Source of the DNA: an uncultured Methanosarcinales archaeon
Lineage (GTDB): Archaea; Nanobdellota; Nanobdellia; Woesearchaeales; JACJVW01
Assembly (NCBI GenBank): GCA_964473285.1
Contig: CAYYOI010000004.1
Span: forward strand, 1-59,968
Reading direction: 5' to 3'
DNA: 59,968 nucleotides
Translations under genes and position numbers: made by a program
Shown: positions 1 to 59,968 of the stretch, one piece after another
How the letters are laid out: every line of letters begins with the position of its first letter
How positions within the stretch are numbered: the stretch's first letter is position 1
The notes under the pieces: generated by a model
The model's database searches: none
What the model was told of the DNA's origin: nothing
Seen by the model: only the letters and a program-made list of their open reading frames with translations

Positions 1-2
1 GA

Positions 3-62
3 TACCTGGACATAATAGAGCAGGAACTGCTTTTTGATTTCTTGGGTCTTGATCAGATTTAG
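3..62 (+). CDS. possible 3' end of an upstream gene, truncated by the window edge
   Basis: Open frame YLDIIEQELLFDFLGLDQI* ending TAG at 60-62; too short to verify. Confidence 0.25.
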   Translation, partial: YLDIIEQELLFDFLGLDQI

Positions 63-131
63 CTAAACCTAGCGCTATGCCGATTTTTTGGTTAGTGGTC
101 TTGTATTCACAGGATAATCATTGTAGGATAA

Positions 132-167
132 GCCTTTTGCAAGCAAAAGGCCTCGCCAAAGGCGAGG
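132..167. repeat. two back-to-back perfect inverted repeats (terminator- or REP-like)
   Basis: GCCTTTTGC-AA-GCAAAAGGC (132-151) and CCTCGCC-AAA-GGCGAGG (151-167), sharing C151. Confidence 0.7.
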
Positions 168-228
168 AGGATAGCATCATATCTAAAAGTGCCTCAGAGC
201 AATCGGAGATACTGGAGAAATAGATATC

Positions 229-237
229 TTTTTAAAG
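229..237 (+). promoter_or_regulatory. putative archaeal TATA box of the giant-protein operon
   Basis: TTTTTAAAG with purine-rich sequence upstream; the same motif precedes the S13 operon; purine-rich SD-like GGGGAGAGGGTG lies just before TTG282. Confidence 0.5.
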
Positions 238-281
238 TAGTCTATCAAAACTTACTAAGAGTAAAGGGGAGAGGGTGTAAT

Positions 282-3200
282 TTGAAAGTTTTATCAATCA
301 TAAGATATATTCTTATCCTAGTTTGTTGTTTAATCTCAGTATCAGGAAATACATCTCTTGAGTCAAGAGATTTTTGTGATTGTCTTGATTATGTAAATAA
401 ATCTCATGTCTTTTTTGAAAAAGGATGTAATTATACAATCCCTGATAATCTTGATAACTTGACTTGTTATGACTCCAATCTAACTGTTGTTTCCAATTTG
501 ACAGTCTTACTTTCAAATGAGTCTATTGTGTCAATTAGTAATGAATCAATTAGCACAAATGTTTCTAATGTTTCTTCTTCAAATCTGACAACTTTTTCCA
601 ATCAGTCTAACCAAACTTCTTCTATTATAAATGGATCTACAGATTCAATCATGTCGAATGCCACAAAGCCTACTATCATGATTGAGAAAGTACAGCTTCC
701 TGCTCATGTTGGAGAACCTGTCAATTGGGTTTATCGTGTTAAGGTTAACGGATCTTCTGATTCTGTAACAATTCCTCTTTCTGATTTGCCAAATGATGCA
801 AGGAATGTAGTTCTCGTACCTTATTCAAAAGATAAGGCTTACTTGGATAAGAGAGTAAGTACAATGTCTGGTTCATCTCATGTGCTTTCTATCCCTTCTC
901 GTAATAGTAGTGGTAATGAGTATTCAGTTATATATGAAACTCCTGCTCCGCATAAGCGTGAAGAAACCCAAAGAAATTCTTTAGGCATATCTAAAGGAGT
1001 TGTTGTTCATTCTGATGTATCTTATCACTATTATAATATTTCGGTAAATACTGATATACCTGAAACCGCTTCTGATAAAATTTCTTTTTATTGGTATGAT
1101 GGTACAAAGCGTGTCAATGTTTTAAGGGATAAGCGTTTTGATGTCAAACTGATTGATATAGATAATGATAATCTTATTGAAAAAATATCATGGGTGGTTC
1201 CCCAACTTTCTGAACAACATTTTGAGATTATTCTCAGGAGCTTGTCTTTTAGTACTCAGTCATCTCACGTAACTTCAAATTGGAGCATTCTTTTTGATAT
1301 GAACCATTCAGATTTAATTTCGTTTGAGGCTTTGTCACCTTTGCTTTCATTTGAAGGCCTTTATTATTTTGATTCCGGTTGGTCACAGATTACTGATTAT
1401 GAGGTATCAGGAAATACAGTGACAACTGAATGGGATCATTTAAGATCAACCAGAGGAAAGGTTGTCTATGAAGTTTTAGGTTATGACACTTTTTTTGTTA
1501 ATGTATCTTCTGTGAGTGGTTCAGAAATTGTCCGTAGTCATTATTATTATGAACCAGTAGGAAATTCAATATTGAATCTTGATTCTCCTATGTTCTCTTA
1601 TCGCCTCTGTTCATTGAATCAGAGTTTTTCATTTTGTGATGCTGAGAAGGGAGAACCAGGATATGATGGCTACGATATCATGACTAATTATACTGGTTAT
1701 ATAAGGTTACCTTCAAATGTTTCTGTCACTAGTGCATCAATGAATCTTCGTTCACTTCATACTGATCCAATATCTGAGTATGAACACCCAGATGGAATTC
1801 CTTCTTCTATAGTTCATCGGGCAGATTTGAGTTCTTCTTTTGTAGATGGGTTCATTGCTGCCACTCCTTATGATATTGTGGGTTGGTCAAATGAAACTAT
1901 TCTCTTTGAACATTCAATTTCTGGTCTTAATGATTTTGTTCCAATGGACATTTCTTTGCTCTTGGGTGATGAAATTATCGTTGCAACAGATAATGGATTA
2001 CATATATTCGCATCAAACTATTCCTCCTCCCTTGATAAAATTGATTCTTTAGACGGTGAATTTCTATCTGTGGCAAGTCAGTTTAATATTCCCTCAGCCG
2101 AGTTCAATAATACTTTCTCAGAGGCTTCTTCACTTCAAGAAGTATTTGGGGATAGACTTGTGAGTTTTAATATTCCTTGGGTCTTTAATACTTCAGATAA
2201 AAGATGTTTCCTTTCTGTTAAATTGAACAAGCATGGAAATCCAGATTCAAAGCTTCAGTTTGGATCAGGCAATATTACTCCTGATATGGTCTCTTCAAGT
2301 GATAACTTTATGACCTCGCCTGGTGTTCCTGGTTCTTTTACCTGTCTTGGATGTGAAACCAATAATATCTCTTTTGATTTTTCTAGTCTTGGCTTATCTG
2401 ACTTTTCAGCGGAAAGCTGTTCCTTGTCTCTTCCTTTATCTGCAAGTGGAGCACATGGCAATCTCTTGAATGTTTCCCTTGGTTCATTTTCTCAGACTAT
2501 TGATAGCTCTTCTGTAGGAGCTACGTCTTTAGATTCTTTTTCAACCCCTACTACTGCCACAGAATTTGATGAGTTTACTACTAGTTATTTTTATACGCAT
2601 GTATTGCCAGATGGGATTGGAACCTGTAGGCTTTCCATTGCGTTACAAAAGCTTTCGACAGATTCAGGACTTCTGTTGAGAGCCAACGGTAATGAATATC
2701 CTGTCAATACTCAAGGATTGCCATCAAATGTAATAGACAGATCCAATTTTACTTCACCAGACTCTATCTTGGATTTGAAGAGCCCTGTAAAATATTCTGG
2801 AATTGACCCAATCTCAGCTGAAACATGTTTTGTTGACACATACTTCACTTATGTGAATTCAACTACAGCAAATCTTACATTTTCTCTCAATGGCAATGTT
2901 TATGATATTGATAAGTCTCAGATAACTTCATCTGCATTCAAATCATTCAGTAAGACCGGTGCAGAAAATGTATCTTCTGATCTTCTTACAAAAACGTCTT
3001 TATCAGAAGATGGGGAACAAATTGATTATTATTTAAGTGGATTGTCAATTCCATCTGATTTAGAAGCAAAGGAATGTTTTGTTAAGGTCGGAGCATGTTA
3101 TGAAGGTTCAGAAGAGTCACTTGGAACATTAAAATTGAGTTTATATGGAAAAGATACAACCTTTGCTATCCCTACAGATTCGCTTTCCGAATGCTCACAA

Positions 3201-6200
3201 TCATCATTTTCTTATGTTTCTGTTCCTTGTCAGGATATAACCTCTAGTGAAAAACTTCAGTTTTATTGCGAAGGATGTGATTCCAATAACTTTTATAGGA
3301 TTCTTTATGATAATTCATCCTCCTCATTCAATTCATATTATTGGGATGGATTTGGCGATTATGAAAAATCATCGCAAGATTATCTTGTCAGTGTTTATAC
3401 AAATAGTTCTTTTGATTATAGTGTCTCTAGAAAACAAATTGAGTGTTCTGATGTCGGAGGAACTATTACTTTTAATTGTGAAGGATGTAGTTCAAATAAT
3501 TCTTATCACATGATGAGCGATGGTTCGAATCCAGGTTTCAGAATCTTTTCAAATACTTCTCTTGTTTATGGATGGGGGCACTCTGAATTACCCTGTGAAG
3601 AACTTTCAGCTGATTCAAACATTGGATTTTCAGCTAATAACCAATTCCGTATCCTTAAATCAGATGATATAGTGATCAATAAGATGGAATGGCTTACTGA
3701 TGATTATACACCTGTTGATCTTGATGTTCCATGCGATATCATAAACAGTGCTGATGAACTTTCCATTTCCTGTCCAGAGTGTACTTCTACCGATTCTTTC
3801 TATCTTTATCGGACAGATGAGCAATCAGGTCATACTGGAGATGCTTATCCTTATACAGATTTGAGTTTTTTTGTTGAAAGCAATACTTCTCTTGATTATT
3901 CCAAAGTTCAAATCCCAGTCAATTGTTCACTTGAAGACCCTGTGTTCTCCTGTCCTGAATGTACAAGTGATGATCATTATAATATCCTTTTAGGAGGTGC
4001 ATCCGGTAACACCTCTTTCTCTTTAGACAATGGTTCAACATGGAGCAATACTGCTTTTGATGCAGGAATTGGAGTGTATGTCTATGGTGCAAGCGATTCT
4101 GATGATATTGTTGTTGCTGATGCTAATGATAATGTTTCACTCCTTAACACAAGCCTGCACACACAATGGACCCTCTCATTCAATTCTCGTGTAAATGATA
4201 TTGCTATTGGTGAAGTTGATGTGGAATCAATAGGTAACGAAGTTCTTGTTGCAACCCAGAATGGCTTATATCTTTTTGATTCGAAGGGAAAGAACATTTG
4301 GAATTATTCAAAAGGTGCAAATACTGTTTTTATACAAGCCCTTGATGCGAGACAAGAAGCATATGCTGGACTTATAAATAATTCCTTGTACAAATGTGAT
4401 GCATCAGGTTGTCATAGTATTGCAACTTTTTCAGATGAGATTACTTCAATTTTAACTGGTGATTTTCATTCAGAACAAGGCTCTGAAATTGCTATCTCTT
4501 TTGATTCCGGACTCTTCAGTGTTTATGATTCATCCATGACAGCTTTAGAAACTCTAGATTTTAAGTCTGTAGTTTCTTTTACTGGGGGAAGGTTAATTGG
4601 TGTAGATCGTTCACAGTTGTTGGTGTCACACCTTAAAGGAATTAGTGCTTATGATTTTTCTCAACCAGAGAATGTTTCTTTACTTATAAATGATAGTGTT
4701 GTTTGGTCCCATATGGGTCTGCTAAGAAATGAAACCATTGATAATTTTGCTTATGCAATAAATATTAGTAACTGTTCTCCTTGTTATGTTCCTTTTGATA
4801 TTGAAACAGATTCTTCTGTCCCACTTCAACTATCTGATATTGATGTGAGGTTTGATTATAATTATAGCCTAGACTATACAGATGATTATACAAAATGGCT
4901 GAAAACATCTGATTTTATTGCAGGTTCACAAATACCTAACAAAGCAATCAAGATTGATTATACTTCTCCTTCGTTTCCTTTGTATGTCCAATATATAAGC
5001 CGTGAAGATCCTAATGAGGACAATTTTGTGTATGATTCCTCATCATTCTGGTTCAGAGACTCATACTGCCAGGGTATTGATACATTAGCTTATCTTGGAT
5101 ATACTTTACTCAATGGTTCATCTTTTCATTGTGATGAAGATTATTTTATCAGTGAAGAAGGTTCTGATTTTTTATGGGTTACTGGTGAGAAAGCTGTTCC
5201 AGTGGAAGTTTTAGTCAGAAATGGTTCAAATGATGCTATGAATTATTATAATATTACTTTAGAAAGAGGTATTGGTCATACTTCAGACTCTTTTCATAAT
5301 GTCAGTTATTCAAGTGATATTAATGAATCCTTCGTTGGAAATTTTGTAGATGTTATTGTAGATACAGATTCAGATGGATCATATGATCTTTTGTATCAAA
5401 ATTTATCTGGGTGCGAAGGTACAAGCTATAGAGTTTGTATTGAAGACCTCAATTCAAATGGTGTACCTGATCAAGTGATAACTACTACTTCTTTGATCAG
5501 TCCAGAAAATCCTTCGGTAAAATATAGGGTGATAGGGTATACAAATGAAATTCCAGAAATAACCTCTGTTGATATTAAACCATCTGGTGATAGATATTAT
5601 TTTGATACTGTATTATTCAATATTACTATAGCTGATTTTGAAAATGACATAAGGCAATTGACATTATATTTGAATACTTCTGGTACTGGCTGGTTTAATG
5701 CTGGCACAGAAACTACATTGACTGATCATGTCATTATTCCTGTGTTACTTAATTCTTCTATGGATGGTGAGTTGTCCTATCGTATTGAATATGCAGATTA
5801 TTCAGAGGAAGCGATTCACCTTGTGAGAAATACCACTACAAATAAAGTTTTCAATGTCAGTAAACCTTCTTTGATACTTGATATTCTTACTGATGATTAT
5901 GAAAGGATAAACCAAAATAATGTGTATGAAGATCATATAATTGCTAATGTTACAAAGGAAGGAACATCTTTTGATAATTATTCAAAAACAGATCTCCTTT
6001 GTGAGCTTTACATAAATACCTCTGAGGGTTACAGGAAACACTCTGATATAACAACAATTAAAAAGGGTCTTTGTTCATTTAATCTTAATAGTGATTCTCC
6101 TTATTCAACCGGCAACCACGATTATTATGTAAGGGTTAGGGCAGATGACCGTTTCTATCCTGCAACCTCTGAGGTGAAGAATGTTTTTATCTATTCTGGA

Positions 6201-9200
6201 TTAAATGCTAACATCTCAATCACACCTGAAACACTATATCGTAATAACGATCATGGAAATAATACCTTGTTGTTATGGAATGTTTCTGATATTAAGGATA
6301 GTACAGGCGATTTAATGACCGGCGCTGCAAATTATAGTGTTTTTTTTGGAGAAACTCTTATCTCCAATGGAACCTGTGATTCAAATGGATTTAGTGGCTC
6401 TTATGATGTTCCTTCATTTGAAGAGTTAGGCACGCATACCATCACAATACTTATCAATAATACTTTATTTGAATTATTTACACATTCAACCCAGGTAACA
6501 GTAAACGATGAACTTTTTGTTGAATTAGTGGATCCTTCTTCTATTGAGCCTGTTTATAAGGACCATGGAGAGGGATTGAATAATATTGATGATTCAACAA
6601 TTGAACTTTTTGTGGTGCTTGAGGATAGCCTAAATATTCCAGTAACTGATGCGACATACAACTTTAATACACCTAATAACTTTGTTGATTGTCTTGAATC
6701 CGGAAAAAAGACAAAAGAAGTAGATTTTGATGATGAACTTGAGCAGCCAATCGTAAAAGAAGGGTTCTATTGTATTTTCCATCCAGAAGACAGTTTGTCT
6801 CTTGGCTTGCAGAATTGGAATTTTACTGCATCACTTAAGAACCATTATCCTGTCAAATACACCGGTTCTTTCAATATCAAGGATACATTTGCCCCTGAGA
6901 TAATGACAAGTCCATCTTCTCCCGGACCTGTGTATATAAGAGGAACATCCAGTTCAAAGCTTTATATTAATTTTGAGGCTCAAGATAATGGGCAGAATGA
7001 GATTTTAAATTATTCATATTCTATAGATTGGGGAGAGACTGCCCTTATTTCAGGTTTTAATCAAAATTCTACTTTAACATATAGTTTCAATATTCCAGAT
7101 GATGAAGTTTTGGGTGAAAAAAGCCTTTTCATTTCATTGAATAAGGAAAATTATAAAGATTATTCAGAACAACTGAATTATCTTGTTCATGGTAGGCTCT
7201 ATGCCTTTACCCTAAATCCTGATAATGGAGTAAATGTAACTGTGGGAGATTCAGGAGGTCTTATCCTGACAATACAGGTAAAAGATGATTTTGATGAACA
7301 TGTACAAGCAAATGTTTCTTTTGTGCATCCTCCAGGATATTGCAGAAATGGAGTTGAATATTTTGGGAATGGAACTTACCAGTGTGAATACATGCCTGAT
7401 CCAAATGTAGCTCCAGGAGATTATACATGGAATGCTATTGCTGAAAAACCTTATCATAAGGAATCTAAAACTGAAGAGCGTAGTTTTACTATAATACAAA
7501 ATGTTCATCTTGAGTTTCTGCAGGATGAGTCTTATTTTAACCGAACAAATCATGTCGATTTGTCTGCGCAGTTGAATGATAAGTTTGGAAATCCTCTTGA
7601 ACTCTCAGGTTATTCATGTGTATGGAGTATTGATGACACTCCACTTGCGACAACTACTACTGATGAAGATGGAATTTGTAATTTTAGTATCCTTGCAGGT
7701 TGTGATTACCTTCCTGGACCACATTCTGTAAGGATTGGACTTAGCAAGCAAGACTCACCTTATACTTTAAAAGAGGAAACTAAAGGGAATATATACCTAA
7801 GAGATAAGGCAGAGGCGTCTATCATAACTCCTACTTCACTTGATGGAATAGCTGTAGGAGATAGCATCTACATGGAATCGTCTATCAGTGATAGCTGCAG
7901 TAATCCTCCTTCCTCAGAAATACCTTATGAAATAGATTGGTATTATTCCCAAATGGGTTCAGATGAAACAATTAAAGTCCTTTCTACTGATGAGGGATTT
8001 TGGACTGTACCTCCTGATGTATCAGGTGAGGGTATAATTTACATAATTGTCGATTATGATTATTTTAACACGAGTTATGGTACTCAGGAAATAGATGTGG
8101 AAGTGAATGATACAACTGGAATTCTTTTCTTGAATGAGGTTGTTGTAAGAAATTCAACATCTCAGAATTTCACCTTGAATGCTCAATTATCGCGTGAAGG
8201 AGACATCCCTATTAATGAGACCTCTATAATAGGTAACTGGAGCGGTTATACTTGTGAATGGTTCATCAATGATCAGTTTCAAGGCACTTCGATTACAAAT
8301 AAAGATGGTCTCTGTTCTATAAACTGGAGTACGACTTGTGAAGATCATTCATCTCTTTATTATCCTTTAGCGATAAATATCTCAAAAGATTCCCCTGACA
8401 TACCAATGTCAACCAATTATCTACAATCAGAGGTTGGAATATATGATAATGCTTCCTTGGAGATTGTTTCTCCTCAAAATCAATCTTCACATGTATATGG
8501 TGAGGAAGTTAATCTAGCAGTTAATGTATATGATAGTTGTGGTATTTCCTCTGCAGATTACAATCTGAATTGGTATTATCAGAAAAAAGACACTAAAACT
8601 ACAGTTGCTTCAGGGAAAAATACGACATGGAATGTTCCATCTCTTGCTCTTGACTGGTCGAATCTAACAGCATCACTTGATTATGCCCTTTATGATTCAA
8701 GCAATTCTACATTAACGCTCCATTTCAAAAGATATCTTAGCCTTTCTGAGCTTATTGTTCAAGAAGGGTTGCGCCAGGGGGATATGTCTCAGGTTCTTTG
8801 TAATATTTCAACCGAGGGGGTTTCAGATAGGTCAAATGTGGAAATACTTTTCATTCTTGATGAGTCTCAGAATTCAACAATAAGAAAAAGGCTATTATCA
8901 TTTGATGACGTAGAACCAGGGGTTGCACAAGGATTACTGGGTGGTAATGGTTCTGTCCGTGAAACTTGGTCTTGGTATAGGGATGTTAAACCATTTCAGG
9001 TTTATGCTAATGATTCTATATGTTTTGATCTTGATACTTCTGGCCTTGAATATACCTCTAGAGGGGATATCTATTTTTGCAAGTCTGAAAGCCTGAATTG
9101 TACTAATTATACTACTGTTGTTTTTAATCAAAGCGCAACAATAAATTCTACTGAACATGGAAACTGGGATTATTGCTTCAATATCACATCACCTTTCTAT

Positions 9201-12200
9201 TTTAGTGGAGGCACTCTTGGGACCTACATGAAAACAAGATCAATGACTACACATAATTCTACAAAAATAACAACTTCACGTTTAGATTCTTCTGATCAGA
9301 TTCTAAGAGGTGAAACTTACTCTTTTTTCAATGGCACTTATGATAATGCATCAAAAGAACTTTTGCAACGCTTTATAGGACAAAGATCCTCATTTAATCC
9401 CAGATCTATCAGAATTGTTGAAGGATCTGAAGAAGTACCTTTTATGTCTGAAGGATTCACTAAATATAGGTCTGATTTTAGTGAGTGGGATCAGGGCATT
9501 AATTGTAAGGCCTCATATTCCTCCGCATTAACATTGACACAGGAAGGTACACATCCGGATTATTGTAGGTATGAATCTAACCTTCTTTCTATACCTATTA
9601 AAGAGGATCTGACAGTGGCCTTCCAGGTTAAAAATGTTAGTATTGGTAGTTGGAAACTTGCTTTCAGGGATGAAGATTCAAAATTACATACTATTGGGGA
9701 ATCAGCATCTGATGGATTATTTACCTTTTCTCTTGAAGATTATGTAGGTATGAATATAACACGTTTTGCACTTTATACACAAGGGTATGATTCAACTGCC
9801 ACTTTTGATCTTTTGGAGGTGGTTGGTGAATCGGGTACTCTTACTTGGACATTAAATGGTACTACTGCTGGGGGCTCTGACCGTAATTATACAATATACT
9901 TTAAAACTCATGAAGATCTTGATACTGATTTATTTTCATTGGGGATCTTACCGGTATATCAGACAGAGATGTATGAGAGAGCCCGTTTTATGAATGGAAA
10001 TACAAATACACTTGTATACACTACAGGGAATGATAAACCAGGGTCTCTGGCAAATATGCTTGATAATCTTGTTACTGATGAAGTCATAACTTCTTGGACT
10101 CGTACAACTGATCAAGGTGATGTACAGAATATACATAAGAATAGTTCTTCATATGGGATTCTTCTTTATGAAAGCAGTTCTGGGTTTACAGATTCAGAAT
10201 CTAATGCTTATACAAGTCCTGAACCCGAAACACTTGCAGCTATAGCAAATTTCCTTGATCAGGGAGGAAAGCTAATATACATTGACAATCGTCTTGATTA
10301 TGATTCAACAGGGCTTTCTGATTTATTCACTTATACCAGTAATACCTGGAACCCATCAACGCATTACTGTAGCCCATATGAGGGGTCTTATCAGGCTTGT
10401 GGACAACCAACAAACGAAACACCTGACACCTTTTATCCTGCTGATAATAATAGTGTGGGGTTTTTGATATTTAATGATCAGATGGTTCACTCATTTACAG
10501 GGGGCGATGGTGAATCATGGATTACTGATGAAAGTGGAACACATTCTCTTATGGTTTCAGAAGGATATTCAACTTTAACCACTGCGCCAGGTGATAGTTC
10601 AAACAGCGGTTTCTCTAAGCACCTCAGTTTTACAGGTAAGCTTGCTGCGCCATATGATCGATATATTCCAACTACCCGGCTTTATGGCCTTGTTCCTTTG
10701 GGTTACACAGATAAGCCTTATTTACAGGTAATCTCTATGTATGCTGATACTGTTGTTGAGGTCTTAAACTCTTCAAATAAAATAATAGATACAAAAACAC
10801 TTGATGAATTTGAACTCTGGCGTACAGGCGCACTTGAGTCTTATCTAGGAGATACATTCATTGTAAATGCTTCTTCACCTGTTCTTGTATATCTGAGCGA
10901 TAAGCCTTATCTTACTGATCCTGTTCCCAGTATTCTGGGTGCCAACAAGCGATTCATGTATTATGATAATGGAAATTTCTTATATCGTGCATTAAACGGT
11001 ACTACAACAGGTTATATCTATGATTCTGTGGGAGAGGTTGATAGCTTCACTATCTCAGAGGGTGAAACCTACAAACCATTCTTATTTCCGGGAGTGTATG
11101 AGGTCCAGACTGATGCGCCTATTGTTATAGAACCTTCCTTATATAGTGGAGTTTCTCGTGTGGTGGATTCATCAGGGTCTGGTATAGGCAAGGAATTTTC
11201 AGTTTCAGCAGAAGCCCTTACTCTAGTAGGTCATGGGAATACCTCTGTTCATTTGAGTAGTGAACCTTCTAAAAAATCAGAGAATTATGATCATATAGGG
11301 TATGAGTTTTATACGTATCTTAGTGGTTCACCTAATATTTTCTCAACTTCACACGATACAACCGTGACAATATCTAATCTTGATTCTGCCGGTTTAGTCA
11401 TAGAAGAAGATGAGCTTCACCTACCACTTAAGGCCAAACTTAAGACTTATTCTCCAAAGACAAGACTTCTTTTGCATTTTGAGGGTTCACCTGGAAAAGC
11501 ATATTCTTTCTATGATAGTTCAGAAACTCAGGTTGCAAATGAATGTAATGTTACTTTAACTTCTGATTCACGATTTGGCACTGCTGCTGATTTTAATAAG
11601 GGTTTGATTGAGGTTGATGCCCTTGATTTCGGGTCAAATTATACTCTTGATTTCTGGATTAAGCATGGGTCTGAAAACCAGACATTTGTATCACAGTATG
11701 AGAATCAGAATCAGGCATTCAATATTAGCTGGTCTTCTGGTCTGCAGGCAGAGTTGATTGCCGGTGAGAATGTGATATTACTTAAGGATGAAAACCCAGA
11801 GTATACTGATTCATGGTATCATGTTGCATTAGTGCATGAAAATTCAACATATAAGCTTTATCTGAATGGTTCATTAATTGATAGTGTTGAAAGTCAGGCT
11901 TATCCTGAACCAGATGCACCTTTTATAATCAATCCAAGGGGTTTAGTTGATGAATTCCGATTTGTAGAAAGTGCTGACGAACCGCTGGGTGGGCTTTATG
12001 GTACTGTTTCTCCAGGATTCTATAGAATCAGTGCGGACAAGCCTATAGGTATTTATGATGGAAACTCACAGACTGAGAGTTATTCTGTATCATATGGTAA
12101 TGATCTTTGGGTACATGTACCATCATGGCCTGGTCATCCTGGTTCACTTTTCATTAATGCAATTGAGGATTCAACTGATGTAACTGTTACTGATCTTACA

Positions 12201-15200
12201 AACAATAAACAGTCAAAGAGATTTTCATTAGATTACGCGGAATCATGGGATTATCATGAAAAGATAGATACAAAAAAGGGCAAGCTTTTTCATATTGCTT
12301 CAGACAATCCAGTGATCGTTCAATCAGGAGTTATAGGCGAAAATATTTATGCACAGCTTCCAAACTTTGCAGGAGATCTAGTATTTACTAAACTTACACC
12401 TGGCAGCGCGTCTCGTACAATAATTGATAGCTCATTTGGCCATGGAATCCTTTATGATCGATTGGAATCTTCAGGAAATAGCTTGAAATCTGATTTAAAC
12501 AGTACTCAGGTCCATGCACATTCTGGAGATAGTTTCCGGTTGAATACTGAAAGAGTGCGGATATTCAGTGAAGCTCCACTAAATGCTTATAGCATCCTTG
12601 GATCAAGTGTTCCTTCACAGACACAATCAATTGCAAGCCTTGATAATCCTGGTGGCCTTGGTAAGGTGTATTCTGTTCGTGCAGGAGAGAATGCAAAGGT
12701 TGCAATTGTATCACTTGCTGATCTTAATAGAATAAGTGTAACTGGAGATCTCTCTACTGAGTTCACTTTAGGTAAAGAGAGTAACCGTCTATTAGATGTT
12801 CCCGGGGGTCTTGTAAGCATAAATGCAACAAAACCTGTAAGTGTTTTTGTTATAGGAGATTCAGGATACGCTCCTTTGTTTGTAACACCTGAGACAGTAA
12901 TGTCGGGACATTCCCAATCATATTCTATAAAGGATACTAATTTTACTGATGTTTCTTTCTTTAGTGGCTCAAGAAGCCCTGTAAAAGTGGTAGGGGATAT
13001 AGCTAATGATACAGTTTCAGTTTACAGGGCATTTTCACCTCATGTGGCATATGAGCTAGACGCAGATATAAATGCAACCGAAATTGGAGATATCAATGCG
13101 GATGGATTAGAAGACATACTTTTTGTTGATGCAGCGAATAATCTGAATTACCTTTTGCCCCATCATGATAGGCAACTGGATGTAAATGTAGAGGAGACTG
13201 CAGGTATTGAACGTATAAATGAACCCACAACAATATCATTTAATCCTGCATATGAAATAACTGATGACTGTCGTGATGTGAGAATATATACCTCTGATGG
13301 AGATGAAATAGGACGTGAGATAATAAAATGCCGGCAATTCAATGTTACACTTATAACACATGTATCATTGGACCCTTATGAAAATCTTTCTCTTCATATT
13401 ACATATGGAAATCCTTTCATTGCTGATGAACCTAAGCAACCAGTCTGTCCTGTGAAAACCAGCGGTTCAATAGAAGCAGGGATTGTGGATTTTGGTGATG
13501 CAGGACAAAGTACTGATAGGTTGGGTTTCAAGAAGACCCTTGAAGATAGTGGATGGATTCTCACAAATTACCAGGATAAGACTGGAACAGATATAAATGA
13601 GACTGCATCATCAAGAAAGGTTAATGCATATACTGAAGATCTTGATTCTTATGATTTCCTTGAATTTACGACTACAGGTGGATGGCCACCCTATGGAGCA
13701 TGGCATTTTGGCGGTAATGATCATTCATATTACGGTCCCCCTCCTGAAAAAATAGATTATTGTTCTGATGAAGGCGCCCCTCAGGTATGGACCATGCCCA
13801 GATATAAGGTGGCTCCAGGCCAAGAGATTACTCTTTGGGGGAGGATGGAATTCGAGGACGATACGCAAGCAACATATGAATGGGATTTTGGTGATGGGAC
13901 TACATCTGGAAAAACTTCATTTTCTCAGGAATCAGATACGCAAAGGGATCTTGCGCAAAAACATACTTATCATGGAGCAATTGGAAAGGTCTTTAATGCT
14001 ACGCTATGGGTCAGGCAAAATAATGGAAAATTCTGCTCACAGAATGTTTTTATCGAGATGGTCGATGATGACCATGACCTTGAAGTCTTCCAGGCATTGC
14101 AGGATGGGCTTAAAGTATTATATGAGAGACAATTGAGTGATGGTCGATGGGGTCATGACTTGACTACATCGACACATGATTATTATGATGGTTCCGGGAC
14201 AGCAATGTCACTTATTGCATTCAGTAATGTGGGGCATCTTACTTCTAATGATCCTTCATCTGATATTTATCATCAAACTGTTAAGGATGCTGCCGATTTT
14301 CTGGTTGATTACATGCAGGTTGTAAATGTTGGTAGTTATACACTTCCTGGATCCCATCATGATAATGGACAAGGCCTGAGTTATTACGCAAGAAGTGGAG
14401 GCAGATTTGGATATGTTGATGGCTTTGTAATGATGGGTCTTGCTTCCACAGCTGATGAATACTATAAGCCTTATGTGATTGATATGGTTGAGAATCATAT
14501 AAGAGTAGCATACTATGGAGGTCACAGGACCTGGAGATATTGTGATAATCGCGCAGGGTTTGATAATTCGGCACATCAGTTTCCAGCCCTTGGGATGGAG
14601 GCTGCTGAACAGATTATGGGTATAGATTTTGACTTGGAGACGGGTGGACCATATGATATATGGGGGCCAAATAGAGACAGAATTTATTCCACTTCATGTA
14701 GTTCAGGTTCAAGTAAGGGAAGATTTGGATATACTAGTGCAACTTGCAAAACAGGATATAGTCGAATGGGTTCTCATGTGGGCGGACTGACTAATCTTGC
14801 ATCAGCTCATGAGCCTGTATCAAGTGTGTATGTTCAGGATGCAATAGAGCATTCCTGCAATAATTGGCAATATCACAAGAATAATTACTACAATTTATTT
14901 GGAATTACTAAAGGGCTTAGATTATTTGAAGTGACAGATTTGAACTGTGCATCTCATGAGAATTTTGATTGGTCACGTGATCTTGAGGAGACTGTTTTGA
15001 CGCATCATTCACAAACAAATAACTTTGAATCATGGGATAAAGATTTTCACCGGAATAGAGCTTCAGGTCTTGCATCTGCGTTGATTATTTTGTCTGGAAC
15101 AGTTGTAGGAGCAATACCAATGGCTGATGCTGGTGAAGAGATGGAAGTGATTACAGGTGTAGACGTGTTGATGGATGGTTCTGAGTCATATCATCTGAAT

Positions 15201-18200
15201 CCGAATCAGAAAATCCAGACATATCACTGGGATTGTGAAGGAGATGGCAATTTTGAATATGTAGGTGAATCTCCTTATTATAATTGTTCATGGAATTCTC
15301 CAGGGACATACAATGCAAAACTTCAGGTAAGTGATGATAGTACTCCTACTTTAACAAATACAGATAGTGTAAAAATAGAAGTGAAAGATACTAGTCAAAA
15401 TGTTCCTCCAGTTGCAGATGGAGGAGAGGTCTATACCAATTGTTATGCATTGACGAATACTACATTTGATGCATCAGGTTCATTTGATTACAACGGAGAT
15501 AACCTGACATACCATTGGGATTTTGATGGTGACGGGGATTATGATGATTCTTCCAACATCTCTTCTCCTACAAATGAATTTGCATTCAATTCTCCTGGTG
15601 AGTATTATATCGCTTTGAAAGTAAGGGAAGCAGATACAGATATGCATCTCACTGATACTCATAAGCGTATCAAGGTTGTTTGCGATAGAGAAGATACAAG
15701 TTACTATTATTGGAATAAGGGCTACAATACAATGGATAGATTCAGATCTTATCTTGAGAATGGCGGAGTGATGTGGATTGATAATAGTGGAAGTTCAGGA
15801 GATGGTTATGGGGGTTTCTTTGACCTTTATGCTGGAGATTTCACAGATGGAAATGGTTATGTGCGTTGGAATACAAGCGAAGGCGATACTACTGAAGGAT
15901 TGATGCAGTCTTCCTACTCTTCATCAAGGCTATTGAATTATCCAACCTCTTTAGATGAAGAAGATTTGAATACTGAAATCATGTTATGGACAAATGGTTC
16001 AGCAGGGGGTAGTGGTATTGATATAAGTGAAGGCTTTGTTCCTATCCTTACACGTAATGGATATGATATGTTGGTTGCAAAACGTTATGGATGTGGTTAT
16101 GTTCTTGCTAGTGGAGGTGATTTTAGCTCAGATCTATATGCACCTGATGATATCTCTGATCCGGCTCCATATAAACTAATAACGAATATGATCTCTTTGT
16201 CTACTGGCCAACACAGCGCTTATCCTCCTTTGTCTGTTGATATAGAGGAGGGAGATTCAAGCTTTGCTTTTTCATATCAAGGTGGGGACACAGGTATAGA
16301 TACCTCATCAAACTATGGATTGTCTGTTGGAAATACTGATTCAGATCAGCAGGCTGAGATCTTGTATGCTGCAGAAGATGGAACCTCAAGAATCTTTGAT
16401 TTTATGGAAAAATCCGATGAACAAACAAGTACACCTTATAGTATAGTAGGTTCAACTATATTTAGCTATGAGAACAGTACTCTATTTGGATTAATTAAAG
16501 AGGACAATACTACTTTGCTTTATGATGATTCATTGGAGGACTCCCCTAGGAATCTTGAACATATCTCTTTATTTGATATCGCTTCAGTATCACTTGACCA
16601 TGACCATTTAATATTTATCAATTCTTCCCAAGAACTTGTTCTTTTTGATCCTGTCACAAATACTGTTAAAAATCTAGGTTTCAAGGTTGGCAGATCTGTA
16701 ACAGCAGGAGATTTTGATGATGACCTTTATGAAGAGATTGCCTTTATCACTGCCAATAAAACCCTTGGCTTTTATGATATTATTGATGATGTTCTTTTGG
16801 TTACCAATATATCTCTTCTTGACAAGAGACAGAGTCTTGGTGCAGGAGATCTCGATGGTGATGGAATTGATGAAATCACATACCTTGTTAATGGTACCTT
16901 GAAGATATATGATTCCTCTTCAACATACCATGATTATCTTATTGTAAAGGGTGAGGGAAGAGTTTCTTTGTCGGTTCCTGTTAATCCTGTATTTGAGCAG
17001 AATTCAAGTATAAATTCAAAAATTATTAGCTATAATGGTACAGGAGTTTACAGGTTGCCATCCGGGTGGGATACTTTTACATTTAACAGCACTGAATCTT
17101 TTATTTCAGGAGCGAATAAACCCTACATACTTGATGATTTTGATTATCCAGACAGTATATATTCCAATGGATGGTCCCAATGTGGCACAAATTTTGATTG
17201 TTCAACCCCTGTAAACTCATCATTTAAGACTACCTTCAAGACTTCTTTTTCAGGGATAGGCTCACTAAAATTCAATACTGAAAATGGACAAGGTGGTATT
17301 GAGCGCGAAGTAGATAAACCTTTATCATCCCATAGCAAATTAAATTTTGCATGGATGGTTCCATCTTTTGATCAAGGAAGCAGTGACCCTAATATAATCC
17401 TTAAAGTCCTTTTTGATGGAGGAGCTTCACTTAATTACTATATTAAGACGAGTTCTTATGGGTCTATGGTATGTGGTTTTTCAGGCTATATCTGCATTAC
17501 AGGTGACAATCTCAAAGATGCAGGGTTTGATAATTGGTATACAGTAAAACGTGATCTATTAGAAGATTATGAGGCCGAAGGTTTGTCAGGATCCCCAACC
17601 TCTATTAAAGCAATCGGATTATTTGTTCAAAATAGTGATAATGTTCCTTTCGAATTTTATCTTGATTCCTTGCGTCTTAATCACGCCAATCCAGAAATTG
17701 AATTATCTGATTCTGTGCAGGTAAGCAATCATCATGGTAATGTGCCTGAACTCACTTATTCAATAGGTGAAGAAGAAACTCTTCAATTGTCATGTTCTCC
17801 TGATGATTTGGGATATGATTATTTATTCTGCGAACTTGATGACAGAATTAAAATCAAGGCTACAAATGATACATTAGTCTTTAGTGGTACTGGTGATGAT
17901 ATATATGCCACTCCATTAATCTCAGAAGGCAGAAACGGAACTCTTACTACTCTCTCACAGAATCAGATTAATTATATCACTACACCTCAAGATTCTGCTA
18001 CAGTCACTATAGGGGGTTCTGATAAAGTCATAAATGAAAATGAGTTTATGCAAGTAGGCTATGATGGAACCACTCATGTTACATCTAGTTCTCCTTTTAT
18101 TGCATTATCTTCAGCTGTGAAGGAAAGGCAATCTCTCAATATTAATAGCACTTTCAACTATTCATACAACCTTAATTCAAGTTGTTTCTTTGATAGCCAG

Positions 18201-21200
18201 TGCACTAGTGGGTTCTGTAATAAGGGATTTTGTACCACTCATAATTCATCATTACATCTTGGCGTACTTTTGGACGAATGGTTTATTAATAATGGGAATG
18301 AATACAGCTGTGTAGGCTCATATGATTCAGATGGGAATCTTTCCTGTCATAATGGCTGTGGTGCTCCTGGAAAAAATTGTACTTTCATGCTTGATATTCC
18401 AACAATTCCAATCAGTTCACATGCTAACCATCTGTTGTTCCTTAATATGAACAGTTCAGGACAAGGAGGAAAAGTATCAATATATCTTAACGATTATCTT
18501 ATTGCTGAAAATCTTACACCTCCAGTTAATGACTATGGCAGTCTGCATGTAAAAGTACCACACAGATTCATAGAATCAGGTTCATTCAATGATCTTGTTA
18601 TAGAAAGTACGGGGACTTCAGGTGTAAGTCTAGATTCCTTTATTTTCATTGCTGAGGATACCGTTCTTGTGTCTGGCCAGGTTGAATTGGCAGTTGTTGC
18701 CGATCTTTTTTCTTCCTATGATAATCTTGAAGTCAATATCTCCTCTCCTTTTGAAACTTTACCTACGCAGCTTGCATTTAAAATGAATGGGAATACTGTG
18801 CTTGATTCTGATCGTAATGTAGAGAATGCAGGGCAAGTCTATGTTGAAACCTTTATATCTGAAGCTGCTTCTGAGTCTTTTGTAATCTCTGCAGATAGTG
18901 GACTTGGCAGTGATGAGATCACTCTTATTCCAGTAAATCAGTATTCATATTCACCCCATTATGGATATTATCTTCCTGGTTTGTTTGATCCTGCTACTGT
19001 TTCAGAATATGATTCAAATAAGATGATAAGGCTCCTTTATAACGTATTCTCAGAAACCGACGTTGCTGGCGGCCTTGATTATGGACTAGGTAATCTTGAA
19101 CGTGTACATCGCCATTCAGACTGGTGGAACAAAACTTATCTTTACAGGATTCCTTTGACTCTTCATGCTGGCGAATTTGATCGTAAATCTTTGGCAGTTT
19201 CAATAGATCTTAATGTAACTCCTTTACTAGATAATGTTACAGGTGCATCTCAACCTGCATTCAGAATCAATGGTTTAAGAACTGATTCTATATTAGAAGA
19301 AACAGACTCAAGTGGTGTGGCTTCTTTTATTTGGGACACTACTTTGGAGGAAGGAGGACCTCATTTGATTGACTGTATAATCAATAATGCTTCAGAACGT
19401 TATATCATAAGAGAACCTGATTCATTATCAGATATTTCTGTTGTAGCTGATAAGATTAATATAAGCTCTGATTATTTAGATAGTCGTGAGATTGATCCTT
19501 TCAATTCTTCTAAGAGGCTTGTGCCTTCAGAAGTAGTATATCGTTCAACACATCCTATTGATAAGTATCCTGATAAGCTATATCTTGCAGCCAATGCTAC
19601 TACAAAATGGCAGACTTCGTCAAGACAAGGCGAGATATATCCTATCGATGGTGCAACAATTCATTTTTATATTATAAAAGACCTTACAATAAGGGATCAT
19701 CTTACATGTACAGTTAATCTGACAGAGTATGAAGCCAATCAAAAAGATGGTGAAAACCACTGGTATGATCCTTACCATTGTCATGTTGTGTATGATCCAC
19801 TCAATGATTCTGCCGTAGGTTCTTATAAAGTAATAGTCAATGCTACAAAACCTAACTGGAGTTCGGAGTCAAGAGAGAAGAATTTTTCTATTCGCGGTTA
19901 TCTTGTAACAAATATCAGTGAACCTGAGAGTGATATCTTCCTAGGTTCAACACTAAATCTTGATGCAGATGTTTTGACTGACATAAATACATCTCCTGAT
20001 GATTTAAATGTCAAATGGTATTTTCGTGAAACAAATGAGACTTGTTCATCCTGGACAGATACCAATATCACTGGCCAATCTGCTGGTTTTTCAATTGGCT
20101 GTGACCTATCAGCAACCAAAACTTATAATCTTATGGCTCGTGCATTTGCAAAGGGTTATGAAAGTCCTAGGACATTTGGGAATTATGAAAATTGCGAAGA
20201 GCAACGAAGCAATGCAGACATTCTTGAGTTCCGTGTAAATACTTATGTCAGACCCAATATAACAAGTGGTGTGCATGGCGATCCAGACGACTATATAACA
20301 CTTGATTCTGATGTTGTTGTTACTGATTCAGGAGAATTGAGTATTGATTGTCAGGTCCTAAAATCCTGTGATTCTATTGAAACACCAATAAATGTGCCTT
20401 CCTATGCCGCAAATCTTTCATGTGAAGGATGTACAAATCCCAATGTTACATGGCCTCTGAGTACATCTCCTGATTCTGAGGGGACCTATACCTTTACATT
20501 CGATTTTTCAGGGGAAGAGCTTGATAAGGATTATAATTTCACCTGTTCAATCAAAAATTATTCATATTACTATACAAATCCTGCAACTGTCACAAAGACA
20601 TTGAGACCTGTATCACATATTGGTGATCCTGATTATTGTAATTATGATGGTTATTGTAATGATGGAGAAACATGCCTTAATTGTCCTGAAGATTGTGGTT
20701 ACGATAATCTTTTTAAGGGAGGTGTTTATAGCGATATGGATCTGGTGGAGGGTGAAAATTATACTTTGCATCAGGAGACTGGATGTGGATGTTATTCGGA
20801 GGATTTCTTTTGTGATAGTGTTTATGAAGTAACTTCATCTGCTTGTAGTGATTGCCAGAATTCAGTAACACCTAAAGCCCCTACTATTGTAAGGCAAAGA
20901 ACTGATGATTGTTGGGGTCTTTGTGATGGTACTAGATGTGATGGTTCTTGTGATGGTGTTTCTTCAGATAATGTGATGGGTAGTGGGGAATCTTTCTTTA
21001 TATATGCAAATATTGCAGACCCCAATGAGCAAGATAAATTTGACGCGTGGATTGAAGATACTGATGGAACAAAACTTGCTGATATGGAACAGGTTAGTGG
21101 GACAAAATATGAGTCTGTCATACCATTTAGTACCGATTCCTTTGTAACTGATAAAACCTATCTGATTATTGCCGAAGATGATAGTCAGGATAAATTAAGA

Positions 21201-24200
21201 TCAAATAAAACTGTTACAGTCTATAAAGATGATGGAATGCCCTCAATCGATTCTTTTACAGTGGAGCCTACAGCACTTGCAGAGGGGAATACTATTACTA
21301 TCGGAGTCACAGTCTCAGATTTAGGAGAAGGTGTTTCTCATGTCATCCTGCAAAATGGAACTTCAGATAAGACTTACCTTGAAAGGCAAAGTGAGACTTA
21401 CTTCCAAGGCGAATTGATAGCTAAAGATACTACAGGTTCAGGAAATATGGATATAAATATCTCTGTGTATGACCGTTCAGCTAATGGGCCAGTTGTAGAT
21501 TCAACTACTGTTACTGTTGATACAAATCCACCTCATATCTATGATTTGTATGCTTCTGAAACTTATTTTGAACCCCCAACTAGCACATTTGATATTACTT
21601 TTAGTGCTACTATAGAAGATAGTAATATAGAAGATGCATGGGTGTATAGCCCTGATGAAAACCAAAAAATTTGTGACTTAAACCTTAATGGTGAAAGTCA
21701 TGAATGTACCGTTACATTTGAGGGAGGTTATCCAAAGTTTGGTTCATCTGATGGTACAGCAAAGGCGACCTATCAATTCCTTGCAAATGATACTTATGGA
21801 CAGATGTCGGGAAGTGAAGGGATCTGTAATGATGATTGTAAATTCATATTTTATGATTCAACACCTCCTGAAATAAATTCAATTCTTTTGGATGATAAGA
21901 GTTGGCCTTCAAATCATATGTATGTTCAGTCAGGAACTGATGTATCAATAAAGGCAGAAATAACTGACAAACCTGTCAATGACAGCTCTTATTTTATCTC
22001 ATCACGTGAATTGCTAGATTCAAACTTACAGTCAGTAGGTTCCCTTGAACATTATAATGAGGATGTATGGAATATAACACGAACTATAAATGCTGATTCG
22101 ATATATCATTTGTATGCAGAAGATGAAGCAGGACATTCAGAACAAGTAATGCTTAACTTCACTATAGATGATATTTCACCTGATATAACTATTCTGAGTC
22201 CTGTATCTGATGATGTTGTCAAAGGGACAATTTCATTAGTTATAAACATAACTGAACCTCATCTTGAGACAGATGCCATTGAATACCGTGTGCTTACTGA
22301 TGGTAGTGAGAGTATACCCTGGAGTAAACCTATTCATGATACAGGTGGAATCTATGAAGATTCGATTGCTACTTCAGTGGATCTCAATGATAGTGAAGAT
22401 ACCGTTATTCAGGTTAGGGCTAATGATACTGCAAAAAATAAAGGTTCTACAAGCGTATCCTTTATTGTTGATAATACAAAACCTACTATCACAATAGACT
22501 CACCTCTTGAAAGCTCAACGATAGAAGGACTAGTGTGGCTTAATGCAACGGTTGAGGATGAGACAAGTGGCTTGGCAGAGGTAAGTTATAGAATCGATGA
22601 GGAAGGATTTAATTCATCTTGGGATACTATTGATCCCTATGCTTACCAATTCAATTCATCACATTATATTGATGGTAATGTAAGCATATGCATACGAGCC
22701 TTAGATAATGGTAATAACCAACGTGAGGTTTGTATAGATCCTGTTAATATAGATAATAACGCTCCTGTAATCAATATAACTTCTCCTGAAAACCTTACTC
22801 ATTTGTCTGGTGCAGTAAACTTGAGCGCACAAATCTATGATGAAGCTGGTAACCCTAATCCTGGTTCATATAGCTGTGGTTTTGCTTCTACAACTGAATC
22901 CTCCAATATTGTAGAAGATGAGAACTTTACCTGTAGCCTTTCGACAAAGGGATTGGATAATCATACATGGTATGATCTTTATGTTAATGCATCAGATAAA
23001 CTTGGTCATACTTCAATCAAATCCATCCAGATTTGGGCAGATAATCTACCACCTAATGTTTCACAAGTAACCTTGAGTGATTCAATCCTTTATGAAGGAC
23101 AAGAAATTGAAGTTGTTGTTAATGTAAGTGATGAGTCAGATTTCTCAATTAAGAATGTTACGGTAGATTCACAGATTATTACATGGAATGGTAGTATTTG
23201 GGTTGGTAATGTGACACCTTATATGGATTCTGAGCCCTTTGATAATCTTTCAATAGTTGTTTATGATCATGCAGGAAATAATGTTGATGTTACTTCTCCT
23301 TTTGAATGGGATATTGGTGATGTATCCATTTGGAACTTCACCAGCAATGCAATGTATGGATATTCTTCATCTGAACAAGAACTTGATTTTTCAGTATATG
23401 CTAAAGATGATGATGACAATCTCAAGAATGTAACAGTAGGTTCAATAGAAATGACAAATTCTGGAGGTAATCGATTCGTAGGGACTGGAACTCCTGAACA
23501 AGCCAATGGTTGTGATTCAGAAGGATTGTGCACTCTTTCAGCTGTTGTTTTTGATGAAGGAGAAAATTCTAACAATGTCTCTTTAAACCTTACAATTGAT
23601 AATACACCTCCTTTAATCCATAAATTTACCATTTCCACGCGTGATTCTTACATGAATTCATATGATAATTACTCATATCTTATCCAGGCAGGTGACAGTA
23701 TTGGATTACTAGAAGCAAAAATAAATGGAATTAGTATGAATGCAAGTTCCATGTCTACTTCTGTAAACTATACTTTGTCAGCGAATGCTACTTCTATTGG
23801 ATGCACTGCTCCTGTAGCACCATATTCTAACTGTACTATCCAGGGTTCAGTCTATGACTGGGTCCTTAATAATGACACAAAAACTATTAATGTTAAGGTT
23901 GATGATTTCAAGCCAATCTTTTCAGGTATATCTGTAAATGGTCAGTTAACCACTCCTTTAGTCTCCCGTGACGGAATGGTGTTTCTTGCGGTAAATCTTT
24001 CAGGAGAAGGCCCTAATACAATCCATCAAGTCATTGCCGAACCTACTGCTCATGAAGCAGGGAACCAGTCACTTAGTTGGAATGGAAGCCTATGGACAGG
24101 TGATATCAAGATTGATAATGATAATTATATCAATCTGAGCGCAACAGATAAGGCCTCGAATACTGCATACAACAATTCCTTTAGAATAGATGTAGATCTT

Positions 24201-27200
24201 TCTTATCCTGAAATAAGAAATTTCACTTCAGATGCACTAGATGCTTATTCTCGCAATGATTCTGTAATCAATTTCACAGCTGATGTAACTGATACTAATC
24301 TGGATGAAGTTTTTCTCTCCTCTAATCATACTGATGAATGGTATTTAATGAAGAATAGTTCACCTTCAAGATGGTACTTGAATATGACTCCTGCAATCCT
24401 TGGTTGTCCTTCTAATGGATATTGTAATATCCAAATTGAGGCTACAGATCTTGTTAATAAAACACAGAATGATACTTATACTTTGATTATGGATACAATT
24501 GAACCTTCAGTTTCTATGGTTAGCTTATATAATTCTATTACTGGAGTTGAGGATCTTGTTAAGTTTAACGGATCTTTGGAGGTCATTGTCAATGTTACGG
24601 AAACAAATGAGACAATCCATTATATAAAAGCTGAAGACCAAGAACTTTATTGGAATAATCAATACTGGTATGCTTCAAATATTACAGTAAGGAATACAGC
24701 TTCCCTGAACTTAACAATTGCAGATAAAGCTGGTAATTTGGCTTTTGTTAATGAGTCATATAATTTGGATGATGAGAAACCCATTATTCAAAACTTCAAT
24801 TCATCTGAGAGATATAATGTCTCTAATCCTGAGACAACTATAAATTATACTATCAAACCTAGGGATGATAATGGAATATATCGTGCTGTATTGAGATCTG
24901 GTAACACTGAAATGTTACTTTCTAATCTAGATCCTGTTGATTTTACAGTCCTTGATTATTACTATATAAATGAAATTATGTTAGGCCCTGATTTTGGATG
25001 CACTGAAAATAATCAATCATGTTTGCTTGATATAATTGTATATGACCGGGCTTATAATAATAATACCCTAAATCTTAATATAACCATTGATATGGTTGAT
25101 CCAGTAGTTCATTCATTCACTTCGCCTGATTTCATTGAAGGAATAAATAATACCAAAATCCTACAGACCAGTAAAGTTGTTAATTGGACTGCTGAATTAA
25201 CTGATACAAATCTAGTGGCATCTTATATCCATCTAATAGAGTCTAATGATAATTCACATAATGAGAGTGTACATTTAGGTTTGGTAAAAAAAGAGGAATA
25301 CTGGACAAATAGTAGCTATCTTGAACTTTTTGGTGCAACTAATGGGTCATATGTCATGGAAGTAGTTGCACTTGATAAGGCTGGTAATTCCGGAAAAACC
25401 AATCTTACTTTCCTTGCAAGCAGTGCTGCGCCTGAAATACATTCATTGGCAGTAGACAAAAGTTTTGTTGAAATTGATAAGAATGTTACTGTTTATGTGA
25501 ATGTGACCAGTTCAACTGCAGTAAATTATACCCATATTCATGTATTTCCTCCAGGGCAAGATGCCCATATAGCTGAGATGGTCTTGGTAAGAAATTATTC
25601 CTCAGAAGGCATTAAAGATGAAAATGGCCTGACTGTATATGGCGGAATCTATGAATACTCTTATAGAGGAGTGTATGATGGAACACATAATGTCAGTATC
25701 TATTCAGTTGATATAGAAGGAGATGGTGCGGATCATGAACATCGTTATAATAATCTCTTTACTGTACTAGGTAAGACTACTGGGGCGTTGGATCTCAATG
25801 TTGAACCTTCACAACCAATTGATAACTTGACATATGGTTATAATCAGACTTTGCTTGTCAATATTACGCTTAATAATACTGGAAAAGTAAATATGTATGA
25901 TGCCGTTTTGGATATTGATGAGTTTGAAGGGACATATCTTAATAGTTCTGAATATGTATGTGATCCTGTTATTTTACCTGATGAGACATGCAAACTTGAG
26001 AGAAACATAACTGTAACTTCCCAGGCCCCTGTTGGACAATCTAATATTAATATTCGAGGGTTGTGGGATAATCCAGAAGGGTCTGTGGATTCAAACTCAA
26101 CAGCTCATACTGTAACAATAGAACCTAATCATATGATAAAGATCCTGAATCCTACTCTGTCATACTCAACACTTTATAATCAAAACCTTACAGTTGGAAC
26201 CATTCTTTTACAGTCTTATGGTAATACAAATATAAAGAATGTGCAGTTCAGTTTTGATTCTATATCAGGTTCCATACCTCCTGTTTTTGTAAGTGATTCA
26301 GGATTCGATATAAAAAAGAATGAGGTCTATCCTGTTAATTTGAGTGCGCAGGTCAATGGAAGAGGAATGTTCTTTGCTAATCTTACAGTTGAACTTGATG
26401 GTTTGTGTGAACCCGAAAGTAATTGTTATGATTGGAAACTTCTTACTTTATCTGTATATGATTTTATCAATCTGTCACTATTAAGTCCCTATGGTGAAAA
26501 AGACAGAGGTTACCTTGATATTGGGTGTGAAATCAGAAATCTTTCGGAAAATTTACCTGTGGAATCTTATTCGGTATATCCATTTATTTTAAATGATTCC
26601 TCTGCGTTTCAGCAGTTTGCAGTATCTGAAGAAATAGTCATTCCATCTGATTATCTGTTGGAACTATCTCCAAAATATCTAATTACTAATGCCACAATTA
26701 CTTTTAATACCAACGAAAGACATATGTTGACGCTTTCATCTGATTATGGTTCAGAACCATTCAATAATACCTTTGAGGTATCTAATGGCACTATGGTAAA
26801 CATTCCTGTGAGTTCACTAAATAATTTTACACCAACAGAAGATTGTGTCTTAGATCCAGAGTATCCAGAAGACAATTGTTTTTACTTACTAGAGTTTAAC
26901 TCAAATGATCCTTTCACTGCTGATATATTCATCAATATAACTTATATTACTCCTCTGTCAAATTGTCCTGATGGTACCGAATATACTGGTACTTACTGTT
27001 ATTATAATAAAAGCTTAGAAGATACTTGTCTTGAGGGTTTTGTAGATAAAGATACTTATTGCGCGCATGTACCTCTTTTGAAGGATCAGTTCAAAACTGA
27101 TGTAAATGGTATTATGGAACATACAGTAAACACTTCACTTTATCTACCTGGTGAATATCAAGTTGGCTGTGCCATAATACGTGATGATTCACTGTTCTAT

Positions 27201-30200
27201 CTACCTGGAAATGATTTGGAAATGACTAATATTTCTTTGCGTGGTTCTTTAAACATGTCAGTAAGGCAAGAACCAAGCGAACCAATTTACTGGTATAATA
27301 CGTCTGATCCTCATTCTCTTATTGTATCTGCCAATGTGACGGATGAGCTTAATTTGCCTGTCCAAAATGCAACAGTTCATATGTATTCACATGCAACCCT
27401 TGATAATTCTTTCACTGAGGTTTCAAGTTGTAATACTGATGCAAATGGCTCATGTATTATAGAATGGGATCCAACAACAACCACACAAGGTACTTTTGAT
27501 ATATATTATAATGTGACAAAGGATTATTATCACGCATCTGATACCTATGAGGATTCAGTAACCATAATCGGAGGTCTATCTATAAAGATGTATAGCCCTG
27601 AAGATGAAGAGATCCTTTACCTTGGTCATATTATGAGTACCAATGTCTCTCTTATTGATAACGGCACTGAAACAGGTTTTGGGAATCTTACACTTAATGT
27701 AACTTTTGATGGCATGCAAATAACCAACAAATCCTACGATGAAATCTTGCTTGATCATCTGGTATATGAGCTTGGTGAACATAGTGTCAATGCTTCAGTT
27801 TATTCAAATCTTAGTGAGGAGCCAGATGCGACTATAATGCATGATGTCAAATTGTATGATCTATTGAATATATCCGAACTTTTAGCTAATGTAACTTCAA
27901 CTCCAAGAAATAATGGGACTATAAATATTTCTGCTACTATTGTACGCATGAGTAATGGGGAGGGAGTTTCTAATTATGATTGTAATTGGTATCTTGATGG
28001 TTCTAGTTTAGCTGTTACCCAAACAAATGATACAGGAGTTTGTACTGTTCAATATAAATTCAATGAGTCACATTCAGTAGGTCCACATGATATAACTGTG
28101 ATGATCCAGGATGATGATTCTTTATTCTATCATGCATATTCTGAGAATTCCTCAATTCAAATAAACCTTACTGAATCTTTGAATCTTACAATATTTTCAG
28201 ATGTTACGAAATTTCATCGTGGTGGGACTGAAGATTTGATCTCTAGAGTAAAGGATGATTTCTCTCTTTTAGATGCAAATGTAACCTGGTCTCTTTATAA
28301 TGAGAGTTCCTTGGTAGAAAAAGTTACTGGCAATGTTACGGAATACAATTTTACTTCTGATTACCTTCTTGGCAACTATACTTTAACTGTCAATGCTACA
28401 AAACCATATTATTATAAGGATACAATCACCCATAACACTTCAATATATGGTTGGTCAGAGATAGAGCTTATTCCTTCTATTGAACCAATCGATTATCGGG
28501 ATTCTGAGACCACCTTTACTTGTCGTGTCACTGATTCAAATAATTCAATCACCGAACTTAATGGTATCAATTTGTATCCTGTGACATTCTATATCAAAAA
28601 TTCTTCAGGAATTATTTCTACTTATCTTAATTATACTGATTCAAACGGTTCACTTGATGGCTTTGCTACAGGTTATTTTAATACCTCTGGATTTGCTCTT
28701 GGGAATTACACATACGGGTGCAATATCGATAGTTCAGAATCCCTTTTCTATGATCCAGTGCTTGGAAATGTCTCAAAACCTGTTACTCTTTATGACACTT
28801 ATGATATAAGCATTGGCCTTAATAGATCTGGAGTCTATCGTGATGATAAACCAAATCTTCCATCATCAGTCATGATCACTGCAAATGTCACTGATAGTGG
28901 ATCAGCTATTGAAAATGCCTGGGTAAGATTCAAGTCAGGAAATTCATTCATATTATCTGCAGGGGAAGAGATTTCCTGTATTACTGATGTGAATGGTACT
29001 TGTTCAGTATCCTGGAATCCTTCATCTGATATACAACGAGGCAAACACATAATTACAGGGGATGCAAGTAAGAAGTATTACCTGCCTCAGATGGAGAATA
29101 ATGAAACACTAGAGATATATGCATATTCAGAACCGAGGATTATTTCACCTGTTGAAAATGAGATTTTTGTAAGAAGTTCTGTAAATAGAACGGTTCCAAT
29201 AAGTTGTGATGTTCTTGAAACTTTTAGAAATGCATCGACATTCAATTATAGCTATCCTTTGACACTTGTCATTCCTAATCCCTCATATCTTGCTTTCAAG
29301 ACTTATAACGGGCTAATTGAATATACCCGTAGGCACTCTGGCACAGAATCAGAAAAACTATTGCAATGGTCTAGTTACAGTACAGAGGGGGCTCATGAAA
29401 TAATTTCAAATGGAAATCTTAAGATTACTGGAAAGAATTATACCGCATATATTGCAGATTTAAATCTTAATATAACTGATTATGATCGTGTTTCTGTTTA
29501 TCTTAGTAACATTAGTAATAATGCTGAATGGCGCATGGAATATAAGGATAAAGATTACTGGGTGCCTTTATGGGATTATAAAAATGGAACATACGTAGAT
29601 TCAATGGATATTAATGTTACTGCAATTGCTTTACATGTTAGGTCTACCAATGCAAGTAATGCTTCTATTATAATTGAATCTATCAATTTTACAGAGACAG
29701 AATATGATTCATTCAATTATATGGGTCATCAAGAATTTTTCAATTCAAATGATGCCTACAATTCAGGAAGTATGGAACGTATTTTAGAGTTAGAGAATTC
29801 ACCAACATATCAGCGATGGTATGAAAACGATCCAGCACTTTCTGCTGGTAGGTCTGATTTTGCAGTGCAGGGCAATTATAGTCTTTTCGCTAATCTAACT
29901 TCACTTTCACCCGGTTACTCAGGCCGTATTAAGTATGCTTTCACTGATCCTTCAAATGCTTTTGCAGACCCTGAATATGTTGGACTATGGATTTATTCTC
30001 CACGTGATTATCTCTCCTATAAATTTAGATTGATAGATGATTCCTCTCAATATACAAAGTCATTTGGATCAGGCTTTAGGGGATGGAAATATCTGCAGCT
30101 TCCACTCGAAGCTTATGAAGATATTGTTGAATTTGAATTAATAATAGTAAATAATGGAAGTCAGCCGGTTACTGATTTAGTCTATTTTGATGATTTCCAT

Positions 30201-33200
30201 CTTATCTATAACACTACTACATTGCCTAATGGACCTGTTAATATAGATTGGAGGTTCAATTCATATGATTCCTTTAGTATTGGTTGTCTTATTAATGATA
30301 GTTTTTATTATAATACCTCAAAAGCAAGCGATTGGAGCCATTTTGCAATAACTTCACCGACAGGAGAAACTGATGAAAAAGATCCTGCACCTCCTTTAAA
30401 TGACGATACAAAAAATAACGCTGAGGTTGTAGGGTTTAGTATTCAGCCAAAATATGATAAATTCTTGATACCAACTAATGATACAGGAGTACTTACAAAT
30501 TTTACTATCACAAATAATCTTGTGACTGAACAAACGTTTGCGCTTGATATTTATAGCGATATCCTTGAGACAGAACCATCAATTACTGTTCCTGGAGGTT
30601 CATCAGTCACCATACCTGTTTTTTATGATACTGAAGGTCTTGGGCCTTATTCATATGAAGATGAGATAGATTATATCCGGGTAACAAACAATGCATCCGG
30701 AATCCTTGAATCAAAGCTTGAGATCACTGCCAGGGAATTGTCTGTTGATATTTTGTCTCCTCTGGCAAGTTCAGCCATTACTGATGCAGTCGCAGGGGAT
30801 ACGATAGTTGTTGATACTCATCTTTCATTCAATTACCAGAATGATCCTGATCTACTTTCAGAGCTTGTTCCAAAAGTGTCAATAAATGGAGAACCATGTG
30901 TGCCGGTTGAGCGTGAGTTTGTACCTACTACATGGAGCGTAAGTTGCCGATTGCCTTCTCTTGAAGGTAACCCTCTCAATACTACACTCAGTGTATCACA
31001 TTCAATCAGCTACCTTTCCAATAAATCAATAACTGCTGTAGGAACAAAAGAGGATTCTGTGCCAGGTGCAGTTATATATCGTGATGTTTCAGGACCGGAG
31101 ATGGAGCTTGTTGATATTAGTTCACATCCTGATGGTAAGTTATTGAATGTTTCATTGTTTGATTATAGTGGTATTTCACATGCTAATGCTCATCTTATTG
31201 AACCCCGATTCATGAAAGTTCATGACCTGTTTGGATATTCAGGTTCACAGGTCTCTAGATTCTCAACCAGTTCAGGTAATTTCAGTATTGACTTGCCTGA
31301 AAATGTGACAGTAAGTGAAAATTCATTCCTAATCTCAGTTTCAGAACCTATTCAGGATCCAGTGGTTGAGGTTGATGGTGATGTGTTATGGCAATATTCT
31401 GGAATACTTGGTACTAACAAAGATTTTGAGAACGGTTCTGTCTTCAATGTAACTAGGCCAGGGCAAAGTACAACCATCAAAATACCCAAAGGGGCTCAAG
31501 TGACAGATTTCAGCCTTTTTGCTGAAAGTTTTTTAGGGGAAGAATCATTTACTGAGCCAACGTCTCTTGCATTAGACGCAAATAATCTTTTTGTTTCTGA
31601 TTCGCAAGCAGGACTGATATACAAATTTGATTCAGAGACTTTTGAATTTAAAGGCTCATTTGGAAACGTCAGGACAAATACATATGATACTTTGGATTTA
31701 CCTATTTATATAACTACTTCACTTGGTGGTGTGGATGTTCTTGATACAATTGATGGTAGCCTTAAATTCTATAAGGAGAAAGAAGATTCATACACTTTTG
31801 ATGGTATACGTGCAGATTCCTTTAATTTTCCACGTTCAGTCTATCATGATGGTTCGAAATATTATATTGCAGATACTGAAAATGATCAGATAGTAGTACT
31901 GTCTGATTCATATTCTGTTATAGAAACATTCAATAGTACATGTACTTCATATCCATTGGATAATCCTCTAGATGTTGTTGTTGACGATTCTTATATGTAT
32001 GTGGCAGATAACCAAAGGGTTATGATATATGATAAAGAAGGTGATTGCCATGAGCTATTCCTTAAGCTTGATAGTGCTAGAGGCAACAATTATGAGTTCA
32101 AATCTCCTTCATCATTGTTTGTCGATGAAACCTTCCTTTATGTTGCAGATTCAGAACTAAACACAGTCCGTCTTTATGAAAGGAATAATTCTTTTATTTA
32201 TAACTCTACACTTGAAAATGTATCCCGTCCAAGAGATATTATTGCTGAAGATTCGAGATTATATGTTATTGATTCACTCAATGATGAGGTTTTGATATTT
32301 GAAGATGGTAAATTAAACCTAACATTAAAAACTTTCAGTTCAGGATATCCTTATGATCTTATTATTGATGTAGGTAATGATCGTTATGATAGTCCGGTAG
32401 TCACAACTAACATTGAATACCGTAACAAGACAATTCTTGATGGGTCAACTTTCAATGGTACATTTAACCGAGATGTACTTTCAATTGGAGGAGAATCATT
32501 TATTGATGCAGCTAATGAGTTTATATCACAATGTGAACCTTCTTATGACCAATATGGTACCGGCTTTTGTGATTTGCCTATATCAGTAGATTATGCTATA
32601 CCTGGGAAAATTCAGTTGCGTAACCTTACTTTATCATATGATTTTGATCATTTAATTTCAGATTTTGAAGGAAATTCCTTTACATATTCTTCTAATTCAG
32701 AAGAGGAACTTATGTTCTCAAACCTTAGTATATTTTATACGCAGAATTATTCCACTTATGAACTTGAGCCTGGTTGGTCGACTTTGTTGGATAATTTCTC
32801 ATATCCTGGTGAATACTCTGTTGTTGTCAATGCTTATGATACTCTTGGTCATTCTACAAGTACAGATTATGTAATTGACCATTTTTCTGAAATACCTTTA
32901 ATAAATGATGTGGTATCCAGCTCTCAAATTACAGGTTCACTTGCTTTCCTTGATGATGACTATGAAAGAACAATCTACAATTTTACTATTTCAGATACCC
33001 TTAATGAGTCAATCTTTAATCGTAGCTTGTATGATCTGAATATGGATATGATGATTCCATATTATAGTGAAAAGACAGTTGGTGAATTCGAAACTTCACT
33101 TTATTTTGATGATGTATCATTTGTATTGAGCAGGGATAATACTACTAACATCTCTGGAATATTAGATCCGATACAGTTAAATTCATATGACTTATTTTCA

Positions 33201-35624
33201 ATATCAATGCCTGAAAATACCAAAGGTCATCCTTATCTTTCTTCGCAAAGAAAATCTACATTATATGGGTATGTTGGTATCTCAACTGGTTTTTCATTTG
33301 ATAATATGCGTTTAGTATTCAATTATACCCCTTTACTTTCGGAGATTTCTTCTCTTAGTACCAGTTATGTTCCACGTGAGGACCGTTTCTTTATTTATAG
33401 ATGTAGTTATAGTAATATTAGCAATTGTGGCAGTTCGGACTGGGTAAAGCTTGATAGTACTCAACGTGATGAAATAGATAATCTGATATGGGTTAATTAT
33501 GATAGTACTTCAAGCTATGTTGTTGCTGAGGATAATTCAAGTGAAATATATGATGAGGATTCTTCTAGTAGAGATGATAGTAGTAGTTCTTCTAGCAGTT
33601 CTTCTAGTAGCTCATCTACTGATTCACCTCAATCACTACCTAGTCCAAAATCTACTTTCTGTGGTGATGGTATATGTGATGAGGATGAGAATATTTCATC
33701 CTGCCCGGAGGATTGCCTTACGAACGAAAGAATTTATCTGTCCTGTGGAAATGGGATCTGTGATCTTGGTGAAAACATAGAAAATTGTCCTGATGATTGT
33801 TCAGATCTTCCATTTTATTCGACATATGATTTTCAAAAGATATCATTGGCTCCGGGTTCTAATGAGACATATTACCTTACACTTACCAATCGCGCCAATA
33901 AGACCTTTGAACCGGAAATCATGCTCAATGGAGCTTTTGTCAAAAGGTATATCGAGCTTTCAGATTCAAAGATAATACTTGGTCCTTATGAAGAAAAGTC
34001 TGTCAAGGTTAGTGTTTTAATACCTGAATCAGAGACTCCTGCGGTCTATTATGGGGATCTTGTCATTAAGTTAGATAACAGACAGCAAGATAAACCTTTT
34101 ACCCTTGAAATAAATCGATTAAATATAGTACCTTTCAGAATATCTCATGAATTGATATCTACAAAGATAAGTGTGAATGGTGAACCCCTTCGTATAAGGT
34201 TGAATGCTCATGATTCTTTGCGCTCAAATGCATCTGTTAATATCACTTACAGAATTGAGAATGAAGATTCCGTAATATATTCGGAAAATGAGGTTCTTTC
34301 GCTTGGGAGCATTAAAAATTATATCAAGGAACTTAATTTCACTAATTCAACGAAAGTTGGCAGGTATTATGTATTTATAAATTTTGATAGCGGCGAATAT
34401 TCAAATGAGCGTGTGGATTCCTTCATGATTTACCAGCCTTTCTGGACACCACAAAAGGTCCGTGCTTTCTCGATATTTATGATAATTATCATTTGTGCTA
34501 CTCTTGGATATTACAGCTGGCAAAAATATTCTGCCTGGAAGCGTGAACGTATGCGTTATATCCCTCCAGATTTCACAACAATCCCGCGCAAAGGAGATTC
34601 AATGCTTCAAGTCGGAAAGGTTGCCGAATCTTCACATAAAGCATATCTTAATCCAAATGACATGACTACTCATATACTGGTTTCGGGAAGTACTGGTTCA
34701 GGAAAAAGTGTTACTACAAGTGTAATTGTAGAAGAAGTCCTTTTGAAGAATATTCCTGTGATTATCTTTGACCCTACAAGCCAGTGGACAGGCATGCTAA
34801 AACAGCTAAAAGATCAAGATATCTCTGCTTGTCTTAAACAGTTCGGATTATCTGCTGAGGATGCCAAATCATTCAAAGGATTAATCTATAGGGTGGATAA
34901 TCCAAAGATAGATATCGATTTTGATAAGTACATGAATCCAGGCGAAGTTACTGTTTTTGACTTAAGCCAGCTTAAACCTGGAGAATATGATCAAGCGGTA
35001 CAGCGTATTGTTGATAAAATCTTTTCATTATCGTGGCCGGAAAGTCCTGAATTAAAGATGGTTCTGGTGTTTGATGAAGTGCATAGGCTTCTTGAAAAGT
35101 ACGGAGGAACAGGAGGATATCTTGCTTTGGAAAAGGGATGCCGTGAATTCAGGAAATGGGGTATTGGAATGATTATGGCAAGCCAGGTAAGTACTGATTT
35201 CAAAGAAGCGGTTGCAGGAAACATAATGACTGAAGTGCAGATGAATACAAAGAGCATGGATGATATAAAGCGTATCGCCTCAAAATATGGGGCTGAATAT
35301 TCAACAAAAGTCTCTAGACAGGGTATTGGAATCGGAATGGTTCAGAATTCAAAATATAATGATGGGAAGCCTTGGTTTGTACATTTCAGACCACCTTTAC
35401 ATGACCCACATAAGCTATCTGATGAGGAACTAGAACAGTATAGCAGTTATGCTTCACGTCTTGATAAGATTGAAGCAGTTATACAGAAGGCTAAAGCAGG
35501 AGGTAAGGATGTATCTGATATAATGCTAGAATTTAAGTTAACACGTGATAAACTAAAGGAAGGCAGTTTTAAGATGGTAGATATATATCTTAAATCTCTT
35601 GAGGACAGGGTGAAAAAGATATGA
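282..35624 (+). CDS. giant (~11,780 aa) cell-surface protein: signal peptide; Ig-like, FG-GAP, LamG, PKD, IgGFc-binding-like, prenyltransferase-like toroid and NHL domains; one TM helix; C-terminal HerA/VirB4-like (DUF87-type) ATPase
   Basis: Uninterrupted 35-kb ORF (ORF track starts at GTG189). TTG282 gives signal peptide MKVLSIIRYILILVCCLISVSG behind an SD-like motif. Dense N-x-S/T sequons, DxDxDG Ca-binding motifs, TM ~34464-34520, Walker A GSTGSGKS, Walker B LVFDEVH, REFRKWG. Confidence 0.93.
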   Translation: MKVLSIIRYILILVCCLISVSGNTSLESRDFCDCLDYVNKSHVFFEKGCNYTIPDNLDNLTCYDSNLTVVSNLTVLLSNESIVSISNESISTNVSNVSSSNLTTFSNQSNQTSSIINGSTDSIMSNATKPTIMIEKVQLPAHVGEPVNWVYRVKVNGSSDSVTIPLSDLPNDARNVVLVPYSKDKAYLDKRVSTMSGSSHVLSIPSRNSSGNEYSVIYETPAPHKREETQRNSLGISKGVVVHSDVSYHYYNISVNTDIPETASDKISFYWYDGTKRVNVLRDKRFDVKLIDIDNDNLIEKISWVVPQLSEQHFEIILRSLSFSTQSSHVTSNWSILFDMNHSDLISFEALSPLLSFEGLYYFDSGWSQITDYEVSGNTVTTEWDHLRSTRGKVVYEVLGYDTFFVNVSSVSGSEIVRSHYYYEPVGNSILNLDSPMFSYRLCSLNQSFSFCDAEKGEPGYDGYDIMTNYTGYIRLPSNVSVTSASMNLRSLHTDPISEYEHPDGIPSSIVHRADLSSSFVDGFIAATPYDIVGWSNETILFEHSISGLNDFVPMDISLLLGDEIIVATDNGLHIFASNYSSSLDKIDSLDGEFLSVASQFNIPSAEFNNTFSEASSLQEVFGDRLVSFNIPWVFNTSDKRCFLSVKLNKHGNPDSKLQFGSGNITPDMVSSSDNFMTSPGVPGSFTCLGCETNNISFDFSSLGLSDFSAESCSLSLPLSASGAHGNLLNVSLGSFSQTIDSSSVGATSLDSFSTPTTATEFDEFTTSYFYTHVLPDGIGTCRLSIALQKLSTDSGLLLRANGNEYPVNTQGLPSNVIDRSNFTSPDSILDLKSPVKYSGIDPISAETCFVDTYFTYVNSTTANLTFSLNGNVYDIDKSQITSSAFKSFSKTGAENVSSDLLTKTSLSEDGEQIDYYLSGLSIPSDLEAKECFVKVGACYEGSEESLGTLKLSLYGKDTTFAIPTDSLSECSQSSFSYVSVPCQDITSSEKLQFYCEGCDSNNFYRILYDNSSSSFNSYYWDGFGDYEKSSQDYLVSVYTNSSFDYSVSRKQIECSDVGGTITFNCEGCSSNNSYHMMSDGSNPGFRIFSNTSLVYGWGHSELPCEELSADSNIGFSANNQFRILKSDDIVINKMEWLTDDYTPVDLDVPCDIINSADELSISCPECTSTDSFYLYRTDEQSGHTGDAYPYTDLSFFVESNTSLDYSKVQIPVNCSLEDPVFSCPECTSDDHYNILLGGASGNTSFSLDNGSTWSNTAFDAGIGVYVYGASDSDDIVVADANDNVSLLNTSLHTQWTLSFNSRVNDIAIGEVDVESIGNEVLVATQNGLYLFDSKGKNIWNYSKGANTVFIQALDARQEAYAGLINNSLYKCDASGCHSIATFSDEITSILTGDFHSEQGSEIAISFDSGLFSVYDSSMTALETLDFKSVVSFTGGRLIGVDRSQLLVSHLKGISAYDFSQPENVSLLINDSVVWSHMGLLRNETIDNFAYAINISNCSPCYVPFDIETDSSVPLQLSDIDVRFDYNYSLDYTDDYTKWLKTSDFIAGSQIPNKAIKIDYTSPSFPLYVQYISREDPNEDNFVYDSSSFWFRDSYCQGIDTLAYLGYTLLNGSSFHCDEDYFISEEGSDFLWVTGEKAVPVEVLVRNGSNDAMNYYNITLERGIGHTSDSFHNVSYSSDINESFVGNFVDVIVDTDSDGSYDLLYQNLSGCEGTSYRVCIEDLNSNGVPDQVITTTSLISPENPSVKYRVIGYTNEIPEITSVDIKPSGDRYYFDTVLFNITIADFENDIRQLTLYLNTSGTGWFNAGTETTLTDHVIIPVLLNSSMDGELSYRIEYADYSEEAIHLVRNTTTNKVFNVSKPSLILDILTDDYERINQNNVYEDHIIANVTKEGTSFDNYSKTDLLCELYINTSEGYRKHSDITTIKKGLCSFNLNSDSPYSTGNHDYYVRVRADDRFYPATSEVKNVFIYSGLNANISITPETLYRNNDHGNNTLLLWNVSDIKDSTGDLMTGAANYSVFFGETLISNGTCDSNGFSGSYDVPSFEELGTHTITILINNTLFELFTHSTQVTVNDELFVELVDPSSIEPVYKDHGEGLNNIDDSTIELFVVLEDSLNIPVTDATYNFNTPNNFVDCLESGKKTKEVDFDDELEQPIVKEGFYCIFHPEDSLSLGLQNWNFTASLKNHYPVKYTGSFNIKDTFAPEIMTSPSSPGPVYIRGTSSSKLYINFEAQDNGQNEILNYSYSIDWGETALISGFNQNSTLTYSFNIPDDEVLGEKSLFISLNKENYKDYSEQLNYLVHGRLYAFTLNPDNGVNVTVGDSGGLILTIQVKDDFDEHVQANVSFVHPPGYCRNGVEYFGNGTYQCEYMPDPNVAPGDYTWNAIAEKPYHKESKTEERSFTIIQNVHLEFLQDESYFNRTNHVDLSAQLNDKFGNPLELSGYSCVWSIDDTPLATTTTDEDGICNFSILAGCDYLPGPHSVRIGLSKQDSPYTLKEETKGNIYLRDKAEASIITPTSLDGIAVGDSIYMESSISDSCSNPPSSEIPYEIDWYYSQMGSDETIKVLSTDEGFWTVPPDVSGEGIIYIIVDYDYFNTSYGTQEIDVEVNDTTGILFLNEVVVRNSTSQNFTLNAQLSREGDIPINETSIIGNWSGYTCEWFINDQFQGTSITNKDGLCSINWSTTCEDHSSLYYPLAINISKDSPDIPMSTNYLQSEVGIYDNASLEIVSPQNQSSHVYGEEVNLAVNVYDSCGISSADYNLNWYYQKKDTKTTVASGKNTTWNVPSLALDWSNLTASLDYALYDSSNSTLTLHFKRYLSLSELIVQEGLRQGDMSQVLCNISTEGVSDRSNVEILFILDESQNSTIRKRLLSFDDVEPGVAQGLLGGNGSVRETWSWYRDVKPFQVYANDSICFDLDTSGLEYTSRGDIYFCKSESLNCTNYTTVVFNQSATINSTEHGNWDYCFNITSPFYFSGGTLGTYMKTRSMTTHNSTKITTSRLDSSDQILRGETYSFFNGTYDNASKELLQRFIGQRSSFNPRSIRIVEGSEEVPFMSEGFTKYRSDFSEWDQGINCKASYSSALTLTQEGTHPDYCRYESNLLSIPIKEDLTVAFQVKNVSIGSWKLAFRDEDSKLHTIGESASDGLFTFSLEDYVGMNITRFALYTQGYDSTATFDLLEVVGESGTLTWTLNGTTAGGSDRNYTIYFKTHEDLDTDLFSLGILPVYQTEMYERARFMNGNTNTLVYTTGNDKPGSLANMLDNLVTDEVITSWTRTTDQGDVQNIHKNSSSYGILLYESSSGFTDSESNAYTSPEPETLAAIANFLDQGGKLIYIDNRLDYDSTGLSDLFTYTSNTWNPSTHYCSPYEGSYQACGQPTNETPDTFYPADNNSVGFLIFNDQMVHSFTGGDGESWITDESGTHSLMVSEGYSTLTTAPGDSSNSGFSKHLSFTGKLAAPYDRYIPTTRLYGLVPLGYTDKPYLQVISMYADTVVEVLNSSNKIIDTKTLDEFELWRTGALESYLGDTFIVNASSPVLVYLSDKPYLTDPVPSILGANKRFMYYDNGNFLYRALNGTTTGYIYDSVGEVDSFTISEGETYKPFLFPGVYEVQTDAPIVIEPSLYSGVSRVVDSSGSGIGKEFSVSAEALTLVGHGNTSVHLSSEPSKKSENYDHIGYEFYTYLSGSPNIFSTSHDTTVTISNLDSAGLVIEEDELHLPLKAKLKTYSPKTRLLLHFEGSPGKAYSFYDSSETQVANECNVTLTSDSRFGTAADFNKGLIEVDALDFGSNYTLDFWIKHGSENQTFVSQYENQNQAFNISWSSGLQAELIAGENVILLKDENPEYTDSWYHVALVHENSTYKLYLNGSLIDSVESQAYPEPDAPFIINPRGLVDEFRFVESADEPLGGLYGTVSPGFYRISADKPIGIYDGNSQTESYSVSYGNDLWVHVPSWPGHPGSLFINAIEDSTDVTVTDLTNNKQSKRFSLDYAESWDYHEKIDTKKGKLFHIASDNPVIVQSGVIGENIYAQLPNFAGDLVFTKLTPGSASRTIIDSSFGHGILYDRLESSGNSLKSDLNSTQVHAHSGDSFRLNTERVRIFSEAPLNAYSILGSSVPSQTQSIASLDNPGGLGKVYSVRAGENAKVAIVSLADLNRISVTGDLSTEFTLGKESNRLLDVPGGLVSINATKPVSVFVIGDSGYAPLFVTPETVMSGHSQSYSIKDTNFTDVSFFSGSRSPVKVVGDIANDTVSVYRAFSPHVAYELDADINATEIGDINADGLEDILFVDAANNLNYLLPHHDRQLDVNVEETAGIERINEPTTISFNPAYEITDDCRDVRIYTSDGDEIGREIIKCRQFNVTLITHVSLDPYENLSLHITYGNPFIADEPKQPVCPVKTSGSIEAGIVDFGDAGQSTDRLGFKKTLEDSGWILTNYQDKTGTDINETASSRKVNAYTEDLDSYDFLEFTTTGGWPPYGAWHFGGNDHSYYGPPPEKIDYCSDEGAPQVWTMPRYKVAPGQEITLWGRMEFEDDTQATYEWDFGDGTTSGKTSFSQESDTQRDLAQKHTYHGAIGKVFNATLWVRQNNGKFCSQNVFIEMVDDDHDLEVFQALQDGLKVLYERQLSDGRWGHDLTTSTHDYYDGSGTAMSLIAFSNVGHLTSNDPSSDIYHQTVKDAADFLVDYMQVVNVGSYTLPGSHHDNGQGLSYYARSGGRFGYVDGFVMMGLASTADEYYKPYVIDMVENHIRVAYYGGHRTWRYCDNRAGFDNSAHQFPALGMEAAEQIMGIDFDLETGGPYDIWGPNRDRIYSTSCSSGSSKGRFGYTSATCKTGYSRMGSHVGGLTNLASAHEPVSSVYVQDAIEHSCNNWQYHKNNYYNLFGITKGLRLFEVTDLNCASHENFDWSRDLEETVLTHHSQTNNFESWDKDFHRNRASGLASALIILSGTVVGAIPMADAGEEMEVITGVDVLMDGSESYHLNPNQKIQTYHWDCEGDGNFEYVGESPYYNCSWNSPGTYNAKLQVSDDSTPTLTNTDSVKIEVKDTSQNVPPVADGGEVYTNCYALTNTTFDASGSFDYNGDNLTYHWDFDGDGDYDDSSNISSPTNEFAFNSPGEYYIALKVREADTDMHLTDTHKRIKVVCDREDTSYYYWNKGYNTMDRFRSYLENGGVMWIDNSGSSGDGYGGFFDLYAGDFTDGNGYVRWNTSEGDTTEGLMQSSYSSSRLLNYPTSLDEEDLNTEIMLWTNGSAGGSGIDISEGFVPILTRNGYDMLVAKRYGCGYVLASGGDFSSDLYAPDDISDPAPYKLITNMISLSTGQHSAYPPLSVDIEEGDSSFAFSYQGGDTGIDTSSNYGLSVGNTDSDQQAEILYAAEDGTSRIFDFMEKSDEQTSTPYSIVGSTIFSYENSTLFGLIKEDNTTLLYDDSLEDSPRNLEHISLFDIASVSLDHDHLIFINSSQELVLFDPVTNTVKNLGFKVGRSVTAGDFDDDLYEEIAFITANKTLGFYDIIDDVLLVTNISLLDKRQSLGAGDLDGDGIDEITYLVNGTLKIYDSSSTYHDYLIVKGEGRVSLSVPVNPVFEQNSSINSKIISYNGTGVYRLPSGWDTFTFNSTESFISGANKPYILDDFDYPDSIYSNGWSQCGTNFDCSTPVNSSFKTTFKTSFSGIGSLKFNTENGQGGIEREVDKPLSSHSKLNFAWMVPSFDQGSSDPNIILKVLFDGGASLNYYIKTSSYGSMVCGFSGYICITGDNLKDAGFDNWYTVKRDLLEDYEAEGLSGSPTSIKAIGLFVQNSDNVPFEFYLDSLRLNHANPEIELSDSVQVSNHHGNVPELTYSIGEEETLQLSCSPDDLGYDYLFCELDDRIKIKATNDTLVFSGTGDDIYATPLISEGRNGTLTTLSQNQINYITTPQDSATVTIGGSDKVINENEFMQVGYDGTTHVTSSSPFIALSSAVKERQSLNINSTFNYSYNLNSSCFFDSQCTSGFCNKGFCTTHNSSLHLGVLLDEWFINNGNEYSCVGSYDSDGNLSCHNGCGAPGKNCTFMLDIPTIPISSHANHLLFLNMNSSGQGGKVSIYLNDYLIAENLTPPVNDYGSLHVKVPHRFIESGSFNDLVIESTGTSGVSLDSFIFIAEDTVLVSGQVELAVVADLFSSYDNLEVNISSPFETLPTQLAFKMNGNTVLDSDRNVENAGQVYVETFISEAASESFVISADSGLGSDEITLIPVNQYSYSPHYGYYLPGLFDPATVSEYDSNKMIRLLYNVFSETDVAGGLDYGLGNLERVHRHSDWWNKTYLYRIPLTLHAGEFDRKSLAVSIDLNVTPLLDNVTGASQPAFRINGLRTDSILEETDSSGVASFIWDTTLEEGGPHLIDCIINNASERYIIREPDSLSDISVVADKINISSDYLDSREIDPFNSSKRLVPSEVVYRSTHPIDKYPDKLYLAANATTKWQTSSRQGEIYPIDGATIHFYIIKDLTIRDHLTCTVNLTEYEANQKDGENHWYDPYHCHVVYDPLNDSAVGSYKVIVNATKPNWSSESREKNFSIRGYLVTNISEPESDIFLGSTLNLDADVLTDINTSPDDLNVKWYFRETNETCSSWTDTNITGQSAGFSIGCDLSATKTYNLMARAFAKGYESPRTFGNYENCEEQRSNADILEFRVNTYVRPNITSGVHGDPDDYITLDSDVVVTDSGELSIDCQVLKSCDSIETPINVPSYAANLSCEGCTNPNVTWPLSTSPDSEGTYTFTFDFSGEELDKDYNFTCSIKNYSYYYTNPATVTKTLRPVSHIGDPDYCNYDGYCNDGETCLNCPEDCGYDNLFKGGVYSDMDLVEGENYTLHQETGCGCYSEDFFCDSVYEVTSSACSDCQNSVTPKAPTIVRQRTDDCWGLCDGTRCDGSCDGVSSDNVMGSGESFFIYANIADPNEQDKFDAWIEDTDGTKLADMEQVSGTKYESVIPFSTDSFVTDKTYLIIAEDDSQDKLRSNKTVTVYKDDGMPSIDSFTVEPTALAEGNTITIGVTVSDLGEGVSHVILQNGTSDKTYLERQSETYFQGELIAKDTTGSGNMDINISVYDRSANGPVVDSTTVTVDTNPPHIYDLYASETYFEPPTSTFDITFSATIEDSNIEDAWVYSPDENQKICDLNLNGESHECTVTFEGGYPKFGSSDGTAKATYQFLANDTYGQMSGSEGICNDDCKFIFYDSTPPEINSILLDDKSWPSNHMYVQSGTDVSIKAEITDKPVNDSSYFISSRELLDSNLQSVGSLEHYNEDVWNITRTINADSIYHLYAEDEAGHSEQVMLNFTIDDISPDITILSPVSDDVVKGTISLVINITEPHLETDAIEYRVLTDGSESIPWSKPIHDTGGIYEDSIATSVDLNDSEDTVIQVRANDTAKNKGSTSVSFIVDNTKPTITIDSPLESSTIEGLVWLNATVEDETSGLAEVSYRIDEEGFNSSWDTIDPYAYQFNSSHYIDGNVSICIRALDNGNNQREVCIDPVNIDNNAPVINITSPENLTHLSGAVNLSAQIYDEAGNPNPGSYSCGFASTTESSNIVEDENFTCSLSTKGLDNHTWYDLYVNASDKLGHTSIKSIQIWADNLPPNVSQVTLSDSILYEGQEIEVVVNVSDESDFSIKNVTVDSQIITWNGSIWVGNVTPYMDSEPFDNLSIVVYDHAGNNVDVTSPFEWDIGDVSIWNFTSNAMYGYSSSEQELDFSVYAKDDDDNLKNVTVGSIEMTNSGGNRFVGTGTPEQANGCDSEGLCTLSAVVFDEGENSNNVSLNLTIDNTPPLIHKFTISTRDSYMNSYDNYSYLIQAGDSIGLLEAKINGISMNASSMSTSVNYTLSANATSIGCTAPVAPYSNCTIQGSVYDWVLNNDTKTINVKVDDFKPIFSGISVNGQLTTPLVSRDGMVFLAVNLSGEGPNTIHQVIAEPTAHEAGNQSLSWNGSLWTGDIKIDNDNYINLSATDKASNTAYNNSFRIDVDLSYPEIRNFTSDALDAYSRNDSVINFTADVTDTNLDEVFLSSNHTDEWYLMKNSSPSRWYLNMTPAILGCPSNGYCNIQIEATDLVNKTQNDTYTLIMDTIEPSVSMVSLYNSITGVEDLVKFNGSLEVIVNVTETNETIHYIKAEDQELYWNNQYWYASNITVRNTASLNLTIADKAGNLAFVNESYNLDDEKPIIQNFNSSERYNVSNPETTINYTIKPRDDNGIYRAVLRSGNTEMLLSNLDPVDFTVLDYYYINEIMLGPDFGCTENNQSCLLDIIVYDRAYNNNTLNLNITIDMVDPVVHSFTSPDFIEGINNTKILQTSKVVNWTAELTDTNLVASYIHLIESNDNSHNESVHLGLVKKEEYWTNSSYLELFGATNGSYVMEVVALDKAGNSGKTNLTFLASSAAPEIHSLAVDKSFVEIDKNVTVYVNVTSSTAVNYTHIHVFPPGQDAHIAEMVLVRNYSSEGIKDENGLTVYGGIYEYSYRGVYDGTHNVSIYSVDIEGDGADHEHRYNNLFTVLGKTTGALDLNVEPSQPIDNLTYGYNQTLLVNITLNNTGKVNMYDAVLDIDEFEGTYLNSSEYVCDPVILPDETCKLERNITVTSQAPVGQSNINIRGLWDNPEGSVDSNSTAHTVTIEPNHMIKILNPTLSYSTLYNQNLTVGTILLQSYGNTNIKNVQFSFDSISGSIPPVFVSDSGFDIKKNEVYPVNLSAQVNGRGMFFANLTVELDGLCEPESNCYDWKLLTLSVYDFINLSLLSPYGEKDRGYLDIGCEIRNLSENLPVESYSVYPFILNDSSAFQQFAVSEEIVIPSDYLLELSPKYLITNATITFNTNERHMLTLSSDYGSEPFNNTFEVSNGTMVNIPVSSLNNFTPTEDCVLDPEYPEDNCFYLLEFNSNDPFTADIFINITYITPLSNCPDGTEYTGTYCYYNKSLEDTCLEGFVDKDTYCAHVPLLKDQFKTDVNGIMEHTVNTSLYLPGEYQVGCAIIRDDSLFYLPGNDLEMTNISLRGSLNMSVRQEPSEPIYWYNTSDPHSLIVSANVTDELNLPVQNATVHMYSHATLDNSFTEVSSCNTDANGSCIIEWDPTTTTQGTFDIYYNVTKDYYHASDTYEDSVTIIGGLSIKMYSPEDEEILYLGHIMSTNVSLIDNGTETGFGNLTLNVTFDGMQITNKSYDEILLDHLVYELGEHSVNASVYSNLSEEPDATIMHDVKLYDLLNISELLANVTSTPRNNGTINISATIVRMSNGEGVSNYDCNWYLDGSSLAVTQTNDTGVCTVQYKFNESHSVGPHDITVMIQDDDSLFYHAYSENSSIQINLTESLNLTIFSDVTKFHRGGTEDLISRVKDDFSLLDANVTWSLYNESSLVEKVTGNVTEYNFTSDYLLGNYTLTVNATKPYYYKDTITHNTSIYGWSEIELIPSIEPIDYRDSETTFTCRVTDSNNSITELNGINLYPVTFYIKNSSGIISTYLNYTDSNGSLDGFATGYFNTSGFALGNYTYGCNIDSSESLFYDPVLGNVSKPVTLYDTYDISIGLNRSGVYRDDKPNLPSSVMITANVTDSGSAIENAWVRFKSGNSFILSAGEEISCITDVNGTCSVSWNPSSDIQRGKHIITGDASKKYYLPQMENNETLEIYAYSEPRIISPVENEIFVRSSVNRTVPISCDVLETFRNASTFNYSYPLTLVIPNPSYLAFKTYNGLIEYTRRHSGTESEKLLQWSSYSTEGAHEIISNGNLKITGKNYTAYIADLNLNITDYDRVSVYLSNISNNAEWRMEYKDKDYWVPLWDYKNGTYVDSMDINVTAIALHVRSTNASNASIIIESINFTETEYDSFNYMGHQEFFNSNDAYNSGSMERILELENSPTYQRWYENDPALSAGRSDFAVQGNYSLFANLTSLSPGYSGRIKYAFTDPSNAFADPEYVGLWIYSPRDYLSYKFRLIDDSSQYTKSFGSGFRGWKYLQLPLEAYEDIVEFELIIVNNGSQPVTDLVYFDDFHLIYNTTTLPNGPVNIDWRFNSYDSFSIGCLINDSFYYNTSKASDWSHFAITSPTGETDEKDPAPPLNDDTKNNAEVVGFSIQPKYDKFLIPTNDTGVLTNFTITNNLVTEQTFALDIYSDILETEPSITVPGGSSVTIPVFYDTEGLGPYSYEDEIDYIRVTNNASGILESKLEITARELSVDILSPLASSAITDAVAGDTIVVDTHLSFNYQNDPDLLSELVPKVSINGEPCVPVEREFVPTTWSVSCRLPSLEGNPLNTTLSVSHSISYLSNKSITAVGTKEDSVPGAVIYRDVSGPEMELVDISSHPDGKLLNVSLFDYSGISHANAHLIEPRFMKVHDLFGYSGSQVSRFSTSSGNFSIDLPENVTVSENSFLISVSEPIQDPVVEVDGDVLWQYSGILGTNKDFENGSVFNVTRPGQSTTIKIPKGAQVTDFSLFAESFLGEESFTEPTSLALDANNLFVSDSQAGLIYKFDSETFEFKGSFGNVRTNTYDTLDLPIYITTSLGGVDVLDTIDGSLKFYKEKEDSYTFDGIRADSFNFPRSVYHDGSKYYIADTENDQIVVLSDSYSVIETFNSTCTSYPLDNPLDVVVDDSYMYVADNQRVMIYDKEGDCHELFLKLDSARGNNYEFKSPSSLFVDETFLYVADSELNTVRLYERNNSFIYNSTLENVSRPRDIIAEDSRLYVIDSLNDEVLIFEDGKLNLTLKTFSSGYPYDLIIDVGNDRYDSPVVTTNIEYRNKTILDGSTFNGTFNRDVLSIGGESFIDAANEFISQCEPSYDQYGTGFCDLPISVDYAIPGKIQLRNLTLSYDFDHLISDFEGNSFTYSSNSEEELMFSNLSIFYTQNYSTYELEPGWSTLLDNFSYPGEYSVVVNAYDTLGHSTSTDYVIDHFSEIPLINDVVSSSQITGSLAFLDDDYERTIYNFTISDTLNESIFNRSLYDLNMDMMIPYYSEKTVGEFETSLYFDDVSFVLSRDNTTNISGILDPIQLNSYDLFSISMPENTKGHPYLSSQRKSTLYGYVGISTGFSFDNMRLVFNYTPLLSEISSLSTSYVPREDRFFIYRCSYSNISNCGSSDWVKLDSTQRDEIDNLIWVNYDSTSSYVVAEDNSSEIYDEDSSSRDDSSSSSSSSSSSSSTDSPQSLPSPKSTFCGDGICDEDENISSCPEDCLTNERIYLSCGNGICDLGENIENCPDDCSDLPFYSTYDFQKISLAPGSNETYYLTLTNRANKTFEPEIMLNGAFVKRYIELSDSKIILGPYEEKSVKVSVLIPESETPAVYYGDLVIKLDNRQQDKPFTLEINRLNIVPFRISHELISTKISVNGEPLRIRLNAHDSLRSNASVNITYRIENEDSVIYSENEVLSLGSIKNYIKELNFTNSTKVGRYYVFINFDSGEYSNERVDSFMIYQPFWTPQKVRAFSIFMIIIICATLGYYSWQKYSAWKRERMRYIPPDFTTIPRKGDSMLQVGKVAESSHKAYLNPNDMTTHILVSGSTGSGKSVTTSVIVEEVLLKNIPVIIFDPTSQWTGMLKQLKDQDISACLKQFGLSAEDAKSFKGLIYRVDNPKIDIDFDKYMNPGEVTVFDLSQLKPGEYDQAVQRIVDKIFSLSWPESPELKMVLVFDEVHRLLEKYGGTGGYLALEKGCREFRKWGIGMIMASQVSTDFKEAVAGNIMTEVQMNTKSMDDIKRIASKYGAEYSTKVSRQGIGIGMVQNSKYNDGKPWFVHFRPPLHDPHKLSDEELEQYSSYASRLDKIEAVIQKAKAGGKDVSDIMLEFKLTRDKLKEGSFKMVDIYLKSLEDRVKKI
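2140..4090 (+). repeat. five telescoped (nested) copies of a Cys-containing beta domain within the giant protein
   Basis: Five N-half motifs (Cys codons at 2205, 2418, 2625, 2826, 3075) followed by five C-half motifs (Cys at 3228, 3444, 3594, 3732, 3924; four followed by CEGC/CPEC). Confidence 0.65.
11455..11990 (+). other. LamG/concanavalin A-like domain of the giant protein
   Basis: LLLHFEG...FGSNYTLDFWIK...WYHVALVHENSTYKLYLNG...GLVDEFRF. Confidence 0.85.
13770..15690 (+). other. PKD / prenyltransferase-squalene-cyclase-like toroid / PKD / PKD cassette of the giant protein
   Basis: YEWDFGDG; GLKVLYERQLSDGRW, WRY...DNSAHQF, GRFGY, YYNLFGITK; YHWDCEGDG, YHWDFDGDG. Confidence 0.8.
20868..25770 (+). 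repeat. ~16 tandem bacterial-Ig-like repeats of the giant protein
   Basis: Recurring D-x-x-x-P-x-I starts (DTNPPHI, DSTPPEI, DNTKPTI, DNNAPVI, DNTPPLI, etc.) and A-x-D-x-AGN ends about every 100 aa. Confidence 0.8.
31540..32330 (+). other. NHL-repeat beta-propeller of the giant protein
   Basis: FTEPTSLA..LFVSDS, FNFPRSV..YYIADTENDQI, LDNPLDV..MYVAD, FKSPSSL..LYVADSELNTV, PRDI..LYVIDSLNDEV. Confidence 0.85.
34600..35420 (+). other. cytoplasmic HerA/FtsK/VirB4-superfamily ATPase domain of the giant protein
   Basis: THILVSGSTGSGKS (Walker A 34686-34709), IIFDPT, LVFDEVH (35073), REFRKWG arginine-finger-like motif, ASQ. Confidence 0.9.
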
Positions 35625-37615
35625 GATTACTTAACCTCATAGGACTAATTGTATTGCTTATTCTTACTTCTTTCTCTTATGCTGCTTGTGAGGGGTCTTG
35701 TGAAATTGAGTGCGGTGACGGAAGATGTGATGTAGGTGAGAACTCCTATAATTGTCATGAGGATTGCTCTCGTTTTCCATATGATTTCAGCACAAATTTC
35801 TTGGATCCAACCTTTACTAAAGGGAATAGATCATTTTATCTGGAATTTCAAAACCGTATTAATTCAACATTATTCTTGACTATAGATGCAAGTTCATTAG
35901 AGGATTTTGTCAAATTATCTGTTAAAAATCTCACTCTTGTTCCTTTAGCATCGAAACGTGTTAATTTCACTGTGTCTGTTCCTCGTGATACACCTCCAGG
36001 AAAGATAAGAGGTGAATTCAAGATTGGATATGAAGATAGTTTCAAGTATATTCCCCTTTCTTTTACAGTCATGAATCTTCGTAATACACTTGTGGAGCTT
36101 GATGTATTGGCTCTTACAAAGGAGATTGAGCCTGATGGTGAACTCACTTTCTTTTCAGAGATATATTCTTATGAATCTGAGGCCATAAATCTTTCTCTGT
36201 TCTATACACTTGAAGACATAAGAACTGGTGAGATTATCCATAAATTTAATAGGAACATTACAATCTTTTCCTCAGAAACCTTTATTGATTCTTTAAATCT
36301 TAGTGATCCTGATCTTTTTTCATCTCCTATAAAGGAAGGGCAATATCTTGTAGAGGTCTCAACTTTATTTGACGATGATAATATTTCTTCGTCAAGTGAC
36401 TTTTTTGTTTCAGTTCCTTTCTGGACGCCTGCAAGAGTAAGAATTGTTTCGGTGTTAGGAAGTATCTTGTTTCTTGGGTTTGCGGGTACTTTTTTCTATT
36501 TTAGGTATCAAAAATGGAAGCTTGAGAGGATGAGGTATATCCCTCCAGATACAAAAAAAATACCTAAGAAAGGGCCAGATATGTTTCATGTTGGTAAATT
36601 ACCTGAAATAAATAAACAGGCTTATTTTAATCCAAGAGATCTTACAACACATTGCTTATGTGCAGGAAGTACTGGTTCAGGAAAAAGTGTTACAGCTAGT
36701 GTTATCGCTGAGGCAGCATTGCTTAATAATATTCCTGTGGTTGCATTCGATCCTACCAATCAATGGACTGGATTTGTTAAGCAATTGAAAGATAAAAATA
36801 TTCTATCTTATTATAAACAGTTTGGATTGTCTGATTCTGATGCCCGTTCTTTTAAAGGATTAATCTACACTGTTGATAATCCTGAGGTAGATATCAATAT
36901 CAAGAAATTTATGAACCCTGGGGAGATAACTGTGTTTAATCTCAGCAATCTTAAGACTGGTGAATATGATCAGGCTGTGAAACGTATAATTGATAAGATA
37001 TTTGAACTTTCATGGCCAGAAACACATGATCTTAAGGTTTTTGTAGTTTTTGATGAATGTCACCGACTTCTTGAAAAGTATGGTGGTAAGGGAGGATATG
37101 TTGCTCTTGAAAGAGCTTGTCGGGAGTTCAGGAAATGGGGAATAGGTCTTTTGATGATTAGTCAGGTAAGTGCAGATTTCAAGCAGGCAGTTGCCGGGAA
37201 TATATTGACTGAGGTACAGATGAACACAAAGAATGTAGAGGATATCCAAAAGATTGCTCAAAAGTATGGAACTCAGTTTTCCACAAAAGTCACAAGACAA
37301 GGTGTAGGTGTTGCAATGGTCCAAAACCCAAGGTATAATGATGGAAAACCTTGGTTTGTGCAATTCAGGCCACCTTTACATGACCCTCACAAAATCTCTG
37401 ATGAAGAACTTAATCTTTATAGTCGTTATTCATCCACTCTTGATGAATTTGAAGCTAAACTTGAATCTGTACCTGATAATGTGGATGCCAGGGATGCTAT
37501 GATGGAACTGAAGCTTACCAGGAACAAACTTAAGGAAGGACATTTTAAGATGGTCGATATCTATATCAAATCACTTGCAGATAAGGTAGATAAAATTTCA
37601 AGAGGTATTAAGTAA
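35621..37615 (+). CDS. membrane-anchored HerA/VirB4-like ATPase; short paralog of the giant protein's C-terminus
   Basis: Signal peptide, CGDGRCDVGENSYNCHEDC, two Ig-like domains, PFWTP-TM-ERMRYIPPD, GSTGSGKS, VFDECH, REFRKWG; ATGA overlap with the giant gene. Confidence 0.92.
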   Translation: MRLLNLIGLIVLLILTSFSYAACEGSCEIECGDGRCDVGENSYNCHEDCSRFPYDFSTNFLDPTFTKGNRSFYLEFQNRINSTLFLTIDASSLEDFVKLSVKNLTLVPLASKRVNFTVSVPRDTPPGKIRGEFKIGYEDSFKYIPLSFTVMNLRNTLVELDVLALTKEIEPDGELTFFSEIYSYESEAINLSLFYTLEDIRTGEIIHKFNRNITIFSSETFIDSLNLSDPDLFSSPIKEGQYLVEVSTLFDDDNISSSSDFFVSVPFWTPARVRIVSVLGSILFLGFAGTFFYFRYQKWKLERMRYIPPDTKKIPKKGPDMFHVGKLPEINKQAYFNPRDLTTHCLCAGSTGSGKSVTASVIAEAALLNNIPVVAFDPTNQWTGFVKQLKDKNILSYYKQFGLSDSDARSFKGLIYTVDNPEVDINIKKFMNPGEITVFNLSNLKTGEYDQAVKRIIDKIFELSWPETHDLKVFVVFDECHRLLEKYGGKGGYVALERACREFRKWGIGLLMISQVSADFKQAVAGNILTEVQMNTKNVEDIQKIAQKYGTQFSTKVTRQGVGVAMVQNPRYNDGKPWFVQFRPPLHDPHKISDEELNLYSRYSSTLDEFEAKLESVPDNVDARDAMMELKLTRNKLKEGHFKMVDIYIKSLADKVDKISRGIK

Positions 37616-38655
37616 TGGCACAACAAGATGATCGAGAAAAGGATGTTTTAACGAAGGAAGATTTCAACAAGCTTGAGGCTAGTGAGTCGAAGAAAAGCAT
37701 ATTCAAGAGAATCTTTGGAAAAAAAGAAGAAAAGAAAACAGAAAAGAAAAAGGAAAATGACTATGTTGCCCCCATATCTTTTAATGAGATGATTAATGAG
37801 TTCTATAACCTTAATGAGAGGTTTGATAACTTGCTTGTTCAGGTAGAGAAACAGGCCGGCCGAATTGAAATGGTGGAAGAATCAAAGAAAGCCTTTGATG
37901 AGAAACTTGTTGGTATCACTACTCAAATGGGGGAGTTAAGATCAAATCTTGTTTCACGTGAAAGATTTTTTGATAGAATGGAATCTGAATTTACCAGTAT
38001 GAAACAGATTGTTTCAAAGGCGAAGCCAGAAATACTGGATATACGGTTTAAACAGATAAATAATTATCTCCATAAGCTATATGATAGTCTCAATCATTTT
38101 CAGACTAAGATGAATGAAAGAGGTGCTTATCTTAATGAATTGAATTCACAATTATCTGAGCTTCATAAGGTGCGTTCAGAAGTAACTTCTCTTCGTGAAG
38201 AAATGGAGAAAATCAGTGTTGTTAAAGAGACTAAAAAATATGTGGACCAAAAAGCAGGAGAGATTGAAAAACTTTACTCTAACATAGTTGATAAATTTTC
38301 AACAATGGAAAAATCCATTGATAGGGTTAAGTCACTTGAGGATTCCTTTAATAATATGAAAAAATCAGTTGATAGACTTAAGCTTCTTCCAAAGATTGTT
38401 GCCACTAAAAAAGAAATGGATACATTATATTCCTTTATTGAAACTCTGAAATCTGATGTTGATCTTGACCTTTCAAAAGTAAAAATTTCACCAGAGGTCT
38501 CAATTGATGCAGGAAAAGAAATGGATGCATTGATAGCCTGGGCCAAATCAGAAATCTCAGCAGGGAAAAACGAATCTGTTATTGTATCAATGGCAGTTTC
38601 GAAAGGATGGAAAGAAGACCTTGTCAGGCAAGCAATCAAACTTGTTCGTGAGTGA
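37615..38655 (+). CDS. cytoplasmic coiled-coil protein with a small C-terminal helical domain
   Basis: Long heptad-rich E/K region; N-terminal SIFKRIFGKK; C-terminal LIAWAKSEISAG..IVSMAVSKGWKEDLVRQA; TAATG overlap. Confidence 0.85.
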   Translation: MAQQDDREKDVLTKEDFNKLEASESKKSIFKRIFGKKEEKKTEKKKENDYVAPISFNEMINEFYNLNERFDNLLVQVEKQAGRIEMVEESKKAFDEKLVGITTQMGELRSNLVSRERFFDRMESEFTSMKQIVSKAKPEILDIRFKQINNYLHKLYDSLNHFQTKMNERGAYLNELNSQLSELHKVRSEVTSLREEMEKISVVKETKKYVDQKAGEIEKLYSNIVDKFSTMEKSIDRVKSLEDSFNNMKKSVDRLKLLPKIVATKKEMDTLYSFIETLKSDVDLDLSKVKISPEVSIDAGKEMDALIAWAKSEISAGKNESVIVSMAVSKGWKEDLVRQAIKLVRE

Positions 38656-41600
38656 TGTTTCGTTTTTTATTTAGCTGGATTTTTGTATTTATTATAATAG
38701 TTAGCCCTGTTTTAGGTTTTGTTGAACCATATGTTAGAGGATTACCTGGAAACACATCAATAAGTGGACCTGACTCGATTGTGAAATACAAAAAAATCTA
38801 TTTTGATTCCTGGGAGAATGATGTTATTTCTGGAGGTCTTGCTAATCTTAATCATACACAAAGAGAGACCAGTTATGAATACTATCTTCTTTTTAATGAA
38901 ACAAGATTTCCAGTAAATGGGTCATTTTATTTTTCAGTTTCAGGGCGTGATCCTCTTCTAAAAGATGCCGCTATTAGGCTCTTAAGGGATTCAAGGAGTT
39001 TCTGTGAACCCCTCTCAGGAGATTTTTCATGCCACTATGAGGATTTTCAGGCGTTTGAGATTCTTAGATATTCCAGAGCTGCCAGAGTTATTAATGGGAG
39101 TTATGCTGATATTGTCATTAACTTGAGTACTGCAAATATAACCTCTGGTTCTTACATAAGCTTAGGTCATTGCGATCATTCGTATGGTGATTTCAATTGT
39201 GAGACAAATAAAAATGATATGCAGCATGAGGTATACGGTGGAGTTAAACAAGGGCTTCTTATATATAGTTTATGGAATGCATATTCTGTTACTGGGAATA
39301 AGACTATAAGGGAATTGGCTCTTAATTATACTATGGGCCATGCATCTGATTGTGATGTGTGGGAGGAAGATTATTCTTGCGCAAGCAATGAGAGTCAAGG
39401 ATACATGACATTAGGTTATTTTGAGGCATATCGTAACACAAATAATCTCACTTATTATGAGAAGGCTCTCAAGCTTGCCAGCGCAGAAGCTGGAGCGCTA
39501 GGTGGCCTTTCACAGTTAAAGGCTTATCAATTGACCCATGATGAAAAATATCTGACACGTGCCAGAGAAATAATCTCTTCTCTTGATACTTGTGGGGAAT
39601 GTTCTTCTGAAGATATAGGGCAGCTAATGATGCTTTTTTCTGAGGCATATCTTACTACTGGTGAAGATCAATTCATACTATCTTTACAAGATCTATTATC
39701 TACTGAACCAAATGATTGTAATGCCTTTAGCTCGAATTTATCATGTGAGGATCCAGCAGGACAGGGACTTTATGCTATTGGCTTTTTAGATGCTTATCTT
39801 ACATTACCAGGTCAACCAACCTTTACTAAAGTGAAGGTCAAGAATGCATCCTATAATTCGTTAATGACAATTGATGCTGACCTTTATGGATATTTACCTG
39901 ATCCAATGTTGCATTATAAGAATATATATTCCCCTTCCTGGAATTCTGTGCCTCTGGATAATGTATCAATCGATACAACATCTCTTGGGGAGGGAATTAT
40001 TGAGTTTTTTTTCAATTCTTCAAGAGGTATAAGGTACCCTGCAAATTCATTACATCTGGTATTACCCCATGAGTTTGAGACTTTCAGGAGAAATGCACAA
40101 CTTCTATCAGAGCAGGATCCAGTACATTTCTGTGGTCCTTTTGGGACAAATAAATATTCTAATTATAGTTGTAAGGAAGAAGATATGCAGGGATGGATGA
40201 TACTCTCAAGGGCTTCCTCATTTTTTTTCCATAATTCCTCGAAAGATATATTCAAAGACCAAATCTTAGAATTTAGCCAGTCTTATATTGATGATAATAA
40301 TTTCTCAAGGAGTACATGTGAGTTTCTGGATTCTGATTACGTCTGTGAAGATATTAGCGAGAATCTTGCAATTGATAATTTTTGTGAGCCCGGCCCTGTA
40401 AGGCAATCTATGATGGCATCCTCATTCCTTTCAATATATGCTGATTTTGATAAATCGGTCAAACAAATTCCGCTTAATTATCTTGAACATCCCTCAAGTG
40501 ATTGTTTTCCATTGAAAGGAGATTTTAATTGCTCATCACCTGAGTATCTTGCACTTTCTTATTGGAAAGGGTATTGGATGACTGGTGAGCCACTTTATTA
40601 TTCTGTTGCTTATAATCTTACCCAGCGGGTTGATAATTCTTTGATGTCCGCTATTTCTTTGCTTAAAGGCTATGAGATCACTGGATCTGAAGATTTCTTA
40701 TCCAAGGCAAATATAATCTTGTCAAATTTTAGTGATTTGTGCGTAAATACAAGTTGTGAACCAGAATTCTTGGGTGAAAATATTTTGGCCTATTGGGAAG
40801 CTTATAGAATAACTGCTAACATGACTTATGCATATGATGGTTATCTAAAGGCAACATCCTTAACTGATGGACGCCTTGAGGACTGTAATCCCAATTCCCC
40901 TTCTTATGATCCATTGAATCCTGAGACACTCGACTCTTTTAGATGCTTTACTCCTGATACACAAGGTCTCTTGACTTTTGCTTTTACTAAAGCAGCGCAG
41001 AATTATTTCCTGTCGTCAAATCACTCTTTTTCAGTGTCAATGAGTCCAGTAGAAAATATAGGATATAATTCAAATCATACGGTTTCATGCAGTTTTGAAA
41101 ATACAGGGAATGTAAGTGTAAAGAATGTTTATCTTTCACTTAATACCTTGCAAGATGTTGTTTCAATTGAAACTACAGGAACGCCTTTTGCTGGACATAG
41201 GGTTTTGTTTAATGAGATTGTTCCTGGTGAGAGTCTGAATGCAACATGGACTCTTAACGCAACCTCAGGAGGTAAGCAAACTATAAGTTGCCAGGTAGAA
41301 GAAAATGTTGTACAAAGGAGCCATGAAGTATTTGATATACCGCCTACTCTTCAATTTTCCAGTTCACCTGTCTCTAACTGGCATTTTTCAGATACATTCA
41401 CTAAAGAATATTCTCTTTTAAATCCGTATGATTTTAAGTTGTCAAATGTTGTTTTGGAACTAAATGCATCAAATGGTCTTGTTGTTGAACCAGATAAAAT
41501 TCATTTTCCCATATTATACGAAAATGCGACTTTTAATGTGACTTATTCAGCATATTCTCCTCTTTCTTCTAACACAACAATAAGTTTTGCTTTTAACTAT

Positions 41601-44246
41601 AGTGATGGCTCAGGCTATTATAATGAGAGTTTTATATTGTATGATTTGTTTCTTAATACTTCATTTAATTTCCCGTCTGAAGTCTCTTTGTATGATGATT
41701 TCAGCCTGGATTTTTGGTTTGATTATCTTGAAAGCTTTGATGCAGAAAACCTTAGTGTTGATTTAGATTATCCTTCTTCATTAACTCTTGTGAATATTAG
41801 TGTAAACGCTTCAGTCATCAATTATTCAGATTCGGATCTTTTAGTATCCAACATGTCTGGTTCTGTAAACTGGTCTTTTTTATCTAATGTTACTGGAAAT
41901 TATTCTTTGAATCTTAATCTAAGTGCGCCCTTATATAGTTATAAAGAATCATATGGATTCAATCTTTCTGTGCTTTCCAACGCTTTTGATGTAAGGGTAA
42001 GTTCTCCTTTAGATTTTTTTGAATCAGGAGTTTCTGAAAGATTCAATGTTACACTTGTTCTCAACAGCACAATCTCAAATGAACTTGATAATGTGACTAT
42101 CAATACTTCATTTACAGAGGGGTTGCGTCTTTTGGATGAAAGAGTAGAAACTGTAAATGTAATGTCATATCCTAATAATTCAGAATTGCTTGCAAAGGAT
42201 AACTTGTCTATAGAGGGAGATAGTTTTGCTTTTAACTTCAGTAATGGAGATATACTTAGTGTTGAAATGTTTCATGATTCAAATGAGACTGTAAATCTCT
42301 GGTGTGGGTCAAAATTAATATATGAAATGAACTTGTCAGGTTTTTCAGTATATAATGGCACTTTCAATTCAAGTTATTTGGTCATAAATTCAACCGAAAA
42401 TTTCTCTCTTGATTATTTTGCGATAAGGAATAATGTAACAGTAAATTACACAGACTCTACTTTTAAACATGTCCCCCCTGATAGTAATATCATAACTCAA
42501 TGGACTTTTCTTGTTAACTCTAGTTCTCCTAAAGAGAATATAGAATTTAGAATAAGCTCTTTACAAGGATCCTTGGATACTGGATCGTTGATTATTAATC
42601 GTAAGAAAGTGGAGGATAGCTCTTCGGATTCACCAAAAAGTGCAAGCTCTTCTTCACCACCTCCAACTAATTCATTTTACCCACATTTCAAGGAATATTC
42701 ATATTTATCTTATAATATTAGTTCTTATCTTATTAACCGTTCTTTCTTGTATCAGATAGTTCCTTCAACCAATCATAATTATTCAAAACAAATGGCTTCG
42801 TGCCTTTCGGTATCAAGGTTATACAGAGATCTTGAAACTGTCAATCTAACCCTTAATTATGAGTGTGAAAATTCAACTTCTTTTTTTATAGTTTATGATG
42901 AACTAAATGGGAACGTATATGTGAATCTTAGTGTAAATACTACAGATCATTGTACTTTCTGCAATTCAGGTAGATTTCTTTATTTTAACCGAACAATCAA
43001 ACAGGGTGATAATTTTTCAATAACTTATAGCTTACAAAATACAAGTGAGACTTATAAGGCACCCCTCGATTTTGATTTCATTCGACCCCTTGTTTTTGGT
43101 TATCCAAATGAAAGCGTGGCCTTAGAAATTGCACGTTTAAATGATCTTCACTTTATACTGTCATATTTTGATAATAATGAAAGTGAAATTACAAATGAGA
43201 TTGATAATAATTCTGATGTGGATGTGCCTACAGGAAATTCAAATTCGTCTGTTAAGACAAATGGGACCGGTACAATAAAAACAGGACCTCAGAATTCAAC
43301 CTTGGACAGTGGATTTTTGAATCAGTTCATCATAAATTTTTATGATGAGTTGAGGGGATATATTCTAGGTCTGGTTATGATCATCCTTGTTATTGGAATT
43401 GGATTTTTTATGTATCATAAAAATCTTTTTGAGATAGCAAATACTTATGTAGGTAAATCCCTTAAAAAATTAAAAAGGAAGTACTTGAAACTTTTTGGAC
43501 CAATAATCCAATTTTTTAGTGATTCCTCTTATATCCTGCGTCATTACTGGAATGATTTGGTTTATCCTTTTTTTGTTTATAGCAATAAAAAAGTTGTAAA
43601 CAAACCTGATTTTATTGGTGTATTTCTCGCAACACACGAAAAAAAACTTAGTCGGGATATCTCCTTGATTATGAAATATCTAATACATGAAAATCTCTCA
43701 GATGCTTATAATCTTATTCAGAGTGTAAAAACCCGTATCGCAAAGCTTTCGAAATTTTCAAAATCAGCAAAAAAACTTGAGAAAAAACTGAATTTTGTTC
43801 TTCTTCTTTATACTCATGTGAATTATACTATAAGAATAAAGGAGTTATCAAAATCAATAATTAAGGCTTATCTATCTAGGCGTCCTTTTAATTCGCTTAA
43901 ATCTGAACAGGAGCGTCTTGAGGTTCTTCGTGATTCAGTATATGATCAGCTCAAGAACCATTCAATGTTTGCATATTTTAAGACATTTAAGAACAATGAA
44001 TCTACGCCTCCCAGTAAATCAATAGATTTTACATCATTGGATGCTGAATTTTATTACTTACTCAATGAATTGAGGTTTTATCTTAATGAGAATGACTTTG
44101 ATAGTGCAAAAAATACTCTGAATACATTGAAAAAGGTTTATGGGCAGGTTATTGAATCATTCAAATACCGACCGGAAAAAAGAAGGCATAAAATTCTTTT
44201 ACATATCTACAAGGATCTTGTGAATGAATATAATAAAGCAGCTTAG
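38655..44246 (+). CDS. ~1,863-aa membrane-anchored surface protein: two Cys-stapled alpha/alpha-toroid (six-hairpin glycosidase-like) domains, CARDB-like Ig domains, TM helix, basic cytoplasmic tail
   Basis: Signal peptide; repeated AYxxTGxxxYxxxA helical hairpins; FENTGNVSVKNV CARDB-like motif; TM GYILGLVMIILVIGIGFFMY; TGATG overlap (GTG38652 is an alternative start). Confidence 0.88.
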   Translation: MFRFLFSWIFVFIIIVSPVLGFVEPYVRGLPGNTSISGPDSIVKYKKIYFDSWENDVISGGLANLNHTQRETSYEYYLLFNETRFPVNGSFYFSVSGRDPLLKDAAIRLLRDSRSFCEPLSGDFSCHYEDFQAFEILRYSRAARVINGSYADIVINLSTANITSGSYISLGHCDHSYGDFNCETNKNDMQHEVYGGVKQGLLIYSLWNAYSVTGNKTIRELALNYTMGHASDCDVWEEDYSCASNESQGYMTLGYFEAYRNTNNLTYYEKALKLASAEAGALGGLSQLKAYQLTHDEKYLTRAREIISSLDTCGECSSEDIGQLMMLFSEAYLTTGEDQFILSLQDLLSTEPNDCNAFSSNLSCEDPAGQGLYAIGFLDAYLTLPGQPTFTKVKVKNASYNSLMTIDADLYGYLPDPMLHYKNIYSPSWNSVPLDNVSIDTTSLGEGIIEFFFNSSRGIRYPANSLHLVLPHEFETFRRNAQLLSEQDPVHFCGPFGTNKYSNYSCKEEDMQGWMILSRASSFFFHNSSKDIFKDQILEFSQSYIDDNNFSRSTCEFLDSDYVCEDISENLAIDNFCEPGPVRQSMMASSFLSIYADFDKSVKQIPLNYLEHPSSDCFPLKGDFNCSSPEYLALSYWKGYWMTGEPLYYSVAYNLTQRVDNSLMSAISLLKGYEITGSEDFLSKANIILSNFSDLCVNTSCEPEFLGENILAYWEAYRITANMTYAYDGYLKATSLTDGRLEDCNPNSPSYDPLNPETLDSFRCFTPDTQGLLTFAFTKAAQNYFLSSNHSFSVSMSPVENIGYNSNHTVSCSFENTGNVSVKNVYLSLNTLQDVVSIETTGTPFAGHRVLFNEIVPGESLNATWTLNATSGGKQTISCQVEENVVQRSHEVFDIPPTLQFSSSPVSNWHFSDTFTKEYSLLNPYDFKLSNVVLELNASNGLVVEPDKIHFPILYENATFNVTYSAYSPLSSNTTISFAFNYSDGSGYYNESFILYDLFLNTSFNFPSEVSLYDDFSLDFWFDYLESFDAENLSVDLDYPSSLTLVNISVNASVINYSDSDLLVSNMSGSVNWSFLSNVTGNYSLNLNLSAPLYSYKESYGFNLSVLSNAFDVRVSSPLDFFESGVSERFNVTLVLNSTISNELDNVTINTSFTEGLRLLDERVETVNVMSYPNNSELLAKDNLSIEGDSFAFNFSNGDILSVEMFHDSNETVNLWCGSKLIYEMNLSGFSVYNGTFNSSYLVINSTENFSLDYFAIRNNVTVNYTDSTFKHVPPDSNIITQWTFLVNSSSPKENIEFRISSLQGSLDTGSLIINRKKVEDSSSDSPKSASSSSPPPTNSFYPHFKEYSYLSYNISSYLINRSFLYQIVPSTNHNYSKQMASCLSVSRLYRDLETVNLTLNYECENSTSFFIVYDELNGNVYVNLSVNTTDHCTFCNSGRFLYFNRTIKQGDNFSITYSLQNTSETYKAPLDFDFIRPLVFGYPNESVALEIARLNDLHFILSYFDNNESEITNEIDNNSDVDVPTGNSNSSVKTNGTGTIKTGPQNSTLDSGFLNQFIINFYDELRGYILGLVMIILVIGIGFFMYHKNLFEIANTYVGKSLKKLKRKYLKLFGPIIQFFSDSSYILRHYWNDLVYPFFVYSNKKVVNKPDFIGVFLATHEKKLSRDISLIMKYLIHENLSDAYNLIQSVKTRIAKLSKFSKSAKKLEKKLNFVLLLYTHVNYTIRIKELSKSIIKAYLSRRPFNSLKSEQERLEVLRDSVYDQLKNHSMFAYFKTFKNNESTPPSKSIDFTSLDAEFYYLLNELRFYLNENDFDSAKNTLNTLKKVYGQVIESFKYRPEKRRHKILLHIYKDLVNEYNKAA

Positions 44247-44259
44247 AATATCTTTAGAG

Positions 44260-44280
44260 ATTCAGCATTTGAAGCTGAAT
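44260..44280. terminator. hairpin between convergent genes, possible bidirectional terminator
   Basis: ATTCAGC-ATTTGAA-GCTGAAT in the 43-nt convergent gap. Confidence 0.45.
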
Positions 44281-44289
44281 AGAATCTAT

Positions 44290-45705
44290 TTAGCTGAAGT
44301 CATTGTAGATTGTTGAGAAAAGTTCGGGATTCTCAAGTATGATTATTGCCCAGGATGTTGCAAGTTGAGGGCCTACGTGAATCTTCAGATAACTTGTGTC
44401 CTGCCAATAACCTGAGTCTGTCTGTTCTGTTAGGAGGTACTCCTGGTACTTTTGAGTACAATTCGTGTTTTCAATGCTAAGGTTGAAAATAGAACAGACT
44501 TTGTCTACCCCCTGCATGGCGTAATAGTTTCCTAAGTGTTTGTTCCTGTCCCGGGTCTGGTTTATATACCAGTTGCCAATGATATAATCAATGCCTTTTT
44601 TTACAATCTCTGAGTTCTTATTATACCCCGCGTGAGCAGTCTGGATAAGTCCTGACGCAGTCATAGCAATGTTATCTATAGGGGTCTTTTCTCTGCCTCT
44701 GTAGGTGAATGCTCCACTATCCATCTGGCTATCTTTAATCCAGGAATAAAGATCTTGTGAAATCTTATCTGGCGCAGTAATATTTAGATTTCTTTTTGCG
44801 GCAGCAATTGCAAAACTCGGCCATTGCGATACAGACATATCCCCATTTGCATTGTTTGGTGTATAGTACCATGCACCATATCCTCCTCTTGATGCGATGT
44901 TCTCGTTTTGCGCCCAACTTAACCAATCAACGATGTCTTGAGCAATTTCTTTGTTTGTCCGGTTGTAGACGAAAGGTTGCATCACACTGTTTCTCTTATC
45001 TGGATCACTCAATGAAAGGGCAAGAAGACTTATTGATACTTCATAATTAGTATGTTGCCTGAAATTACTGCATTTAAGGCCTATTGAATTGTTGTTATTG
45101 TCAGGTTCTCCACTGTATTGTTCGCCGATCATCTGGTATCTGCATTTTGATAGAATATGGTTTAAACCGTATTCTATATCCTTTCCATAGGGATGATTTG
45201 ATCCAGCTTCATACCCTGCAAGCTGCATTGCTGAGATTACCATCCCTGTATATGCAACACTCCATCTTTTTAGGTAGTCATTTATCCAATATCCGTAGCT
45301 TGTGTCTCCTTTCTTGTATCTATTGATCTGTTGATGTAGGTACCATAATGCGTCTTCTTTTGCCTTTTTTACTTCATTTTCATGGTTTTTCGGAATAATC
45401 TCTACTGGAATAATCTTTCTTTCCTGGTTTATGATAAGAGTCATATTGAAATTAGTGTCATTTACTTTGTGCATTGCTGTAATCGAATGCGGATCTGTTA
45501 TGTTACCTTGTTTAATTATGTCATCTCCTATCGAAAATGTATAACTCCCTTTCTCCTGATCAGTAAAACATTTGAATATGGTAGTACTGTTTTGTATGGC
45601 GCGATGAGAGCTGTCCTCATAATCGTTTAAGCAAGTGATTCCTGCCTGGGCTGATGTAATAAATACTAGTAGGAAGAATAGTTTAGTAATCATTCGTAGT
45701 TTCAT
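44290..45705 (-). CDS. secreted prenyltransferase/squalene-cyclase-repeat (alpha/alpha toroid) protein
   Basis: Signal peptide; ALWYLHQQ, WLSWAQ..GAWYY, GDMSVSQW, SQMDSGAFTY, EQTDSGYW QW-like motifs. Confidence 0.85.
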   Translation of the reverse strand: MKLRMITKLFFLLVFITSAQAGITCLNDYEDSSHRAIQNSTTIFKCFTDQEKGSYTFSIGDDIIKQGNITDPHSITAMHKVNDTNFNMTLIINQERKIIPVEIIPKNHENEVKKAKEDALWYLHQQINRYKKGDTSYGYWINDYLKRWSVAYTGMVISAMQLAGYEAGSNHPYGKDIEYGLNHILSKCRYQMIGEQYSGEPDNNNNSIGLKCSNFRQHTNYEVSISLLALSLSDPDKRNSVMQPFVYNRTNKEIAQDIVDWLSWAQNENIASRGGYGAWYYTPNNANGDMSVSQWPSFAIAAAKRNLNITAPDKISQDLYSWIKDSQMDSGAFTYRGREKTPIDNIAMTASGLIQTAHAGYNKNSEIVKKGIDYIIGNWYINQTRDRNKHLGNYYAMQGVDKVCSIFNLSIENTNCTQKYQEYLLTEQTDSGYWQDTSYLKIHVGPQLATSWAIIILENPELFSTIYNDFS

Positions 45706-47198
45706 AAGTCTCCCTCTTTTGGTTTTAATGGGTTATCCTGATGAGTAAGCAGATAATCTGGAAGGGGTTTATCAGTTTCATTGACAAGCTTCTTCCTTTC
45801 TTTACATGCTTGTTCAAGGGATCCTGCTTTATTGCAGAGATTATCGTCTTGTTTTGCAGCAATCTCAAAATAGCATGCATCCTTGAGATAGCCTGCTTCA
45901 TCGCAAATGGTGGGATCTATTTCTTCAATCGCTTTTTCTGCAACTGAATATATGCATTCTTCTTTGTGTTTTGTTTTGTCGCATAAGCTAATATCAGTAG
46001 TGAGGGCAGCTACCTCTGTGTAACAAATATCTTTGTATTCATCGCTTTTATTGCAGAATGCTGCATTACCTGTCTCTTCTGCAAGCAAAGCATAGCAATA
46101 ATTTTTGTATCTCCCACTTTTATCACAAACAGAGGGATCTTTATTCTGAAGAGCTTTATAGAAATAACATTGATTAGGGTTTGGCATATCTTTACAGACA
46201 TTTTCAATGTCTTTTTTCATGACGACCTCAAAATAGCAGTTTTCCTGATAGGGCCCTGTCTTATCGCAAAGGGTTTCATCCTTCTTTTGTATTGCAAGGT
46301 CCATGTAACAAAGTTCCTTTTTTGCTTTAAGTTTTTCACATGTGGAGGTATTACCAGACTGGAGTGCTATGTTCCAGAGACAGTATTCTTCTTTATTAAC
46401 TGCTTTACTACAAAGACTCTGGTTATTTGATGCAACAGCTAATCGTGTGTAACATTCGCCTGCCCATTTATCGCTTACCTCGCAGAGTTCAGGGTCCTTT
46501 TCTTCTAGTGCGTAGCATACGATTTTTTGATCGGTTGGAAGCTTATCACATATATCCTTGGTAAGGCCTGATATGGACAGGTCTTTTACTACAAACCTGA
46601 AGAGACAATCCTCTTCCCATGTACCAGCTTTGAGACAAAGGCTGGAATTGCCAATATCACGAGCAAGATACCAGTAGCAAAAGTCTTGCATCTCAAGACC
46701 TTTGCATAGATTAGGTTCTTTGTTTCTTATTGCGACACCGAATATACAGTTGTCCTTATAGTAAGTGTCATCAATGCCAGAACACGCATCAATTGTTTTT
46801 GATCCGAAACCATATCCCATATAACAGGCTTCAGTATCAGGGCAGAATTTTGATAGTTCCTGTTCTTCTTTATACCCTGTTGCATGAAGCGTACCAAGAC
46901 AAGAGGCCCTAGTGTCTTCATCTAGGGTGTTGCATAGAGTGGGATCAGAATTCTCTAATATTGCATTCGAAAAGCATATTCTTCGTTGAGGGATTTTTCT
47001 TTTGCTTTGGCAGTCTTCCCATCCGGAAGCACTGGAAAGACTTGATTCTTCAGCAGGATTCTCAAGTGAAATCTCTTTTGAAATCTCTTTTGGGAAGAGA
47101 AGGGTTATGAGTATTATGGATGCTATTAGGGCTATAAATGTGATCTTGAGGGCTATGCGTTTTTTCCTGATTTTTCTTTTGATTTTAGGTATACTCAT
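45702..47198 (-). CDS. membrane-anchored Cys-rich tandem-repeat protein
   Basis: Basic N-terminus + TM, then ~16-17 repeats of ~24 aa (CYxxxAxxxxDxxxCxK); TAATG overlap supports ATG47198. Confidence 0.85.
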   Translation of the reverse strand: MSIPKIKRKIRKKRIALKITFIALIASIILITLLFPKEISKEISLENPAEESSLSSASGWEDCQSKRKIPQRRICFSNAILENSDPTLCNTLDEDTRASCLGTLHATGYKEEQELSKFCPDTEACYMGYGFGSKTIDACSGIDDTYYKDNCIFGVAIRNKEPNLCKGLEMQDFCYWYLARDIGNSSLCLKAGTWEEDCLFRFVVKDLSISGLTKDICDKLPTDQKIVCYALEEKDPELCEVSDKWAGECYTRLAVASNNQSLCSKAVNKEEYCLWNIALQSGNTSTCEKLKAKKELCYMDLAIQKKDETLCDKTGPYQENCYFEVVMKKDIENVCKDMPNPNQCYFYKALQNKDPSVCDKSGRYKNYCYALLAEETGNAAFCNKSDEYKDICYTEVAALTTDISLCDKTKHKEECIYSVAEKAIEEIDPTICDEAGYLKDACYFEIAAKQDDNLCNKAGSLEQACKERKKLVNETDKPLPDYLLTHQDNPLKPKEGDL

Positions 47199-47860
47199 TA
47201 GGGCCACCCAATATTTTTATAGAGATGTGTTCTGGCGATGGATAAAATTCCACTTATGTTGACTTCCGGACCGCTGCCTTGATCCAATTGCCCATAGTTT
47301 ATTTCATCGTTGAATCTTTCGAGAATAAGGACCGATTGTTCAGCAATCTGCTTGTTCTTCCTCTGGAACATGTGGTGTACCCCATACATGCCTTGTTCTC
47401 CATCGTCTTCATGCTTGAATTTTTTATATGATCTATTTTTCAGGTTTTCGTAGTCATCAAACTGGGCATTGACAAATTCACTGAATTCCTTTGTAAGTTC
47501 TAGAACCGGCCCTTGTGATTCCATGGAATGAATTTGGGTATTGGCATCCAGTAGTCGTATCTGTATCTGTCTTTCTTTTATTATGTTTTCATTCTTTTGG
47601 AAAAGGTCAGGAATCTCTTCTATACTCCTTGGGTTGGGATTTTGTAGGAATATATCTATATACCCATACTCATAGGTCTCGTATAGTGAAACAATGGAGA
47701 CTAGAATTTTTTGATATTCTACAAATAGTTCTTCAGGTGTATTTTCTTCTTCAATTCCTGAGAAAGAAATTTGGGAGATCCTTTGTGACTTATCTTCTCT
47801 TGGTTCTGCAGTGCAACCTAGGATTGTTATAAGAACTAATGCTAATATAACCTTATACAT
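47198..47860 (-). CDS. putative lipoprotein
   Basis: MYKVILALVLITILGC lipobox-like N-terminus; TTTTTAAG TATA-like motif ~23 nt upstream. Confidence 0.75.
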   Translation of the reverse strand: MYKVILALVLITILGCTAEPREDKSQRISQISFSGIEEENTPEELFVEYQKILVSIVSLYETYEYGYIDIFLQNPNPRSIEEIPDLFQKNENIIKERQIQIRLLDANTQIHSMESQGPVLELTKEFSEFVNAQFDDYENLKNRSYKKFKHEDDGEQGMYGVHHMFQRKNKQIAEQSVLILERFNDEINYGQLDQGSGPEVNISGILSIARTHLYKNIGWP

Positions 47861-47912
47861 GAGGGGTAAAAACGGTTTTTAGCTTAAAAACTTTATGTAA
47901 GGTTCCTATATG

Positions 47913-48170
47913 TTAAAAGGTTTCAAGAAAGCTTATTATTTTGCTGTATTTTTGGAGAAATTCATGTCCTCTTTGTGTAAGGAAGTATATTCGTGCCCTC
48001 TTGGTAGTTGATTCCGATATTAGTTCTCTTTTTATGAGATCTTTAAGATATGATTCAAGCATTGGATGAGACAGATTTGCGCGCTGCATTATCTGGGTAC
48101 GTTTTTTTTTCCCTTCCTGTATTGCTTTTAGGATATCATGTATTAGTTCAAGATTATTTCTTTTTGCCAT
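47913..48170 (-). CDS. winged helix-turn-helix transcriptional regulator (archaeal HTH_45-like)
   Basis: KRNNLELIHDIL..KRTQIMQRANLS..YLKDL..YFLTQRGHEFL. Confidence 0.88.
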   Translation of the reverse strand: MAKRNNLELIHDILKAIQEGKKKRTQIMQRANLSHPMLESYLKDLIKRELISESTTKRARIYFLTQRGHEFLQKYSKIISFLETF

Positions 48171-48762
48171 AGTGTATCAGTATCAAAAGGAAAACTATTG
48201 TAAGATAGGCTCCAGCAAGGATGATATGTGATATCAAAGAGCCTGTTGGTGAGGCCAGTATAAACCCTATTTTATCTCCGGTAAGGAGAAGTATGAAACC
48301 TGAGTATCCTTTCTTTGTTCTGTGGATTACCGCTGTTGTAAGAAGAATTGTGATTGCGTAGATTGCGAATAATTCAAGCCTTCCAGTTGAGATTATCAGA
48401 ATTCCTAATGTGAGAAGCATGAAGTAGAATATCTTGTCCTTTCGTTTTAATGTAAGATAGAGGAGCGTATTGAGTCCAAGTAATTGGAAGCAAATAAATC
48501 CGTATAGACTATAGGTAAGAAGCATTATCTTTTGATTCCCTGTTGCAGCGTTTAGTAGACTTATGTGCGTGGTTAGCTGGATAAAGTAGGAGAAACCAAA
48601 AAAAAAGAAGGCATAAGAAAGTAGTTTCATGCGTTTCACATTACTGAGAGAATAGATCTTCCAAGTGTAATAGCTGAAAATGAAGGATCCTGCGATAAAA
48701 AATAGTTCTAAAAGCATTCCGATAGGAAAAAACCATATTGGTAGGAAAAAGAAAGGTTCCAT
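48154..48762 (-). CDS. polytopic membrane protein (6-7 TM), possible sensor
   Basis: Almost entirely hydrophobic segments; overlaps the wHTH gene. Confidence 0.75.
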   Translation of the reverse strand: MEPFFFLPIWFFPIGMLLELFFIAGSFIFSYYTWKIYSLSNVKRMKLLSYAFFFFGFSYFIQLTTHISLLNAATGNQKIMLLTYSLYGFICFQLLGLNTLLYLTLKRKDKIFYFMLLTLGILIISTGRLELFAIYAITILLTTAVIHRTKKGYSGFILLLTGDKIGFILASPTGSLISHIILAGAYLTIVFLLILIHYGKKK

Positions 48763-48781
48763 ATTGTAGAAGAAGCATCAA

Positions 48782-48797
48782 TAACTTTTAAAAGTTA
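48782..48797. promoter_or_regulatory. 16-bp perfect palindrome containing a TATA-like core
   Basis: TAACTTTTAAAAGTTA about 20 nt upstream of ATG48762. Confidence 0.4.
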
Positions 48798-49205
48798 CTA
48801 CCAGAATATTGCCGCAGGAATACAACTTATGCTTGTTGCGTTAGGCATTGTAAGGCAGAGGTATTGGATGTATTCCTCAGGCTGCTTATTTTCTTCTCCT
48901 TCTATGTTTTGTTCATTGAAGTTACGCATTATATCTATTGTGCTTATTGTCTCTTTGGAGCCATTTTTTATAATCGTGAAATTATTCTCGCTATAATATT
49001 CGATCATTATCTTTTGTTCTGGGTCAAATTGACAGGATAATCCCTCGAAGCATTCGGGCCCATCTTTTTCTGCTGAGTATGGCTGTTCTTTGCAGGTAGG
49101 GCATTCAGGTTTGCTGAGAATAAGCCAGGTGCAAAGCAAACAAAGCAAAATTACTGTAATTTCAAGCCCTACGATAAGTGTGTTCTGAGGCTTTTGACGT
49201 GTCAT
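48798..49205 (-). CDS. hypothetical membrane-anchored Cys-containing protein
   Basis: N-terminal TM, CPTC, further paired Cys. Confidence 0.65.
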   Translation of the reverse strand: MTRQKPQNTLIVGLEITVILLCLLCTWLILSKPECPTCKEQPYSAEKDGPECFEGLSCQFDPEQKIMIEYYSENNFTIIKNGSKETISTIDIMRNFNEQNIEGEENKQPEEYIQYLCLTMPNATSISCIPAAIFW

Positions 49206-49225
49206 GAATGAGTGTTCTCTGGAAG

Positions 49226-49235
49226 TATTTAAATA
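49226..49235. promoter_or_regulatory. palindromic TATA box shared by divergent genes
   Basis: TATTTAAATA about 21-23 nt from both ATG49205 (-) and ATG49258 (+). Confidence 0.5.
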
Positions 49236-49257
49236 GTTTTTGTAAAATCTAAATCTT

Positions 49258-49893
49258 ATGATTAGATTCAGGGTGAGTTGGAAATGGATCCCTCTTGCTT
49301 TTCTGATACTTTTTTTACTGATGTTTTTAGTATTTGAAATGACAGGAATCTTTACAATTAATACGGCAGAGAAGTGGATAAAAGAAGCAGGGCCTCTGGC
49401 AGGGTTTGTTATTGTGCTTTTGCTGGTGAGTGATCTTGTGACACCTGTTCCTTCTTCAATACTTATGACTTTTTCAGGTTCACTTTATGGAATATGGGGG
49501 GGTACTTTTTTTAGTACAGTGGGTTCTGTTGGTGCTTCAGTAATTGGCTTTTTGTTAGGAAGGTTTGGAAAAGAAGGAGTAAGTAAAATTATAACAAGGG
49601 ATGATCTTCGTTCAATGGATGGTTGGTTCTATCGGTGGGGAGAAGGGATACTTATATTATCAAGAATGATTCCCATGGTTACTGAAACAATGTCTTGTTT
49701 TGCGGGAATAACAGACATTTCCTTTCGCCGTTTCTTATTATTGATTCTTGTGGGGACAGTTCCCATGACTTTTTTTTATGCATATGTTGGGCATATGTCA
49801 GAATCAGTCAGCCAGTGGGCTTTGCCCTTGATACTTGGTATAGTGGTTCCAGGTATAGCTTGGATTATGATGCATTCTTTTTTAACTCGATGA
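49258..49893 (+). CDS. DedA/TVP38 (VTT domain) membrane protein
   Basis: PVPSSILMTFSGSLYG..GASVIGFLLGR..LSRMIPMV..FAG..FRRF..GTVP. Confidence 0.9.
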   Translation: MIRFRVSWKWIPLAFLILFLLMFLVFEMTGIFTINTAEKWIKEAGPLAGFVIVLLLVSDLVTPVPSSILMTFSGSLYGIWGGTFFSTVGSVGASVIGFLLGRFGKEGVSKIITRDDLRSMDGWFYRWGEGILILSRMIPMVTETMSCFAGITDISFRRFLLLILVGTVPMTFFYAYVGHMSESVSQWALPLILGIVVPGIAWIMMHSFLTR

Positions 49894-50833
49894 GTTTGTA
49901 TGGCATGAATTCTGGTAGAGGTATTTGGGTTATGGAATCGAAATCCTTACACCACTCTTTTAGATTGTCAATAGTGAATACTTCACCGGTCTCATGAGTA
50001 AGAGCCATGTTGAGTGAAAAAAGGGCTGCAAATTGGGGTGTTTTTTCGTCAGGGTTAAGCATGATATCAAGAATATAGCATCTCCCTTTTTTCAGAGAGT
50101 CATAAGCTTTCTTGATTATTTTTCTACAGGTCTCAGGTGTCTCCTGATGAAGCATGCCAAATAGGAATATGCAATCAAAACCAGTTGGAAATGGGTCTTT
50201 TTTATAATCACCTGGTGTGAATTCTATATTCTGATCTAGTTGATGGATGATCTTTCTACCTTCTTTTATAACTGGTTCCAGATCAAAAACAAGGCATTTC
50301 ATGTCTTTTTTTTGCCTGGCAAGATATGAGTAGGTTCCTGCACAACCCCCTACATCCAGAATGCTTGTTGTGTCATCAAAAGAGATGAATTGGAGAATTA
50401 TGGGTGCTAGTGAGAGTGCTTTGGTGTGCATGGAATGTACAAAGGTTTGTGTTCTTCTAGTGTTTGATCCAAGATGTGTCTGTTCTATTGGTTGGCCTGT
50501 TTGAAGGAGATCAGATAGTTTTCCCCAGGTTTCATAGTTCATTATGTTATAATAGATTGAGTCTGTGAGAGGTACAGGACTTTTTGACTGGAGACAGCAG
50601 GAAGCTTTTTTGCTCACAGAAAAAATATCTTTCTCTTTTTCCAGTAAGCCCAGAGCAGCACATGCATTCAGGAAGATTTTCCCAGTTCTCAGTTCCATTC
50701 CACAACGTTCGCAGATATCTTGTGCTGTGTCATTTTGTATATTATCAAATAGGTTAAATTTTATTGCTGTGAAGAGAATGGCTGATTTCCAGTAGGCGTT
50801 AGATAAATCCATTATTTCTTGAATTTCATTCAT
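49865..50833 (-). CDS. SAM-dependent O-methyltransferase (Methyltransf_2 type with dimerisation domain)
   Basis: SAILFTAIKFNLFD, ILDVGGCAG, VFDL, PGDY, GMLH. Confidence 0.9.
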   Translation of the reverse strand: MNEIQEIMDLSNAYWKSAILFTAIKFNLFDNIQNDTAQDICERCGMELRTGKIFLNACAALGLLEKEKDIFSVSKKASCCLQSKSPVPLTDSIYYNIMNYETWGKLSDLLQTGQPIEQTHLGSNTRRTQTFVHSMHTKALSLAPIILQFISFDDTTSILDVGGCAGTYSYLARQKKDMKCLVFDLEPVIKEGRKIIHQLDQNIEFTPGDYKKDPFPTGFDCIFLFGMLHQETPETCRKIIKKAYDSLKKGRCYILDIMLNPDEKTPQFAALFSLNMALTHETGEVFTIDNLKEWCKDFDSITQIPLPEFMPYKLIELKKNAS

Positions 50834-50834
50834 T

Positions 50835-52100
50835 TTATATCATCCGGTTCAGCATTGGAAATAGGTGTGTCGCCTTGAATTCTTCTGGAGCATAGTCTTC
50901 TATCGAATTATCTGAACTTATAAAAACAGCATATTGGCTGCTCTTCTTTGCAGGGAGACCATGGGACCCCTTTATCAGATGAGGTGCTATTGGTATCTTT
51001 TTGTTTTCGCAAAACATCTCACAAGGGTCATAACCTGGTTTATTATGGATATCAATATCATGTGCAAAGAAAGGTTTCTTATTATCATCTTTCCAGAAAT
51101 AATAACTGAACCAGGCATCAGGCTCTGCACATAAAAGAAAGTCTGCGTGACAGGGGAGTTCATACCTTTTTTGTTCTTTCTTATCAAGAATCTTTGCAAT
51201 ACCGGGAATATCTAGGTTAATCTCCTTATTCGTATAGACGTAGGCTACCTGATGGTCAACTAGAGCAAAAGCATCACTGAGCTCGTAATCAATATATTCT
51301 TTTCCCTGGATAGTCATTATTTTTAAATATCCTTTTTCTCTGAGAATCCGGTTTATTGGAATCGCTCTATTTACTGGTATAAGGCCATATTCTGATACTA
51401 TGATTAGTCTGTGGTTTAATGCGCGGAATTCTCCAATTAACTTGTCTACCTGCTCTAATTCTGCAATTACCTTCTCACTATGAGGGTGTTCTTTTTGGGA
51501 CACATAATCGAGATGTGGAATATAGACAAGTGTGAGGTCAGGATCATACCATTTTATGACTTTTTTTGCTGCATCTGTAATCCATCTGCTCCCGTTGAAT
51601 CCAGCCTTTGGCCCCCAGTAATCCGAGATTTTGAATTCTCCAATACTGTTGATCAGATCTTCATAGAGGTTTCTTGGTTTGCTATAGCACCATTCGATCA
51701 TACCGTTATCAGTATGGAATGGAGCAGGTGTAAGTATAATATCTGAATTAATGAATTTTGAGTTCTGCCAGAAGAGGACTGCTGTTTTTGCGTTTGGATT
51801 CTTTTCTTTGAGCCAATCCCATAGACAAGGTCCTTTTACAAGGTCTGCTTCCTGGCGCCAGAATTCAGGTTCTTTTGTTTGTTTGTTGAAATAACCGTTA
51901 CCCATTATCCCATGATCTGCAGGAGGTTTGCCTGTTACGAGAGTTGCCTGTACTGAACAGGTCATTGCGGGAAAACCGGGGTCCATCTCCCTGTAGGTTC
52001 CTTTCGCTTGCAATTCTTTTATGTTTTTTGCATTTGCTTTTTCCAATAGGTATGGTGAGAGACCTGCAATATTTAGTATAATTGTCTTCATGTATATCAC
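50835..52100 (-). CDS. alkaline phosphatase/nucleotide pyrophosphatase family protein (EboF-like)
   Basis: FPAMTCSVQATLVTG, YIPHLDY, VSEYG, DIHNKPGYDPCEMF, KGSHG. Confidence 0.88.
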   Translation of the reverse strand: MIYMKTIILNIAGLSPYLLEKANAKNIKELQAKGTYREMDPGFPAMTCSVQATLVTGKPPADHGIMGNGYFNKQTKEPEFWRQEADLVKGPCLWDWLKEKNPNAKTAVLFWQNSKFINSDIILTPAPFHTDNGMIEWCYSKPRNLYEDLINSIGEFKISDYWGPKAGFNGSRWITDAAKKVIKWYDPDLTLVYIPHLDYVSQKEHPHSEKVIAELEQVDKLIGEFRALNHRLIIVSEYGLIPVNRAIPINRILREKGYLKIMTIQGKEYIDYELSDAFALVDHQVAYVYTNKEINLDIPGIAKILDKKEQKRYELPCHADFLLCAEPDAWFSYYFWKDDNKKPFFAHDIDIHNKPGYDPCEMFCENKKIPIAPHLIKGSHGLPAKKSSQYAVFISSDNSIEDYAPEEFKATHLFPMLNRMI

Positions 52101-52753
52101 GTCATATATAGGTATTTACGTAAGATCAATACAGGAAATATGAGTGCTGCGACCATGATTCCTTTGTAAAAATGGCCGAAGGCTGCAACAATTGCTCCGT
52201 CAATTATGGGGATGATCGTAAGAGCTGTTATGACCATCTTTTTTATGGATTTGTCCAAGTGCTCGTAGCGCGCGAGTTTGGTAATAAATGCTATGTAGAA
52301 TGCGTAGATTAATGCAATATATAAGTAAGAGGTGCCAAGTCCCATCATCCAATTAAATCCTCTGCATCCGCCCATACCAATGGATGCTGTCAGGTCAGTT
52401 GATTTCAGTAGGGTATTGTAGGCAATAATGCAGATGACAAGTCCGAGTGCAAAAAGGAAAGGCAGTATTCCGGCAAATGCTGCGCTTATTGTTGTGCTTA
52501 TAAGTAGTGCTATCGAAAGAAAGAGTGCTGTTCTTGGTTTGATAAGGCCTTTTGGTATGGGACGGTCTGGATTATTCTTCTTATCAATATGCCTGTCACA
52601 ATAATCATTGAGGGAGGTTCCGCCGGCATATGCAAATACGCTTGCAAGGGCGATACTGATAAATATCTTTTCCTGAGAAATAATCATTGCTGCCAACACA
52701 TTTGAAAGTGATGTAAAAAGATTTGGGAGGCGAACCAATTGTGCGAATCTCAT
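52097..52753 (-). CDS. UbiA-family prenyltransferase (EboC-like)
   Basis: LVRLPNLFT, NDYCDRHIDxxxxPDRPIPKG Asp-rich motif, MGGCRGFN, multiple TM segments. Confidence 0.9.
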   Translation of the reverse strand: MRFAQLVRLPNLFTSLSNVLAAMIISQEKIFISIALASVFAYAGGTSLNDYCDRHIDKKNNPDRPIPKGLIKPRTALFLSIALLISTTISAAFAGILPFLFALGLVICIIAYNTLLKSTDLTASIGMGGCRGFNWMMGLGTSYLYIALIYAFYIAFITKLARYEHLDKSIKKMVITALTIIPIIDGAIVAAFGHFYKGIMVAALIFPVLILRKYLYMT

Positions 52754-53553
52754 ATGTACTTCCTCAGATGTATAAGTGATTTCTTTCCTGCTTCAACAGG
52801 GTTGTCCTGATATGGATAGAGTTCTACACTGATAAATCCCTTATATCCTATATCTCTTATTGCATTGAATATTGGTTGAAATTTTATATCTCCTTCACCG
52901 CAAATCTTGTGATCGTGAATTCTATCTTTTATGTCTTCGATGTGCATATGACCAATGTAATCTTTCAAATCTTTGATTACAGTTGCCGGATCATCACCTA
53001 CGCATACGAAATGACCTATATCGCAATTAAGACCAACTATTGGATCATCTATTGCTCTCAGGAAATCCTTGAATTGTTGTACATTCTCTATAAATAAATC
53101 AGGTTCAGGCTCTACGAGAATCTTTATGTTATATTCTTTTGCAGTAGGGATGACTTTTTTGAGGCCGTCAATAAAGAGGTCAAGATTTTCTTTTGTGCGT
53201 TCTCCGTGACCTCCTGGTTGGATAGAGATGTTTGGACATCCCAGCAGATGTGCTATCTTTATGCAGTCTATAGTATGGTTTATTCTGATATTCCTATTAT
53301 CATCAAGCCAAGAGGGATGATGCATATCTTGCACTGCAAAGAGCGTGAAGGTATTCAGGTTTGAGACAGAAAGACCTTCTTTTTCAATATGGTTTTTTAG
53401 TTCGATTAGTTTTTCTTTTGTAAAATCAGGAGGATATAGGTGTGGTCTGTCAGCAAGCAGTTCAACACCTTCAAAACCGTTTTGTGCAATTAGGCTCACT
53501 GCTTTGAATACATCGTATTTCTTGAATGCGTTTGTGCTGTAACTGAATCTCAT
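52750..53553 (-). CDS. sugar-phosphate isomerase/epimerase (xylose-isomerase-like TIM barrel)
   Basis: GFEGVEL, VEPEP, CDIGH, HMHIED, H..GEG, SVELY. Confidence 0.9.
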   Translation of the reverse strand: MRFSYSTNAFKKYDVFKAVSLIAQNGFEGVELLADRPHLYPPDFTKEKLIELKNHIEKEGLSVSNLNTFTLFAVQDMHHPSWLDDNRNIRINHTIDCIKIAHLLGCPNISIQPGGHGERTKENLDLFIDGLKKVIPTAKEYNIKILVEPEPDLFIENVQQFKDFLRAIDDPIVGLNCDIGHFVCVGDDPATVIKDLKDYIGHMHIEDIKDRIHDHKICGEGDIKFQPIFNAIRDIGYKGFISVELYPYQDNPVEAGKKSLIHLRKYI

Positions 53554-54341
53554 TCTTCCACCTTGAATTTGTTGGATTGGGAATAGAAGTTATAGGCATT
53601 GCTGAAAGTCACTTTTTTGATATCTTCAGGGGAAATACCGTACTTTGGCAGCTCTTGTGCGGCTTCACTGACCATAAGCGGAAAGGATCTTCCCCAATCA
53701 GCAGAACTGTTGAGCATTATCTTTTCAGGGCCATGTTCTTTGATTATCCTTGCTGCCCTTTCAATTGAGACTTTTGTCGGATAAAGGGTTATGCCTATGT
53801 ATGCTGCGTATTTTTTTGATATGTGCATTGTCTCTTCTGTATTGTGATCCATTATGTATCTGTTCATATCTACATTCTCTTCTTTTAGAATAGAAAACAG
53901 TTTCTCTACACCTACTCTTTTGTTGGTGTGAGGTGTATGGATGATACATAAAGTTTTATGCTTTTCGCAAAGTCTGATTTGTATTCTGCAAATATCAATT
54001 TCTTCAGGAGTGATAAGATCTAATCCTATTTCTCCTACTCCAAGGCAATTCTCATGTTCCATATAAGGTTCCATGTTCTCTATTACTTTGCTGGCAATTT
54101 TGTTTCTTGCTTCTTTTGCATTAACACAGACCAGTGCATAGTGCTTAAGGCCGTATTTTTCTGCTCGTTTGTTTTCAAAATTTAGCATGTGGTTGAAATA
54201 GTCAAGGAAACTTTCAGGATATTGCCGATCTTGGCCAGACCAGAATGCAGGTTCGATGATTGCTTTGTATCCTGCTTTGTACATTGCTTCGTAATCATCT
54301 GTTGTCCTTACAGACATGTGTATGTGTGGATCGATAATCAT
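53550..54341 (-). CDS. TatD-family metallohydrolase (EboB-like)
   Basis: DPHIHMSVRTTDDY, GEIGLD, IHTPH, DH, SSADWG. Confidence 0.9.
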   Translation of the reverse strand: MIIDPHIHMSVRTTDDYEAMYKAGYKAIIEPAFWSGQDRQYPESFLDYFNHMLNFENKRAEKYGLKHYALVCVNAKEARNKIASKVIENMEPYMEHENCLGVGEIGLDLITPEEIDICRIQIRLCEKHKTLCIIHTPHTNKRVGVEKLFSILKEENVDMNRYIMDHNTEETMHISKKYAAYIGITLYPTKVSIERAARIIKEHGPEKIMLNSSADWGRSFPLMVSEAAQELPKYGISPEDIKKVTFSNAYNFYSQSNKFKVEE

Positions 54342-55408
54342 TCTTTTCCCTCCATATATGCTACTAGTTCATTCCATTCGGTTGTCAGATCACTGCTTTG
54401 TTGATCGATTGGTTTTTTGAAGAAAAGTTTCAGGTGTCTTAGCAAACCAGATTCCTGGTTTCGTATTGCATGCTCGACGAGCCGTGCAAGGTCAAGCACA
54501 AGGGGTGCAGCAAGAAGTGAGTCACAGCCATGCCAGGTAAATTGCATGCTCATCTTTGCACCCATGAATCCTTCAAAATGAATGTAGTCCCAGGCGATCT
54601 TCCAGTCATCAATGGAGGGAACATAGTCTATTCCAACGTGGGTGTGCGGGGTGTATCCAAGAATGCCTGGAAGAACGCTGTCTTTTGTCACTGTTTTTGA
54701 TGCTTTGTTTTCTGGGACTGCAAGTGATGCTCCGTCTTTGTTGCCGAGAATGTTGTATCCCTGCCAGGAGAGTACTTTTAGGGCCCTGTGTTTAAATAGG
54801 GGTGCAAGTGCGCATTTGACAAGGGTTTCGCCTGTTTTCCCGTCATTTCCTGCAAACGCGAGTCTGTTGTTTTTTGCCAGCTGTTGGATTGCTGGAGAAA
54901 GAAACCCCTGGGAGGGGGTAAAGTTTATGAGATGACATCCTGTCTTGATCCCTGCGTAGGCGTAGAGGGTAGATACGGGCAGGCTGTCTTCTTTGATTGC
55001 TTGTTCGAGCGCATCTGGTTCATAGAAGGATTGGTTTTTTTCGGGTATGGGCTCAGTCGATGCGAGGTTTACCATGATAACCATATCAAGGTCCTTTTTG
55101 AAAGCGTTTATATCCTCGATTAATTGATCAAATTGAAAGCTTGAGGTTATCCCGTCGGTTATTGACGCGGGTTTTATGTCTTTGACACTTTTGTAAAGTG
55201 ATACATCATTTGTTATTTCAAGAAATCGCGCCACCGGATCACTCTTATGAATATCACAGCCACCAACAGTGATGTCGCTTAGCGGGAGCATCCCTTTGAA
55301 CTGTTCTGTGATAAGGCCTGTCTCTTTAATCCCTCCTGCTGCATGCGCAGTAAGAATTGTTGATCCGACAGACCCATGCGCCCCTATAATCCATAATCCT
55401 GTTTTCAT
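54338..55408 (-). CDS. ino1: myo-inositol-1-phosphate (inositol-3-phosphate) synthase
   Basis: GAHGSVG, NFTPS, GNDGKTGETLVK, NILGNKDG, DDWKIAWD, GCDSLLAAPLVLDL. Confidence 0.92.
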   Translation of the reverse strand: MKTGLWIIGAHGSVGSTILTAHAAGGIKETGLITEQFKGMLPLSDITVGGCDIHKSDPVARFLEITNDVSLYKSVKDIKPASITDGITSSFQFDQLIEDINAFKKDLDMVIMVNLASTEPIPEKNQSFYEPDALEQAIKEDSLPVSTLYAYAGIKTGCHLINFTPSQGFLSPAIQQLAKNNRLAFAGNDGKTGETLVKCALAPLFKHRALKVLSWQGYNILGNKDGASLAVPENKASKTVTKDSVLPGILGYTPHTHVGIDYVPSIDDWKIAWDYIHFEGFMGAKMSMQFTWHGCDSLLAAPLVLDLARLVEHAIRNQESGLLRHLKLFFKKPIDQQSSDLTTEWNELVAYMEGKE

Positions 55409-55459
55409 GGGATTATGTTCAAGAGAACTGATTTTTAAGAGTTATGTAAGTATCCTTTA

Positions 55460-55663
55460 TTATGGAATTACTCTTATCTTTGAGGATTTCTGGTTCTCAT
55501 GCAAATCAATCAGCTTGTAGTCTTTTAGCCCCTGTTGTTTTGCCCAGGCTTCAGCGGCTTCTTTTGTCTTGAAGCTTTTTGGTCGTGTCTTCCTGTAGCG
55601 TGAAAGCTTGGTGTGGCGTGATCCGCCTCTCTTGAAATCCCTTTGTTTTACGTGATTGCTCAT
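55460..55663 (-). CDS. small basic hypothetical protein co-transcribed with the ribosomal operon
   Basis: 67 aa, K/R-rich, starts 1 nt after the rpoN stop. Confidence 0.75.
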   Translation of the reverse strand: MSNHVKQRDFKRGGSRHTKLSRYRKTRPKSFKTKEAAEAWAKQQGLKDYKLIDLHENQKSSKIRVIP

Positions 55664-55664
55664 T

Positions 55665-55862
55665 TTACACCTTCTTGTATTCGCCGGTTATGTCGATAAG
55701 ATCAACGTGGCCCAAAAACATGGTCCTGCAGCAATACCTTTCCAATCCAATGGAATCAAGGACTTTCTTTTTGTTCTCTCCGCTTTCAACCCTTTCCTTA
55801 TACTCTTCCCATAGGTGGGCGATGGGTTTTCCGCAACTGAAGCATCTTATAGGTATGATCAT
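55665..55862 (-). CDS. rpoN: DNA-directed RNA polymerase subunit N (Rpo10)
   Basis: [12 protein letters not shown]...RYCCR; GGTGA SD before ATG55862. Confidence 0.97.
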
Positions 55863-55867
55863 TGGGC

Positions 55868-56257
55868 TCACCTGTAACTTTTCTGTCTTTTTGCCCTGGC
55901 ATTGCCACGGGTGTTTGGTTTTCGGCTTTCTCTTCTCCTTACGTCTGCGACAAGCAGTTTCCTGTCATAGTCAAGAAGGATCTCTTCGTTTGATTCGTCA
56001 AATTCGACAAGGGCACGGGAGAGTGCGAGACGTGAGGCATCTGCCTGGCTCATGACGCCGCCACCGTTGGTACGGATGGATACATCAATCTTTTTTGCGT
56101 TCTCTCCTATGAGGATGATGGGTTCCATTATCTTCATCTGTGCGTATTTTGGTGTGTAATTTTCAAGAGGTATGCCATTTATGCTTACTGAGCCCTTGCC
56201 TTTCTTGAGGCTTGCTCGTGCGATGGCTCTTTTCCTTTTTCCTGAGGTCGTAATCAT
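55868..56257 (-). CDS. rps9: 30S ribosomal protein S9 (uS9)
   Basis: [31 protein letters not shown]; ATGA overlap with L13. Confidence 0.97.
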
Positions 56258-56661
56258 ATTTTTCCACCCAGTTGCCTGCATATTTCCTGTATTGTGACGT
56301 ATTTCAAGTTTGGAATCTTTGAAACATTTGCTTCTTTTATTGTTGTGGCCTTGCCTTCGAACTGGCTAGGTGTGCCAACATAGCACTTGATCCGTGCGAA
56401 TGCATCAGGTCCCCGTCCGCGTTTAGGTATCATGCCGCGGAGCAGGCGTTTCACGAAAAGGTCGGATCGCCTTGGGATGAAAGGTCCCTTGAATGTTCCA
56501 CGATCCCTCTTTTGCTTGTAGTCTGCATAGACTTTTTCCTTGGTGCCGGTAATGATGGCCTTATCAGTATTAACAATTATCACGTCTTCACCGAGAAGAG
56601 CTTTCTTTGCAGCTACTGTCCCGAGACGTCCTATGATTAAGTCTTTTGCGTCAATGATCAT
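56254..56661 (-). CDS. rpl13: 50S ribosomal protein L13 (uL13)
   Basis: IIDAKDLIIGRLGTVAAK, GPFIPRRSD, RGMIP. Confidence 0.97.
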   Translation of the reverse strand: MIIDAKDLIIGRLGTVAAKKALLGEDVIIVNTDKAIITGTKEKVYADYKQKRDRGTFKGPFIPRRSDLFVKRLLRGMIPKRGRGPDAFARIKCYVGTPSQFEGKATTIKEANVSKIPNLKYVTIQEICRQLGGKI

Positions 56662-56662
56662 T

Positions 56663-57022
56663 TTAACCAATAATCCTCAAGTTTTTTCCTTTAGGGTTTT
56701 TTGCAAGGAGTTCGTTGATCGTGAGCACTTTGCCGTCTGCCTTCTCAATCTCCTGACGTGCGCTGTCTGACACTGCAAAGGCTGCGATGGTTAGCTTGTG
56801 GCTGATTGTGCCGGTTCCAAGAACCTTACCTGGAACAACTATCATCTCACCTTCCTTGGTGTTGCGATTGATGCGGGCAATGTTTACGGCTCGCTTGTTG
56901 CGTGCTGGCTTCTCTAGGTCTTCTGCTACGCGTTTCCAGATGTTTACTTTTTCATCTATGGAAGTAGCTTTAAGCTTGCGAATGAGTTCGCACAAATGTG
57001 GGTTTATTGGTCCGCGTTTCAT
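56663..57022 (-). CDS. rpl18e: 50S ribosomal protein L18e (eL18)
   Basis: WKRVAEDL, VNIARINR, VVPGKVLGTG. Confidence 0.97.
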   Translation of the reverse strand: MKRGPINPHLCELIRKLKATSIDEKVNIWKRVAEDLEKPARNKRAVNIARINRNTKEGEMIVVPGKVLGTGTISHKLTIAAFAVSDSARQEIEKADGKVLTINELLAKNPKGKNLRIIG

Positions 57023-57023
57023 T

Positions 57024-57569
57024 TTACCACTGGTCTAATATATTTGATACTCGTGCTTGTTGTTGTTCTTGTTGGTATTTTGCCACCTTGAACTGGTAGA
57101 CTGCTTGCTGCACCTGGGTGCATACTGTGTCTACCTTGTCTATAAACTCAAGTTGCAGGTTCGGGATGTCAGTCTCGGATGCCTCGATTATTAGGGTACC
57201 ATAACCGAGCAGGTTCTGGGGCAGGGAGCTCTTGTCAAAGATTACCCTTGTTATGTTTGCAAAGGGTATGGTCCTGCTTTTTGTCATCAGCCTGTCGGGG
57301 TAGACTGTTAGTTCCTTGCTGTATTTCAGGTTTACAAGCCCGAAAGTCAGCAAGATTATCAATGCACCTGTAAGGGTGAGTTTTACTTCATCGATATCGA
57401 AACTGATACCGATGATGTCCAGGCTTTCGCCGACCAGTTCAGGGATGTTGATGCCAATGATGTGCATCAAACCTAAGTGCAATGCAAGCACTGCGACTAT
57501 CGCTCCGACAATCCCAAGGGTTGTCAGGAGGTTTATCCTTTTGAGGTCGGGTTTGATTACCCAGGTCAT
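57024..57569 (-). CDS. membrane protein with a bacterial PH-like (bPH_2) domain
   Basis: Two TM segments then IPFANITRV..Q.LLGYGTLIIE..LEFI. Confidence 0.75.
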   Translation of the reverse strand: MTWVIKPDLKRINLLTTLGIVGAIVAVLALHLGLMHIIGINIPELVGESLDIIGISFDIDEVKLTLTGALIILLTFGLVNLKYSKELTVYPDRLMTKSRTIPFANITRVIFDKSSLPQNLLGYGTLIIEASETDIPNLQLEFIDKVDTVCTQVQQAVYQFKVAKYQQEQQQARVSNILDQW

Positions 57570-57574
57570 CGTGA

Positions 57575-57658
57575 TGCGAGGGACGAGGTTTGAACTCGCG
57601 CAGGCACTAAGCCACTAGGCCCTCAACCTAGCCCGTTTGACCACTCCGGCACCCTCGC
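57575..57658 (-). tRNA. tRNA-Leu(GAG)
   Basis: Acceptor GCGAGGG/CCCTCGC-A, D-loop AGTGGTCAA, anticodon arm CTAGG-TTGAGGG-CCTAG, long variable arm, T-loop TTCAAAC; CCA not encoded; no intron. Confidence 0.96.
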
Positions 57659-58429
57659 TTAAATTTGGTCGCTAAAGGCTTTGATACGTTCACCGAGGAT
57701 GTCAAATGCTTTTTGAACGATATCCCTGCAACCAAGCTGGCCGAATGATTCCATGTAAAACACAAATGAGGATCGGTCGTATTCGACTGTGAGTATATTC
57801 TCATCTATACCGTCAACAGCATCAATCAGCTGGGGTGTGTTTATCTTGTTCTTATCTATCTTGCCGTTCTTGTCAAGGATAGATTTCGGGAATCTTTCAT
57901 CCTGGATCTTGCCGGTGGTATGGACGGTTATCTTTGGCTTGTATGAATACCATACATGAGCAGGGGTCCATTTTGCATGGACTCGTCCTTTTCCAAGGAT
58001 TGCAGTCCCTATGACTTCAATCTCCTGGCCTTTTGCGAGTTTTGTTATGGGCATGTTTGGATATACAGGCACTACTGCGGGATCTTTTGATTCGAACTGG
58101 CTTGCAGTCACAAAACCAGGCTTGTTGCCTTTAAGGACAAGCTGGACTGAGCATCTTGCGCAGCCTTCTCCGTTGCACTTGCAGTCTTCCTGTAATTCAT
58201 ATGTCTTAAGATCTGTAGTCAGTGGAAGGAGGCCAACTCTGTGAGCGATAACCTCATCGTAGAGTATGGAGCTATTCTTTGATATCTCTGCAATTTCTAT
58301 TGCCATGGTCGGGACATCGTCTATTATTGTCCTTCTCAGGGCATTTGCAAATGCAGGGCTTATGCTTGAGATTGAGAATGACAGTTTTCTTGCCTTCTTA
58401 TCTTCATCTAGGATTGTGATGCTCATCAT
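57659..58429 (-). CDS. rpoD: DNA-directed RNA polymerase subunit D (Rpo3)
   Basis: [46 protein letters not shown]; ATGA overlap with S11 sets the start at 58429. Confidence 0.97.
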
Positions 58430-58824
58430 ACTCGCCTCCCACGTCTTCCTCCTTTCTTCTTGCAACCATCATGAGGTACTGTTGTGACGTCCTCGATGGT
58501 TCCAATCTTGAGACCTGTACGGGAGAGCGCCCTGATAGCTGCCTGGGCACCTGGACCTGGATTGTTTGGTCCGTTATGCCCGCCCGGTGCTCTTATCTTG
58601 ACGTGGATTCCTGTAATCCCTTTTTCCAGGGTGCCTTCTGCTGCCCTTTTTGCCGCCATCATGGCTGCTGTAGGGCTGGATTCCATACGGTCTGCTTTAA
58701 CAACCATGCCACCGCTTGCTTTTGCAATGGTCTCTGTTCCTGTCATGTCAGTCACATGGATGATAGTATTGTTATATGATGCGTAGATGTGCGCTATTCC
58801 CCAACGTAGTTCTTTGCGTGCCAT
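58426..58824 (-). CDS. rps11: 30S ribosomal protein S11 (uS11)
   Basis: [44 protein letters not shown]. Confidence 0.98.
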
Positions 58825-58826
58825 TT

Positions 58827-59348
58827 TTATTCTTCTTTGATCTCAACTGTTCGTTCAGGATGATCCTCACTCTTGAGTGTGGATACTGGTGAAAATCCTA
58901 CTTCTTCATCAACCCTTACAAGATACGAGGGTACGCGCATGCTCTTATTATTCACTGTGACGTGCCCGTGGGTTATGAACTGGCGTGCCTGCCTGAATGT
59001 GCGTGCCAGGCCTTTCCTTACTACCTGGGTCTGGAGGCGGCGCTCGAAAATATCTTTTTCAGTAAGAGACAAAATGTCGTTGATTGTGCCGTTCTCAGGA
59101 AGGATGCCCATCTTGTGGAGACCTAATACTAGTTGTTCGCTCTCTTTTATGGACTCCTGGTCTGATTCCCGAACAAGATTCTTTGCAAGGGATGCGTAAT
59201 GCCTGAGTTTTGCCTGTGCTTTCCAGATCTCTTTTTTGTTCTTGAGACCGTATTCTTTTATGAAGACCCCTTCTGTCTCCAGGCGTTGTTTTTGCCATGG
59301 ATGGGAGGGTTTGATGAATTTTTTCCTGTGTTTTCTTGGATCGCCCAT
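58827..59348 (-). CDS. rps4: 30S ribosomal protein S4 (uS4)
   Basis: [37 protein letters not shown]. Confidence 0.98.
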
Positions 59349-59358
59349 TTTCTAGCAC

Positions 59359-59811
59359 CTATTTCTTACGTTTAACTCCGATGGTCTTGCTGCGCTTGTT
59401 CCTGAAATTGGACTTGGTACGCTGGCCACGGGTGGTGAGGCCTGCTGCTGCGCGTAAACCGCGGTAGCTCTTGATCTTTTGAAGGAACTTCAGATCGGAA
59501 GACTGGATATACTTTACATCGGTTGAAAGAAGATGCCTGTCTTCGCCGGTCTCGGGATCGCATCGCCTGTTGTAGAGCATCTCCGGGATGTGTCCGACCG
59601 GGCTCTTGATGATGTTGTTGAGCTGCTCAACCTCTGCATCTGAAAGGTCTCCTGTGTAGCGATCCTTGCTGATGCCTGCTGCCTTCAGGACAGCGTTTGA
59701 AAACATGAAGCTGATTCCTTTTATAAAGGTTAGAGCAGTATAGATATCTTTTTCACCTTTCAAATCGGTGTTCATGATCCGTACCAATTGCTTTCGTTTT
59801 TTTTCTGCCAT
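59359..59811 (-). CDS. rps13: 30S ribosomal protein S13 (uS13)
   Basis: VRIMNTDLKG, IKGI, NRRCDPETG, SYRGLR..GL..RGQRTKS. Confidence 0.98.
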   Translation of the reverse strand: MAEKKRKQLVRIMNTDLKGEKDIYTALTFIKGISFMFSNAVLKAAGISKDRYTGDLSDAEVEQLNNIIKSPVGHIPEMLYNRRCDPETGEDRHLLSTDVKYIQSSDLKFLQKIKSYRGLRAAAGLTTRGQRTKSNFRNKRSKTIGVKRKK

Positions 59812-59819
59812 TTTTAACT

Positions 59820-59867
59820 ACCCTGAGAAATGAAGACCCTGGCGGCGCTCCATGGTGAAACTCGGGT
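59820..59867 (-). promoter_or_regulatory. structured 5' leader of the S13 operon
   Basis: Outer stem ACCC-GAG/CTC-A-GGGT and inner stem ACCATGG/CCAGGGT (- strand). Confidence 0.4.
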
Positions 59868-59890
59868 TTATGTTTGGAGAAATTGGGTTC

Positions 59891-59899
59891 CTTTAAAAA
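59891..59899 (-). promoter_or_regulatory. TATA box of the ribosomal protein operon
   Basis: TTTTTAAAG on the - strand, ~25 nt upstream of the leader hairpin. Confidence 0.55.
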
Positions 59900-59968
59900 T
59901 ATTGTGGTTTACAAGAGTTTTTCGAATAATATTAGTCTAGGCCTCTAGCCTATAGAAAGTGAAGAGAT

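What the first reader, a model, noticed from the sequence alone, without database searches (positions are those of the whole stretch)
2140..4090. Telescoping 'matryoshka' repeat: five N-halves followed by five C-halves
N-half motifs (KRCFLSV, ESCSLSL, GTCRLSI, ETCFVDT, KECFVKV, each followed by a beta hairpin and a short linker) occur five times in a row. C-half motifs then occur five times (SVPC..FYCEGC, QIEC..FNCEGC, ELPC, DVPC..SCPEC, PVNC..SCPEC, often ending NSSF/SNTSL). Only the central copy is contiguous. This is the pattern expected if a domain repeatedly inserted into the same loop of itself (N1-N2-N3-N4-N5C5-C4-C3-C2-C1), giving a there-and-back stalk, possibly with N-half/C-half disulfides. 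Ordinary tandem-repeat or Pfam scans would probably miss it.
Basis: partly seen in the sequence, partly recalled or inferred. Interest (0 to 1): 0.88.

Follow-up and report, generated by a model that had tools for sequence, protein, structure and literature searches.

The report
Nested half-domain stalk inside a propeller
A 650-residue stretch of a giant archaeal surface protein has five 'first halves' followed by five 'second halves' that most likely pair in mirror order into a doubled-back, disulfide-stapled stalk growing out of one loop of a beta-propeller; this is a rare Russian-doll architecture that still needs a 3D structure to confirm.

Summary

The layout is a conserved module. All 16 full-length relatives aligned are colinear 5N+5C. 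They include two paralogues in the same Woesearchaeota genome.

The strongest new result is that the module sits inside one blade of a seven-bladed PQQ-like beta-propeller. Its two ends must therefore meet, so the chain goes out and comes back.

Several results favour N-C pairing in mirror order:
- The N-core Cys and the first Cys of the C unit are all kept (17 rows) or all lost (4 rows, one clade).
- Similarity between units and rate covariation favour mirror over parallel pairing.
- A two-chain fold of N-array against C-array gave weak support: ipSAE 0.57, best control 0.00, and each array alone fell to pLDDT about 30.

Two things are missing or contrary. No monomer model could be made, because the structure tool stayed closed. 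One relative has 3N+5C.

Verdict: the there-and-back paired stalk is probable, and true five-deep nesting is plausible but unproven. It is a new variant of a known, rare kind.

The parts
189..35624 (+). Giant ORF (11,811 aa from GTG 189; likely start TTG 282). Signal/anchor at aa 34-52, N-x-S/T sequons up to about aa 11400, one TM at aa 11424-11442, then a cytoplasmic ATPase.
1965..2018 (+). Last complete propeller blade before the module (aa 593-610, blade HMM positions 12-30)
   Evidence: iE 5e-4; DNA motif shared with the blades after the module, family D3
2058..2084 (+). Putative orphan first strand of the split blade (aa 624-632). Weak in the window, clear in relatives.
   Evidence: Position inferred from relatives, where the orphan strand lies 47-51 aa before the N1 core Cys. 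The window's own 9-mer does not score.
2169..2381 (+). N1 unit (core Cys C673, nt 2205), followed by linker CxGC motif C719/C722 (nt 2343-2354)
2382..2588 (+). N2 unit (core Cys C744, nt 2418)
   Evidence: HMM E 0.1; placed by alignment
2589..2789 (+). N3 unit (core Cys C813, nt 2625)
   Evidence: partial HMM hit, E 0.013
2790..3038 (+). N4 unit (core Cys C880, nt 2826)
   Evidence: E 1.7e-19
3039..3428 (+). Central contiguous N5-C5 domain at the turn of the hairpin. Six Cys (C963, C970, C1002, C1014, C1027, C1030), invariant in 12 of 12 aligned sequences.
3429..3578 (+). C4 unit, short form of about 50 aa (C1086; CxxC at 1097/1100)
3579..3716 (+). C3 unit, short form of about 46 aa, which has lost its CxxC (only C1136)
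   Evidence: (E 0.1)
3717..3908 (+). C2 unit (C1182; CxxC at 1195/1198)
3909..4094 (+). C1 unit (C1246; CxxC at 1255/1258). Its last strand runs straight into the propeller blade.
4095..4169 (+). Second part of the split blade (aa 1303-1327). It matches blade HMM positions 11-35 only.
   Evidence: iE 0.029 in the window; 1e-4 to 4e-8 at the same place in P0004, P0005, P0006, L005 and P0003:
4197..4541 (+). Complete blades after the module (aa 1337-1371 and 1420-1451, with a weak one between them)
   Evidence: The flank profile A4 hits solved beta-propellers (Cake10 E 2.9e-16, 3hxj 2.3e-6).
34458..34514 (+). Single transmembrane segment near the C-terminus (aa 11424-11442)
34608..34859 (+). HerA/CedD/VirB4-like P-loop ATPase domain at the cytoplasmic C-terminus (context, not part of the module)

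Best explanation
Residues about 655-1305 form a conserved '5N+5C hairpin module' of a new sequence family. It is inserted into the first hairpin loop of the third blade of a seven-bladed PQQ-like beta-propeller. The propeller lies in the extracellular N-terminal part of giant membrane-anchored surface proteins of Woesearchaeota (DPANN archaea).

The chain leaves the blade and runs outward through four N-type beta units. It turns in a contiguous N5-C5 tip domain that has its own extra disulfide, C970-C1002. It comes back through four C-type units and re-enters the same blade.

Each N unit packs against the C unit at the same level, in mirror order (N1 with the last C unit, and so on). Most likely each pair forms one two-piece beta domain, which makes five domains nested in each other and in the propeller. 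Each level is stapled by a disulfide between the N-core Cys and the first Cys of the C unit: C673-C1246, C744-C1182, C813-C1136, C880-C1086, C963-C1014. The CxxC motifs form local pairs.

The result would be a rigid, glycosylated, double-stranded finger that holds the tip domain away from the propeller, probably as a contact or binding probe of an ectosymbiont's giant adhesin-like protein.

Shown: unit anatomy, conservation, blade insertion, the Cys class pattern.
Inferred: physical pairing, mirror order, one fold per level, the disulfide map, the function.
For: (1) Conserved anatomy. All 16 full-length rows of alignment A2 have residues at all five N-core and all five C-first columns. Unit HMMs alone see 5N+5C in 11 of these 16, some units weakly; the other 5 are colinear with the whole-module profile. 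One further genome (G581) shows 4 N units detected plus 5 C units. The window's module is colinear with the two paralogues of its own genome: 28% over 678 aa, E 8e-63; 25% over 738 aa, E 1e-38.

(2) Split blade.
- A blade HMM (35 positions) finds complete blades before and after the module.
- Right after the module it finds a blade lacking its first 6-15 positions in 8 of the 11 proteins listed, with E<0.001 in 4. The same is seen in P0003, P0019, P0028 and L030.
- The missing first strand lies 47-51 aa before the N1 core in 8 of 15 proteins, scoring 10.5-15 bits in 4.
- Read directly in P0005 there are 2 blades, a split blade, then 4 blades.
- Relatives without the module have 7 contiguous blades: P0015, P0018 and P0025, of 14 scanned.
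- The flank profile hits solved propellers: Cake10 2.9e-16 with 7 stretches, Cake9 1.3e-15, 3hxj 2.3e-6.

(3) Cysteines.
- Each unit type alone has an odd Cys count.
- N-core and C-first Cys are all present in 17 rows and all absent in 4.
- CxxC pairs are kept or lost together at every site and row but one (P0007, C5).
- The central pair is kept in 20 of 20 rows.

(4) Mirror order.
- Correlation of unit-to-unit identity between the N and C arrays ranks the mirror mapping 5th of 120 over 16 proteins. The mappings above it include its 1<->3 and 2<->4 equivalents. It ranks 1st, 2nd and 4th in P0007, L005 and P0004, where duplicates are recent. Parallel ranks 55th.
- Ortholog rate covariation: mirror 3rd of 120, parallel 47th.
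- Pooled mutual information: mirror 9th-10th, parallel 81st-112th.

(5) Two-chain fold (ESMFold2), N-array aa 655-950 against C-array aa 1081-1312.
- Verdict: weak support. Score 0.57 (runs 0.57, 0.65, 0.56); best of 3 controls 0.00.
- The mark was reached by 58 of 80 solved complexes and 2 of 110 mismatched pairs. At 0.60 or under it was reached by only 7 of those 80 and by both mismatches.
- The runs agree in at least 79% of contacts, and the partner's pLDDT is at least 65.
- My own alignment was used, so these counts hold only roughly.
- With an unrelated partner, the N-array's pLDDT fell from 66-70 to 30-32 and the C-array's from 66-74 to 30.
- No similar solved structure exists by sequence, so recall of a known complex is unlikely.

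(6) N and C unit profiles are not detectably homologous (hhalign probability 0.28% and 0.5%). This fits two different halves.
Against: - No monomer model or contact map was obtained, so no N-C contact or Cys-Cys distance has been seen.
- The complex result is only 'weak support'. By the tool's own calibration such a pass is more often wrong than right unless the guess was likely beforehand.
- P0003 has 3 N units directly after the orphan strand but 5 C units, all with their first Cys. P0010 also has only 3 N units; its C side is cut off. Two C units without partners do not fit obligatory pairing.
- The four rows lacking the N-core/C-first Cys form one clade (support 96/94). The co-loss is therefore one lineage's history, not repeated independent events.
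- The window itself shows no mirror signal (rank 102 of 120). The mirror mapping is never uniquely best across proteins.
- No homologue with a matched other depth (3+3, 4+4, 6+6) was found.
- The ESM Atlas's own model of P0007 is poor (pTM 0.28, pLDDT 0.47).
- The function is pure inference.
Confidence: 0.55

Rival explanations
1. Zipped hairpin of autonomous domains. The chain still goes out and back from the blade and N_k lies beside C_k. But each N unit and each C unit is a small self-folding beta domain. The two rows are merely cross-linked side by side by the N-core/C-first disulfides, so there is no nested (discontinuous) domain.
For: - P0003 carries two C units without N partners, so C units may fold alone.
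- N and C units are unrelated families with their own periods of about 80 and 70 aa.
- All evidence for the hairpin and the pairing fits this reading equally well.
Against: - In the two-chain fold each array alone dropped to pLDDT about 30. Autonomous domains usually keep their confidence.
- An N core of about 39 conserved residues (three strands) is small for a stand-alone domain.
- The central N5-C5 unit is contiguous, with six invariant Cys spread across both halves.
Confidence: 0.22
2. Two plain tandem arrays: five N-type domains, then five C-type domains, as beads on a string forming a long floppy loop. There is no specific N-C pairing, and the equal numbers are historical accident.
For: - Unit counts differ in P0003 (3N+5C).
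- No structural model exists.
- The within-window N repeats are no better than shuffles.
- The Cys co-loss is a single-clade event.
Against: - 5+5 holds in all 16 full-length rows, which span several families of the order.
- The odd Cys count per unit and the all-or-none class pattern argue against independent units.
- Both ends are anchored in one blade loop.
- The complex score was 0.57 against a best control of 0.00, a weak pass; see the calibration counts under the best explanation.
- Mirror mapping ranks 3rd to 10th of 120 in three different measures.
Confidence: 0.13
3. The cysteines bind metal. The N-core Cys, the C-first Cys and the CxxC form a Cys4 zinc site at each level, like a zinc ribbon split between the halves, instead of two disulfides.
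For: - Four Cys per level.
- Weak Pfam hits to zinc-ribbon models, all below cut-off: Zn_ribbon_InsA E 0.017, DUF7838 0.02; Double zinc ribbon in 2 of 12 central domains, best E 0.0013.
Against: - One clade lost the N-core and C-first Cys at all five levels but kept every CxxC. A two-Cys remnant of a Zn site makes little sense, whereas losing one of two separate disulfides does.
- The linker CxGC motifs have only two Cys.
- The region is extracellular and rich in sequons.
Confidence: 0.07

Closest known systems
Si3 insertion of cyanobacterial RNA polymerase beta' (recursively nested sandwich-barrel hybrid motifs)
   Same: Repeats of one small beta domain are arranged so that several copies are discontinuous and host the next. 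The whole is inserted in a loop of a host domain and forms an elongated body. The Thermosynechococcus fragment measures 150 x 50 A, and SBHM-2 to -5 are built from distant parts of the chain (PMC10895346, passages read). A survey calls it a six-level nested structure and the extreme among 48,551 insertion events (PMC13114784, passages read).
   Different: - Si3 is cytoplasmic, has no disulfides and includes branching and continuous copies.
- Here the protein is extracellular and the order is strictly N1..N5 C5..C1.
- Here a conserved Cys sits on each half, and the host is a propeller blade.
- There is no sequence relation: Pfam and PDB profile searches found nothing.
- Nesting is solved by crystallography for Si3 and only inferred here.
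Integrin ectodomains (alpha-I domain in the beta-propeller; beta-I in hybrid in PSI)
   Same: A domain is inserted into a seven-bladed propeller of a cell-surface adhesion receptor. [quoted passage not shown] That a long-range disulfide ties the two PSI segments together is recalled, not checked here.
   Different: - The integrin nests are of unlike domains and at most three deep. Here one domain type appears five times.
- The alpha-I domain sits between blades (recalled), not inside a blade hairpin.
- No homology was detected.
PQQ-like / designed 'Cake' beta-propellers (host domain only)
   Same: The flank profile A4 matches them: Cake10 E 2.9e-16 with 7 stretches, Cake9 1.3e-15, Cake8 7.2e-14, 3hxj 'Pyrrolo-quinoline quinone' 2.3e-6. 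Blades have a period of about 42 aa.
   Different: Those propellers are uninterrupted. Here blade 3 carries an insert of about 650 aa. Pfam matches of the window's flank stay below the curated cut-offs.
Streptococcal antigen I/II stalk (recalled from memory; only a search listing and abstract of PMC9789152 were seen)
   Same: It is a there-and-back adhesin stalk. An N-terminal repeat region pairs with a C-terminal repeat region and presents a tip domain.
   Different: There the stalk is an alpha helix wound with a polyproline helix, not stacked beta domains. There are no disulfide staples, and it is bacterial.

Membership tests
Recursive nested domain insertion (A1-B1-C-B2-A2 type) | The two separated segments of each host level come together in one fold | tested here: inconclusive
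The two-chain fold of N-array and C-array gave weak support: score 0.57, best of 3 controls 0.00. The mark was reached by 58 of 80 solved and 2 of 110 mismatched pairs, but at 0.60 or under by only 7 of those 80 and by both mismatches. No contacts were given.
Recursive nested domain insertion (A1-B1-C-B2-A2 type) | Segments occur in mirror order along the chain, with a single contiguous innermost domain | tested here: met
   The order N1-N5 then C5-C1, with a contiguous N5-C5, holds in the window and in all 16 full-length aligned rows.
Recursive nested domain insertion (A1-B1-C-B2-A2 type) | Equal numbers of first and second segments | tested here: met
   Met in the window and in all 16 full-length rows of A2. 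Not met in one relative left out of A2, P0003 (3N+5C).
Seven-bladed PQQ-like beta-propeller (host of the module) | Repeated blades of about 40 aa recognisable by profile, similar to solved propellers | tested here: met
   Blade HMM hits flank the module. Profile A4 hits Cake10 at 2.9e-16 and 3hxj at 2.3e-6. The database's precomputed Pfam list for P0003 includes PF13360.
Seven-bladed PQQ-like beta-propeller (host of the module) | Seven blades closing one ring, with the split blade completed across the insert | tested here: inconclusive
   2 + split + 4 blades are read in P0005. Module-less relatives have 7 contiguous blades. In the window only about 5 blades are detected by HMM. Ring closure needs a structure.
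Seven-bladed PQQ-like beta-propeller (host of the module) | Pfam family score above the curated cut-off | tested here: not met
   The best hit for the window's flank is Beta-prop_CGLA at 21.7 bits against a cut-off of 26.8.
Zinc ribbon | Pfam model match above cut-off, with four Cys ligands kept together | tested here: not met
   Hits are at 15 bits against cut-offs of 26-28. One clade keeps the CxxC but loses the other two Cys.
Ordinary tandem-repeat protein | Head-to-tail repeats detectable in the DNA, or a single repeated unit type | tested here: not met
   Tandem Repeats Finder gives 0 arrays. There are two unrelated unit types.

The most novel reading that the evidence does not exclude
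This is a six-level Russian doll: a beta-propeller blade holds D1, which holds D2, then D3, D4 and D5. Each D is a two-piece domain of a fold with no known relative, stapled across its halves by a disulfide. The nest grew by matched duplications on the outward and return strands. P0003 (3N+5C, with its C4C3 and C2C1 blocks near-copies of each other) would be a caught intermediate of that process. The stalk would be the host-contact probe of a DPANN giant surface protein whose cytoplasmic tail is a CedD/VirB4/HerA-like translocating ATPase.
Probability: 0.35. Interest if true: 0.82.

Novelty: new variant of a known kind. Interest (0 to 1): 0.64.

Why it matters
- Deep nesting of one domain type inside itself is known in essentially one solved case, cyanobacterial RNA polymerase Si3. 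A second, independent example would show that such architectures are a repeatable evolutionary solution. This one would be extracellular, disulfide-stapled and strictly linear, and it sits in a propeller blade.
- It would give a natural template for rigid two-stranded protein stalks.
- It is a hard test case for domain parsers and structure predictors. Pfam, tandem-repeat scans and the ESM Atlas model all fail on it.
- It marks a conserved, probably exposed part of the giant surface proteins of Woesearchaeota, whose role in contact with other cells is unknown. It therefore offers a defined piece to express, map and image.

Tried and rejected
No fold search was possible as a result.
- Word-indexed homologue searches with the window's region and with A1: nothing. 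The third search, with P0003, gave only P0028, which is the same gene as locus L005.
- Locus scans:
  - The window's module found nothing in genome contigs.
  - P0010 and a P0003 part found nothing in metagenome contigs.
  - P0003 whole was too long.
- PDB profile searches of the whole module, the central domain, the C units and the N periods gave only chance rows with E >= 0.3. One was a Shiga toxin B chain at E 0.4; I judge it chance and did not use it.
- Pfam on the module and on homologues: nothing above cut-off.
- ESM Atlas: uninformative feature hits for the central domain. Its own model of P0007 is poor.
- Using partial Cys loss to read the pairing order: impossible, because loss is all-or-none.
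- Length and CxGC covariation between arrays: C4 and C3 vary together, so no level can be assigned.
- Parallel pairing (N1 with the first C unit): disfavoured. It ranks 55, 47 and 81-112 of 120, and the blade geometry argues against it.
- Search for other depths: 5+5 only, in 10 of 401 genomes of the order and 9 of 201. Nothing was found outside the order in a class sample; the 4 of 401 with a match, G000 included, are all of the same order.
- Expression: no RNA holder listed.
- Literature searches turned up no description of this module. They cover open-access text only, and supplements were closed. The insertion dataset of PMC13114784 could hold similar cases that I could not see.

Full report
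WHAT IS THERE

The finding lies in one open frame, 189..35624 on the + strand, 11,811 codons. The first in-frame start with a ribosome-binding-like stretch before it is TTG at nt 282. It opens a typical hydrophobic signal/anchor.

The region holds 22 Cys.

A dot plot shows that the C-type units are repeated beyond chance: window scores of 57 and 49 against a maximum of 40 in 20 shuffles. The N-type units are not, within this one sequence (best 33).

Tandem Repeats Finder sees nothing in the DNA. Pfam finds nothing above threshold.

IT IS A CONSERVED MODULE

A full HMMER scan of 1.84 billion representative proteins with aa 541-1440 gave 26 hits at E <= 0.001, 12 of them at E <= 1e-10.

In the cleaner relatives the anatomy is plain:
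- An N-type unit of about 80 aa. It has a linker with a CxGC motif, a strand, then a core beginning C[YF]VKT and running through ..NY..G..GNLTF.LNG..Y.VDE..I.
- A C-type unit of about 70 aa: C-x12-CxxC, then ..YYNI.., ending ..VRVYTN.SL.Y.

Unit HMMs built from these and two alignments (A1 with 11 rows; A2 with 21 rows; P0003 and P0010 left out of A2) give the following:
- All 16 full-length rows have five N positions, a contiguous central N5-C5 unit and five C positions.
- The HMMs alone see 5+5 in 11 of the 16. The other five are divergent but colinear with the whole-module profile.
- In the window, N4, N5, C5, C4, C2 and C1 are strong (E 1.7e-19 to 4.5e-10). N1, N2, N3 and C3 are weak (E 0.0017 to 0.1) but in register.
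- The window's genome has three giant paralogues with the module at the same place. They are colinear at 28% and 25% identity.

The module is rare. It was found in 9 of 201 and 10 of 401 sampled genomes of the order. It was found in no genome outside the order in a class-level sample of 401. The two same-genus genomes searched lack it.

The nearest named relatives by the RNA polymerase subunit in the window are Woesearchaeota / Nanobdellota MAGs.

THE MODULE INTERRUPTS A PROPELLER BLADE

The flanks are blades of about 42 aa. A blade HMM gave a 35-position consensus. I seeded it from three intact blades of P0005 taken by coordinates.

- Immediately after the last C unit there is a blade that lacks its first 6-15 positions. 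This holds in 8 of the 11 proteins listed, with E < 0.001 in four. The window's is aa 1303-1327, positions 11-35, E 0.029. The same is seen in P0003, P0019, P0028 and L030.
- The missing first strand sits 47-51 aa before the N1 core in 8 of 15 proteins, scoring 10.5-15 bits in four. In the window it is too degenerate to score.
- Read directly in P0005, the order is two blades, a first strand, the module, the rest of that blade, then four blades.
- Distant relatives without the module have seven contiguous blades: P0015, P0018 and P0025, of 14 flank-only hits scanned.
- A profile of the post-module flank (A4) matches solved propellers: Cake10 E 2.9e-16 in seven stretches, Cake9, Cake8, v31Bagel8 and the PQQ-like 3hxj at 2.3e-6.

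The first and second strands of a blade are neighbours joined by a short loop. The roughly 650-residue insert must therefore begin and end at nearly the same point. That forces a there-and-back path with N1 and the last C unit nearest the propeller, and N5-C5 at the far end.

DO THE OUTWARD AND RETURN STRANDS PAIR?

Cysteines.
- Each unit type has an odd number of Cys. The N-core Cys and the first Cys of the C unit are present at all levels in 17 rows and absent at all levels in 4 rows.
- The CxxC motifs are kept or lost as pairs at every site but one.
- The central pair C970/C1002 is always kept.
- This fits one disulfide class joining N core to C unit, plus local CxxC pairs.
- The four Cys-less rows are one clade (96/94), so this is one lineage's history and weak as statistics.

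Order of pairing.
- In proteins with recent internal duplicates, the similar N units are 1 and 3 (71% in P0007, 61% in L005). The similar C units are, counted from the end, 1 and 3 (81%, 67%).
- Over 16 proteins the mirror mapping ranks 5th of 120, among its own symmetry equivalents. It ranks 1st, 2nd and 4th in the three informative proteins. Parallel mapping ranks 55th.
- Residual ortholog identity of N_k tracks C_k best for levels 1-3 (0.17, 0.25, 0.36). Mirror ranks 3rd of 120 and parallel 47th.
- Pooled mutual information puts mirror 9th-10th and parallel 81st-112th.
- None of these is decisive, and the window itself carries no signal (rank 102).

Two-chain fold.
- I folded the N-array (aa 655-950) against the C-array (aa 1081-1312) with their alignments (ESMFold2).
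- The verdict was weak support: score 0.57 (runs 0.57, 0.65, 0.56), best of three controls 0.00.
- The tool's calibration: the mark was reached by 58 of 80 solved complexes and 2 of 110 mismatched pairs. At 0.60 or under it was reached by only 7 of the 80 and by both mismatches. Such a pass counts only if the guess was already likely.
- The runs share at least 79% of contacts, and the partner's pLDDT is at least 65. My own alignment was used, so the counts hold only roughly. No contacts were released.
- In the controls each array, left with an unrelated partner, fell to pLDDT 30-32. Together they reached 66-74. That is what half-domains would do.

Relatedness of the unit types. N and C unit profiles are not detectably related (hhalign 0.28% and 0.5%).

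WHAT SPEAKS AGAINST

- P0003 has only three N units after its orphan strand but five C units. Its C4C3 and C2C1 blocks are near-copies of each other. P0010 also has three N units; its C side is cut off.
- So either C units can stand alone, or this is a transient or mis-assembled form. I could not get its DNA.
- No matched other depth was found.
The ESM Atlas model of P0007 is too poor to use.

MECHANISM, WITH ODDS

- About 0.55: a doubled-back stalk in which N_k and C_k form one stapled two-piece domain per level. That makes five domains nested in each other and in the propeller blade, presenting the contiguous tip domain.
- About 0.22: the same hairpin, but with autonomous N and C domains merely zipped side by side.
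- About 0.13: unpaired arrays.
- Orthogonally, about 0.07: zinc sites rather than disulfides. This is unlikely because one clade keeps the CxxC but loses the other two Cys.

The function is inferred from context. The region is extracellular and rich in sequons, in a protein with PKD and LamG-like domains. The organism belongs to a lineage of small-genome archaea.

COMPARISON WITH WHAT IS KNOWN

- The nearest solved analogue is Si3 of cyanobacterial RNA polymerase. It has eight SBHM copies, four of them discontinuous, is 150 A long and sits in the trigger loop (PMC10895346, passages). A survey of 48,551 insertion events cites it as the extreme, with six levels (PMC13114784, passages).
- Integrins combine a domain inserted into a propeller with a three-level nest of unlike domains (PMC10137042, one passage).
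- The present module differs in four ways. It is extracellular, strictly linear, made of one two-part unit of unknown fold with a Cys on each half, and lodged inside a blade hairpin.
- I therefore rate it a new variant of a known, rare kind. The nesting itself remains to be shown.

Noticed in passing
window 34458-35624 and 35621-38655: After its single TM segment (aa 11424-11442) the giant protein ends in a sequon-free P-loop ATPase. The ATPase resembles HerA, CedD/CedB and VirB4-type DNA or secretion ATPases: DUF87 4e-15; NCBIfam CedD 2.9e-12, far below the cut-off. The next ORF (35621-37615) is a second such ATPase. The one after (37615-38655) is an SMC/Rad50-like coiled coil. So a giant surface protein is fused to a translocase-like motor.
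   Followed up: partly
G000:C11:28552-30805, G000:C7:10817-13145; G083:C10:174066-176620; G041:C41:61780-64055; G041:C97:28355-30730; G581:C10:6091-8725: The same cassette recurs at the two paralogues of this genome and in three other genomes of the order that carry the module. It consists of a giant ORF ending in a DUF87 ATPase, followed by a separate DUF87 ORF of about 670-730 aa.
   Followed up: partly
P0003 aa 935-1550; P0010 aa 614-985: A subfamily has only three N units after the orphan blade strand. P0003 nevertheless has five C units, and its two two-unit blocks are near-copies. It could be an intermediate of array growth, an N-side deletion, or an assembly collapse.
   Followed up: partly
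window 3429-3716 (C4, C3) and the same units in relatives: C4 and C3 come in a short form of about 50 aa (the window and 9 other rows) or a long form of about 70 aa. The linker CxGC motifs before N3 and N5 occur only in proteins with the long forms (r 0.58-0.69). This is unexplained.
   Followed up: partly
window about 19,700-21,000 (aa about 6500-6930) and about 33,640-33,800 (aa about 11,157-11,200): Two further Cys-rich stretches. One has 24 Cys in the bin aa 6501-7000. The other is a doubled 'CG.GICD..E....CP.DC' motif shortly before the TM segment. Neither resembles the N or C units.
   Followed up: no
window 282-344: The likely true start of the giant gene is TTG at 282, preceded by GGAGAGGGTG. 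It would give a product starting directly with the signal/anchor segment, 31 codons shorter than the listed ORF.
   Followed up: partly
window 38652-44246: A 1,864-aa ORF directly after the ATPase genes has no Pfam family. There is only a sub-threshold C5-epimerase fragment.
   Followed up: no
window 49865-55408 (- strand): A run of genes: O-methyltransferase, type I phosphodiesterase, UbiA prenyltransferase, xylose-isomerase-like TIM barrel, TatD-like DNase and myo-inositol-1-phosphate synthase. This may be lipid head-group or inositol metabolism. tRNA-Leu(GAG) lies at 57575-57658.
   Followed up: no
G030, G153 (same genus as the window): The two same-genus genomes searched show no module at all, although they are 91-96% complete. 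The cause could be patchy gene content or unassembled giant genes.
   Followed up: no

What the first reader, a model, noticed from the sequence alone, without database searches (positions are those of the whole stretch)
282..44246. Candidate new system: 44-kb operon coupling a ~1.3-MDa surface protein to a membrane HerA/VirB4-like motor
Seen in sequence: four genes joined by ATGA/TAATG/TGATG overlaps. An ~11,400-aa extracellular region (adhesion, lectin-like and propeller domains) is joined through one TM helix to an intact P-loop ATPase. Established: HerA/FtsK/VirB4/TrwB-family ATPases form hexameric DNA or protein translocases, and the membrane-bound member CedB serves DNA import in the Sulfolobales Ced system; many DPANN archaea are host-attached. 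Inference: this is a contact-dependent apparatus that binds a host or prey cell and powers uptake or delivery of macromolecules (DNA as nucleotide source, or effectors). No pilin, VirB or Ced channel genes are visible in the window.
Basis: partly seen in the sequence, partly recalled or inferred. Interest (0 to 1): 0.95.

Follow-up and report, generated by a model that had tools for sequence, protein, structure and literature searches.

The report
Giant ATPase-anchored archaeal surface protein operon
A small symbiont-type archaeon carries a real four-gene operon whose 1.3-megadalton surface protein ends in a cytoplasmic motor ATPase, but this design is already described in related archaea as SPEARE giant proteins and its function is still untested.

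Summary
Window 282..44246 holds four co-directional, overlapping genes: an 11,780-aa protein (signal peptide, about 11,370 extracellular residues, one TM helix, C-terminal P-loop ATPase), a 664-aa paralogue with the same stalk, TM helix and ATPase, a 346-aa coiled-coil protein, and a 1,863-aa surface protein with two (alpha/alpha)6 toroid domains. The ATPase belongs to the HerA/FtsK superfamily (DUF87) and is nearest to HerA; the topology puts it in the cytoplasm.

The cassette occurs three times in this genome, 7.4% of the assembly. A second assembler gives the same fusion. Relatives are widespread in DPANN archaea.

It is not a new system. It belongs to the published SPEARE-type giant proteins of Nanohaloarchaeota (Hamm 2019; Reva 2023). 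Those papers already describe the TM plus ATPase fusion and the second ATPase gene downstream, and already propose DNA uptake or effector secretion.

New here:
- a coiled-coil partner gene follows the ATPase gene in 59 of 69 evaluable loci;
- giant and mini ATPases of one locus tend to be each other's closest relatives;
- the toroid protein belongs to a small family;
- no VirB4 N-domain or VirB6 was found, so a type IV secretion system is not supported.

Function remains inference. Interest is moderate.

The parts
282..35624 (+). Giant gene, 11,780 aa from TTG 282 (alternative GTG 189 gives 11,811 aa): signal peptide, about 11,370-aa ectodomain, one TM helix, cytoplasmic ATPase
288..344 (+). 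Hydrophobic core of the N-terminal signal peptide of the giant protein
   Evidence: (Kyte-Doolittle 2.48), followed by GNTS
3888..4391 (+). Beta-propeller-like stretch (aa 1,203-1,370), below Pfam's threshold
   Evidence: Beta-prop_ACSF4, E 2.4e-7, 30.9 bits against a cut-off of 133
11622..11930 (+). Laminin_G_3 / concanavalin-A-like lectin domain (aa 3,781-3,883)
   Evidence: E 1e-10, 42.4 bits, cut-off 27.6
13776..15638 (+). PKD domains (aa 4,499-4,585 and 5,040-5,119) on either side of an alpha-helical toroid-like domain (aa about 4,571-4,910). This lies inside the aa 2,900-6,300 stretch that has no counterpart in the two paralogous giants
22482..22688 (+). Big_7 bacterial Ig domain (aa 7,401-7,469)
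   Evidence: E 5.5e-11
27321..27515 (+). Big_1 Ig-like domain (aa 9,014-9,078)
   Evidence: 39 bits, cut-off 34.9
34458..34514 (+). Single TM helix of the giant protein, preceded by PFWTP and followed by the K/R-rich RYIPPD motif
   Evidence: AF2 helix 24-57 of the model
34515..35621 (+). Cytoplasmic HerA/FtsK-type ATPase domain plus C-terminal three-helix bundle; Walker A 34686-34709, Walker B 35061-35084, REFRKWG 35142-35162
35621..37615 (+). Mini paralogue, 664 aa: signal peptide, Cys-rich module, Ig-like stalk, TM helix (36443-36499), same ATPase (65% identical; Walker A 36665-36688, Walker B 37040-37063)
37615..38655 (+). 346-aa cytoplasmic coiled-coil protein of a conserved family of unknown function that follows the ATPase gene in most loci
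38652..44246 (+). 1,863/1,864-aa surface protein: signal peptide, two (alpha/alpha)6 toroid domains with conserved Cys pairs separated by a beta-sandwich, a long beta-rich region, TM helix (43338-43394) and a cytoplasmic helical tail of about 280 aa

Best explanation
This is a SPEARE-type locus of a DPANN archaeon. Named nearest homologues are Woesearchaeota, Nanoarchaeia and Nanobdellati MAGs. The giant protein is exported by its signal peptide, and its ~11,370-aa Ig/PKD/lectin/propeller ectodomain reaches out from the cell to bind another cell's surface. A single TM helix ties it to a cytoplasmic HerA-like RecA-fold ATPase. By family precedent such ATPases work as ring oligomers that pump a polymer.

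The 664-aa paralogue is the same stalk, TM helix and ATPase without the long arm. I infer that it fills most positions of a mixed ring, so that one ring does not have to carry six 1.3-MDa arms. The coiled-coil protein is inferred to be a cytoplasmic partner of the ring. The fourth protein carries glycan-enzyme-like toroids and is inferred to act on or bind the partner cell's envelope glycans.

Most likely job: ATP-driven movement of a macromolecule across the symbiont's own membrane at the contact site. I put DNA uptake first and protein export second.

Shown: gene structure, topology logic, ATPase family, intact catalytic motifs, conserved gene neighbourhood, paralogy. Inferred: oligomer, mixed ring, partner binding, substrate, direction, host contact.
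For: Family membership:
- ORF2 matches a Nanohaloarchaea SG9 protein with locus tag AQV86_02330 (P0070; 41% identity, 89% coverage, E 7e-140). It also matches proteins of Ca. Nanohalococcus occultus and Ca. Nanohalovita. These are the organisms whose giant proteins are described in PMC6642349 and PMC10266531.

ATPase:
- DUF87 scores above Pfam's cut-off in both genes.
- A PDB profile search puts HerA 4d2i first (E 2e-10).
- The AF2 model has pLDDT 92.1.
- Foldseek puts HerA first (3.7e-12).
- VIA-align gives HerA Z 25.3, DndH-C 23.9 and VirB4 22.4.
- Walker A, Walker B and the REFRKWG region are invariant in 42 of 42 aligned homologues.

Topology: signal peptide plus one TM helix, with the positive flank on the ATPase side.

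Selection pattern: the ATPases of the three cassettes are 59-65% identical, the ectodomains only 23-33%.

Neighbourhood:
- The cassette occurs 3 times in the genome.
- An ORF3-like gene lies within 1.2 kb downstream on the same strand in 59 of 69 evaluable loci. ORF3-like hits make up 79 of 262 ORFs near an ATPase gene, against 2 of 514 ORFs elsewhere.

Giant and mini ATPases of one locus are sisters with SH-aLRT of 95 or more in 8 of 16 tandem loci.

ORF4 toroids: AF2 pLDDT 87.2; best folds are GH9, GH76 and cellobiose 2-epimerase.
Against: - No substrate, channel or oligomer is shown.
- A single TM helix per subunit is a thin basis for a pore.
- The fold cannot separate HerA from VirB4 sharply (Z 25.3 against 22.4).
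- The C-terminal bundle shows no DNA-binding fold.
- Strong ATPase matches (E below 1e-90) were found in only 11 of 40 relatives searched, and not in the 2 same-genus genomes, which gave weak HerA-type hits only.
- Tandem ATPases occur in only 12 of 69 evaluable loci and ORF4-like genes in 8 of 69, so the mixed ring and the toroid partner cannot be general features of the family.
- ORF3-like genes were not detected downstream in 10 of 69 loci.
- Sister pairing of giant and mini ATPases is unresolved or absent in 6 of 16 tandem loci, including two of this genome's own three. The tree is the quick one, not the careful one.
- The toroids may be binding modules only; catalytic residues were not examined.
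Confidence: 0.5

Rival explanations
1. It is a reduced type IV secretion system. The giant protein is a 'straw', and the VirB4/TraG-like ATPases push effectors into the host (the proposal of Reva et al. 2023 for SVXNc_0300).
For: The fold resembles the VirB4 C-terminal domain (4ag5, Z 22.4), TrwB (Z 17.6) and TcpA (Z 16.6). Pfam TrwB_AAD_bind scores 28.5 bits (cut-off 20.5), but over only 46 residues around the P-loop. Two ATPases sit in tandem, as T4SSs have several. The proposal is in PMC10266531 section 11.
Against: No CagE_TrbE_VirB (PF03135) domain was found in ORF2 or in the giant's C-terminus at E 0.01 or better, nor anywhere in the 97%-complete genome. No TrbL/VirB6 was found in the genome. 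NCBIfam VirB4 and TraD models score 15-30 bits against cut-offs of 325-590. The sequence profile prefers HerA and lists no VirB4 chain at E 1 or better. The precomputed Pfam list of the Ca. Nanohalococcus occultus homologue P0056 holds no PF03135 either.
Confidence: 0.13
2. The ATPase moves nothing across the membrane. It is a cytoplasmic organiser. ATP-dependent ring assembly, scaffolded by the coiled-coil protein, clusters, anchors or releases the giant adhesins and the toroid protein at the contact site (inside-out control of adhesion).
For: There is only one TM helix per subunit. A conserved coiled-coil partner of no known family is present. The ORF4 homologues detected keep their own TM helix and a cytoplasmic tail. 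The TM plus ATPase module carries very different ectodomains, on proteins from about 550 to 11,800 aa, as expected of a general anchor.
Against: In the structures that match best, this ATPase fold belongs to polymer translocases (HerA, FtsK, VirB4, T4CP, EccC). No precedent known to me has a HerA-type ring used only as an anchor.
Confidence: 0.2
3. It is a defence or surface-sensing system of the HerA type (like Sir2-HerA or DUF4297-HerA), triggered from outside.
For: The best structural and PADLOC matches include defence HerA proteins.
Against: The PADLOC hits are weak (54 bits or less) and cover the P-loop core only. No Sir2, DUF4297 or nuclease effector gene lies beside the ATPase genes. 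The ectodomains are made of adhesion-type domains.
Confidence: 0.04
4. The fusion is an assembly or gene-calling artefact.
For: The genome is a short-read metagenome assembly of 114 contigs and holds three similar cassettes.
Against: The open frame is uninterrupted. A second assembler gives an identical 57-kb contig. The fusion recurs in the two other cassettes, in 4 relatives as open frames of 3,903-8,155 aa, and in 25 database proteins of 5,516-7,878 aa. Published proteomics exist for a family member (PMC6642349 section 8).
Confidence: 0.02

Closest known systems
SPEARE-type giant surface proteins of Nanohaloarchaeota (Ca. Nanohaloarchaeum antarcticus NAR1_1133, 5,998 aa; SG9, 8,553 aa; Ca. 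Nanohalococcus occultus SVXNc_0300, 9,409 aa, with the downstream ATPase SVXNc_0299)
   Same: Signal peptide; huge adhesion-domain ectodomain with laminin-G; TM helix near the C-terminus; conserved cytoplasmic ATPase; a short second ATPase gene directly downstream; homologous ATPase sequence (PMC6642349 section 8; PMC10266531 section 11).
   Different: This one is longer (11,780 aa) than any family member I saw in papers or searches. It comes from a non-halophile-type DPANN lineage in a microbial-mat sample. The cassette is present three times. An ORF4-type toroid protein sits in the operon. The ectodomain content differs.
HerA (archaeal HerA-NurA; bacterial defence HerA)
   Same: Best sequence-profile and fold match. 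Walker A, Walker B and the RK-G/SQ motifs align.
   Different: There is no N-terminal HAS-barrel; a TM helix takes its place. NCBIfam HerA equivalogs score 17-38 bits against cut-offs of 800-970. No nuclease partner lies beside it.
VirB4 / type IV coupling proteins (TrwB, TcpA, DotL)
   Same: Same superfamily fold (Z 22.4, 17.6, 16.6 and 14.9). Membrane-anchored ATPases of contact-dependent transfer systems.
   Different: No VirB4 N-domain; no VirB6/TrbL in the genome. Scores lie far below the family cut-offs.
CedB / CedD of the Sulfolobales Ced DNA-import system
   Same: Archaeal membrane-associated ATPases of the same superfamily, tied to DNA import (abstract of PMC11868833). CedD is the best NCBIfam hit.
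   Different: The hits score 46 and 24.8 bits against cut-offs of 600 and 700. None of the window ORFs I scanned with Pfam matched a channel or pilin family; no CedA model was searched.
FtsK/SpoIIIE, Streptomyces TraB and T7SS EccC/EssC (their biology is recalled, not tested here)
   Same: Membrane-anchored ring ATPases of this superfamily that move DNA or proteins without a full T4SS. Folds listed at Z 17.0 (FtsK) and Z 16.3 (EccC).
   Different: Pfam FtsK_SpoIIIE scores 23.7 bits, just under its cut-off of 24. There is no gamma or wHTH domain, one TM helix instead of several, and a giant ectodomain.

Membership tests
SPEARE-type giant surface proteins (Hamm 2019; Reva 2023) | Very long protein, mostly extracytoplasmic, with an N-terminal signal peptide | tested here: met
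   11,780 aa; signal-like segment at aa 3-21; about 11,370 aa before the TM helix
SPEARE-type giant surface proteins (Hamm 2019; Reva 2023) | At least one laminin-G domain and multiple adhesion domains in the ectodomain | tested here: met
   Laminin_G_3, PKD, Big_7 and Big_1
SPEARE-type giant surface proteins (Hamm 2019; Reva 2023) | TM helix near the C-terminus with the C-terminal region in the cytoplasm | tested here: met
   TM helix at aa 11,393-11,411; 5 K/R after it against 2 before it. This is hydropathy and the positive-inside rule only; no dedicated topology predictor was run
SPEARE-type giant surface proteins (Hamm 2019; Reva 2023) | Conserved cytoplasmic ATPase domain homologous to that of the named SPEARE proteins | tested here: met
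   ORF2 against the SG9 AQV86_02330 protein P0070: E 7e-140, 41% identity; Ca. Nanohalococcus and Nanohalovita proteins at about 1e-146
SPEARE-type giant surface proteins (Hamm 2019; Reva 2023) | Second, short ATPase gene immediately downstream (Reva 2023) | tested here: met
   ORF2 overlaps the giant's stop codon (ATGA) and is 65% identical in the ATPase
HerA/FtsK superfamily (Pfam DUF87, PF01935) | Pfam score above the gathering cut-off, Walker A and B, RecA-like core | tested here: met
   63.9 and 42.3 bits against 23.2; motifs; fold
HerA proper | N-terminal HAS-barrel domain before the ATPase core | tested here: not met
   In the model a TM helix (residues 24-57) leads straight into the core. 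HerA equivalog models score far below their cut-offs
HerA proper | NurA-type nuclease partner | not tested
   No nuclease lies among the operon's four genes. The genome was not searched for NurA
Type IV secretion system (VirB4 / T4CP based) | VirB4 N-terminal domain (PF03135) | tested here: not met
   No hit in ORF2 or in the giant's C-terminus. 0 matches in the own genome, 96.9% complete
Type IV secretion system (VirB4 / T4CP based) | VirB6/TrbL-type channel protein | tested here: not met
   PF04610: 0 matches in the own genome. Distant or unrecognised analogues are not excluded
Type IV secretion system (VirB4 / T4CP based) | T4CP family match (PF02534 / PF10412) | tested here: inconclusive
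   TrwB_AAD_bind 28.5 bits over 46 residues at the P-loop; T4SS-DNA_transf 18.2 bits against 20.1
Ced DNA-import system | CedB/CedD equivalog score | tested here: not met
   24.8 against 700 and 46 against 600 bits
Ring (hexameric) translocase | Forms a ring oligomer with a central pore | not testable with these tools

The most novel reading that the evidence does not exclude
The TM helix, HerA-like ATPase and coiled-coil gene pair form a stand-alone membrane translocase, largely confined to DPANN archaea and distinct from T4SS and Ced. Giant and mini subunits co-evolve because they build mixed rings: one long adhesive arm per ring, with the other positions filled by mini subunits. The ring imports host DNA, or exchanges proteins, through the cytoplasmic bridges seen at DPANN-host contacts. 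The toroid protein opens the host's glycan layer.
Probability: 0.15. Interest if true: 0.85.

Novelty: new member of a known kind. Interest (0 to 1): 0.45.

Why it matters
How DPANN archaea take what they need from their hosts is an open question, and the SPEARE-type giant proteins are the main candidates, so far without any mechanism shown. This locus is an extreme case: three cassettes take 7.4% of a 1.7-Mb genome, and the protein weighs 1.3 MDa.

The comparison around it gives concrete handles:
- an ATPase that is HerA-like rather than a T4SS part;
- a coiled-coil partner that follows the ATPase gene almost everywhere;
- a short paralogue that co-evolves with the giant one;
- a glycan-enzyme-like companion in one lineage.

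These can be tested in the nanohaloarchaeon-haloarchaeon co-cultures that already exist. As a discovery of a new system it does not stand, because the kind is published.

Tried and rejected
- **Translation.** I used the ORF listing and scripts instead.
- **Complex prediction.** Complex prediction of the ATPase cytoplasmic domain (residues 58-414 of A1) with ORF3 returned no verdict (score 0.00, mark 0.32). It counts neither for nor against binding.
- **RNA evidence.** The look-up of sequencing runs listed no RNA holder. Only one DNA run holds the stretch, probably the source, so expression is untested.
- **ORF4.** The protein atlas gave no usable hit. Pfam gave only a sub-threshold C5-epimerase C-terminal match. 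PADLOC and NCBIfam gave none. tblastn with ORF4 found nothing in 15 relatives' loci; jackhmmer later found 12 homologous ORFs.
- **ORF3.** Pfam, PDB profile and atlas searches gave only generic coiled-coil or helical-bundle matches.
- **Size range of the family.** The search of proteins of 5,500-17,500 aa listed 25 proteins, the longest 7,878 aa. It did not list this window's own giant or the published proteins of 8,553-9,409 aa. It is therefore incomplete and cannot prove a size record.
- **Largest archaeal protein?** I considered this and rejected it. Passages of the West-Roberts preprint (10.1101/2023.11.21.568195) say that a few archaeal proteins exceed 10,000 aa, mostly in Asgard archaea.
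- **A second TM helix at aa 4,930-4,948?** Rejected.
- **Alignment time-out.** The MAFFT run timed out and was repeated with faster settings.
Full report
**Observation.** The window is a whole 59,968-nt contig (C4) of a 1.71-Mb, 114-contig archaeal genome that is 96.9% complete. Four + strand ORFs fill 189/282..44246:
- a giant ORF of 11,811 aa from GTG 189, or 11,780 aa from TTG 282, which follows a purine-rich GGGGAGAGGGTG;
- a 664-aa ORF;
- a 346-aa ORF;
- a 1,864-aa ORF (1,863 aa from ATG 38655).

The giant frame has no stop and the window has no N. From TTG 282 the product weighs 1,308,580 Da, has pI 4.3, and carries 367 NxS/T sequons and 174 Cys.

**Anatomy of the giant protein.** It starts with a signal-like hydrophobic segment (aa 3-21). 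Its one convincing membrane helix is at aa 11,393-11,411, with 2 K/R in the 15 residues before it and 5 K/R after it. With an exported N-terminus, this puts the last ~370 residues in the cytoplasm.

A third hydrophobic stretch (aa 4,930-4,948) closes a helical toroid-like domain. That domain is weakly similar to the secreted 471-aa protein encoded downstream (22% identity, E 7e-7), and PKD domains flank it. I read it as a buried helix, not a membrane span.

Pfam recognises only a small part of the ectodomain:
- Laminin_G_3 (aa 3,781-3,883);
- PKD (aa 4,499-4,585 and 5,040-5,119);
- Big_7 (aa 7,401-7,469);
- Big_1 (aa 9,014-9,078);
- below threshold, a beta-propeller-like stretch (aa 1,203-1,370) and an NHL repeat.

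**The other three proteins.** ORF2 is the giant's last ~640 residues in miniature: signal peptide, Cys-rich module, Ig-like stalk, PFWTP, TM helix and ATPase. It is 49% identical to the giant's C-terminal part overall, 65% in the ATPase and 26% in the stalk. ORF3 has no hydrophobic segment and is a charged coiled coil.

ORF4 has a signal peptide, a TM helix at aa 1,562-1,580 and a ~280-aa cytoplasmic tail. An AF2 model of its first 800 residues has pLDDT 87.2 (39-row alignment). It shows two helical toroids (about aa 101-384 and 476-784) separated by a beta-sandwich. Cysteines at 11 positions are invariant. Foldseek's best matches are (alpha/alpha)6-barrel glycan enzymes:
- GH9 xanthanase 6fhn, E 3e-6;
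- GH76 mannanases, E 1e-4, target TM-score 0.5-0.58;
- cellobiose 2-epimerases.

Whether the toroids are catalytic was not examined.

**The ATPase.** Both copies pass Pfam's DUF87 (HerA central domain) cut-off, at 63.9 and 42.3 bits against 23.2. All NCBIfam equivalogs (CedD, HerA, VirB4, CedB, TraD, TraB) score far below their cut-offs.

A 42-sequence alignment keeps Walker A, Walker B (DE) and the REFRKWG/SQ region invariant. A profile of it finds HerA 4d2i first in the PDB (E 2e-10), then other HerA proteins and YjgR, then DotL (0.004) and FtsK (0.06). It finds no VirB4 at E 1 or better.

The AF2 model (pLDDT 92.1) is a long TM and juxtamembrane helix, a RecA-like core and a C-terminal three-helix bundle. 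There is no HAS-barrel. Foldseek ranks HerA proteins first. VIA-align gives HerA Z 25.3, DndH-C 23.9, VirB4 C-domain 22.4, TrwB 17.6, FtsK 17.0 and EccC 16.3.

The domain is therefore a HerA-clade member of the HerA/FtsK superfamily. Fold alone does not separate it sharply from VirB4. PADLOC gives only weak HerA hits and no defence partner.

**Three cassettes in one genome.** tblastn and ORF maps show the same four-gene order on contigs C11 and C7:
- C11: giant 9,850-9,862 aa, then 664-, 483- and 1,824-aa genes.
- C7: a giant split by a 100-N scaffold gap into open frames of 7,548 and 4,455 aa, then 662-, 380- and 1,923-aa genes.

Together the three cassettes span 127,151 nt, 7.4% of the assembly. 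The ATPases are 59-65% identical between cassettes. The ectodomains are collinear but only 23-33% identical. Residues ~2,900-6,300 of the window's giant, the lectin/PKD/toroid part, have no counterpart in the other two.

Logan's contigs of run X1 (a microbial-mat metagenome, probably the source) give one 57,423-nt contig across window 26000-45000 with no difference. Misassembly of the fusion is very unlikely.

**Elsewhere.** ORF2 has 179 database homologues with E of 1e-3 or better. The named ones are from Woesearchaeota, Aenigmarchaeota, Nanohaloarchaea, Nanoarchaeia and Nanopusillaceae, and one is from Hydrothermarchaeaceae. A few lie in bins labelled Methanosarcinales or Heimdallarchaeota, which I did not verify.

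Among 40 relatives searched, 11 have strong matches (E below 1e-90). Four of them are on open frames of 3,903-8,155 aa. The two same-genus genomes gave only weak HerA-type hits.

The TM plus ATPase module carries many different ectodomains. Proteins of 726-2,070 aa gave 194 hits, with CarboxypepD_reg, PQQ-propeller, NHL and NPCBM-associated domains. Twenty-five proteins of 5,516-7,878 aa also carry it. That last listing missed this window's own protein, so it is incomplete.

**Conserved neighbours.** I translated 893 ORFs from 96 loci and ran jackhmmer with ORF3, ORF4 and the ATPase. In the 79 loci, 69 have at least 1.2 kb of sequence after the last ATPase gene. Of those 69:
- 59 have an ORF3-like gene within 1.2 kb downstream on the same strand;
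- 12 have tandem ATPase genes;
- 8 have an ORF4-like gene.

In three of the ten exceptions (L034, L086, L093) an ORF3-like gene lies elsewhere in the locus: on the other strand, or between the two ATPase genes.

As a control for coiled-coil composition, ORF3-like hits make up 79 of 262 ORFs within 1.5 kb of an ATPase ORF, but only 2 of 514 other ORFs. The family also has conserved motifs, not only heptads.

The ORF4 N-terminal 1,000 residues found only 69 representatives with E of 1e-3 or better among 1.84 billion. It is a small, lineage-restricted family.

In a quick maximum-likelihood tree of 57 ATPase domains (L093 left out as a duplicate of L013), the giant and mini copies of one locus are sisters with SH-aLRT of 95 or more in 8 of 16 tandem loci, and of 87 or more in 10 of 16. 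In Nanohalobium the mini copies instead pair across two genomes. Two of this genome's own cassettes are unresolved.

**What is known.** Passages of Hamm et al. 2019 (PMC6642349, section 8) describe nanohaloarchaeal SPEARE proteins of up to 8,553 aa. These are mostly extracytoplasmic, carry laminin-G and other adhesion domains, and have a TM helix near the C-terminus. Their conserved intracellular region was read as a type III restriction-enzyme domain.

The same passages report similar sequences in Woesearchaeota, Aenigmarchaeota, Micrarchaeota and Altiarchaeales, and proteomic detection of the protein. They suggest that imported DNA could be degraded there.

Section 11 of Reva et al. 2023 (PMC10266531), which I read whole, re-reads that domain as a VirB4/TraG-like ATPase facing the cytosol. 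It notes a second such ATPase gene directly downstream and reports a 9,409-aa member. It proposes a type-IV-like 'straw' that injects effectors.

Passages of PMC11001535 repeat the pore idea and report cytoplasmic bridges by cryo-ET. My search for further work found only Reva 2023 and an Omnitrophota paper. ORF2's match to an SG9 protein, and to Ca. Nanohalococcus and Nanohalovita proteins, ties this locus to that family by sequence.

**Mechanism.** What is shown:
- an exported adhesin-like arm;
- a single TM tether;
- a cytoplasmic, catalytically intact HerA-like ATPase under strong conservation, while the arm diverges fast;
- a nearly constant coiled-coil neighbour;
- a short paralogue that tends to co-evolve with the long one.

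What I infer: the ATPases form a ring at the membrane, as their relatives do. In loci with a mini copy the ring is mixed, which would avoid packing six megadalton arms on one ring. The coiled-coil protein docks on or scaffolds the ring. The complex moves a polymer across the symbiont's membrane where the arm holds a partner cell. I rank DNA import first, because the HerA/FtsK relatives act on DNA and, from recall, DPANN lack nucleotide synthesis. Protein export comes second.

A full T4SS is not supported. There is no VirB4 N-domain and no VirB6/TrbL in the genome. A purely organising, non-translocating role for the ring remains a serious rival, because one TM helix per subunit is little to build a channel from.

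**Verdict.** It is a new and very large member of a known kind, not a new system. The additions made here are:
- HerA rather than VirB4 placement;
- the conserved coiled-coil partner;
- the giant/mini co-evolution;
- the toroid companion family;
- the triplication.

These are leads, not proofs.

Noticed in passing
window 49865..55408 (- strand): Six overlapping co-directional genes: O-methyltransferase, type I phosphodiesterase/nucleotide pyrophosphatase, UbiA prenyltransferase, xylose-isomerase-like TIM barrel, a 263-aa ORF not scanned, and a myo-inositol-1-phosphate-synthase-like protein. From memory this gene set resembles the 'ebo' cluster of bacteria and algae, which would be unusual in a DPANN archaeon.
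   Followed up: no
window 44290..47207 (- strand): Two secreted-looking proteins converge on the operon's end, neither with a Pfam match. One is a 471-aa protein weakly similar to the toroid-like domain inside the giant (aa 4,571-4,910, E 7e-7). The other is a 501-aa Cys-rich repeat protein.
   Followed up: partly
own genome, contigs C1, C5, C6, C8, C13, C23, C27, C30, C38, C53: Besides the three cassettes, the 1.7-Mb genome holds eleven more open frames of 1,597-6,051 aa. None carries this ATPase.
   Followed up: no
window 282..35621, aa ~2,900-6,300 of the giant: About 3,400 residues have no counterpart in the two paralogous giants. They hold the lectin, PKD and toroid-like domains and look like an insertion of a different adhesin module.
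   Followed up: partly
L069, L096, L099; L028, L033, L082, L094; L074: Close homologues of the ATPase gene lie on contigs binned as Hydrothermarchaeota, Methanosarcinales and Heimdallarchaeota. L028 has the same four-gene order and the highest identity (66%). Either the family reaches beyond DPANN or these contigs are mis-binned.
   Followed up: no
window 55868..59811 (- strand): An archaeal ribosomal-protein and RNA-polymerase subunit D-type gene run, judged by eye from the translations and not scanned. It agrees with an archaeal chromosome rather than a mobile element.
   Followed up: no

What the first reader, a model, noticed from the sequence alone, without database searches (positions are those of the whole stretch)
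8790..19400. A ~3,470-aa branch inserted in one loop of a single Ig-like repeat
One backbone repeat type reads C-x-V/I...(Y/V)-x-F...T(D)xxG...G-x-Y/H-x-x-x-C-x-I. In uninterrupted copies the two Cys are 65-66 codons apart (20349/20544; 28521/28719). The copy starting SQVLCNIS..VEILFILD (Cys 8799) finds its second half only at EETDSSGVASFIWDT..GPHLIDCII (Cys 19374), 3,525 codons later. Most lectin-like and enzyme-like cargo (LamG, IgGFc-like, FG-GAP, PKD, toroid, CBM-like) lies inside this loop, implying a branched rather than linear molecule.
Basis: partly seen in the sequence, partly recalled or inferred. Interest (0 to 1): 0.8.

Follow-up and report, generated by a model that had tools for sequence, protein, structure and literature searches.

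The report
Giant cargo block inside one Ig repeat
In an 11,811-residue surface protein of a small-genome archaeon, a block of about 3,460 residues of lectin-like and enzyme-like domains sits inside a loop of one Ig-like repeat that is uninterrupted in related proteins, so the block probably hangs off the protein's stalk as a side branch.

Summary
The window carries one 11,811-aa ORF (189-35624, +). A profile of 11 uninterrupted orthologous repeats matches aa 2846-2900 with nodes 1-55 and aa 6358-6425 with nodes 43-110, so two complementary halves lie 3,457 residues apart. The protein is collinear end to end with two paralogs in its own genome, except for this block. In 401 genomes of the order, 14 loci cross the site unbroken. 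One other giant (G043:C41, 15,809 aa) is split at the same loop by an unrelated 615-aa insert. An independent metagenome contig bridges the left junction.

The interpretation (halves rejoin, so the molecule is branched) is plausible but not shown. In favour: the Cys pair that co-varies in homologs (9 with both, 2 with neither, 0 with one) is kept, one Cys per half. No homologous local complement exists. Local AF2 folds leave both halves unfinished. A two-chain prediction gave only weak support (0.37 against 0.01 for the best control).

The closest known things are the split Ig-like domains of bacterial RTX adhesins and the SPEARE-type giant proteins of DPANN archaea. This is a new variant of a known kind, and an extreme one in size.

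The parts
189..35624 (+). Giant ORF, 11,811 aa. It has an N-terminal hydrophobic signal/anchor (aa ~33-54), an ectodomain of about 11,370 aa made of Ig-like and other beta-rich modules, a TM helix (aa ~11426-11444) and a C-terminal HerA/VirB4-like P-loop ATPase.
8724..8888 (+). First half of the split Ig-like repeat (aa 2846-2900: strands A, B, C). Cys2871 is at nt 8799-8801.
   Evidence: Orthologous HMM nodes 1-55, 18.3 bits. Only positive hit of the A-B sub-profile. BLAST to paralogs C7 and C11 runs up to here. AF2 strands at aa 2850-2856, 2866-2875 and 2878-2889, pLDDT 64-72.
8889..19259 (+). Inserted block, 3,457 aa (aa 2901-6357). No paralog in the genome. GC 0.379 against 0.349/0.352 in the flanks, and 1.86 N-x-S/T sequons per 100 aa against 3.28/4.07.
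11622..11930 (+). Laminin_G_3 (ConA-like lectin) domain inside the block, aa 3812-3914.
   Evidence: Pfam PF13385, 39.8-46.5 bits against a cut-off of 27.6
13818..15629 (+). PKD - about 350-aa helical-looking module - PKD - PKD cassette inside the block (aa 4544-5147). It is shared with bacterial PKD/FG-GAP proteins.
   Evidence: 26% identity over 669 aa to P0025 (named by its source as a PKD domain-containing protein of Citrifermentans bremense), E 5e-39. Pfam PKD and PKD_4.
19260..19463 (+). Second half of the split repeat (aa 6358-6425: a second strand-C-like stretch, C'/TDxxG, E, F, G). Cys6396 is at nt 19374-19376.
   Evidence: Orthologous HMM nodes 43-110, 36.6 bits. Sub-profile 42.7 bits, full length. 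BLAST to C7 and C11 resumes here.
26511..27218 (+). A second, smaller split repeat. First half aa ~8775-8812, an extra ~155 aa (aa ~8813-8965), second half aa ~8966-9010. The same repeat is uninterrupted in paralogs C11 and C7b.
   Evidence: BLAST collinearity: giant 8791->8970 against C11 6615->6640, and giant 8773->8969 against C7b 1539->1578. MAFFT alignment. Second half = nodes 53-108 of a 2-sequence profile, 11 bits; that profile did not detect the first half.
34608..35621 (+). Cytoplasmic C-terminal ATPase domain (aa 11474-11811).
   Evidence: Pfam DUF87/HerA 57.6 bits, TrwB_AAD_bind, HerA_C. 67% identical to the C-termini of paralogs C11 and C7b.
35621..37615 (+). Next gene: a second HerA/AAA_10-like ATPase (664 aa), overlapping the giant's stop codon.
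   Evidence: Pfam DUF87 42.3 bits, HerA_C, AAA_10

Best explanation
The ORF encodes a membrane-anchored giant surface protein of a small-genome (DPANN-like) archaeon, with the layout described for SPEARE-type proteins.

SHOWN: one Big_1-like Ig repeat of its stalk is interrupted between strand C and strand C'. The interrupting block is lineage-specific, 3,457 residues long and multi-domain: LamG, three PKD, a cassette shared with bacterial PKD proteins, Cys-rich modules and much unassigned beta-rich sequence.

INFERRED: after export, the three N-terminal strands (aa 2846-2900) and the C-terminal strands (aa 6358-6425) pack into one beta-sandwich, probably stapled by a Cys2871-Cys6396 disulfide between strands B and F. 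The stalk would then continue through the repeat, and the whole block would project sideways as a cargo arm. Ig-like split domains project ligand-binding domains out of bacterial RTX adhesins in this way.

INFERRED: the C-C' hairpin of this repeat type is a permissive socket into which different cargo has been recombined. It carries 615 aa in another genus and about 155 aa in another repeat of this protein. The arm most likely serves binding to, or processing of, surface glycans or proteins of a host or partner cell.
For: (1) The halves are complementary by orthologous HMM: nodes 1-55 and 43-110. Each sub-profile has its best or only hit at the expected half.

(2) Collinearity. 21 of 30 400-aa tiles hit paralogs C11, C7 or C7b at E<=1e-6, and the 9 tiles without a hit are exactly 2801-6400. 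In C7 the two flanks map to 3628-3755 and 3764-3935.

(3) In 401 genomes of the order, 10 had a match. 14 loci cross query positions 141/146 unbroken. 2 are split there: the window and G043:C41. Some of the 14 may be generic rather than orthologous repeats.

(4) G043:C41 is a full-length collinear homolog. Its halves are cleanly complementary: nodes 3-52 at 38.7 bits and nodes 50-110 at 52.6 bits, 615 aa apart. It keeps both Cys, and its insert is unrelated to the window's (best E 0.42).

(5) Cys covariation. Of the 11 uninterrupted repeats, 9 have exactly two Cys at the B and F columns, 2 have none and 0 have one. The window keeps one in each half. There are 38 Cys (an even number) between them, none in aa 6065-6395, and the next two downstream form the conserved pair of the next domain.

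(6) There is no sign of decay. The summed HMM scores of the split copies (55 bits here, 91 in G043:C41) lie within the 25-116 bits of uninterrupted homologs not used for the profile. Second-half identity to homologs is 31.8%, against 31.3% among homologs.

(7) No homologous local complement was found. No profile hit falls in aa 2896-3050 or 6250-6360.

(8) With the same 7-row alignment, AF2 is confident on the neighbouring domain (pLDDT 63-92) but not on the second half alone (about 32-53). It does not recruit the upstream residues (pLDDT 22-34).

(9) Two-chain prediction of the halves: score 0.37 (runs 0.37, 0.50, 0.13) against 0.01 for the best control. The mark was reached by 58 of 80 solved complexes and 2 of 110 mismatched pairs. 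At 0.60 or under it was reached by only 7 of those 80 and by both mismatches that passed, so the verdict is 'weak support'. The runs share at least 41% of contacts, and the partner's pLDDT is at least 42. The pass may also come from likeness to solved Ig folds.

(10) Precedent: Ig-like split domains that project ligand-binding domains (PMC12077191 and PMC10865825, passages read).
Against: No structure or confident model shows the halves together, and the complex score is weak by the tool's own calibration.

Strand C is present on both sides (ILFILD and FRING; 13 overlapping nodes). The break is therefore less clean than in G043:C41, and one of the two strands has no assigned role.

The first half is less conserved: 24.1% identity to homologs, against 32.6% among homologs. 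Paralog C7 shows 22.9%.

Both local AF2 models had mean pLDDT 52-53, and the flanking insert sequence had no alignment rows. Local completion by non-homologous strands is therefore not excluded. By eye, aa 2940-2975 (DSICFDLDTSGLE...GDIYFC) and aa 6325-6345 (YRIPLTL...LAVSIDL) have strand-like patterns.

An insert 30-40 times the size of its host is far outside the usual range: inserted domains have a median of 115 aa against 199 aa for hosts (PMC13114784, passages). It would leave the first half unpaired until 3,457 further residues have emerged.

There is no expression or protein evidence. The insert's age is unknown, so conservation of the halves could simply mean the insertion is recent.
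Confidence: 0.6

Rival explanations
1. Linear molecule. The block was recombined in, and each half is completed locally by non-homologous or unrecognisably diverged strands: aa 2846-~2975 would be one domain and aa ~6320-6425 another. All domains would then lie in series and there would be no branch.
For: Strand C occurs on both sides. MAFFT can lay aa 6310-6357 over the first half of the homologs at 21-25% identity. BLAST to C7 and C11 starts at aa 6346/6338, slightly upstream of the strict second half. Cys2964 lies 93 residues after Cys2871 in a G-x-I-Y-F-C context. AF2 draws strands at aa 6325-6327 and 6336-6342.
Against: No profile hit for a local complement at either side, even at very permissive thresholds. 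The candidate strands have pLDDT 22-50. The second half has no Cys within 332 residues upstream. G043:C41 has clean halves with no duplicated strand. There is no protein or DNA similarity between the two borders that would mark a duplication.
Confidence: 0.2
2. Vestigial halves. The insertion broke the repeat, and the two pieces persist as unfolded or loosely associated linkers at the ends of the block.
For: The first half is less conserved than its neighbours: 20.9% identity against 31.7% for the preceding domain. AF2 is not confident on the second half.
Against: Both halves keep profile scores in the range of intact copies and keep the co-varying Cys pair. The same loop is used in G043:C41 and in a second repeat of this protein, which points to a tolerated site rather than random damage. 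The two-chain prediction raised both chains' pLDDT from 32-37 with unrelated partners to 60-68 in two of three runs.
Confidence: 0.15
3. Assembly artefact. The 10.4-kb block was joined into the gene by mis-assembly of a metagenome.
For: The window comes from a metagenome-assembled genome of 114 contigs. The right junction is bridged only by contigs of the probable source run.
Against: The frame stays open across both junctions for 35 kb. An independent assembler's 57,423-nt contig of X1 is identical over 8000-20000. A contig from another study (X3) bridges the left junction with 0 differences, and pieces of the insert occur in X2, X3 and X4. The block returns to exactly the complementary point of the same repeat.
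Confidence: 0.02

Closest known systems
Split Ig-like domains of Gram-negative RTX adhesins (AhLap, FrhA, MpIBP; PMC12077191 and PMC10865825, passages read; crystal structure 9CSE cited there)
   Same: An Ig-like beta-sandwich of a long fibrous surface protein is discontinuous in sequence. A ligand-binding module buds out of it and the chain returns to finish the fold, so the cargo projects off the fibre axis.
   Different: Those are bacterial, exported by type I secretion, with Ca2+-dependent extender domains. The first section is a single beta-strand. The cargo is one domain of roughly 17-30 kDa (nested cases are a little larger). Here the protein is archaeal with a signal/anchor and a C-terminal TM. 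The break comes after three strands, in the C-C' hairpin. The cargo is 3,457 aa of many domains, and reassembly is not yet shown.
SPEARE-type giant membrane-anchored proteins of Nanohaloarchaeota (PMC10266531, passages read)
   Same: Sec-type N-terminus, a huge ectodomain rich in Ig-like and fibronectin-like repeats, a TM, a C-terminal VirB4/TraG/HerA-like ATPase domain, and a second such ATPase encoded immediately downstream.
   Different: Those reported are 8,880-9,409 aa and come from halophiles. No split repeat or branch is described in the passages I read. I did not align the window's protein to them, so homology was not tested.
Domain insertion in general (PMC13114784, passages read); nested Ig-like domains of Gram-positive pilus adhesins and the integrin I-domain (recalled, no call)
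   Same: A1-B-A2 topology, with the insert placed where its two ends can lie close together.
   Different: [quoted passage not shown] Here the insert is about 35 times the size of its host.

Membership tests
Split Ig-like domain (as defined for RTX adhesins) | Host domain is an Ig-like beta-sandwich that is discontinuous in primary sequence | tested here: met
   Two complementary profile matches (nodes 1-55 and 43-110) lie 3,457 aa apart, and 11 of the 11 homologs used have the repeat unbroken. The repeat type reaches Pfam Big_1 in one other copy, aa 9045-9108, at 37.6 bits against a cut-off of 34.9.
Split Ig-like domain (as defined for RTX adhesins) | The two sections refold into one domain | tested here: inconclusive
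   Two-chain prediction: 0.37 against a best control of 0.01. The mark was reached by 58 of 80 solved complexes and 2 of 110 mismatches, but passes at 0.60 or under are weak (7 of those 80, and both mismatches). Contacts agree in at least 41%, and partner pLDDT is at least 42. The local folds are unconfident.
Split Ig-like domain (as defined for RTX adhesins) | The inserted module has its N and C termini close together and projects off the axis | not testable with these tools
   The 3,457-aa insert exceeds the fold limit and has no alignment.
Split Ig-like domain (as defined for RTX adhesins) | Part of an RTX adhesin (RTX beta-roll, type I secretion signal) | tested here: not met
   No RTX or T1SS family in the Pfam scans of the whole ORF. 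The organism is archaeal, shown by the S13-S4-Rpb3 gene cluster. So this works like such a domain but is not a member of that protein family.
SPEARE-like DPANN giant surface protein | N-terminal signal, giant Ig-rich ectodomain, TM, C-terminal VirB4/HerA-like ATPase | tested here: met
   Hydrophobic N-terminus and TM read from the sequence. DUF87/HerA, TrwB_AAD_bind and FtsK_SpoIIIE hits at aa 11472-11557.
SPEARE-like DPANN giant surface protein | Second secretion-type ATPase gene immediately downstream | tested here: met
   ORF 35621-37615: DUF87, HerA_C, AAA_10.
SPEARE-like DPANN giant surface protein | Sequence homology to the described SPEARE proteins | not tested
   No SPEARE sequence was fetched or aligned.

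The most novel reading that the evidence does not exclude
The C-C' hairpin of one conserved stalk repeat is a cargo socket in the giant surface proteins of these small-genome archaea. Whole arms are swapped in and out by recombination: none in most homologs, 615 aa of lectin-like domains in one genus, and 3,457 aa including a cassette of bacterial type here. The host Ig domain recloses around them, clamped by a B-F disulfide. That would make this the largest domain insertion known and the protein a truly branched polypeptide machine.
Probability: 0.4. Interest if true: 0.8.

Novelty: new variant of a known kind. Interest (0 to 1): 0.66.

Why it matters
If the halves do reclose, this shows that an approximately 100-residue Ig domain can host an insert about 35 times its own size. 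That is far beyond the surveyed range of domain insertions, and it raises a concrete folding question: how does half a domain wait for 3,457 residues?

It would also extend the split-domain way of displaying ligand-binding cargo from bacterial RTX adhesins to archaeal giant proteins. The comparison of three states at one site (empty, 615 aa, 3,457 aa) marks where host-interaction specificity is probably encoded and exchanged in these little-understood symbiont-type archaea.

Practically, split repeats could be used to find the functional cargo in megaproteins that Pfam leaves almost blank.

Tried and rejected
General self-profile of 8 Big_1-like copies: too weak to judge the halves.

Search for relatives of the start of the insert (aa 2896-3304, 'longer'): none at E<=1e-3 among proteins of 717-2045 aa.

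ESM Atlas on aa 2896-3230: best score 0.77, no lead.

Pfam on the last 418 aa of the insert, on the 154-aa small insert and on the G043 insert: nothing above cut-off.

DNA direct repeats or protein similarity between the two borders: none beyond chance. A target duplication or an excisable element is therefore not supported. An intein was rejected from the sequence alone: no intein-like junction residues, and the content is adhesin-type domains.

Contigs of X1-X4 showed no joint that skips the block. Contigs cannot show that such a form is absent.

Fold searches of both local models matched only the neighbouring complete domains: model 12-110 with Z up to 10.7, and model 182-335 with Z up to 10.5. 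Neither half was matched as a domain, which says nothing either way.

The two-chain prediction replaced it.

A third possible split repeat (aa ~9676-9705 plus ~10005-10040) was seen by eye only. It is shared with paralog C11 and was not confirmed by any profile.

Supplements of the cited papers were not seen.


Full report
**What is in the window**

A single ORF runs from 189 to 35624 on the + strand, 11,811 aa. It has a hydrophobic N-terminal segment, about 11,370 residues rich in N-x-S/T sequons, a TM helix at about aa 11426-11444 and a C-terminal HerA/DUF87-type P-loop ATPase. The next gene (35621-37615) is a second HerA/AAA_10-like ATPase. The minus-strand cluster S13-S4-Rpb3/RpoD at 57.6-59.8 kb marks the organism as an archaeon.

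The genome (G000) is 1.71 Mb in 114 contigs, 97% complete, and belongs to an order of 0.6-2.1 Mb genomes. From these sizes I infer that it is DPANN-like; no name was available. It holds eight open frames above 4,000 aa.

The layout matches what PMC10266531 describes for nanohaloarchaeal 'SPEARE' giants: signal, Ig-rich ectodomain, TM, VirB4/TraG-like ATPase, and a second ATPase gene next door (passages read). Homology to those proteins was not tested.

**Checking the observation**

The motif as written is weak. Its full regex matches only once. The two 'intact copies' do not find each other by phmmer. A general profile of eight Big_1-like copies barely touches the second half and misses the first. 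The repeat-family argument alone would therefore not have carried the claim.

Orthologs do carry it.
- blastp against the genome's other giant ORFs showed that paralog C7 aligns giant aa 2743-2873 to its 3628-3755 (E 2e-12) and giant aa 6346-6514 to its 3764-3935 (E 5e-15). The two flanks are adjacent in the paralog.
- Paralog C11 behaves the same way, with the two alignments overlapping at C11 3208-3261.
- In 400-aa tiles, 21 of 30 tiles hit C11, C7 or C7b at E<=1e-6. The nine tiles without a hit are exactly 2801-6400.
- tblastn of the block against the whole genome found only itself and one weak hit to a neighbouring gene at 44419-44898 (E 1.7e-4).

A full HMMER search of 1.84 billion representatives with the contiguous homolog from genome G026 gave only 21 hits. 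The eight that span the repeat and are close enough (P0002-P0008, P0010) all carry it unbroken.

From these eight plus G026, C7 and C11, I built a 110-node profile. It matches aa 2846-2900 as nodes 1-55 (18.3 bits) and aa 6358-6425 as nodes 43-110 (36.6 bits). Sub-profiles place the A-B part only at 2846-2883 and the TDxxG-to-end part best at 6371-6425 (42.7 bits, full length). Neither has a hit in aa 2896-3050 or 6250-6360. An added-fragment alignment shows the first half stopping just before the TDxxG turn and the second half resuming at strand C.

The block between the halves is 3,457 aa (nt 8889-19259).

**Is it an artefact?**

No. An independent Logan assembly of run X1 (probably the source sample) spans 8000-20000 without a difference. 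A contig of run X3, from a different study, covers 8727-9006 without a difference and so crosses the left junction. Pieces of the block occur in X2-X4. No contig skips the block. The right junction is bridged by X1 only.

**A second split at the same site, with other cargo**

I searched 401 genomes of the order with a 356-aa piece of the G026 homolog (preceding domain, repeat, next domain). Matches came up in 10 genomes. 14 loci cross query positions 141/146 unbroken, and two are split there: the window and G043:C41. Some of the 14 (G258, G275, G305, possibly G135) may be generic copies of the repeat type rather than orthologs, judging from their profile coverage. The P proteins and the G loci may also partly be the same proteins.

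G043:C41 is a 15,809-aa ORF, collinear with the window's protein from aa 239 to the C-terminal ATPase. Its halves are clean: nodes 3-52 (38.7 bits) and nodes 50-110 (52.6 bits), 615 aa apart. Both Cys are kept. Its insert shows no similarity to the window's (best E 0.42) and matches no Pfam family. The same genome also has an unbroken paralog, C97 (116 bits).

The site therefore exists in three states: empty, 615 aa and 3,457 aa.

Within the window's own protein, a second repeat (aa ~8775-9010) carries about 155 extra residues at the equivalent place relative to C11 and C7b. For that case only the second half is profile-confirmed.

**What the block is**

Pfam assigns LamG_3 (aa 3812-3914) and three PKD domains (about 4530-4620, 4976-5062 and 5071-5150). 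FG-GAP and DUF4350 are below cut-off, and the rest has no match.

The stretch aa 4544-5147 (PKD, a module of about 350 aa, PKD, PKD) is 26% identical over 669 aa to a module of bacterial PKD/FG-GAP proteins, for example P0025, which its source names as a Citrifermentans bremense protein (E 5e-39).

The block is slightly richer in G+C (0.379 against 0.349/0.352), richer in Gly, and has about half the sequon density of the flanks. This fits a foreign or at least separate origin, largely adapted to the host genome. That is inference.

**Does the repeat reclose, making a branch?**

Arguments for:
- The two Cys columns co-vary in the uninterrupted repeats: both present in 9, neither in 2, one in 0 of 11. 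The window keeps one in each half. The second half has no other Cys for 332 residues upstream, 38 Cys (an even number) lie between the two, and the next two downstream are the conserved pair of the next domain.
- The split copies are not decayed. Summed profile scores of 55 bits (window) and 91 bits (G043:C41) lie within the 25-116 bits of independent unbroken homologs. Second-half identity equals the family norm, at 31.8% against 31.3%.
- The same hairpin is used repeatedly. That is expected for a permissive insertion site and not for random breakage.
- Local AF2 models with alignments limited to the homologous parts did not complete either half locally. The first-half strands have pLDDT 64-72, followed by 26-50. 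The second half has about 32-53 with its upstream at 22-34, whereas the neighbouring domain with the same alignment reaches 63-92.
- The two halves as separate chains scored 0.37 (runs 0.37, 0.50, 0.13) against 0.01 for the best of three controls. The mark was reached by 58 of 80 solved complexes and 2 of 110 mismatched pairs. At 0.60 or under it was reached by only 7 of those 80 and by both mismatches that passed, so the tool calls it weak support. The runs share at least 41% of contacts, and the partner's pLDDT is at least 42. My own alignments were used, and likeness to solved Ig folds may contribute.

Arguments against:
- No confident model shows the halves together.
- Strand C is present twice.
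- The first half is less conserved, at 24% identity against 33% among homologs.
- Strand-like patterns next to both halves leave room for local completion.
- The insert-to-host size ratio is far outside surveyed insertions: a median of 115 aa inserted against 199 aa for the host (PMC13114784, passages).
- Nothing is known about expression.

**Verdict**

Insertion in the C-C' loop is shown; reclosure and branching are the best explanation (about 0.6) but remain inferred.

Mechanistically it works like the split Ig-like domains of RTX adhesins (PMC12077191, PMC10865825). It is not a member of that family, since no RTX or T1SS features are present and the organism is archaeal. I did not find it described for archaeal giants in my searches. 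These were limited to open-access full text, and I did not see supplements.

I rate it a new variant of a known kind, with interest about 0.66.

Noticed in passing
G000 genome: C4:132-35621, C11:91-29676, C7 (two frames), C8, C13, C1, C5: A 1.71-Mb genome carries eight open frames above 4,000 aa: 11,830, 9,862, 7,548, 6,051, 5,105, 4,455, 4,358 and 4,069 aa. Together they make about 160 kb, roughly 9% of the genome. Most are sequon-rich.
   Followed up: partly
G000:C7, reverse-strand frames 2666-25309 and 25128-38492 (reverse-complement coordinates): Two adjacent frames of 7,548 and 4,455 aa overlap by about 180 nt. Together they are collinear with the window's single 11,811-aa protein. This is either one gene broken by a frameshift or assembly error, or a natural split into two genes.
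   Followed up: no
window 13818-15629 (aa 4544-5147): A PKD-module-PKD-PKD cassette inside the block is shared with bacterial PKD/FG-GAP proteins: 26% identity over 669 aa to P0025, E 5e-39. This hints at cross-domain transfer of cargo.
   Followed up: partly
window 44290-45705 (-): A 471-aa gene with no Pfam hit is weakly similar to aa 4773-4941 of the block (tblastn E 1.7e-4). It is the only other match to the block in the genome.
   Followed up: no
window 26511-27218 (aa 8775-9010): A second Ig-like repeat is interrupted by about 155 residues at the equivalent C-C' position. The repeat is unbroken in paralogs C11 and C7b.
   Followed up: partly
G043:C41:15376-62802 (L020-L023); L019 aa ~18-170: A 15,809-aa ORF in another genus is collinear with the window's protein. 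The repeat before its split one also looks interrupted by about 85-95 aa, again with a strand-C-like stretch on both sides (by eye, with weak profile hits).
   Followed up: partly
window 38652-44246 (+) and 37615-38655 (+): Downstream of the two ATPase-bearing genes lie a 346-aa ORF and a 1,864-aa sequon-rich ORF (4.35 sequons per 100 aa) with no Pfam family above cut-off. They are possibly further parts of the same surface apparatus.
   Followed up: no
window aa 9676-9705 and 10005-10040 (nt ~29214-30308): By eye, another first-half/second-half pair about 300 aa apart, shared with paralog C11. No profile confirmed it.
   Followed up: no

Follow-up and report, generated by a model that had tools for sequence, protein, structure and literature searches.

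The 59,968-nt stretch of DNA analyzed here (the window) encodes an exceptionally long archaeal protein whose ectodomain contains a block of three PKD domains and a helical toroid, and the locus raises the questions of where this block originated and how it is wired into the chain. An earlier note on the sequence had described it as a PKD-toroid cassette placed inside a GATase-like domain, which was in turn placed inside a split FG-GAP propeller. All peptide motifs quoted in that note were located at the given positions, where they share a reading frame within one ORF that no stop codon interrupts. The features considered below are listed in Table 1.

Table 1. Features of the giant ORF and of its neighborhood, with positions in the window
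Feature	Residues	Positions	Strand	Basis or content
Giant ORF	11,811 aa	189..35624	+	ORF list; translation without stop
Parts of giant ORF	signal anchor aa 34-52; ectodomain ~11,370 aa; membrane helix aa 11424-11442			hydropathy
Contiguous segment ('contiguous equivalent')	aa 3238-3538	9900..10802	+	motif FLDQGGKLIYID; weak DUF4350, E 0.011 and 0.005
Blade 0, lone FG-GAP-like unit	aa 4292-4335	13062..13193	+	GDINADGLEDI; regex; 44-aa pattern
~73-aa stretch	aa 4336-4408	13194..13412	+	sequence; ends ..HITYGN; Cys pair 4361/4381
N-half, orphan	aa 4415-4520	13431..13748	+	ends ..LDSYDFLEFTTTGG plus Pro/Gly/Tyr-rich linker; AF2 pLDDT 30-46
PKD1-toroid-PKD2-PKD3 cassette	aa 4529-5165, ~640 aa	13773..15683	+	colinear BLASTP, AF2
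PKD1	aa 4532-4624	13782..14060	+	Pfam PKD 2e-07, PKD_4 5.4e-06; AF2 model strands 123-215
(alpha/alpha)6 toroid, squalene-hopene-cyclase-like fold	aa 4629-4969	14073..15095	+	AF2 helices 220-560; VIA
PKD2	aa 4981-5066	15129..15386	+	Pfam K319L-like_PKD and PKD_4; AF2 strands
PKD3	aa 5071-5163	15399..15677	+	Pfam PKD_4 2.5e-19 (best stretch); AF2 strands
C-half, orphan	aa 5166-5378	15684..16322	+	helix-strand motif MDRFRSYLENGGVMWIDN at start; DUF4159 E 0.053
Blades A-E, five 40-44-aa repeat units	aa 5373-5590	16305..16958	+	regex, Pfam, register
Stand-alone toroid-family protein	471 aa	44290..45705	-	signal peptide, small N-terminal domain, toroid; match to giant's toroid

The PKD-toroid-PKD-PKD cassette described in the earlier note is a real evolutionary unit. 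PKD_4 was detected by Pfam in three stretches of the giant ORF (7e-21), and the AlphaFold2 (AF2) model is confident over model residues 112-756 (pLDDT 70-97 across aa 4521-5165, pTM 0.61). Of 7,999 candidates scored, at least 193 belong at E≤1e-3 to the corresponding, so far unnamed family, and all of the 120 listed members (P0003-P0122) match the cassette fragment colinearly, with E-values between 1.6e-56 and 4e-06. A single HSP covers PKD1 to PKD3 in 98 of these 120 proteins; for instance, the 883-aa bacterial protein P0003 is colinear with the cassette over 702 columns and all four domains (BLASTP, E 8e-38). The match begins no more than 100 residues from the N-terminus in 90 of the 98 proteins spanning PKD1-PKD3, and 82 of these 90 have a Met start followed by a hydrophobic N-terminus. 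In most relatives the module forms the mature N-terminal portion of a secreted protein of 800-1500 aa. The giant's copy shares with the family its domain order and all the invariant toroid residues (Y4742, G4777, W4782, Y4784, D4792, S4794, Y4848, Y4901, K4908, and L4968). The difference lies in the context: the relatives, 500-1,500 aa long, usually carry the module directly after the signal peptide, followed by T9SS, dockerin, CARDB, or more PKD domains, whereas in the giant it begins some 4,500 residues from the N-terminus of the 11.8-kaa chain, with orphan segments on both sides.

The toroid proposed between PKD1 and PKD2 is borne out by the prediction of an all-helical ring in this segment (AF2, pLDDT 70-97) and by VIA superposition on (alpha/alpha)6 toroids, among which squalene-hopene-cyclase-like chains are the closest. 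The best match is 1gsz (Z 23.4, rmsd 3.1, 282 residues aligned), followed by 8zg0 (Z 22.1), 8paj (21.7), and GH76 (21.0); the individual chains 8pak_B (276/347) and 8paj_B yielded Z 21.9 and 21.4, respectively. Taken together, the class II terpene cyclases (1gsz, 8zg0) and the myxobacterial single-domain squalene-hopene-cyclase-like proteins (8pak, 8paj) align with the toroid over 273-282 residues at Z 21.4-23.4 and rmsd 3.1-3.4, the 8pak chain being covered entirely, although sequence identity is 10-14%. No Pfam family, SQHop_cyclase models included, matches the toroid, and the profile of its family gave marginal sequence matches to class II terpene cyclases (0.057, 0.057, and 0.19). In contrast to these cyclases, the invariant residues of the family include no acidic cluster of the DxDD kind. 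GH76 and epimerase toroids score nearly as high as the cyclase-like chains, and since the matches at Z 20-23 span terpene cyclases, GH76 mannanases, and epimerases, the fold names neither the ligand nor the reaction. Chains of complement C3/C4/C5 are also among the fold matches, their thioester domains reaching Z ~15 vs. 21-23 for the cyclase-like chains, and the CGEQ thioester motif of the C3 type was not found in the toroid sequence.

The segments adjoining the cassette had been interpreted in the earlier note as two halves of a class-I-GATase/DUF4159-like domain, and the sequence case for this assignment came out weakened. When the C-half was scanned alone against Pfam, DUF4159 matched at E 0.053 and 13.5 bits (cut-off 25.9) over 25 residues, corresponding to profile positions 69-93 of 202, and the match disappeared when either aa 4415-5378 or aa 4292-5590 were scanned whole. 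The N-half matched zero families in Pfam and NCBIfam. DUF4159 was found at 1e-5 in none of 401 genomes of the phylum, and no relatives of the flanks were detected among 1.84 billion representatives, genome contigs, metagenome contigs, and same-genus genomes; in two AlphaFold2 predictions, the flanks had pLDDT <50. The earlier note had also pointed to a contiguous equivalent of the split domain upstream. This segment weakly matches DUF4350, which, together with DUF4159, we take to belong to the GATase-like clan; its similarity to the two halves is at the level of shuffled sequence (z -0.01 and 0.36), and BLASTP returned nothing between them at E≤10. Their sole likeness is the motif [FY]L[DE][NQ]GG, present in the giant ORF at two sites only, 3355 and 5188. 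The ~73-aa stretch preceding the N-half, which by eye may be read as a small beta-sandwich, has no match in Pfam or NCBIfam.

The claim that FG-GAP units flank the block held downstream, where Pfam detects FG-GAP just above threshold (22.3 bits vs. a cut-off of 22.1, E 1.2e-4) as well as FG-GAP_3 (1.5e-3), but not upstream, where the match of blade 0 to FG-GAP_3 is under threshold (E 0.061, 14.4 bits). The FG-GAP calcium-motif regex has no more than five matches in the 11,811 aa (1725, 4300, 5381, 5507, and 5553). Three of them lie in blades A-E, each of which terminates in a hydrophobic-[YF]-D strand, and blade 0 has the same 44-aa pattern as these three motif-bearing units. Neither AlphaFold2 prediction yielded a fold for blades A-E. 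An HMM of the blades recovers its four training units and nothing else.

The domains of this region may be arranged linearly, like beads on a string, or the cassette may be inserted as a loop. In the linear arrangement, to which we lean tentatively and at slightly less than even odds, the segments on either side of the cassette would be independent small orphan domains or linkers and the cassette one bead of many, the motif at aa 4300 being a stray calcium loop that belongs to the beta-rich region ahead of it and the five downstream units a small repeat domain of their own. Such a chain is the default architecture of the cassette family: internal cassettes were examined in 10 relatives, and all of them lie within linear arrays, flanked by PKD, Ig, or T9SS domains, and never inside another domain. 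It is also the default in the giant DPANN proteins described so far (PMC10266531). Moreover, the two halves are not linked by any significant family match, and the upstream FG-GAP match is sub-threshold. What the linear chain leaves without explanation are the mid-profile start of the DUF4159 match and an unpaired cysteine in each extracellular half, nor does it account for the only other FG-GAP unit being situated just ahead of the block.

These very features favor the alternative of full nesting, in which a flavodoxin-like domain (class I GATase/DUF4159-like) would carry the cassette as a loop between its third strand and the next helix. This domain, together with the small sandwich, would in turn interrupt an FG-GAP propeller, and the toroid would end up at the far end of a side branch. 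The only Pfam match of the C-half starts at profile position 68/69, ~17 residues past the cassette end, so that the initial third of the domain would have to be encoded elsewhere, and the other site of the [FY]L[DE][NQ]GG motif, at 3355, falls within the weak DUF4350 segment. Each half contains exactly one cysteine (Cys 4420 and Cys 5302), whereas PKD1 and PKD3 both contain a start/end pair. All but one of the five FG-GAP calcium motifs bracket the block, regular 40-44-aa units lie on both sides of it (five downstream, one upstream), and a lone blade would be unable to fold. The proposed wiring would also have precedents, as the alpha/beta alpha-I domain of integrins sits between blades 2 and 3 of an FG-GAP propeller, and the alpha/alpha thioester toroid of complement C3 is inserted in a CUB domain with Ig-like domains beside it. 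Nesting nonetheless appears doubtful in view of the short DUF4159 match, lost when one query holds both halves, the absence of this family from the phylum genomes, the N-half without any family match, the shuffle-level similarity of the contiguous segment, the blade HMM confined to its training units, and the in-line flanks of the 10 relatives. By our estimate, a lone upstream motif would lie within ~1,100 aa of the cluster in an 11.8-kaa chain with a chance of ~0.2. The 'catalytic warhead' suggested for the branch tip gained no direct support: the invariant residues are kept, and the internal cassettes of the 10 relatives sit in linear PKD/Ig arrays.

The giant ORF follows the plan of the DPANN/nanohaloarchaeal 'SPEARE'-type giant proteins. 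It ends with a HerA/DUF87/VirB4-like P-loop ATPase (Pfam DUF87 2.5e-15; Walker A), and a second ATPase gene adjoins it directly downstream. According to the account of the SPEARE-type giants SVXNc_0300 (9,409 aa) and BNXNv_0298 (8,880 aa), these share with the giant ORF a Sec-type N-terminus, an enormous ectodomain, a single membrane helix, an ATPase of the VirB4/TraG/HerA-like type at the C-terminus, the gene for a second ATPase next to it on the downstream side, and strain-specific presence (PMC10266531). The likeness is one of architecture. The giant ORF is longer; its ectodomain is mostly orphan sequence in Pfam, whereas theirs is described as ~75 Ig-like repeats, and it contains a toroid module, unlike the SPEARE-type giants as portrayed there.

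A stand-alone gene for a 471-aa toroid-family protein lies downstream of the giant gene, at a distance of 9 kb. Its product matches the family at 3e-51 with 33% identity and the giant's copy at 7e-7 with 22% identity (BLASTP); the giant's toroid, used in turn, matches it at E 6.2e-5. The two are not sisters in the tree.

With regard to its origin, the block, which lies in frame in the ectodomain of the membrane-anchored giant surface protein, is probably (about 0.6) the captured copy of a secreted module that is widespread and for the most part bacterial; the archaeon carrying it has a small genome of the DPANN type. The earlier note had named bacterial best matches of the cassette as the sign of capture, and this is what was observed: the named relatives are of bacterial type (Thermodesulfobacteriota, Zixibacteria, Cloacimonetes, and Desulfobacterales), and a tblastn search with the giant's toroid matched 14 of 80 loci that had been retained from species genomes, all 14 with bacterial record titles. 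Of 40 relatives, 7 matched a 1,195-aa query, in every case over PKD2-PKD3 only. Among 401 genomes of the phylum, the giant's toroid is the only one of its kind besides the 471-aa protein, the other 400 genomes having no match at E≤1e-3 to this one divergent query. The proposed contrast in composition with the flanks was confirmed in direction, GC and GC3 being 0.401 and 0.286 in the cassette vs. 0.358 and 0.238 in the rest of the ORF, but the shift is small and its percentile derives from windows overlapping the cassette, and the codon-usage distance reaches only the 91st percentile. Capture is opposed by the identity of 21-30% to each of the 120 listed relatives, by the long branch of the giant's copy, which has no close donor, and by P0045, a named short-form member from an archaeon (Bathyarchaeota). 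Vertical descent, whereby the cassette would be old in the lineage and its foreign look a product of fast turnover of giant surface genes with loss or divergence in relatives, is rather unlikely. It agrees with the branch of the giant's toroid, which at 2.28 is longer than any other in the tree and has no close donor, with the second, separately branching family member in the window, and with the lack of the entire giant gene, and not merely of the cassette, in the same-genus genomes searched; the lack of toroids elsewhere in the phylum, the uniformly bacterial loci, and the slightly raised GC3 speak against it. A bacterial fragment joined to the archaeal contig during assembly is highly improbable. 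The DNA is metagenomic and the cassette has the highest GC in the ORF, but the insert is in frame within 35 kb without a stop, no listed relative approaches it in identity, and a 57,423-nt contig built by a second assembler from the probable source run agrees over both junctions (positions 12800-17200, 0 differences) at an even depth of 25. In the independent samples X2-X4, pieces of the gene are present and none bridges the cassette junctions.

If the module was captured, it would have been gained by horizontal transfer and have diverged strongly afterwards. In the giant protein it may serve as a ligand-recognizing or ligand-processing head that contacts a host or partner cell at its surface, where the ligand would be a glycan or an isoprenoid lipid.

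The open reading frame at 189..35624 (+) consists of 11,811 codons and contains no stops; residues of its product, the giant protein, are numbered as (nt-189)/3+1. Hydropathy indicates two membrane segments in this protein, a signal anchor (aa 34-52) and one further helix (aa 11424-11442), the latter being followed by a P-loop domain that matches Pfam DUF87/HerA (2.5e-15), as well as TrwB and FtsK. A second DUF87/HerA ATPase gene (35621-37615, +) overlaps the giant ORF by 4 nt. According to a published description, the SPEARE-type giants of nanohaloarchaea combine a signal peptide, an ectodomain, a membrane helix, and a VirB4/TraG-like ATPase, with a second ATPase encoded downstream (PMC10266531). 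The likeness is by domain plan, the whole of which is present here, including the second ATPase gene downstream. With respect to size, the largest SPEARE-type protein quoted in that description, where it is termed the largest in a cultivated archaeon, has 9,409 aa and is exceeded by the giant protein (PMC10266531). Pfam accounts for a very small share of the ectodomain, and no orthologue of the C-terminal part was found in two genomes of the same genus.

The assembly comprises 1.71 Mb in 114 contigs, and its relatives range from 0.6 to 2.1 Mb, in keeping with an archaeon of small genome. Archaeal information genes, encoding an RNA polymerase Rpb3/RpoD-type subunit and the ribosomal proteins S4 and S13, are located at the far end of the window, as is a myo-inositol-phosphate synthase/UbiA lipid cluster. 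The corresponding gene run (49865-55408, -) encodes an O-methyltransferase, a type I phosphodiesterase, a UbiA prenyltransferase, a xylose-isomerase-like TIM barrel, TatD, and myo-inositol-1-phosphate synthase, and it may represent an inositol-lipid or polar-head-group cluster. The region between 12800 and 17200 is covered without any difference, at a depth of 25, by a 57,423-nt contig that a different assembler produced from the probable source run. Three independent metagenome runs of a second study (X2-X4) contain parts of the toroid and repeat-unit sequence, identical or nearly so, and no piece crosses a junction of the cassette. Low-depth short contigs in the microbial-mat metagenomes of this study match the gene at 13902-14387, 14736-15229, and 16597-16897, and thus the organism or the gene recurs in microbial-mat habitats.

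The PKD-toroid-PKD-PKD cassette occupies aa 4529-5165 (nt 13773-15683) of the giant protein, and its surroundings are listed in the table. The layout of cassette and motifs described in the earlier note proved largely right: three PKD domains lie above the Pfam threshold, the central domain has a toroid fold, and the FG-GAP calcium motifs were located. In the test with PF18911/PF00801, PKD_4 scored 74.5 bits (cut-off 27) over three stretches, and PKD scored 55.6 bits (cut-off 23.5). No flanking direct repeats were found at the borders of the cassette apart from short PKD motif repeats. An identical 14-nt string encoding DFGD is present at 13487-13500, within the N-terminal flank, and at 13883-13896, within the WDFGDG motif of PKD1; this coincidence is probably due to chance.

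Features of the block around the PKD-toroid-PKD-PKD cassette of the giant protein
Feature	Residues	Strand	Basis
FG-GAP-like unit	aa 4292-4335	+	GDINADGLEDI
~73-aa stretch, ending in ..YGN	between aa 4335 and N-half	+	sequence
N-half (upstream flank of the cassette)	aa 4415-4520	+	no family match
PKD1	aa 4532-4624	+	Pfam, AF2 beta-sandwich
Helical domain (toroid)	aa 4629-4969	+	AF2
PKD2	aa 4981-5066	+	Pfam, AF2 beta-sandwich
PKD3	aa 5071-5163	+	Pfam, AF2 beta-sandwich
C-half (downstream flank of the cassette)	aa 5166-5378	+	lone DUF4159 match, E 0.053
Five repeat units, 40-44 aa each	aa 5373-5590	+	three with FG-GAP calcium motifs

Searches of Pfam, NCBIfam, and PDB sequences left the helical domain without a match. 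A word-based search returned nothing when directed at proteins of similar length, and among longer proteins it returned a single match, P0003, an 883-aa protein that its source names a PKD domain-containing protein of a Thermodesulfobacteriota MAG. The giant protein and P0003 share one colinear BLASTP match running from PKD1 through the helical domain and PKD2 to PKD3 (702 columns, 27% identity, E 8e-38). When the helical domain of P0003 was used as the query, at least 193 of the 7,999 candidates scored were recovered at E<=1e-3, and the top 120 of these 193 were listed. Most of these 120 proteins contain PKD domains, and some of them carry T9SS sorting, dockerin, CARDB, or carboxypeptidase-regulatory domains. 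All 120 listed proteins match the fragment of the giant protein (E 1.6e-56 to 4e-06), with the match usually running over aa 4544-5147, and the ten toroid residues that are invariant in their alignment (Y4742, G4777, W4782, Y4784, D4792, S4794, Y4848, Y4901, K4908, and L4968) are all kept in the giant protein.

Of the 120 listed relatives, 98 have a single match that covers the entire span from PKD1 to PKD3. In 90 of these 98 proteins the match starts within 100 residues of the N-terminus, and in 82 of the 90 the protein begins with Met and a hydrophobic N-terminus. The cassette therefore amounts to the mature part of a secreted protein that is common. In most relatives the module directly follows the signal peptide of a protein of 500-1,500 aa, whereas in the giant protein it starts at residue 4529 of 11,811. 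According to precomputed Pfam lists, a Pfam domain over the toroid is absent from 119 of the best 120 of the 193 proteins, and the cyclase-type PF13243 is assigned in the remaining one. The toroid family, with its at least 193 secreted proteins from many bacterial phyla, looks uncharacterised, and no description of the module, or of giant DPANN proteins with PKD and toroid domains, was found in the literature searched.

The structure was modeled with AlphaFold2 using A1, an alignment in which aa 4410-5600 are combined with 71 family proteins from the listed 120, each of at most 950 aa and having a match that covers the cassette. The pLDDT values were between 70 and 97 over aa 4521-5165, and the complete model (1,191 residues) has a pTM of 0.61. 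A structural search of all against representatives placed the squalene cyclase 1gsz at the top (Z 23.4, rmsd 3.1, 282 aligned), followed by drimenyl diphosphate synthase 8zg0 (Z 22.1), the single-domain myxobacterial 'squalene-hopene cyclase' 8paj (Z 21.7), and GH76 mannanases (Z 21.0-20.5). Rescoring of matches from the Foldseek list gave Z 21.9 for 8pak_B (276 aligned of a 347-residue chain) and 21.4 for 8paj_B, and complement thioester domains reached a Z near 15; between 273 and 282 residues are aligned for 1gsz, 8zg0, and 8pak_B. The predicted structure thereby confirmed that the helical domain forms an (alpha/alpha)6 ring, its nearest counterparts being cyclase-like chains. Sequence matches of the family profile are marginal (0.057 for copalyl diphosphate synthases and 0.19 for 8pak), and an Atlas lead for the toroid (0.86) points in the same cyclase-like direction. 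The fold names no reaction, since glycosidases fall within about 2 Z units. The toroid of the giant protein shares the fold of the squalene-hopene cyclase/class II terpene cyclase superfamily, with GH76 tied within about 2 Z, and it has no match at E<=10 to the Pfam models SQHop_cyclase_N/C or Prenyltrans. Class II terpene cyclases carry a catalytic acidic motif, DxDD, in the central cavity; no DxDD-type cluster is found among the toroid columns conserved at >=85%.

With respect to origin, the relatives that could be named from searches with the cassette or the toroid are mostly bacterial, the outcome regarded in the earlier note as suggestive of capture. A search at E<=1e-3 through 400 further genomes of the phylum, each tallied as at least 90% complete, found the toroid of the giant protein in none, and among the 40 nearest relatives searched with a 1,195-aa query, seven matched, solely within PKD2-PKD3. 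In a scan of species genomes that used the best relative, P0106, as its single query, 80 loci were kept; in tblastn the toroid of the giant protein is matched by 14 of them, and each of the 14 carries the record title of a bacterium (Gemmatimonadota, GN15, Bacteroidaceae, Deferrisomatales, Akkermansia, Zixibacteria, several Gammaproteobacteria, Nitrospirae, and WOR-3). The composition of the cassette agrees with capture in part: GC and GC3 are slightly raised (0.401 and 0.286, vs. 0.358 and 0.238 elsewhere in the ORF), but codon usage reaches only the 91st percentile of windows. A recent capture is disfavored by the identity of 21-30% to all relatives and by the tree, in which the copy of the giant protein forms the longest branch (2.28) and has no close neighbour. 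A second family member is encoded at 44290-45705 (-) as a stand-alone secreted toroid protein of 471 aa having no Pfam match; it is closer to the bacterial family (3e-51, 33% identity) than to the copy of the giant protein (7e-7, 22%) and is not the sister of that copy in the tree. Altogether, the best-supported reading is that a giant archaeal surface protein of SPEARE-like plan has captured a bacterial-type PKD-toroid module and kept it intact, the likely role of this module being that of a ligand-recognising head.

Two further genes are located in the vicinity of the stand-alone toroid gene. The start of the latter is overlapped by 4 nt by a gene (45702-47207, -) for a 501-aa protein that has an N-terminal membrane helix and many ~30-aa repeats with paired cysteines (C..C..CY patterns), and for which no Pfam family was found. 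Downstream of the giant operon, a 1,864-aa ORF (38652-44246, +) shows as its sole Pfam hint the C-terminus of D-glucuronyl C5-epimerase (8.9e-05, below the cut-off), a family that is another alpha/alpha toroid; BLASTP detected no similarity of this ORF to the PKD-toroid family.

The earlier note had further placed the cassette inside a class I GATase/DUF4159-like domain, split into the N-half and the C-half, and this domain in turn inside a split FG-GAP propeller. Certain features of the sequence hint at a split GATase-like domain: the DUF4159 match starts in the middle of the profile just after the cassette, as expected for a split domain, the motif [FY]L[DE][NQ]GG occurs exactly twice in the giant ORF, in the C-half and in the supposed contiguous equivalent (aa 3238-3538), and each half contains one cysteine. 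The assignment to class I GATase/DUF4159 was not confirmed. The sole Pfam match of the C-half alone, to DUF4159 (PF13709), has 13.5 bits against a cut-off of 25.9 and covers 25 residues (RFRSYLENGGVMWID...), or positions 69-93 of the 202 in the profile. DUF4159 was not reported, nor any second stretch, when both halves were combined in one query of 964 or 1,299 residues, and the N-half had no Pfam or NCBIfam match and no DUF4159 stretch in any scan. The first third of the profile is thus unmatched by the N-half, contrary to what a split profile would show. The contiguous equivalent, which itself has a weak DUF4350 match (E 0.011 and 0.005), resembles neither half beyond the level of shuffles (Smith-Waterman z -0.01 and 0.36, with 236 and 154 of 500 shuffles reaching the score), and BLASTP between them returned nothing. 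For the C-half, phmmer against 1.84 billion representative proteins yielded no relative, the single match (E 3.2e-4) lying on a Gly/Ser-rich stretch only; nothing usable was obtained from PDB sequences, nothing from NCBIfam, and no relatives from genome or metagenome contigs. DUF4960, suggested for the C-half by the ESM Atlas at 0.92, was rejected, having only 127-130 shared features and not being found in the genome; unnamed clusters at 0.93 likewise share only 127-130 features.

For the propeller, the downstream piece exceeds the Pfam cut-off for FG-GAP (PF01839) by a bare margin (22.3 vs. 22.1 bits, E 1.2e-4, two stretches), whereas the upstream unit falls short of its cut-off (14.4 vs. 26.9 bits); FG-GAP was not reported in the 1,299-aa query. 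The calcium motif occurs in the giant protein solely at aa 1725, 4300, 5381, 5507, and 5553. A 44-residue pattern is common to the four units near the block, and a search with an HMM trained on these units turned up no additional one. On the downstream side there are five hydrophobic-[YF]-D strand ends at a spacing of 40-44 residues, and in this register the one upstream and five downstream units would fit a ring of six or seven blades that has been split. The flanks of the cassette have pLDDT values of 23-46 in the model built with A1, both halves being below 50, which may partly result from unrelated homologue tails aligned over the flanks; the values over aa 5373-5700 are 24-46, and a single-sequence run on aa 5166-5700 gave a mean of 32.5. 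Ten relatives with an internal cassette were examined, and in these the cassette stands in line with additional PKD/Ig or sorting domains; nesting would therefore be special to the giant protein. At least one level of nesting is possible but less likely than not, and the full multi-level arrangement is unlikely. Less likely again is the most elaborate proposal, in which an FG-GAP propeller would enclose an alpha/beta domain enclosing the acquired cassette, so that a side branch of this DPANN host-contact protein would end in the terpene-cyclase-like toroid, which would grip or remodel glycan or isoprenoid lipid in the envelope of the host within a VirB4-ATPase-driven contact machine.

Nesting, if shown, would place one domain insertion within another, which is rarely seen in natural proteins. 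Giant surface proteins are regarded as the organs by which DPANN archaea contact their hosts, and almost no functional assignments exist within them. One defined, foldable, and conserved module among 11,000 orphan residues can thus be expressed alone for tests of ligand binding or activity, and it exposes a large family of secreted toroids across many bacterial phyla that is seemingly undescribed in the literature searched.
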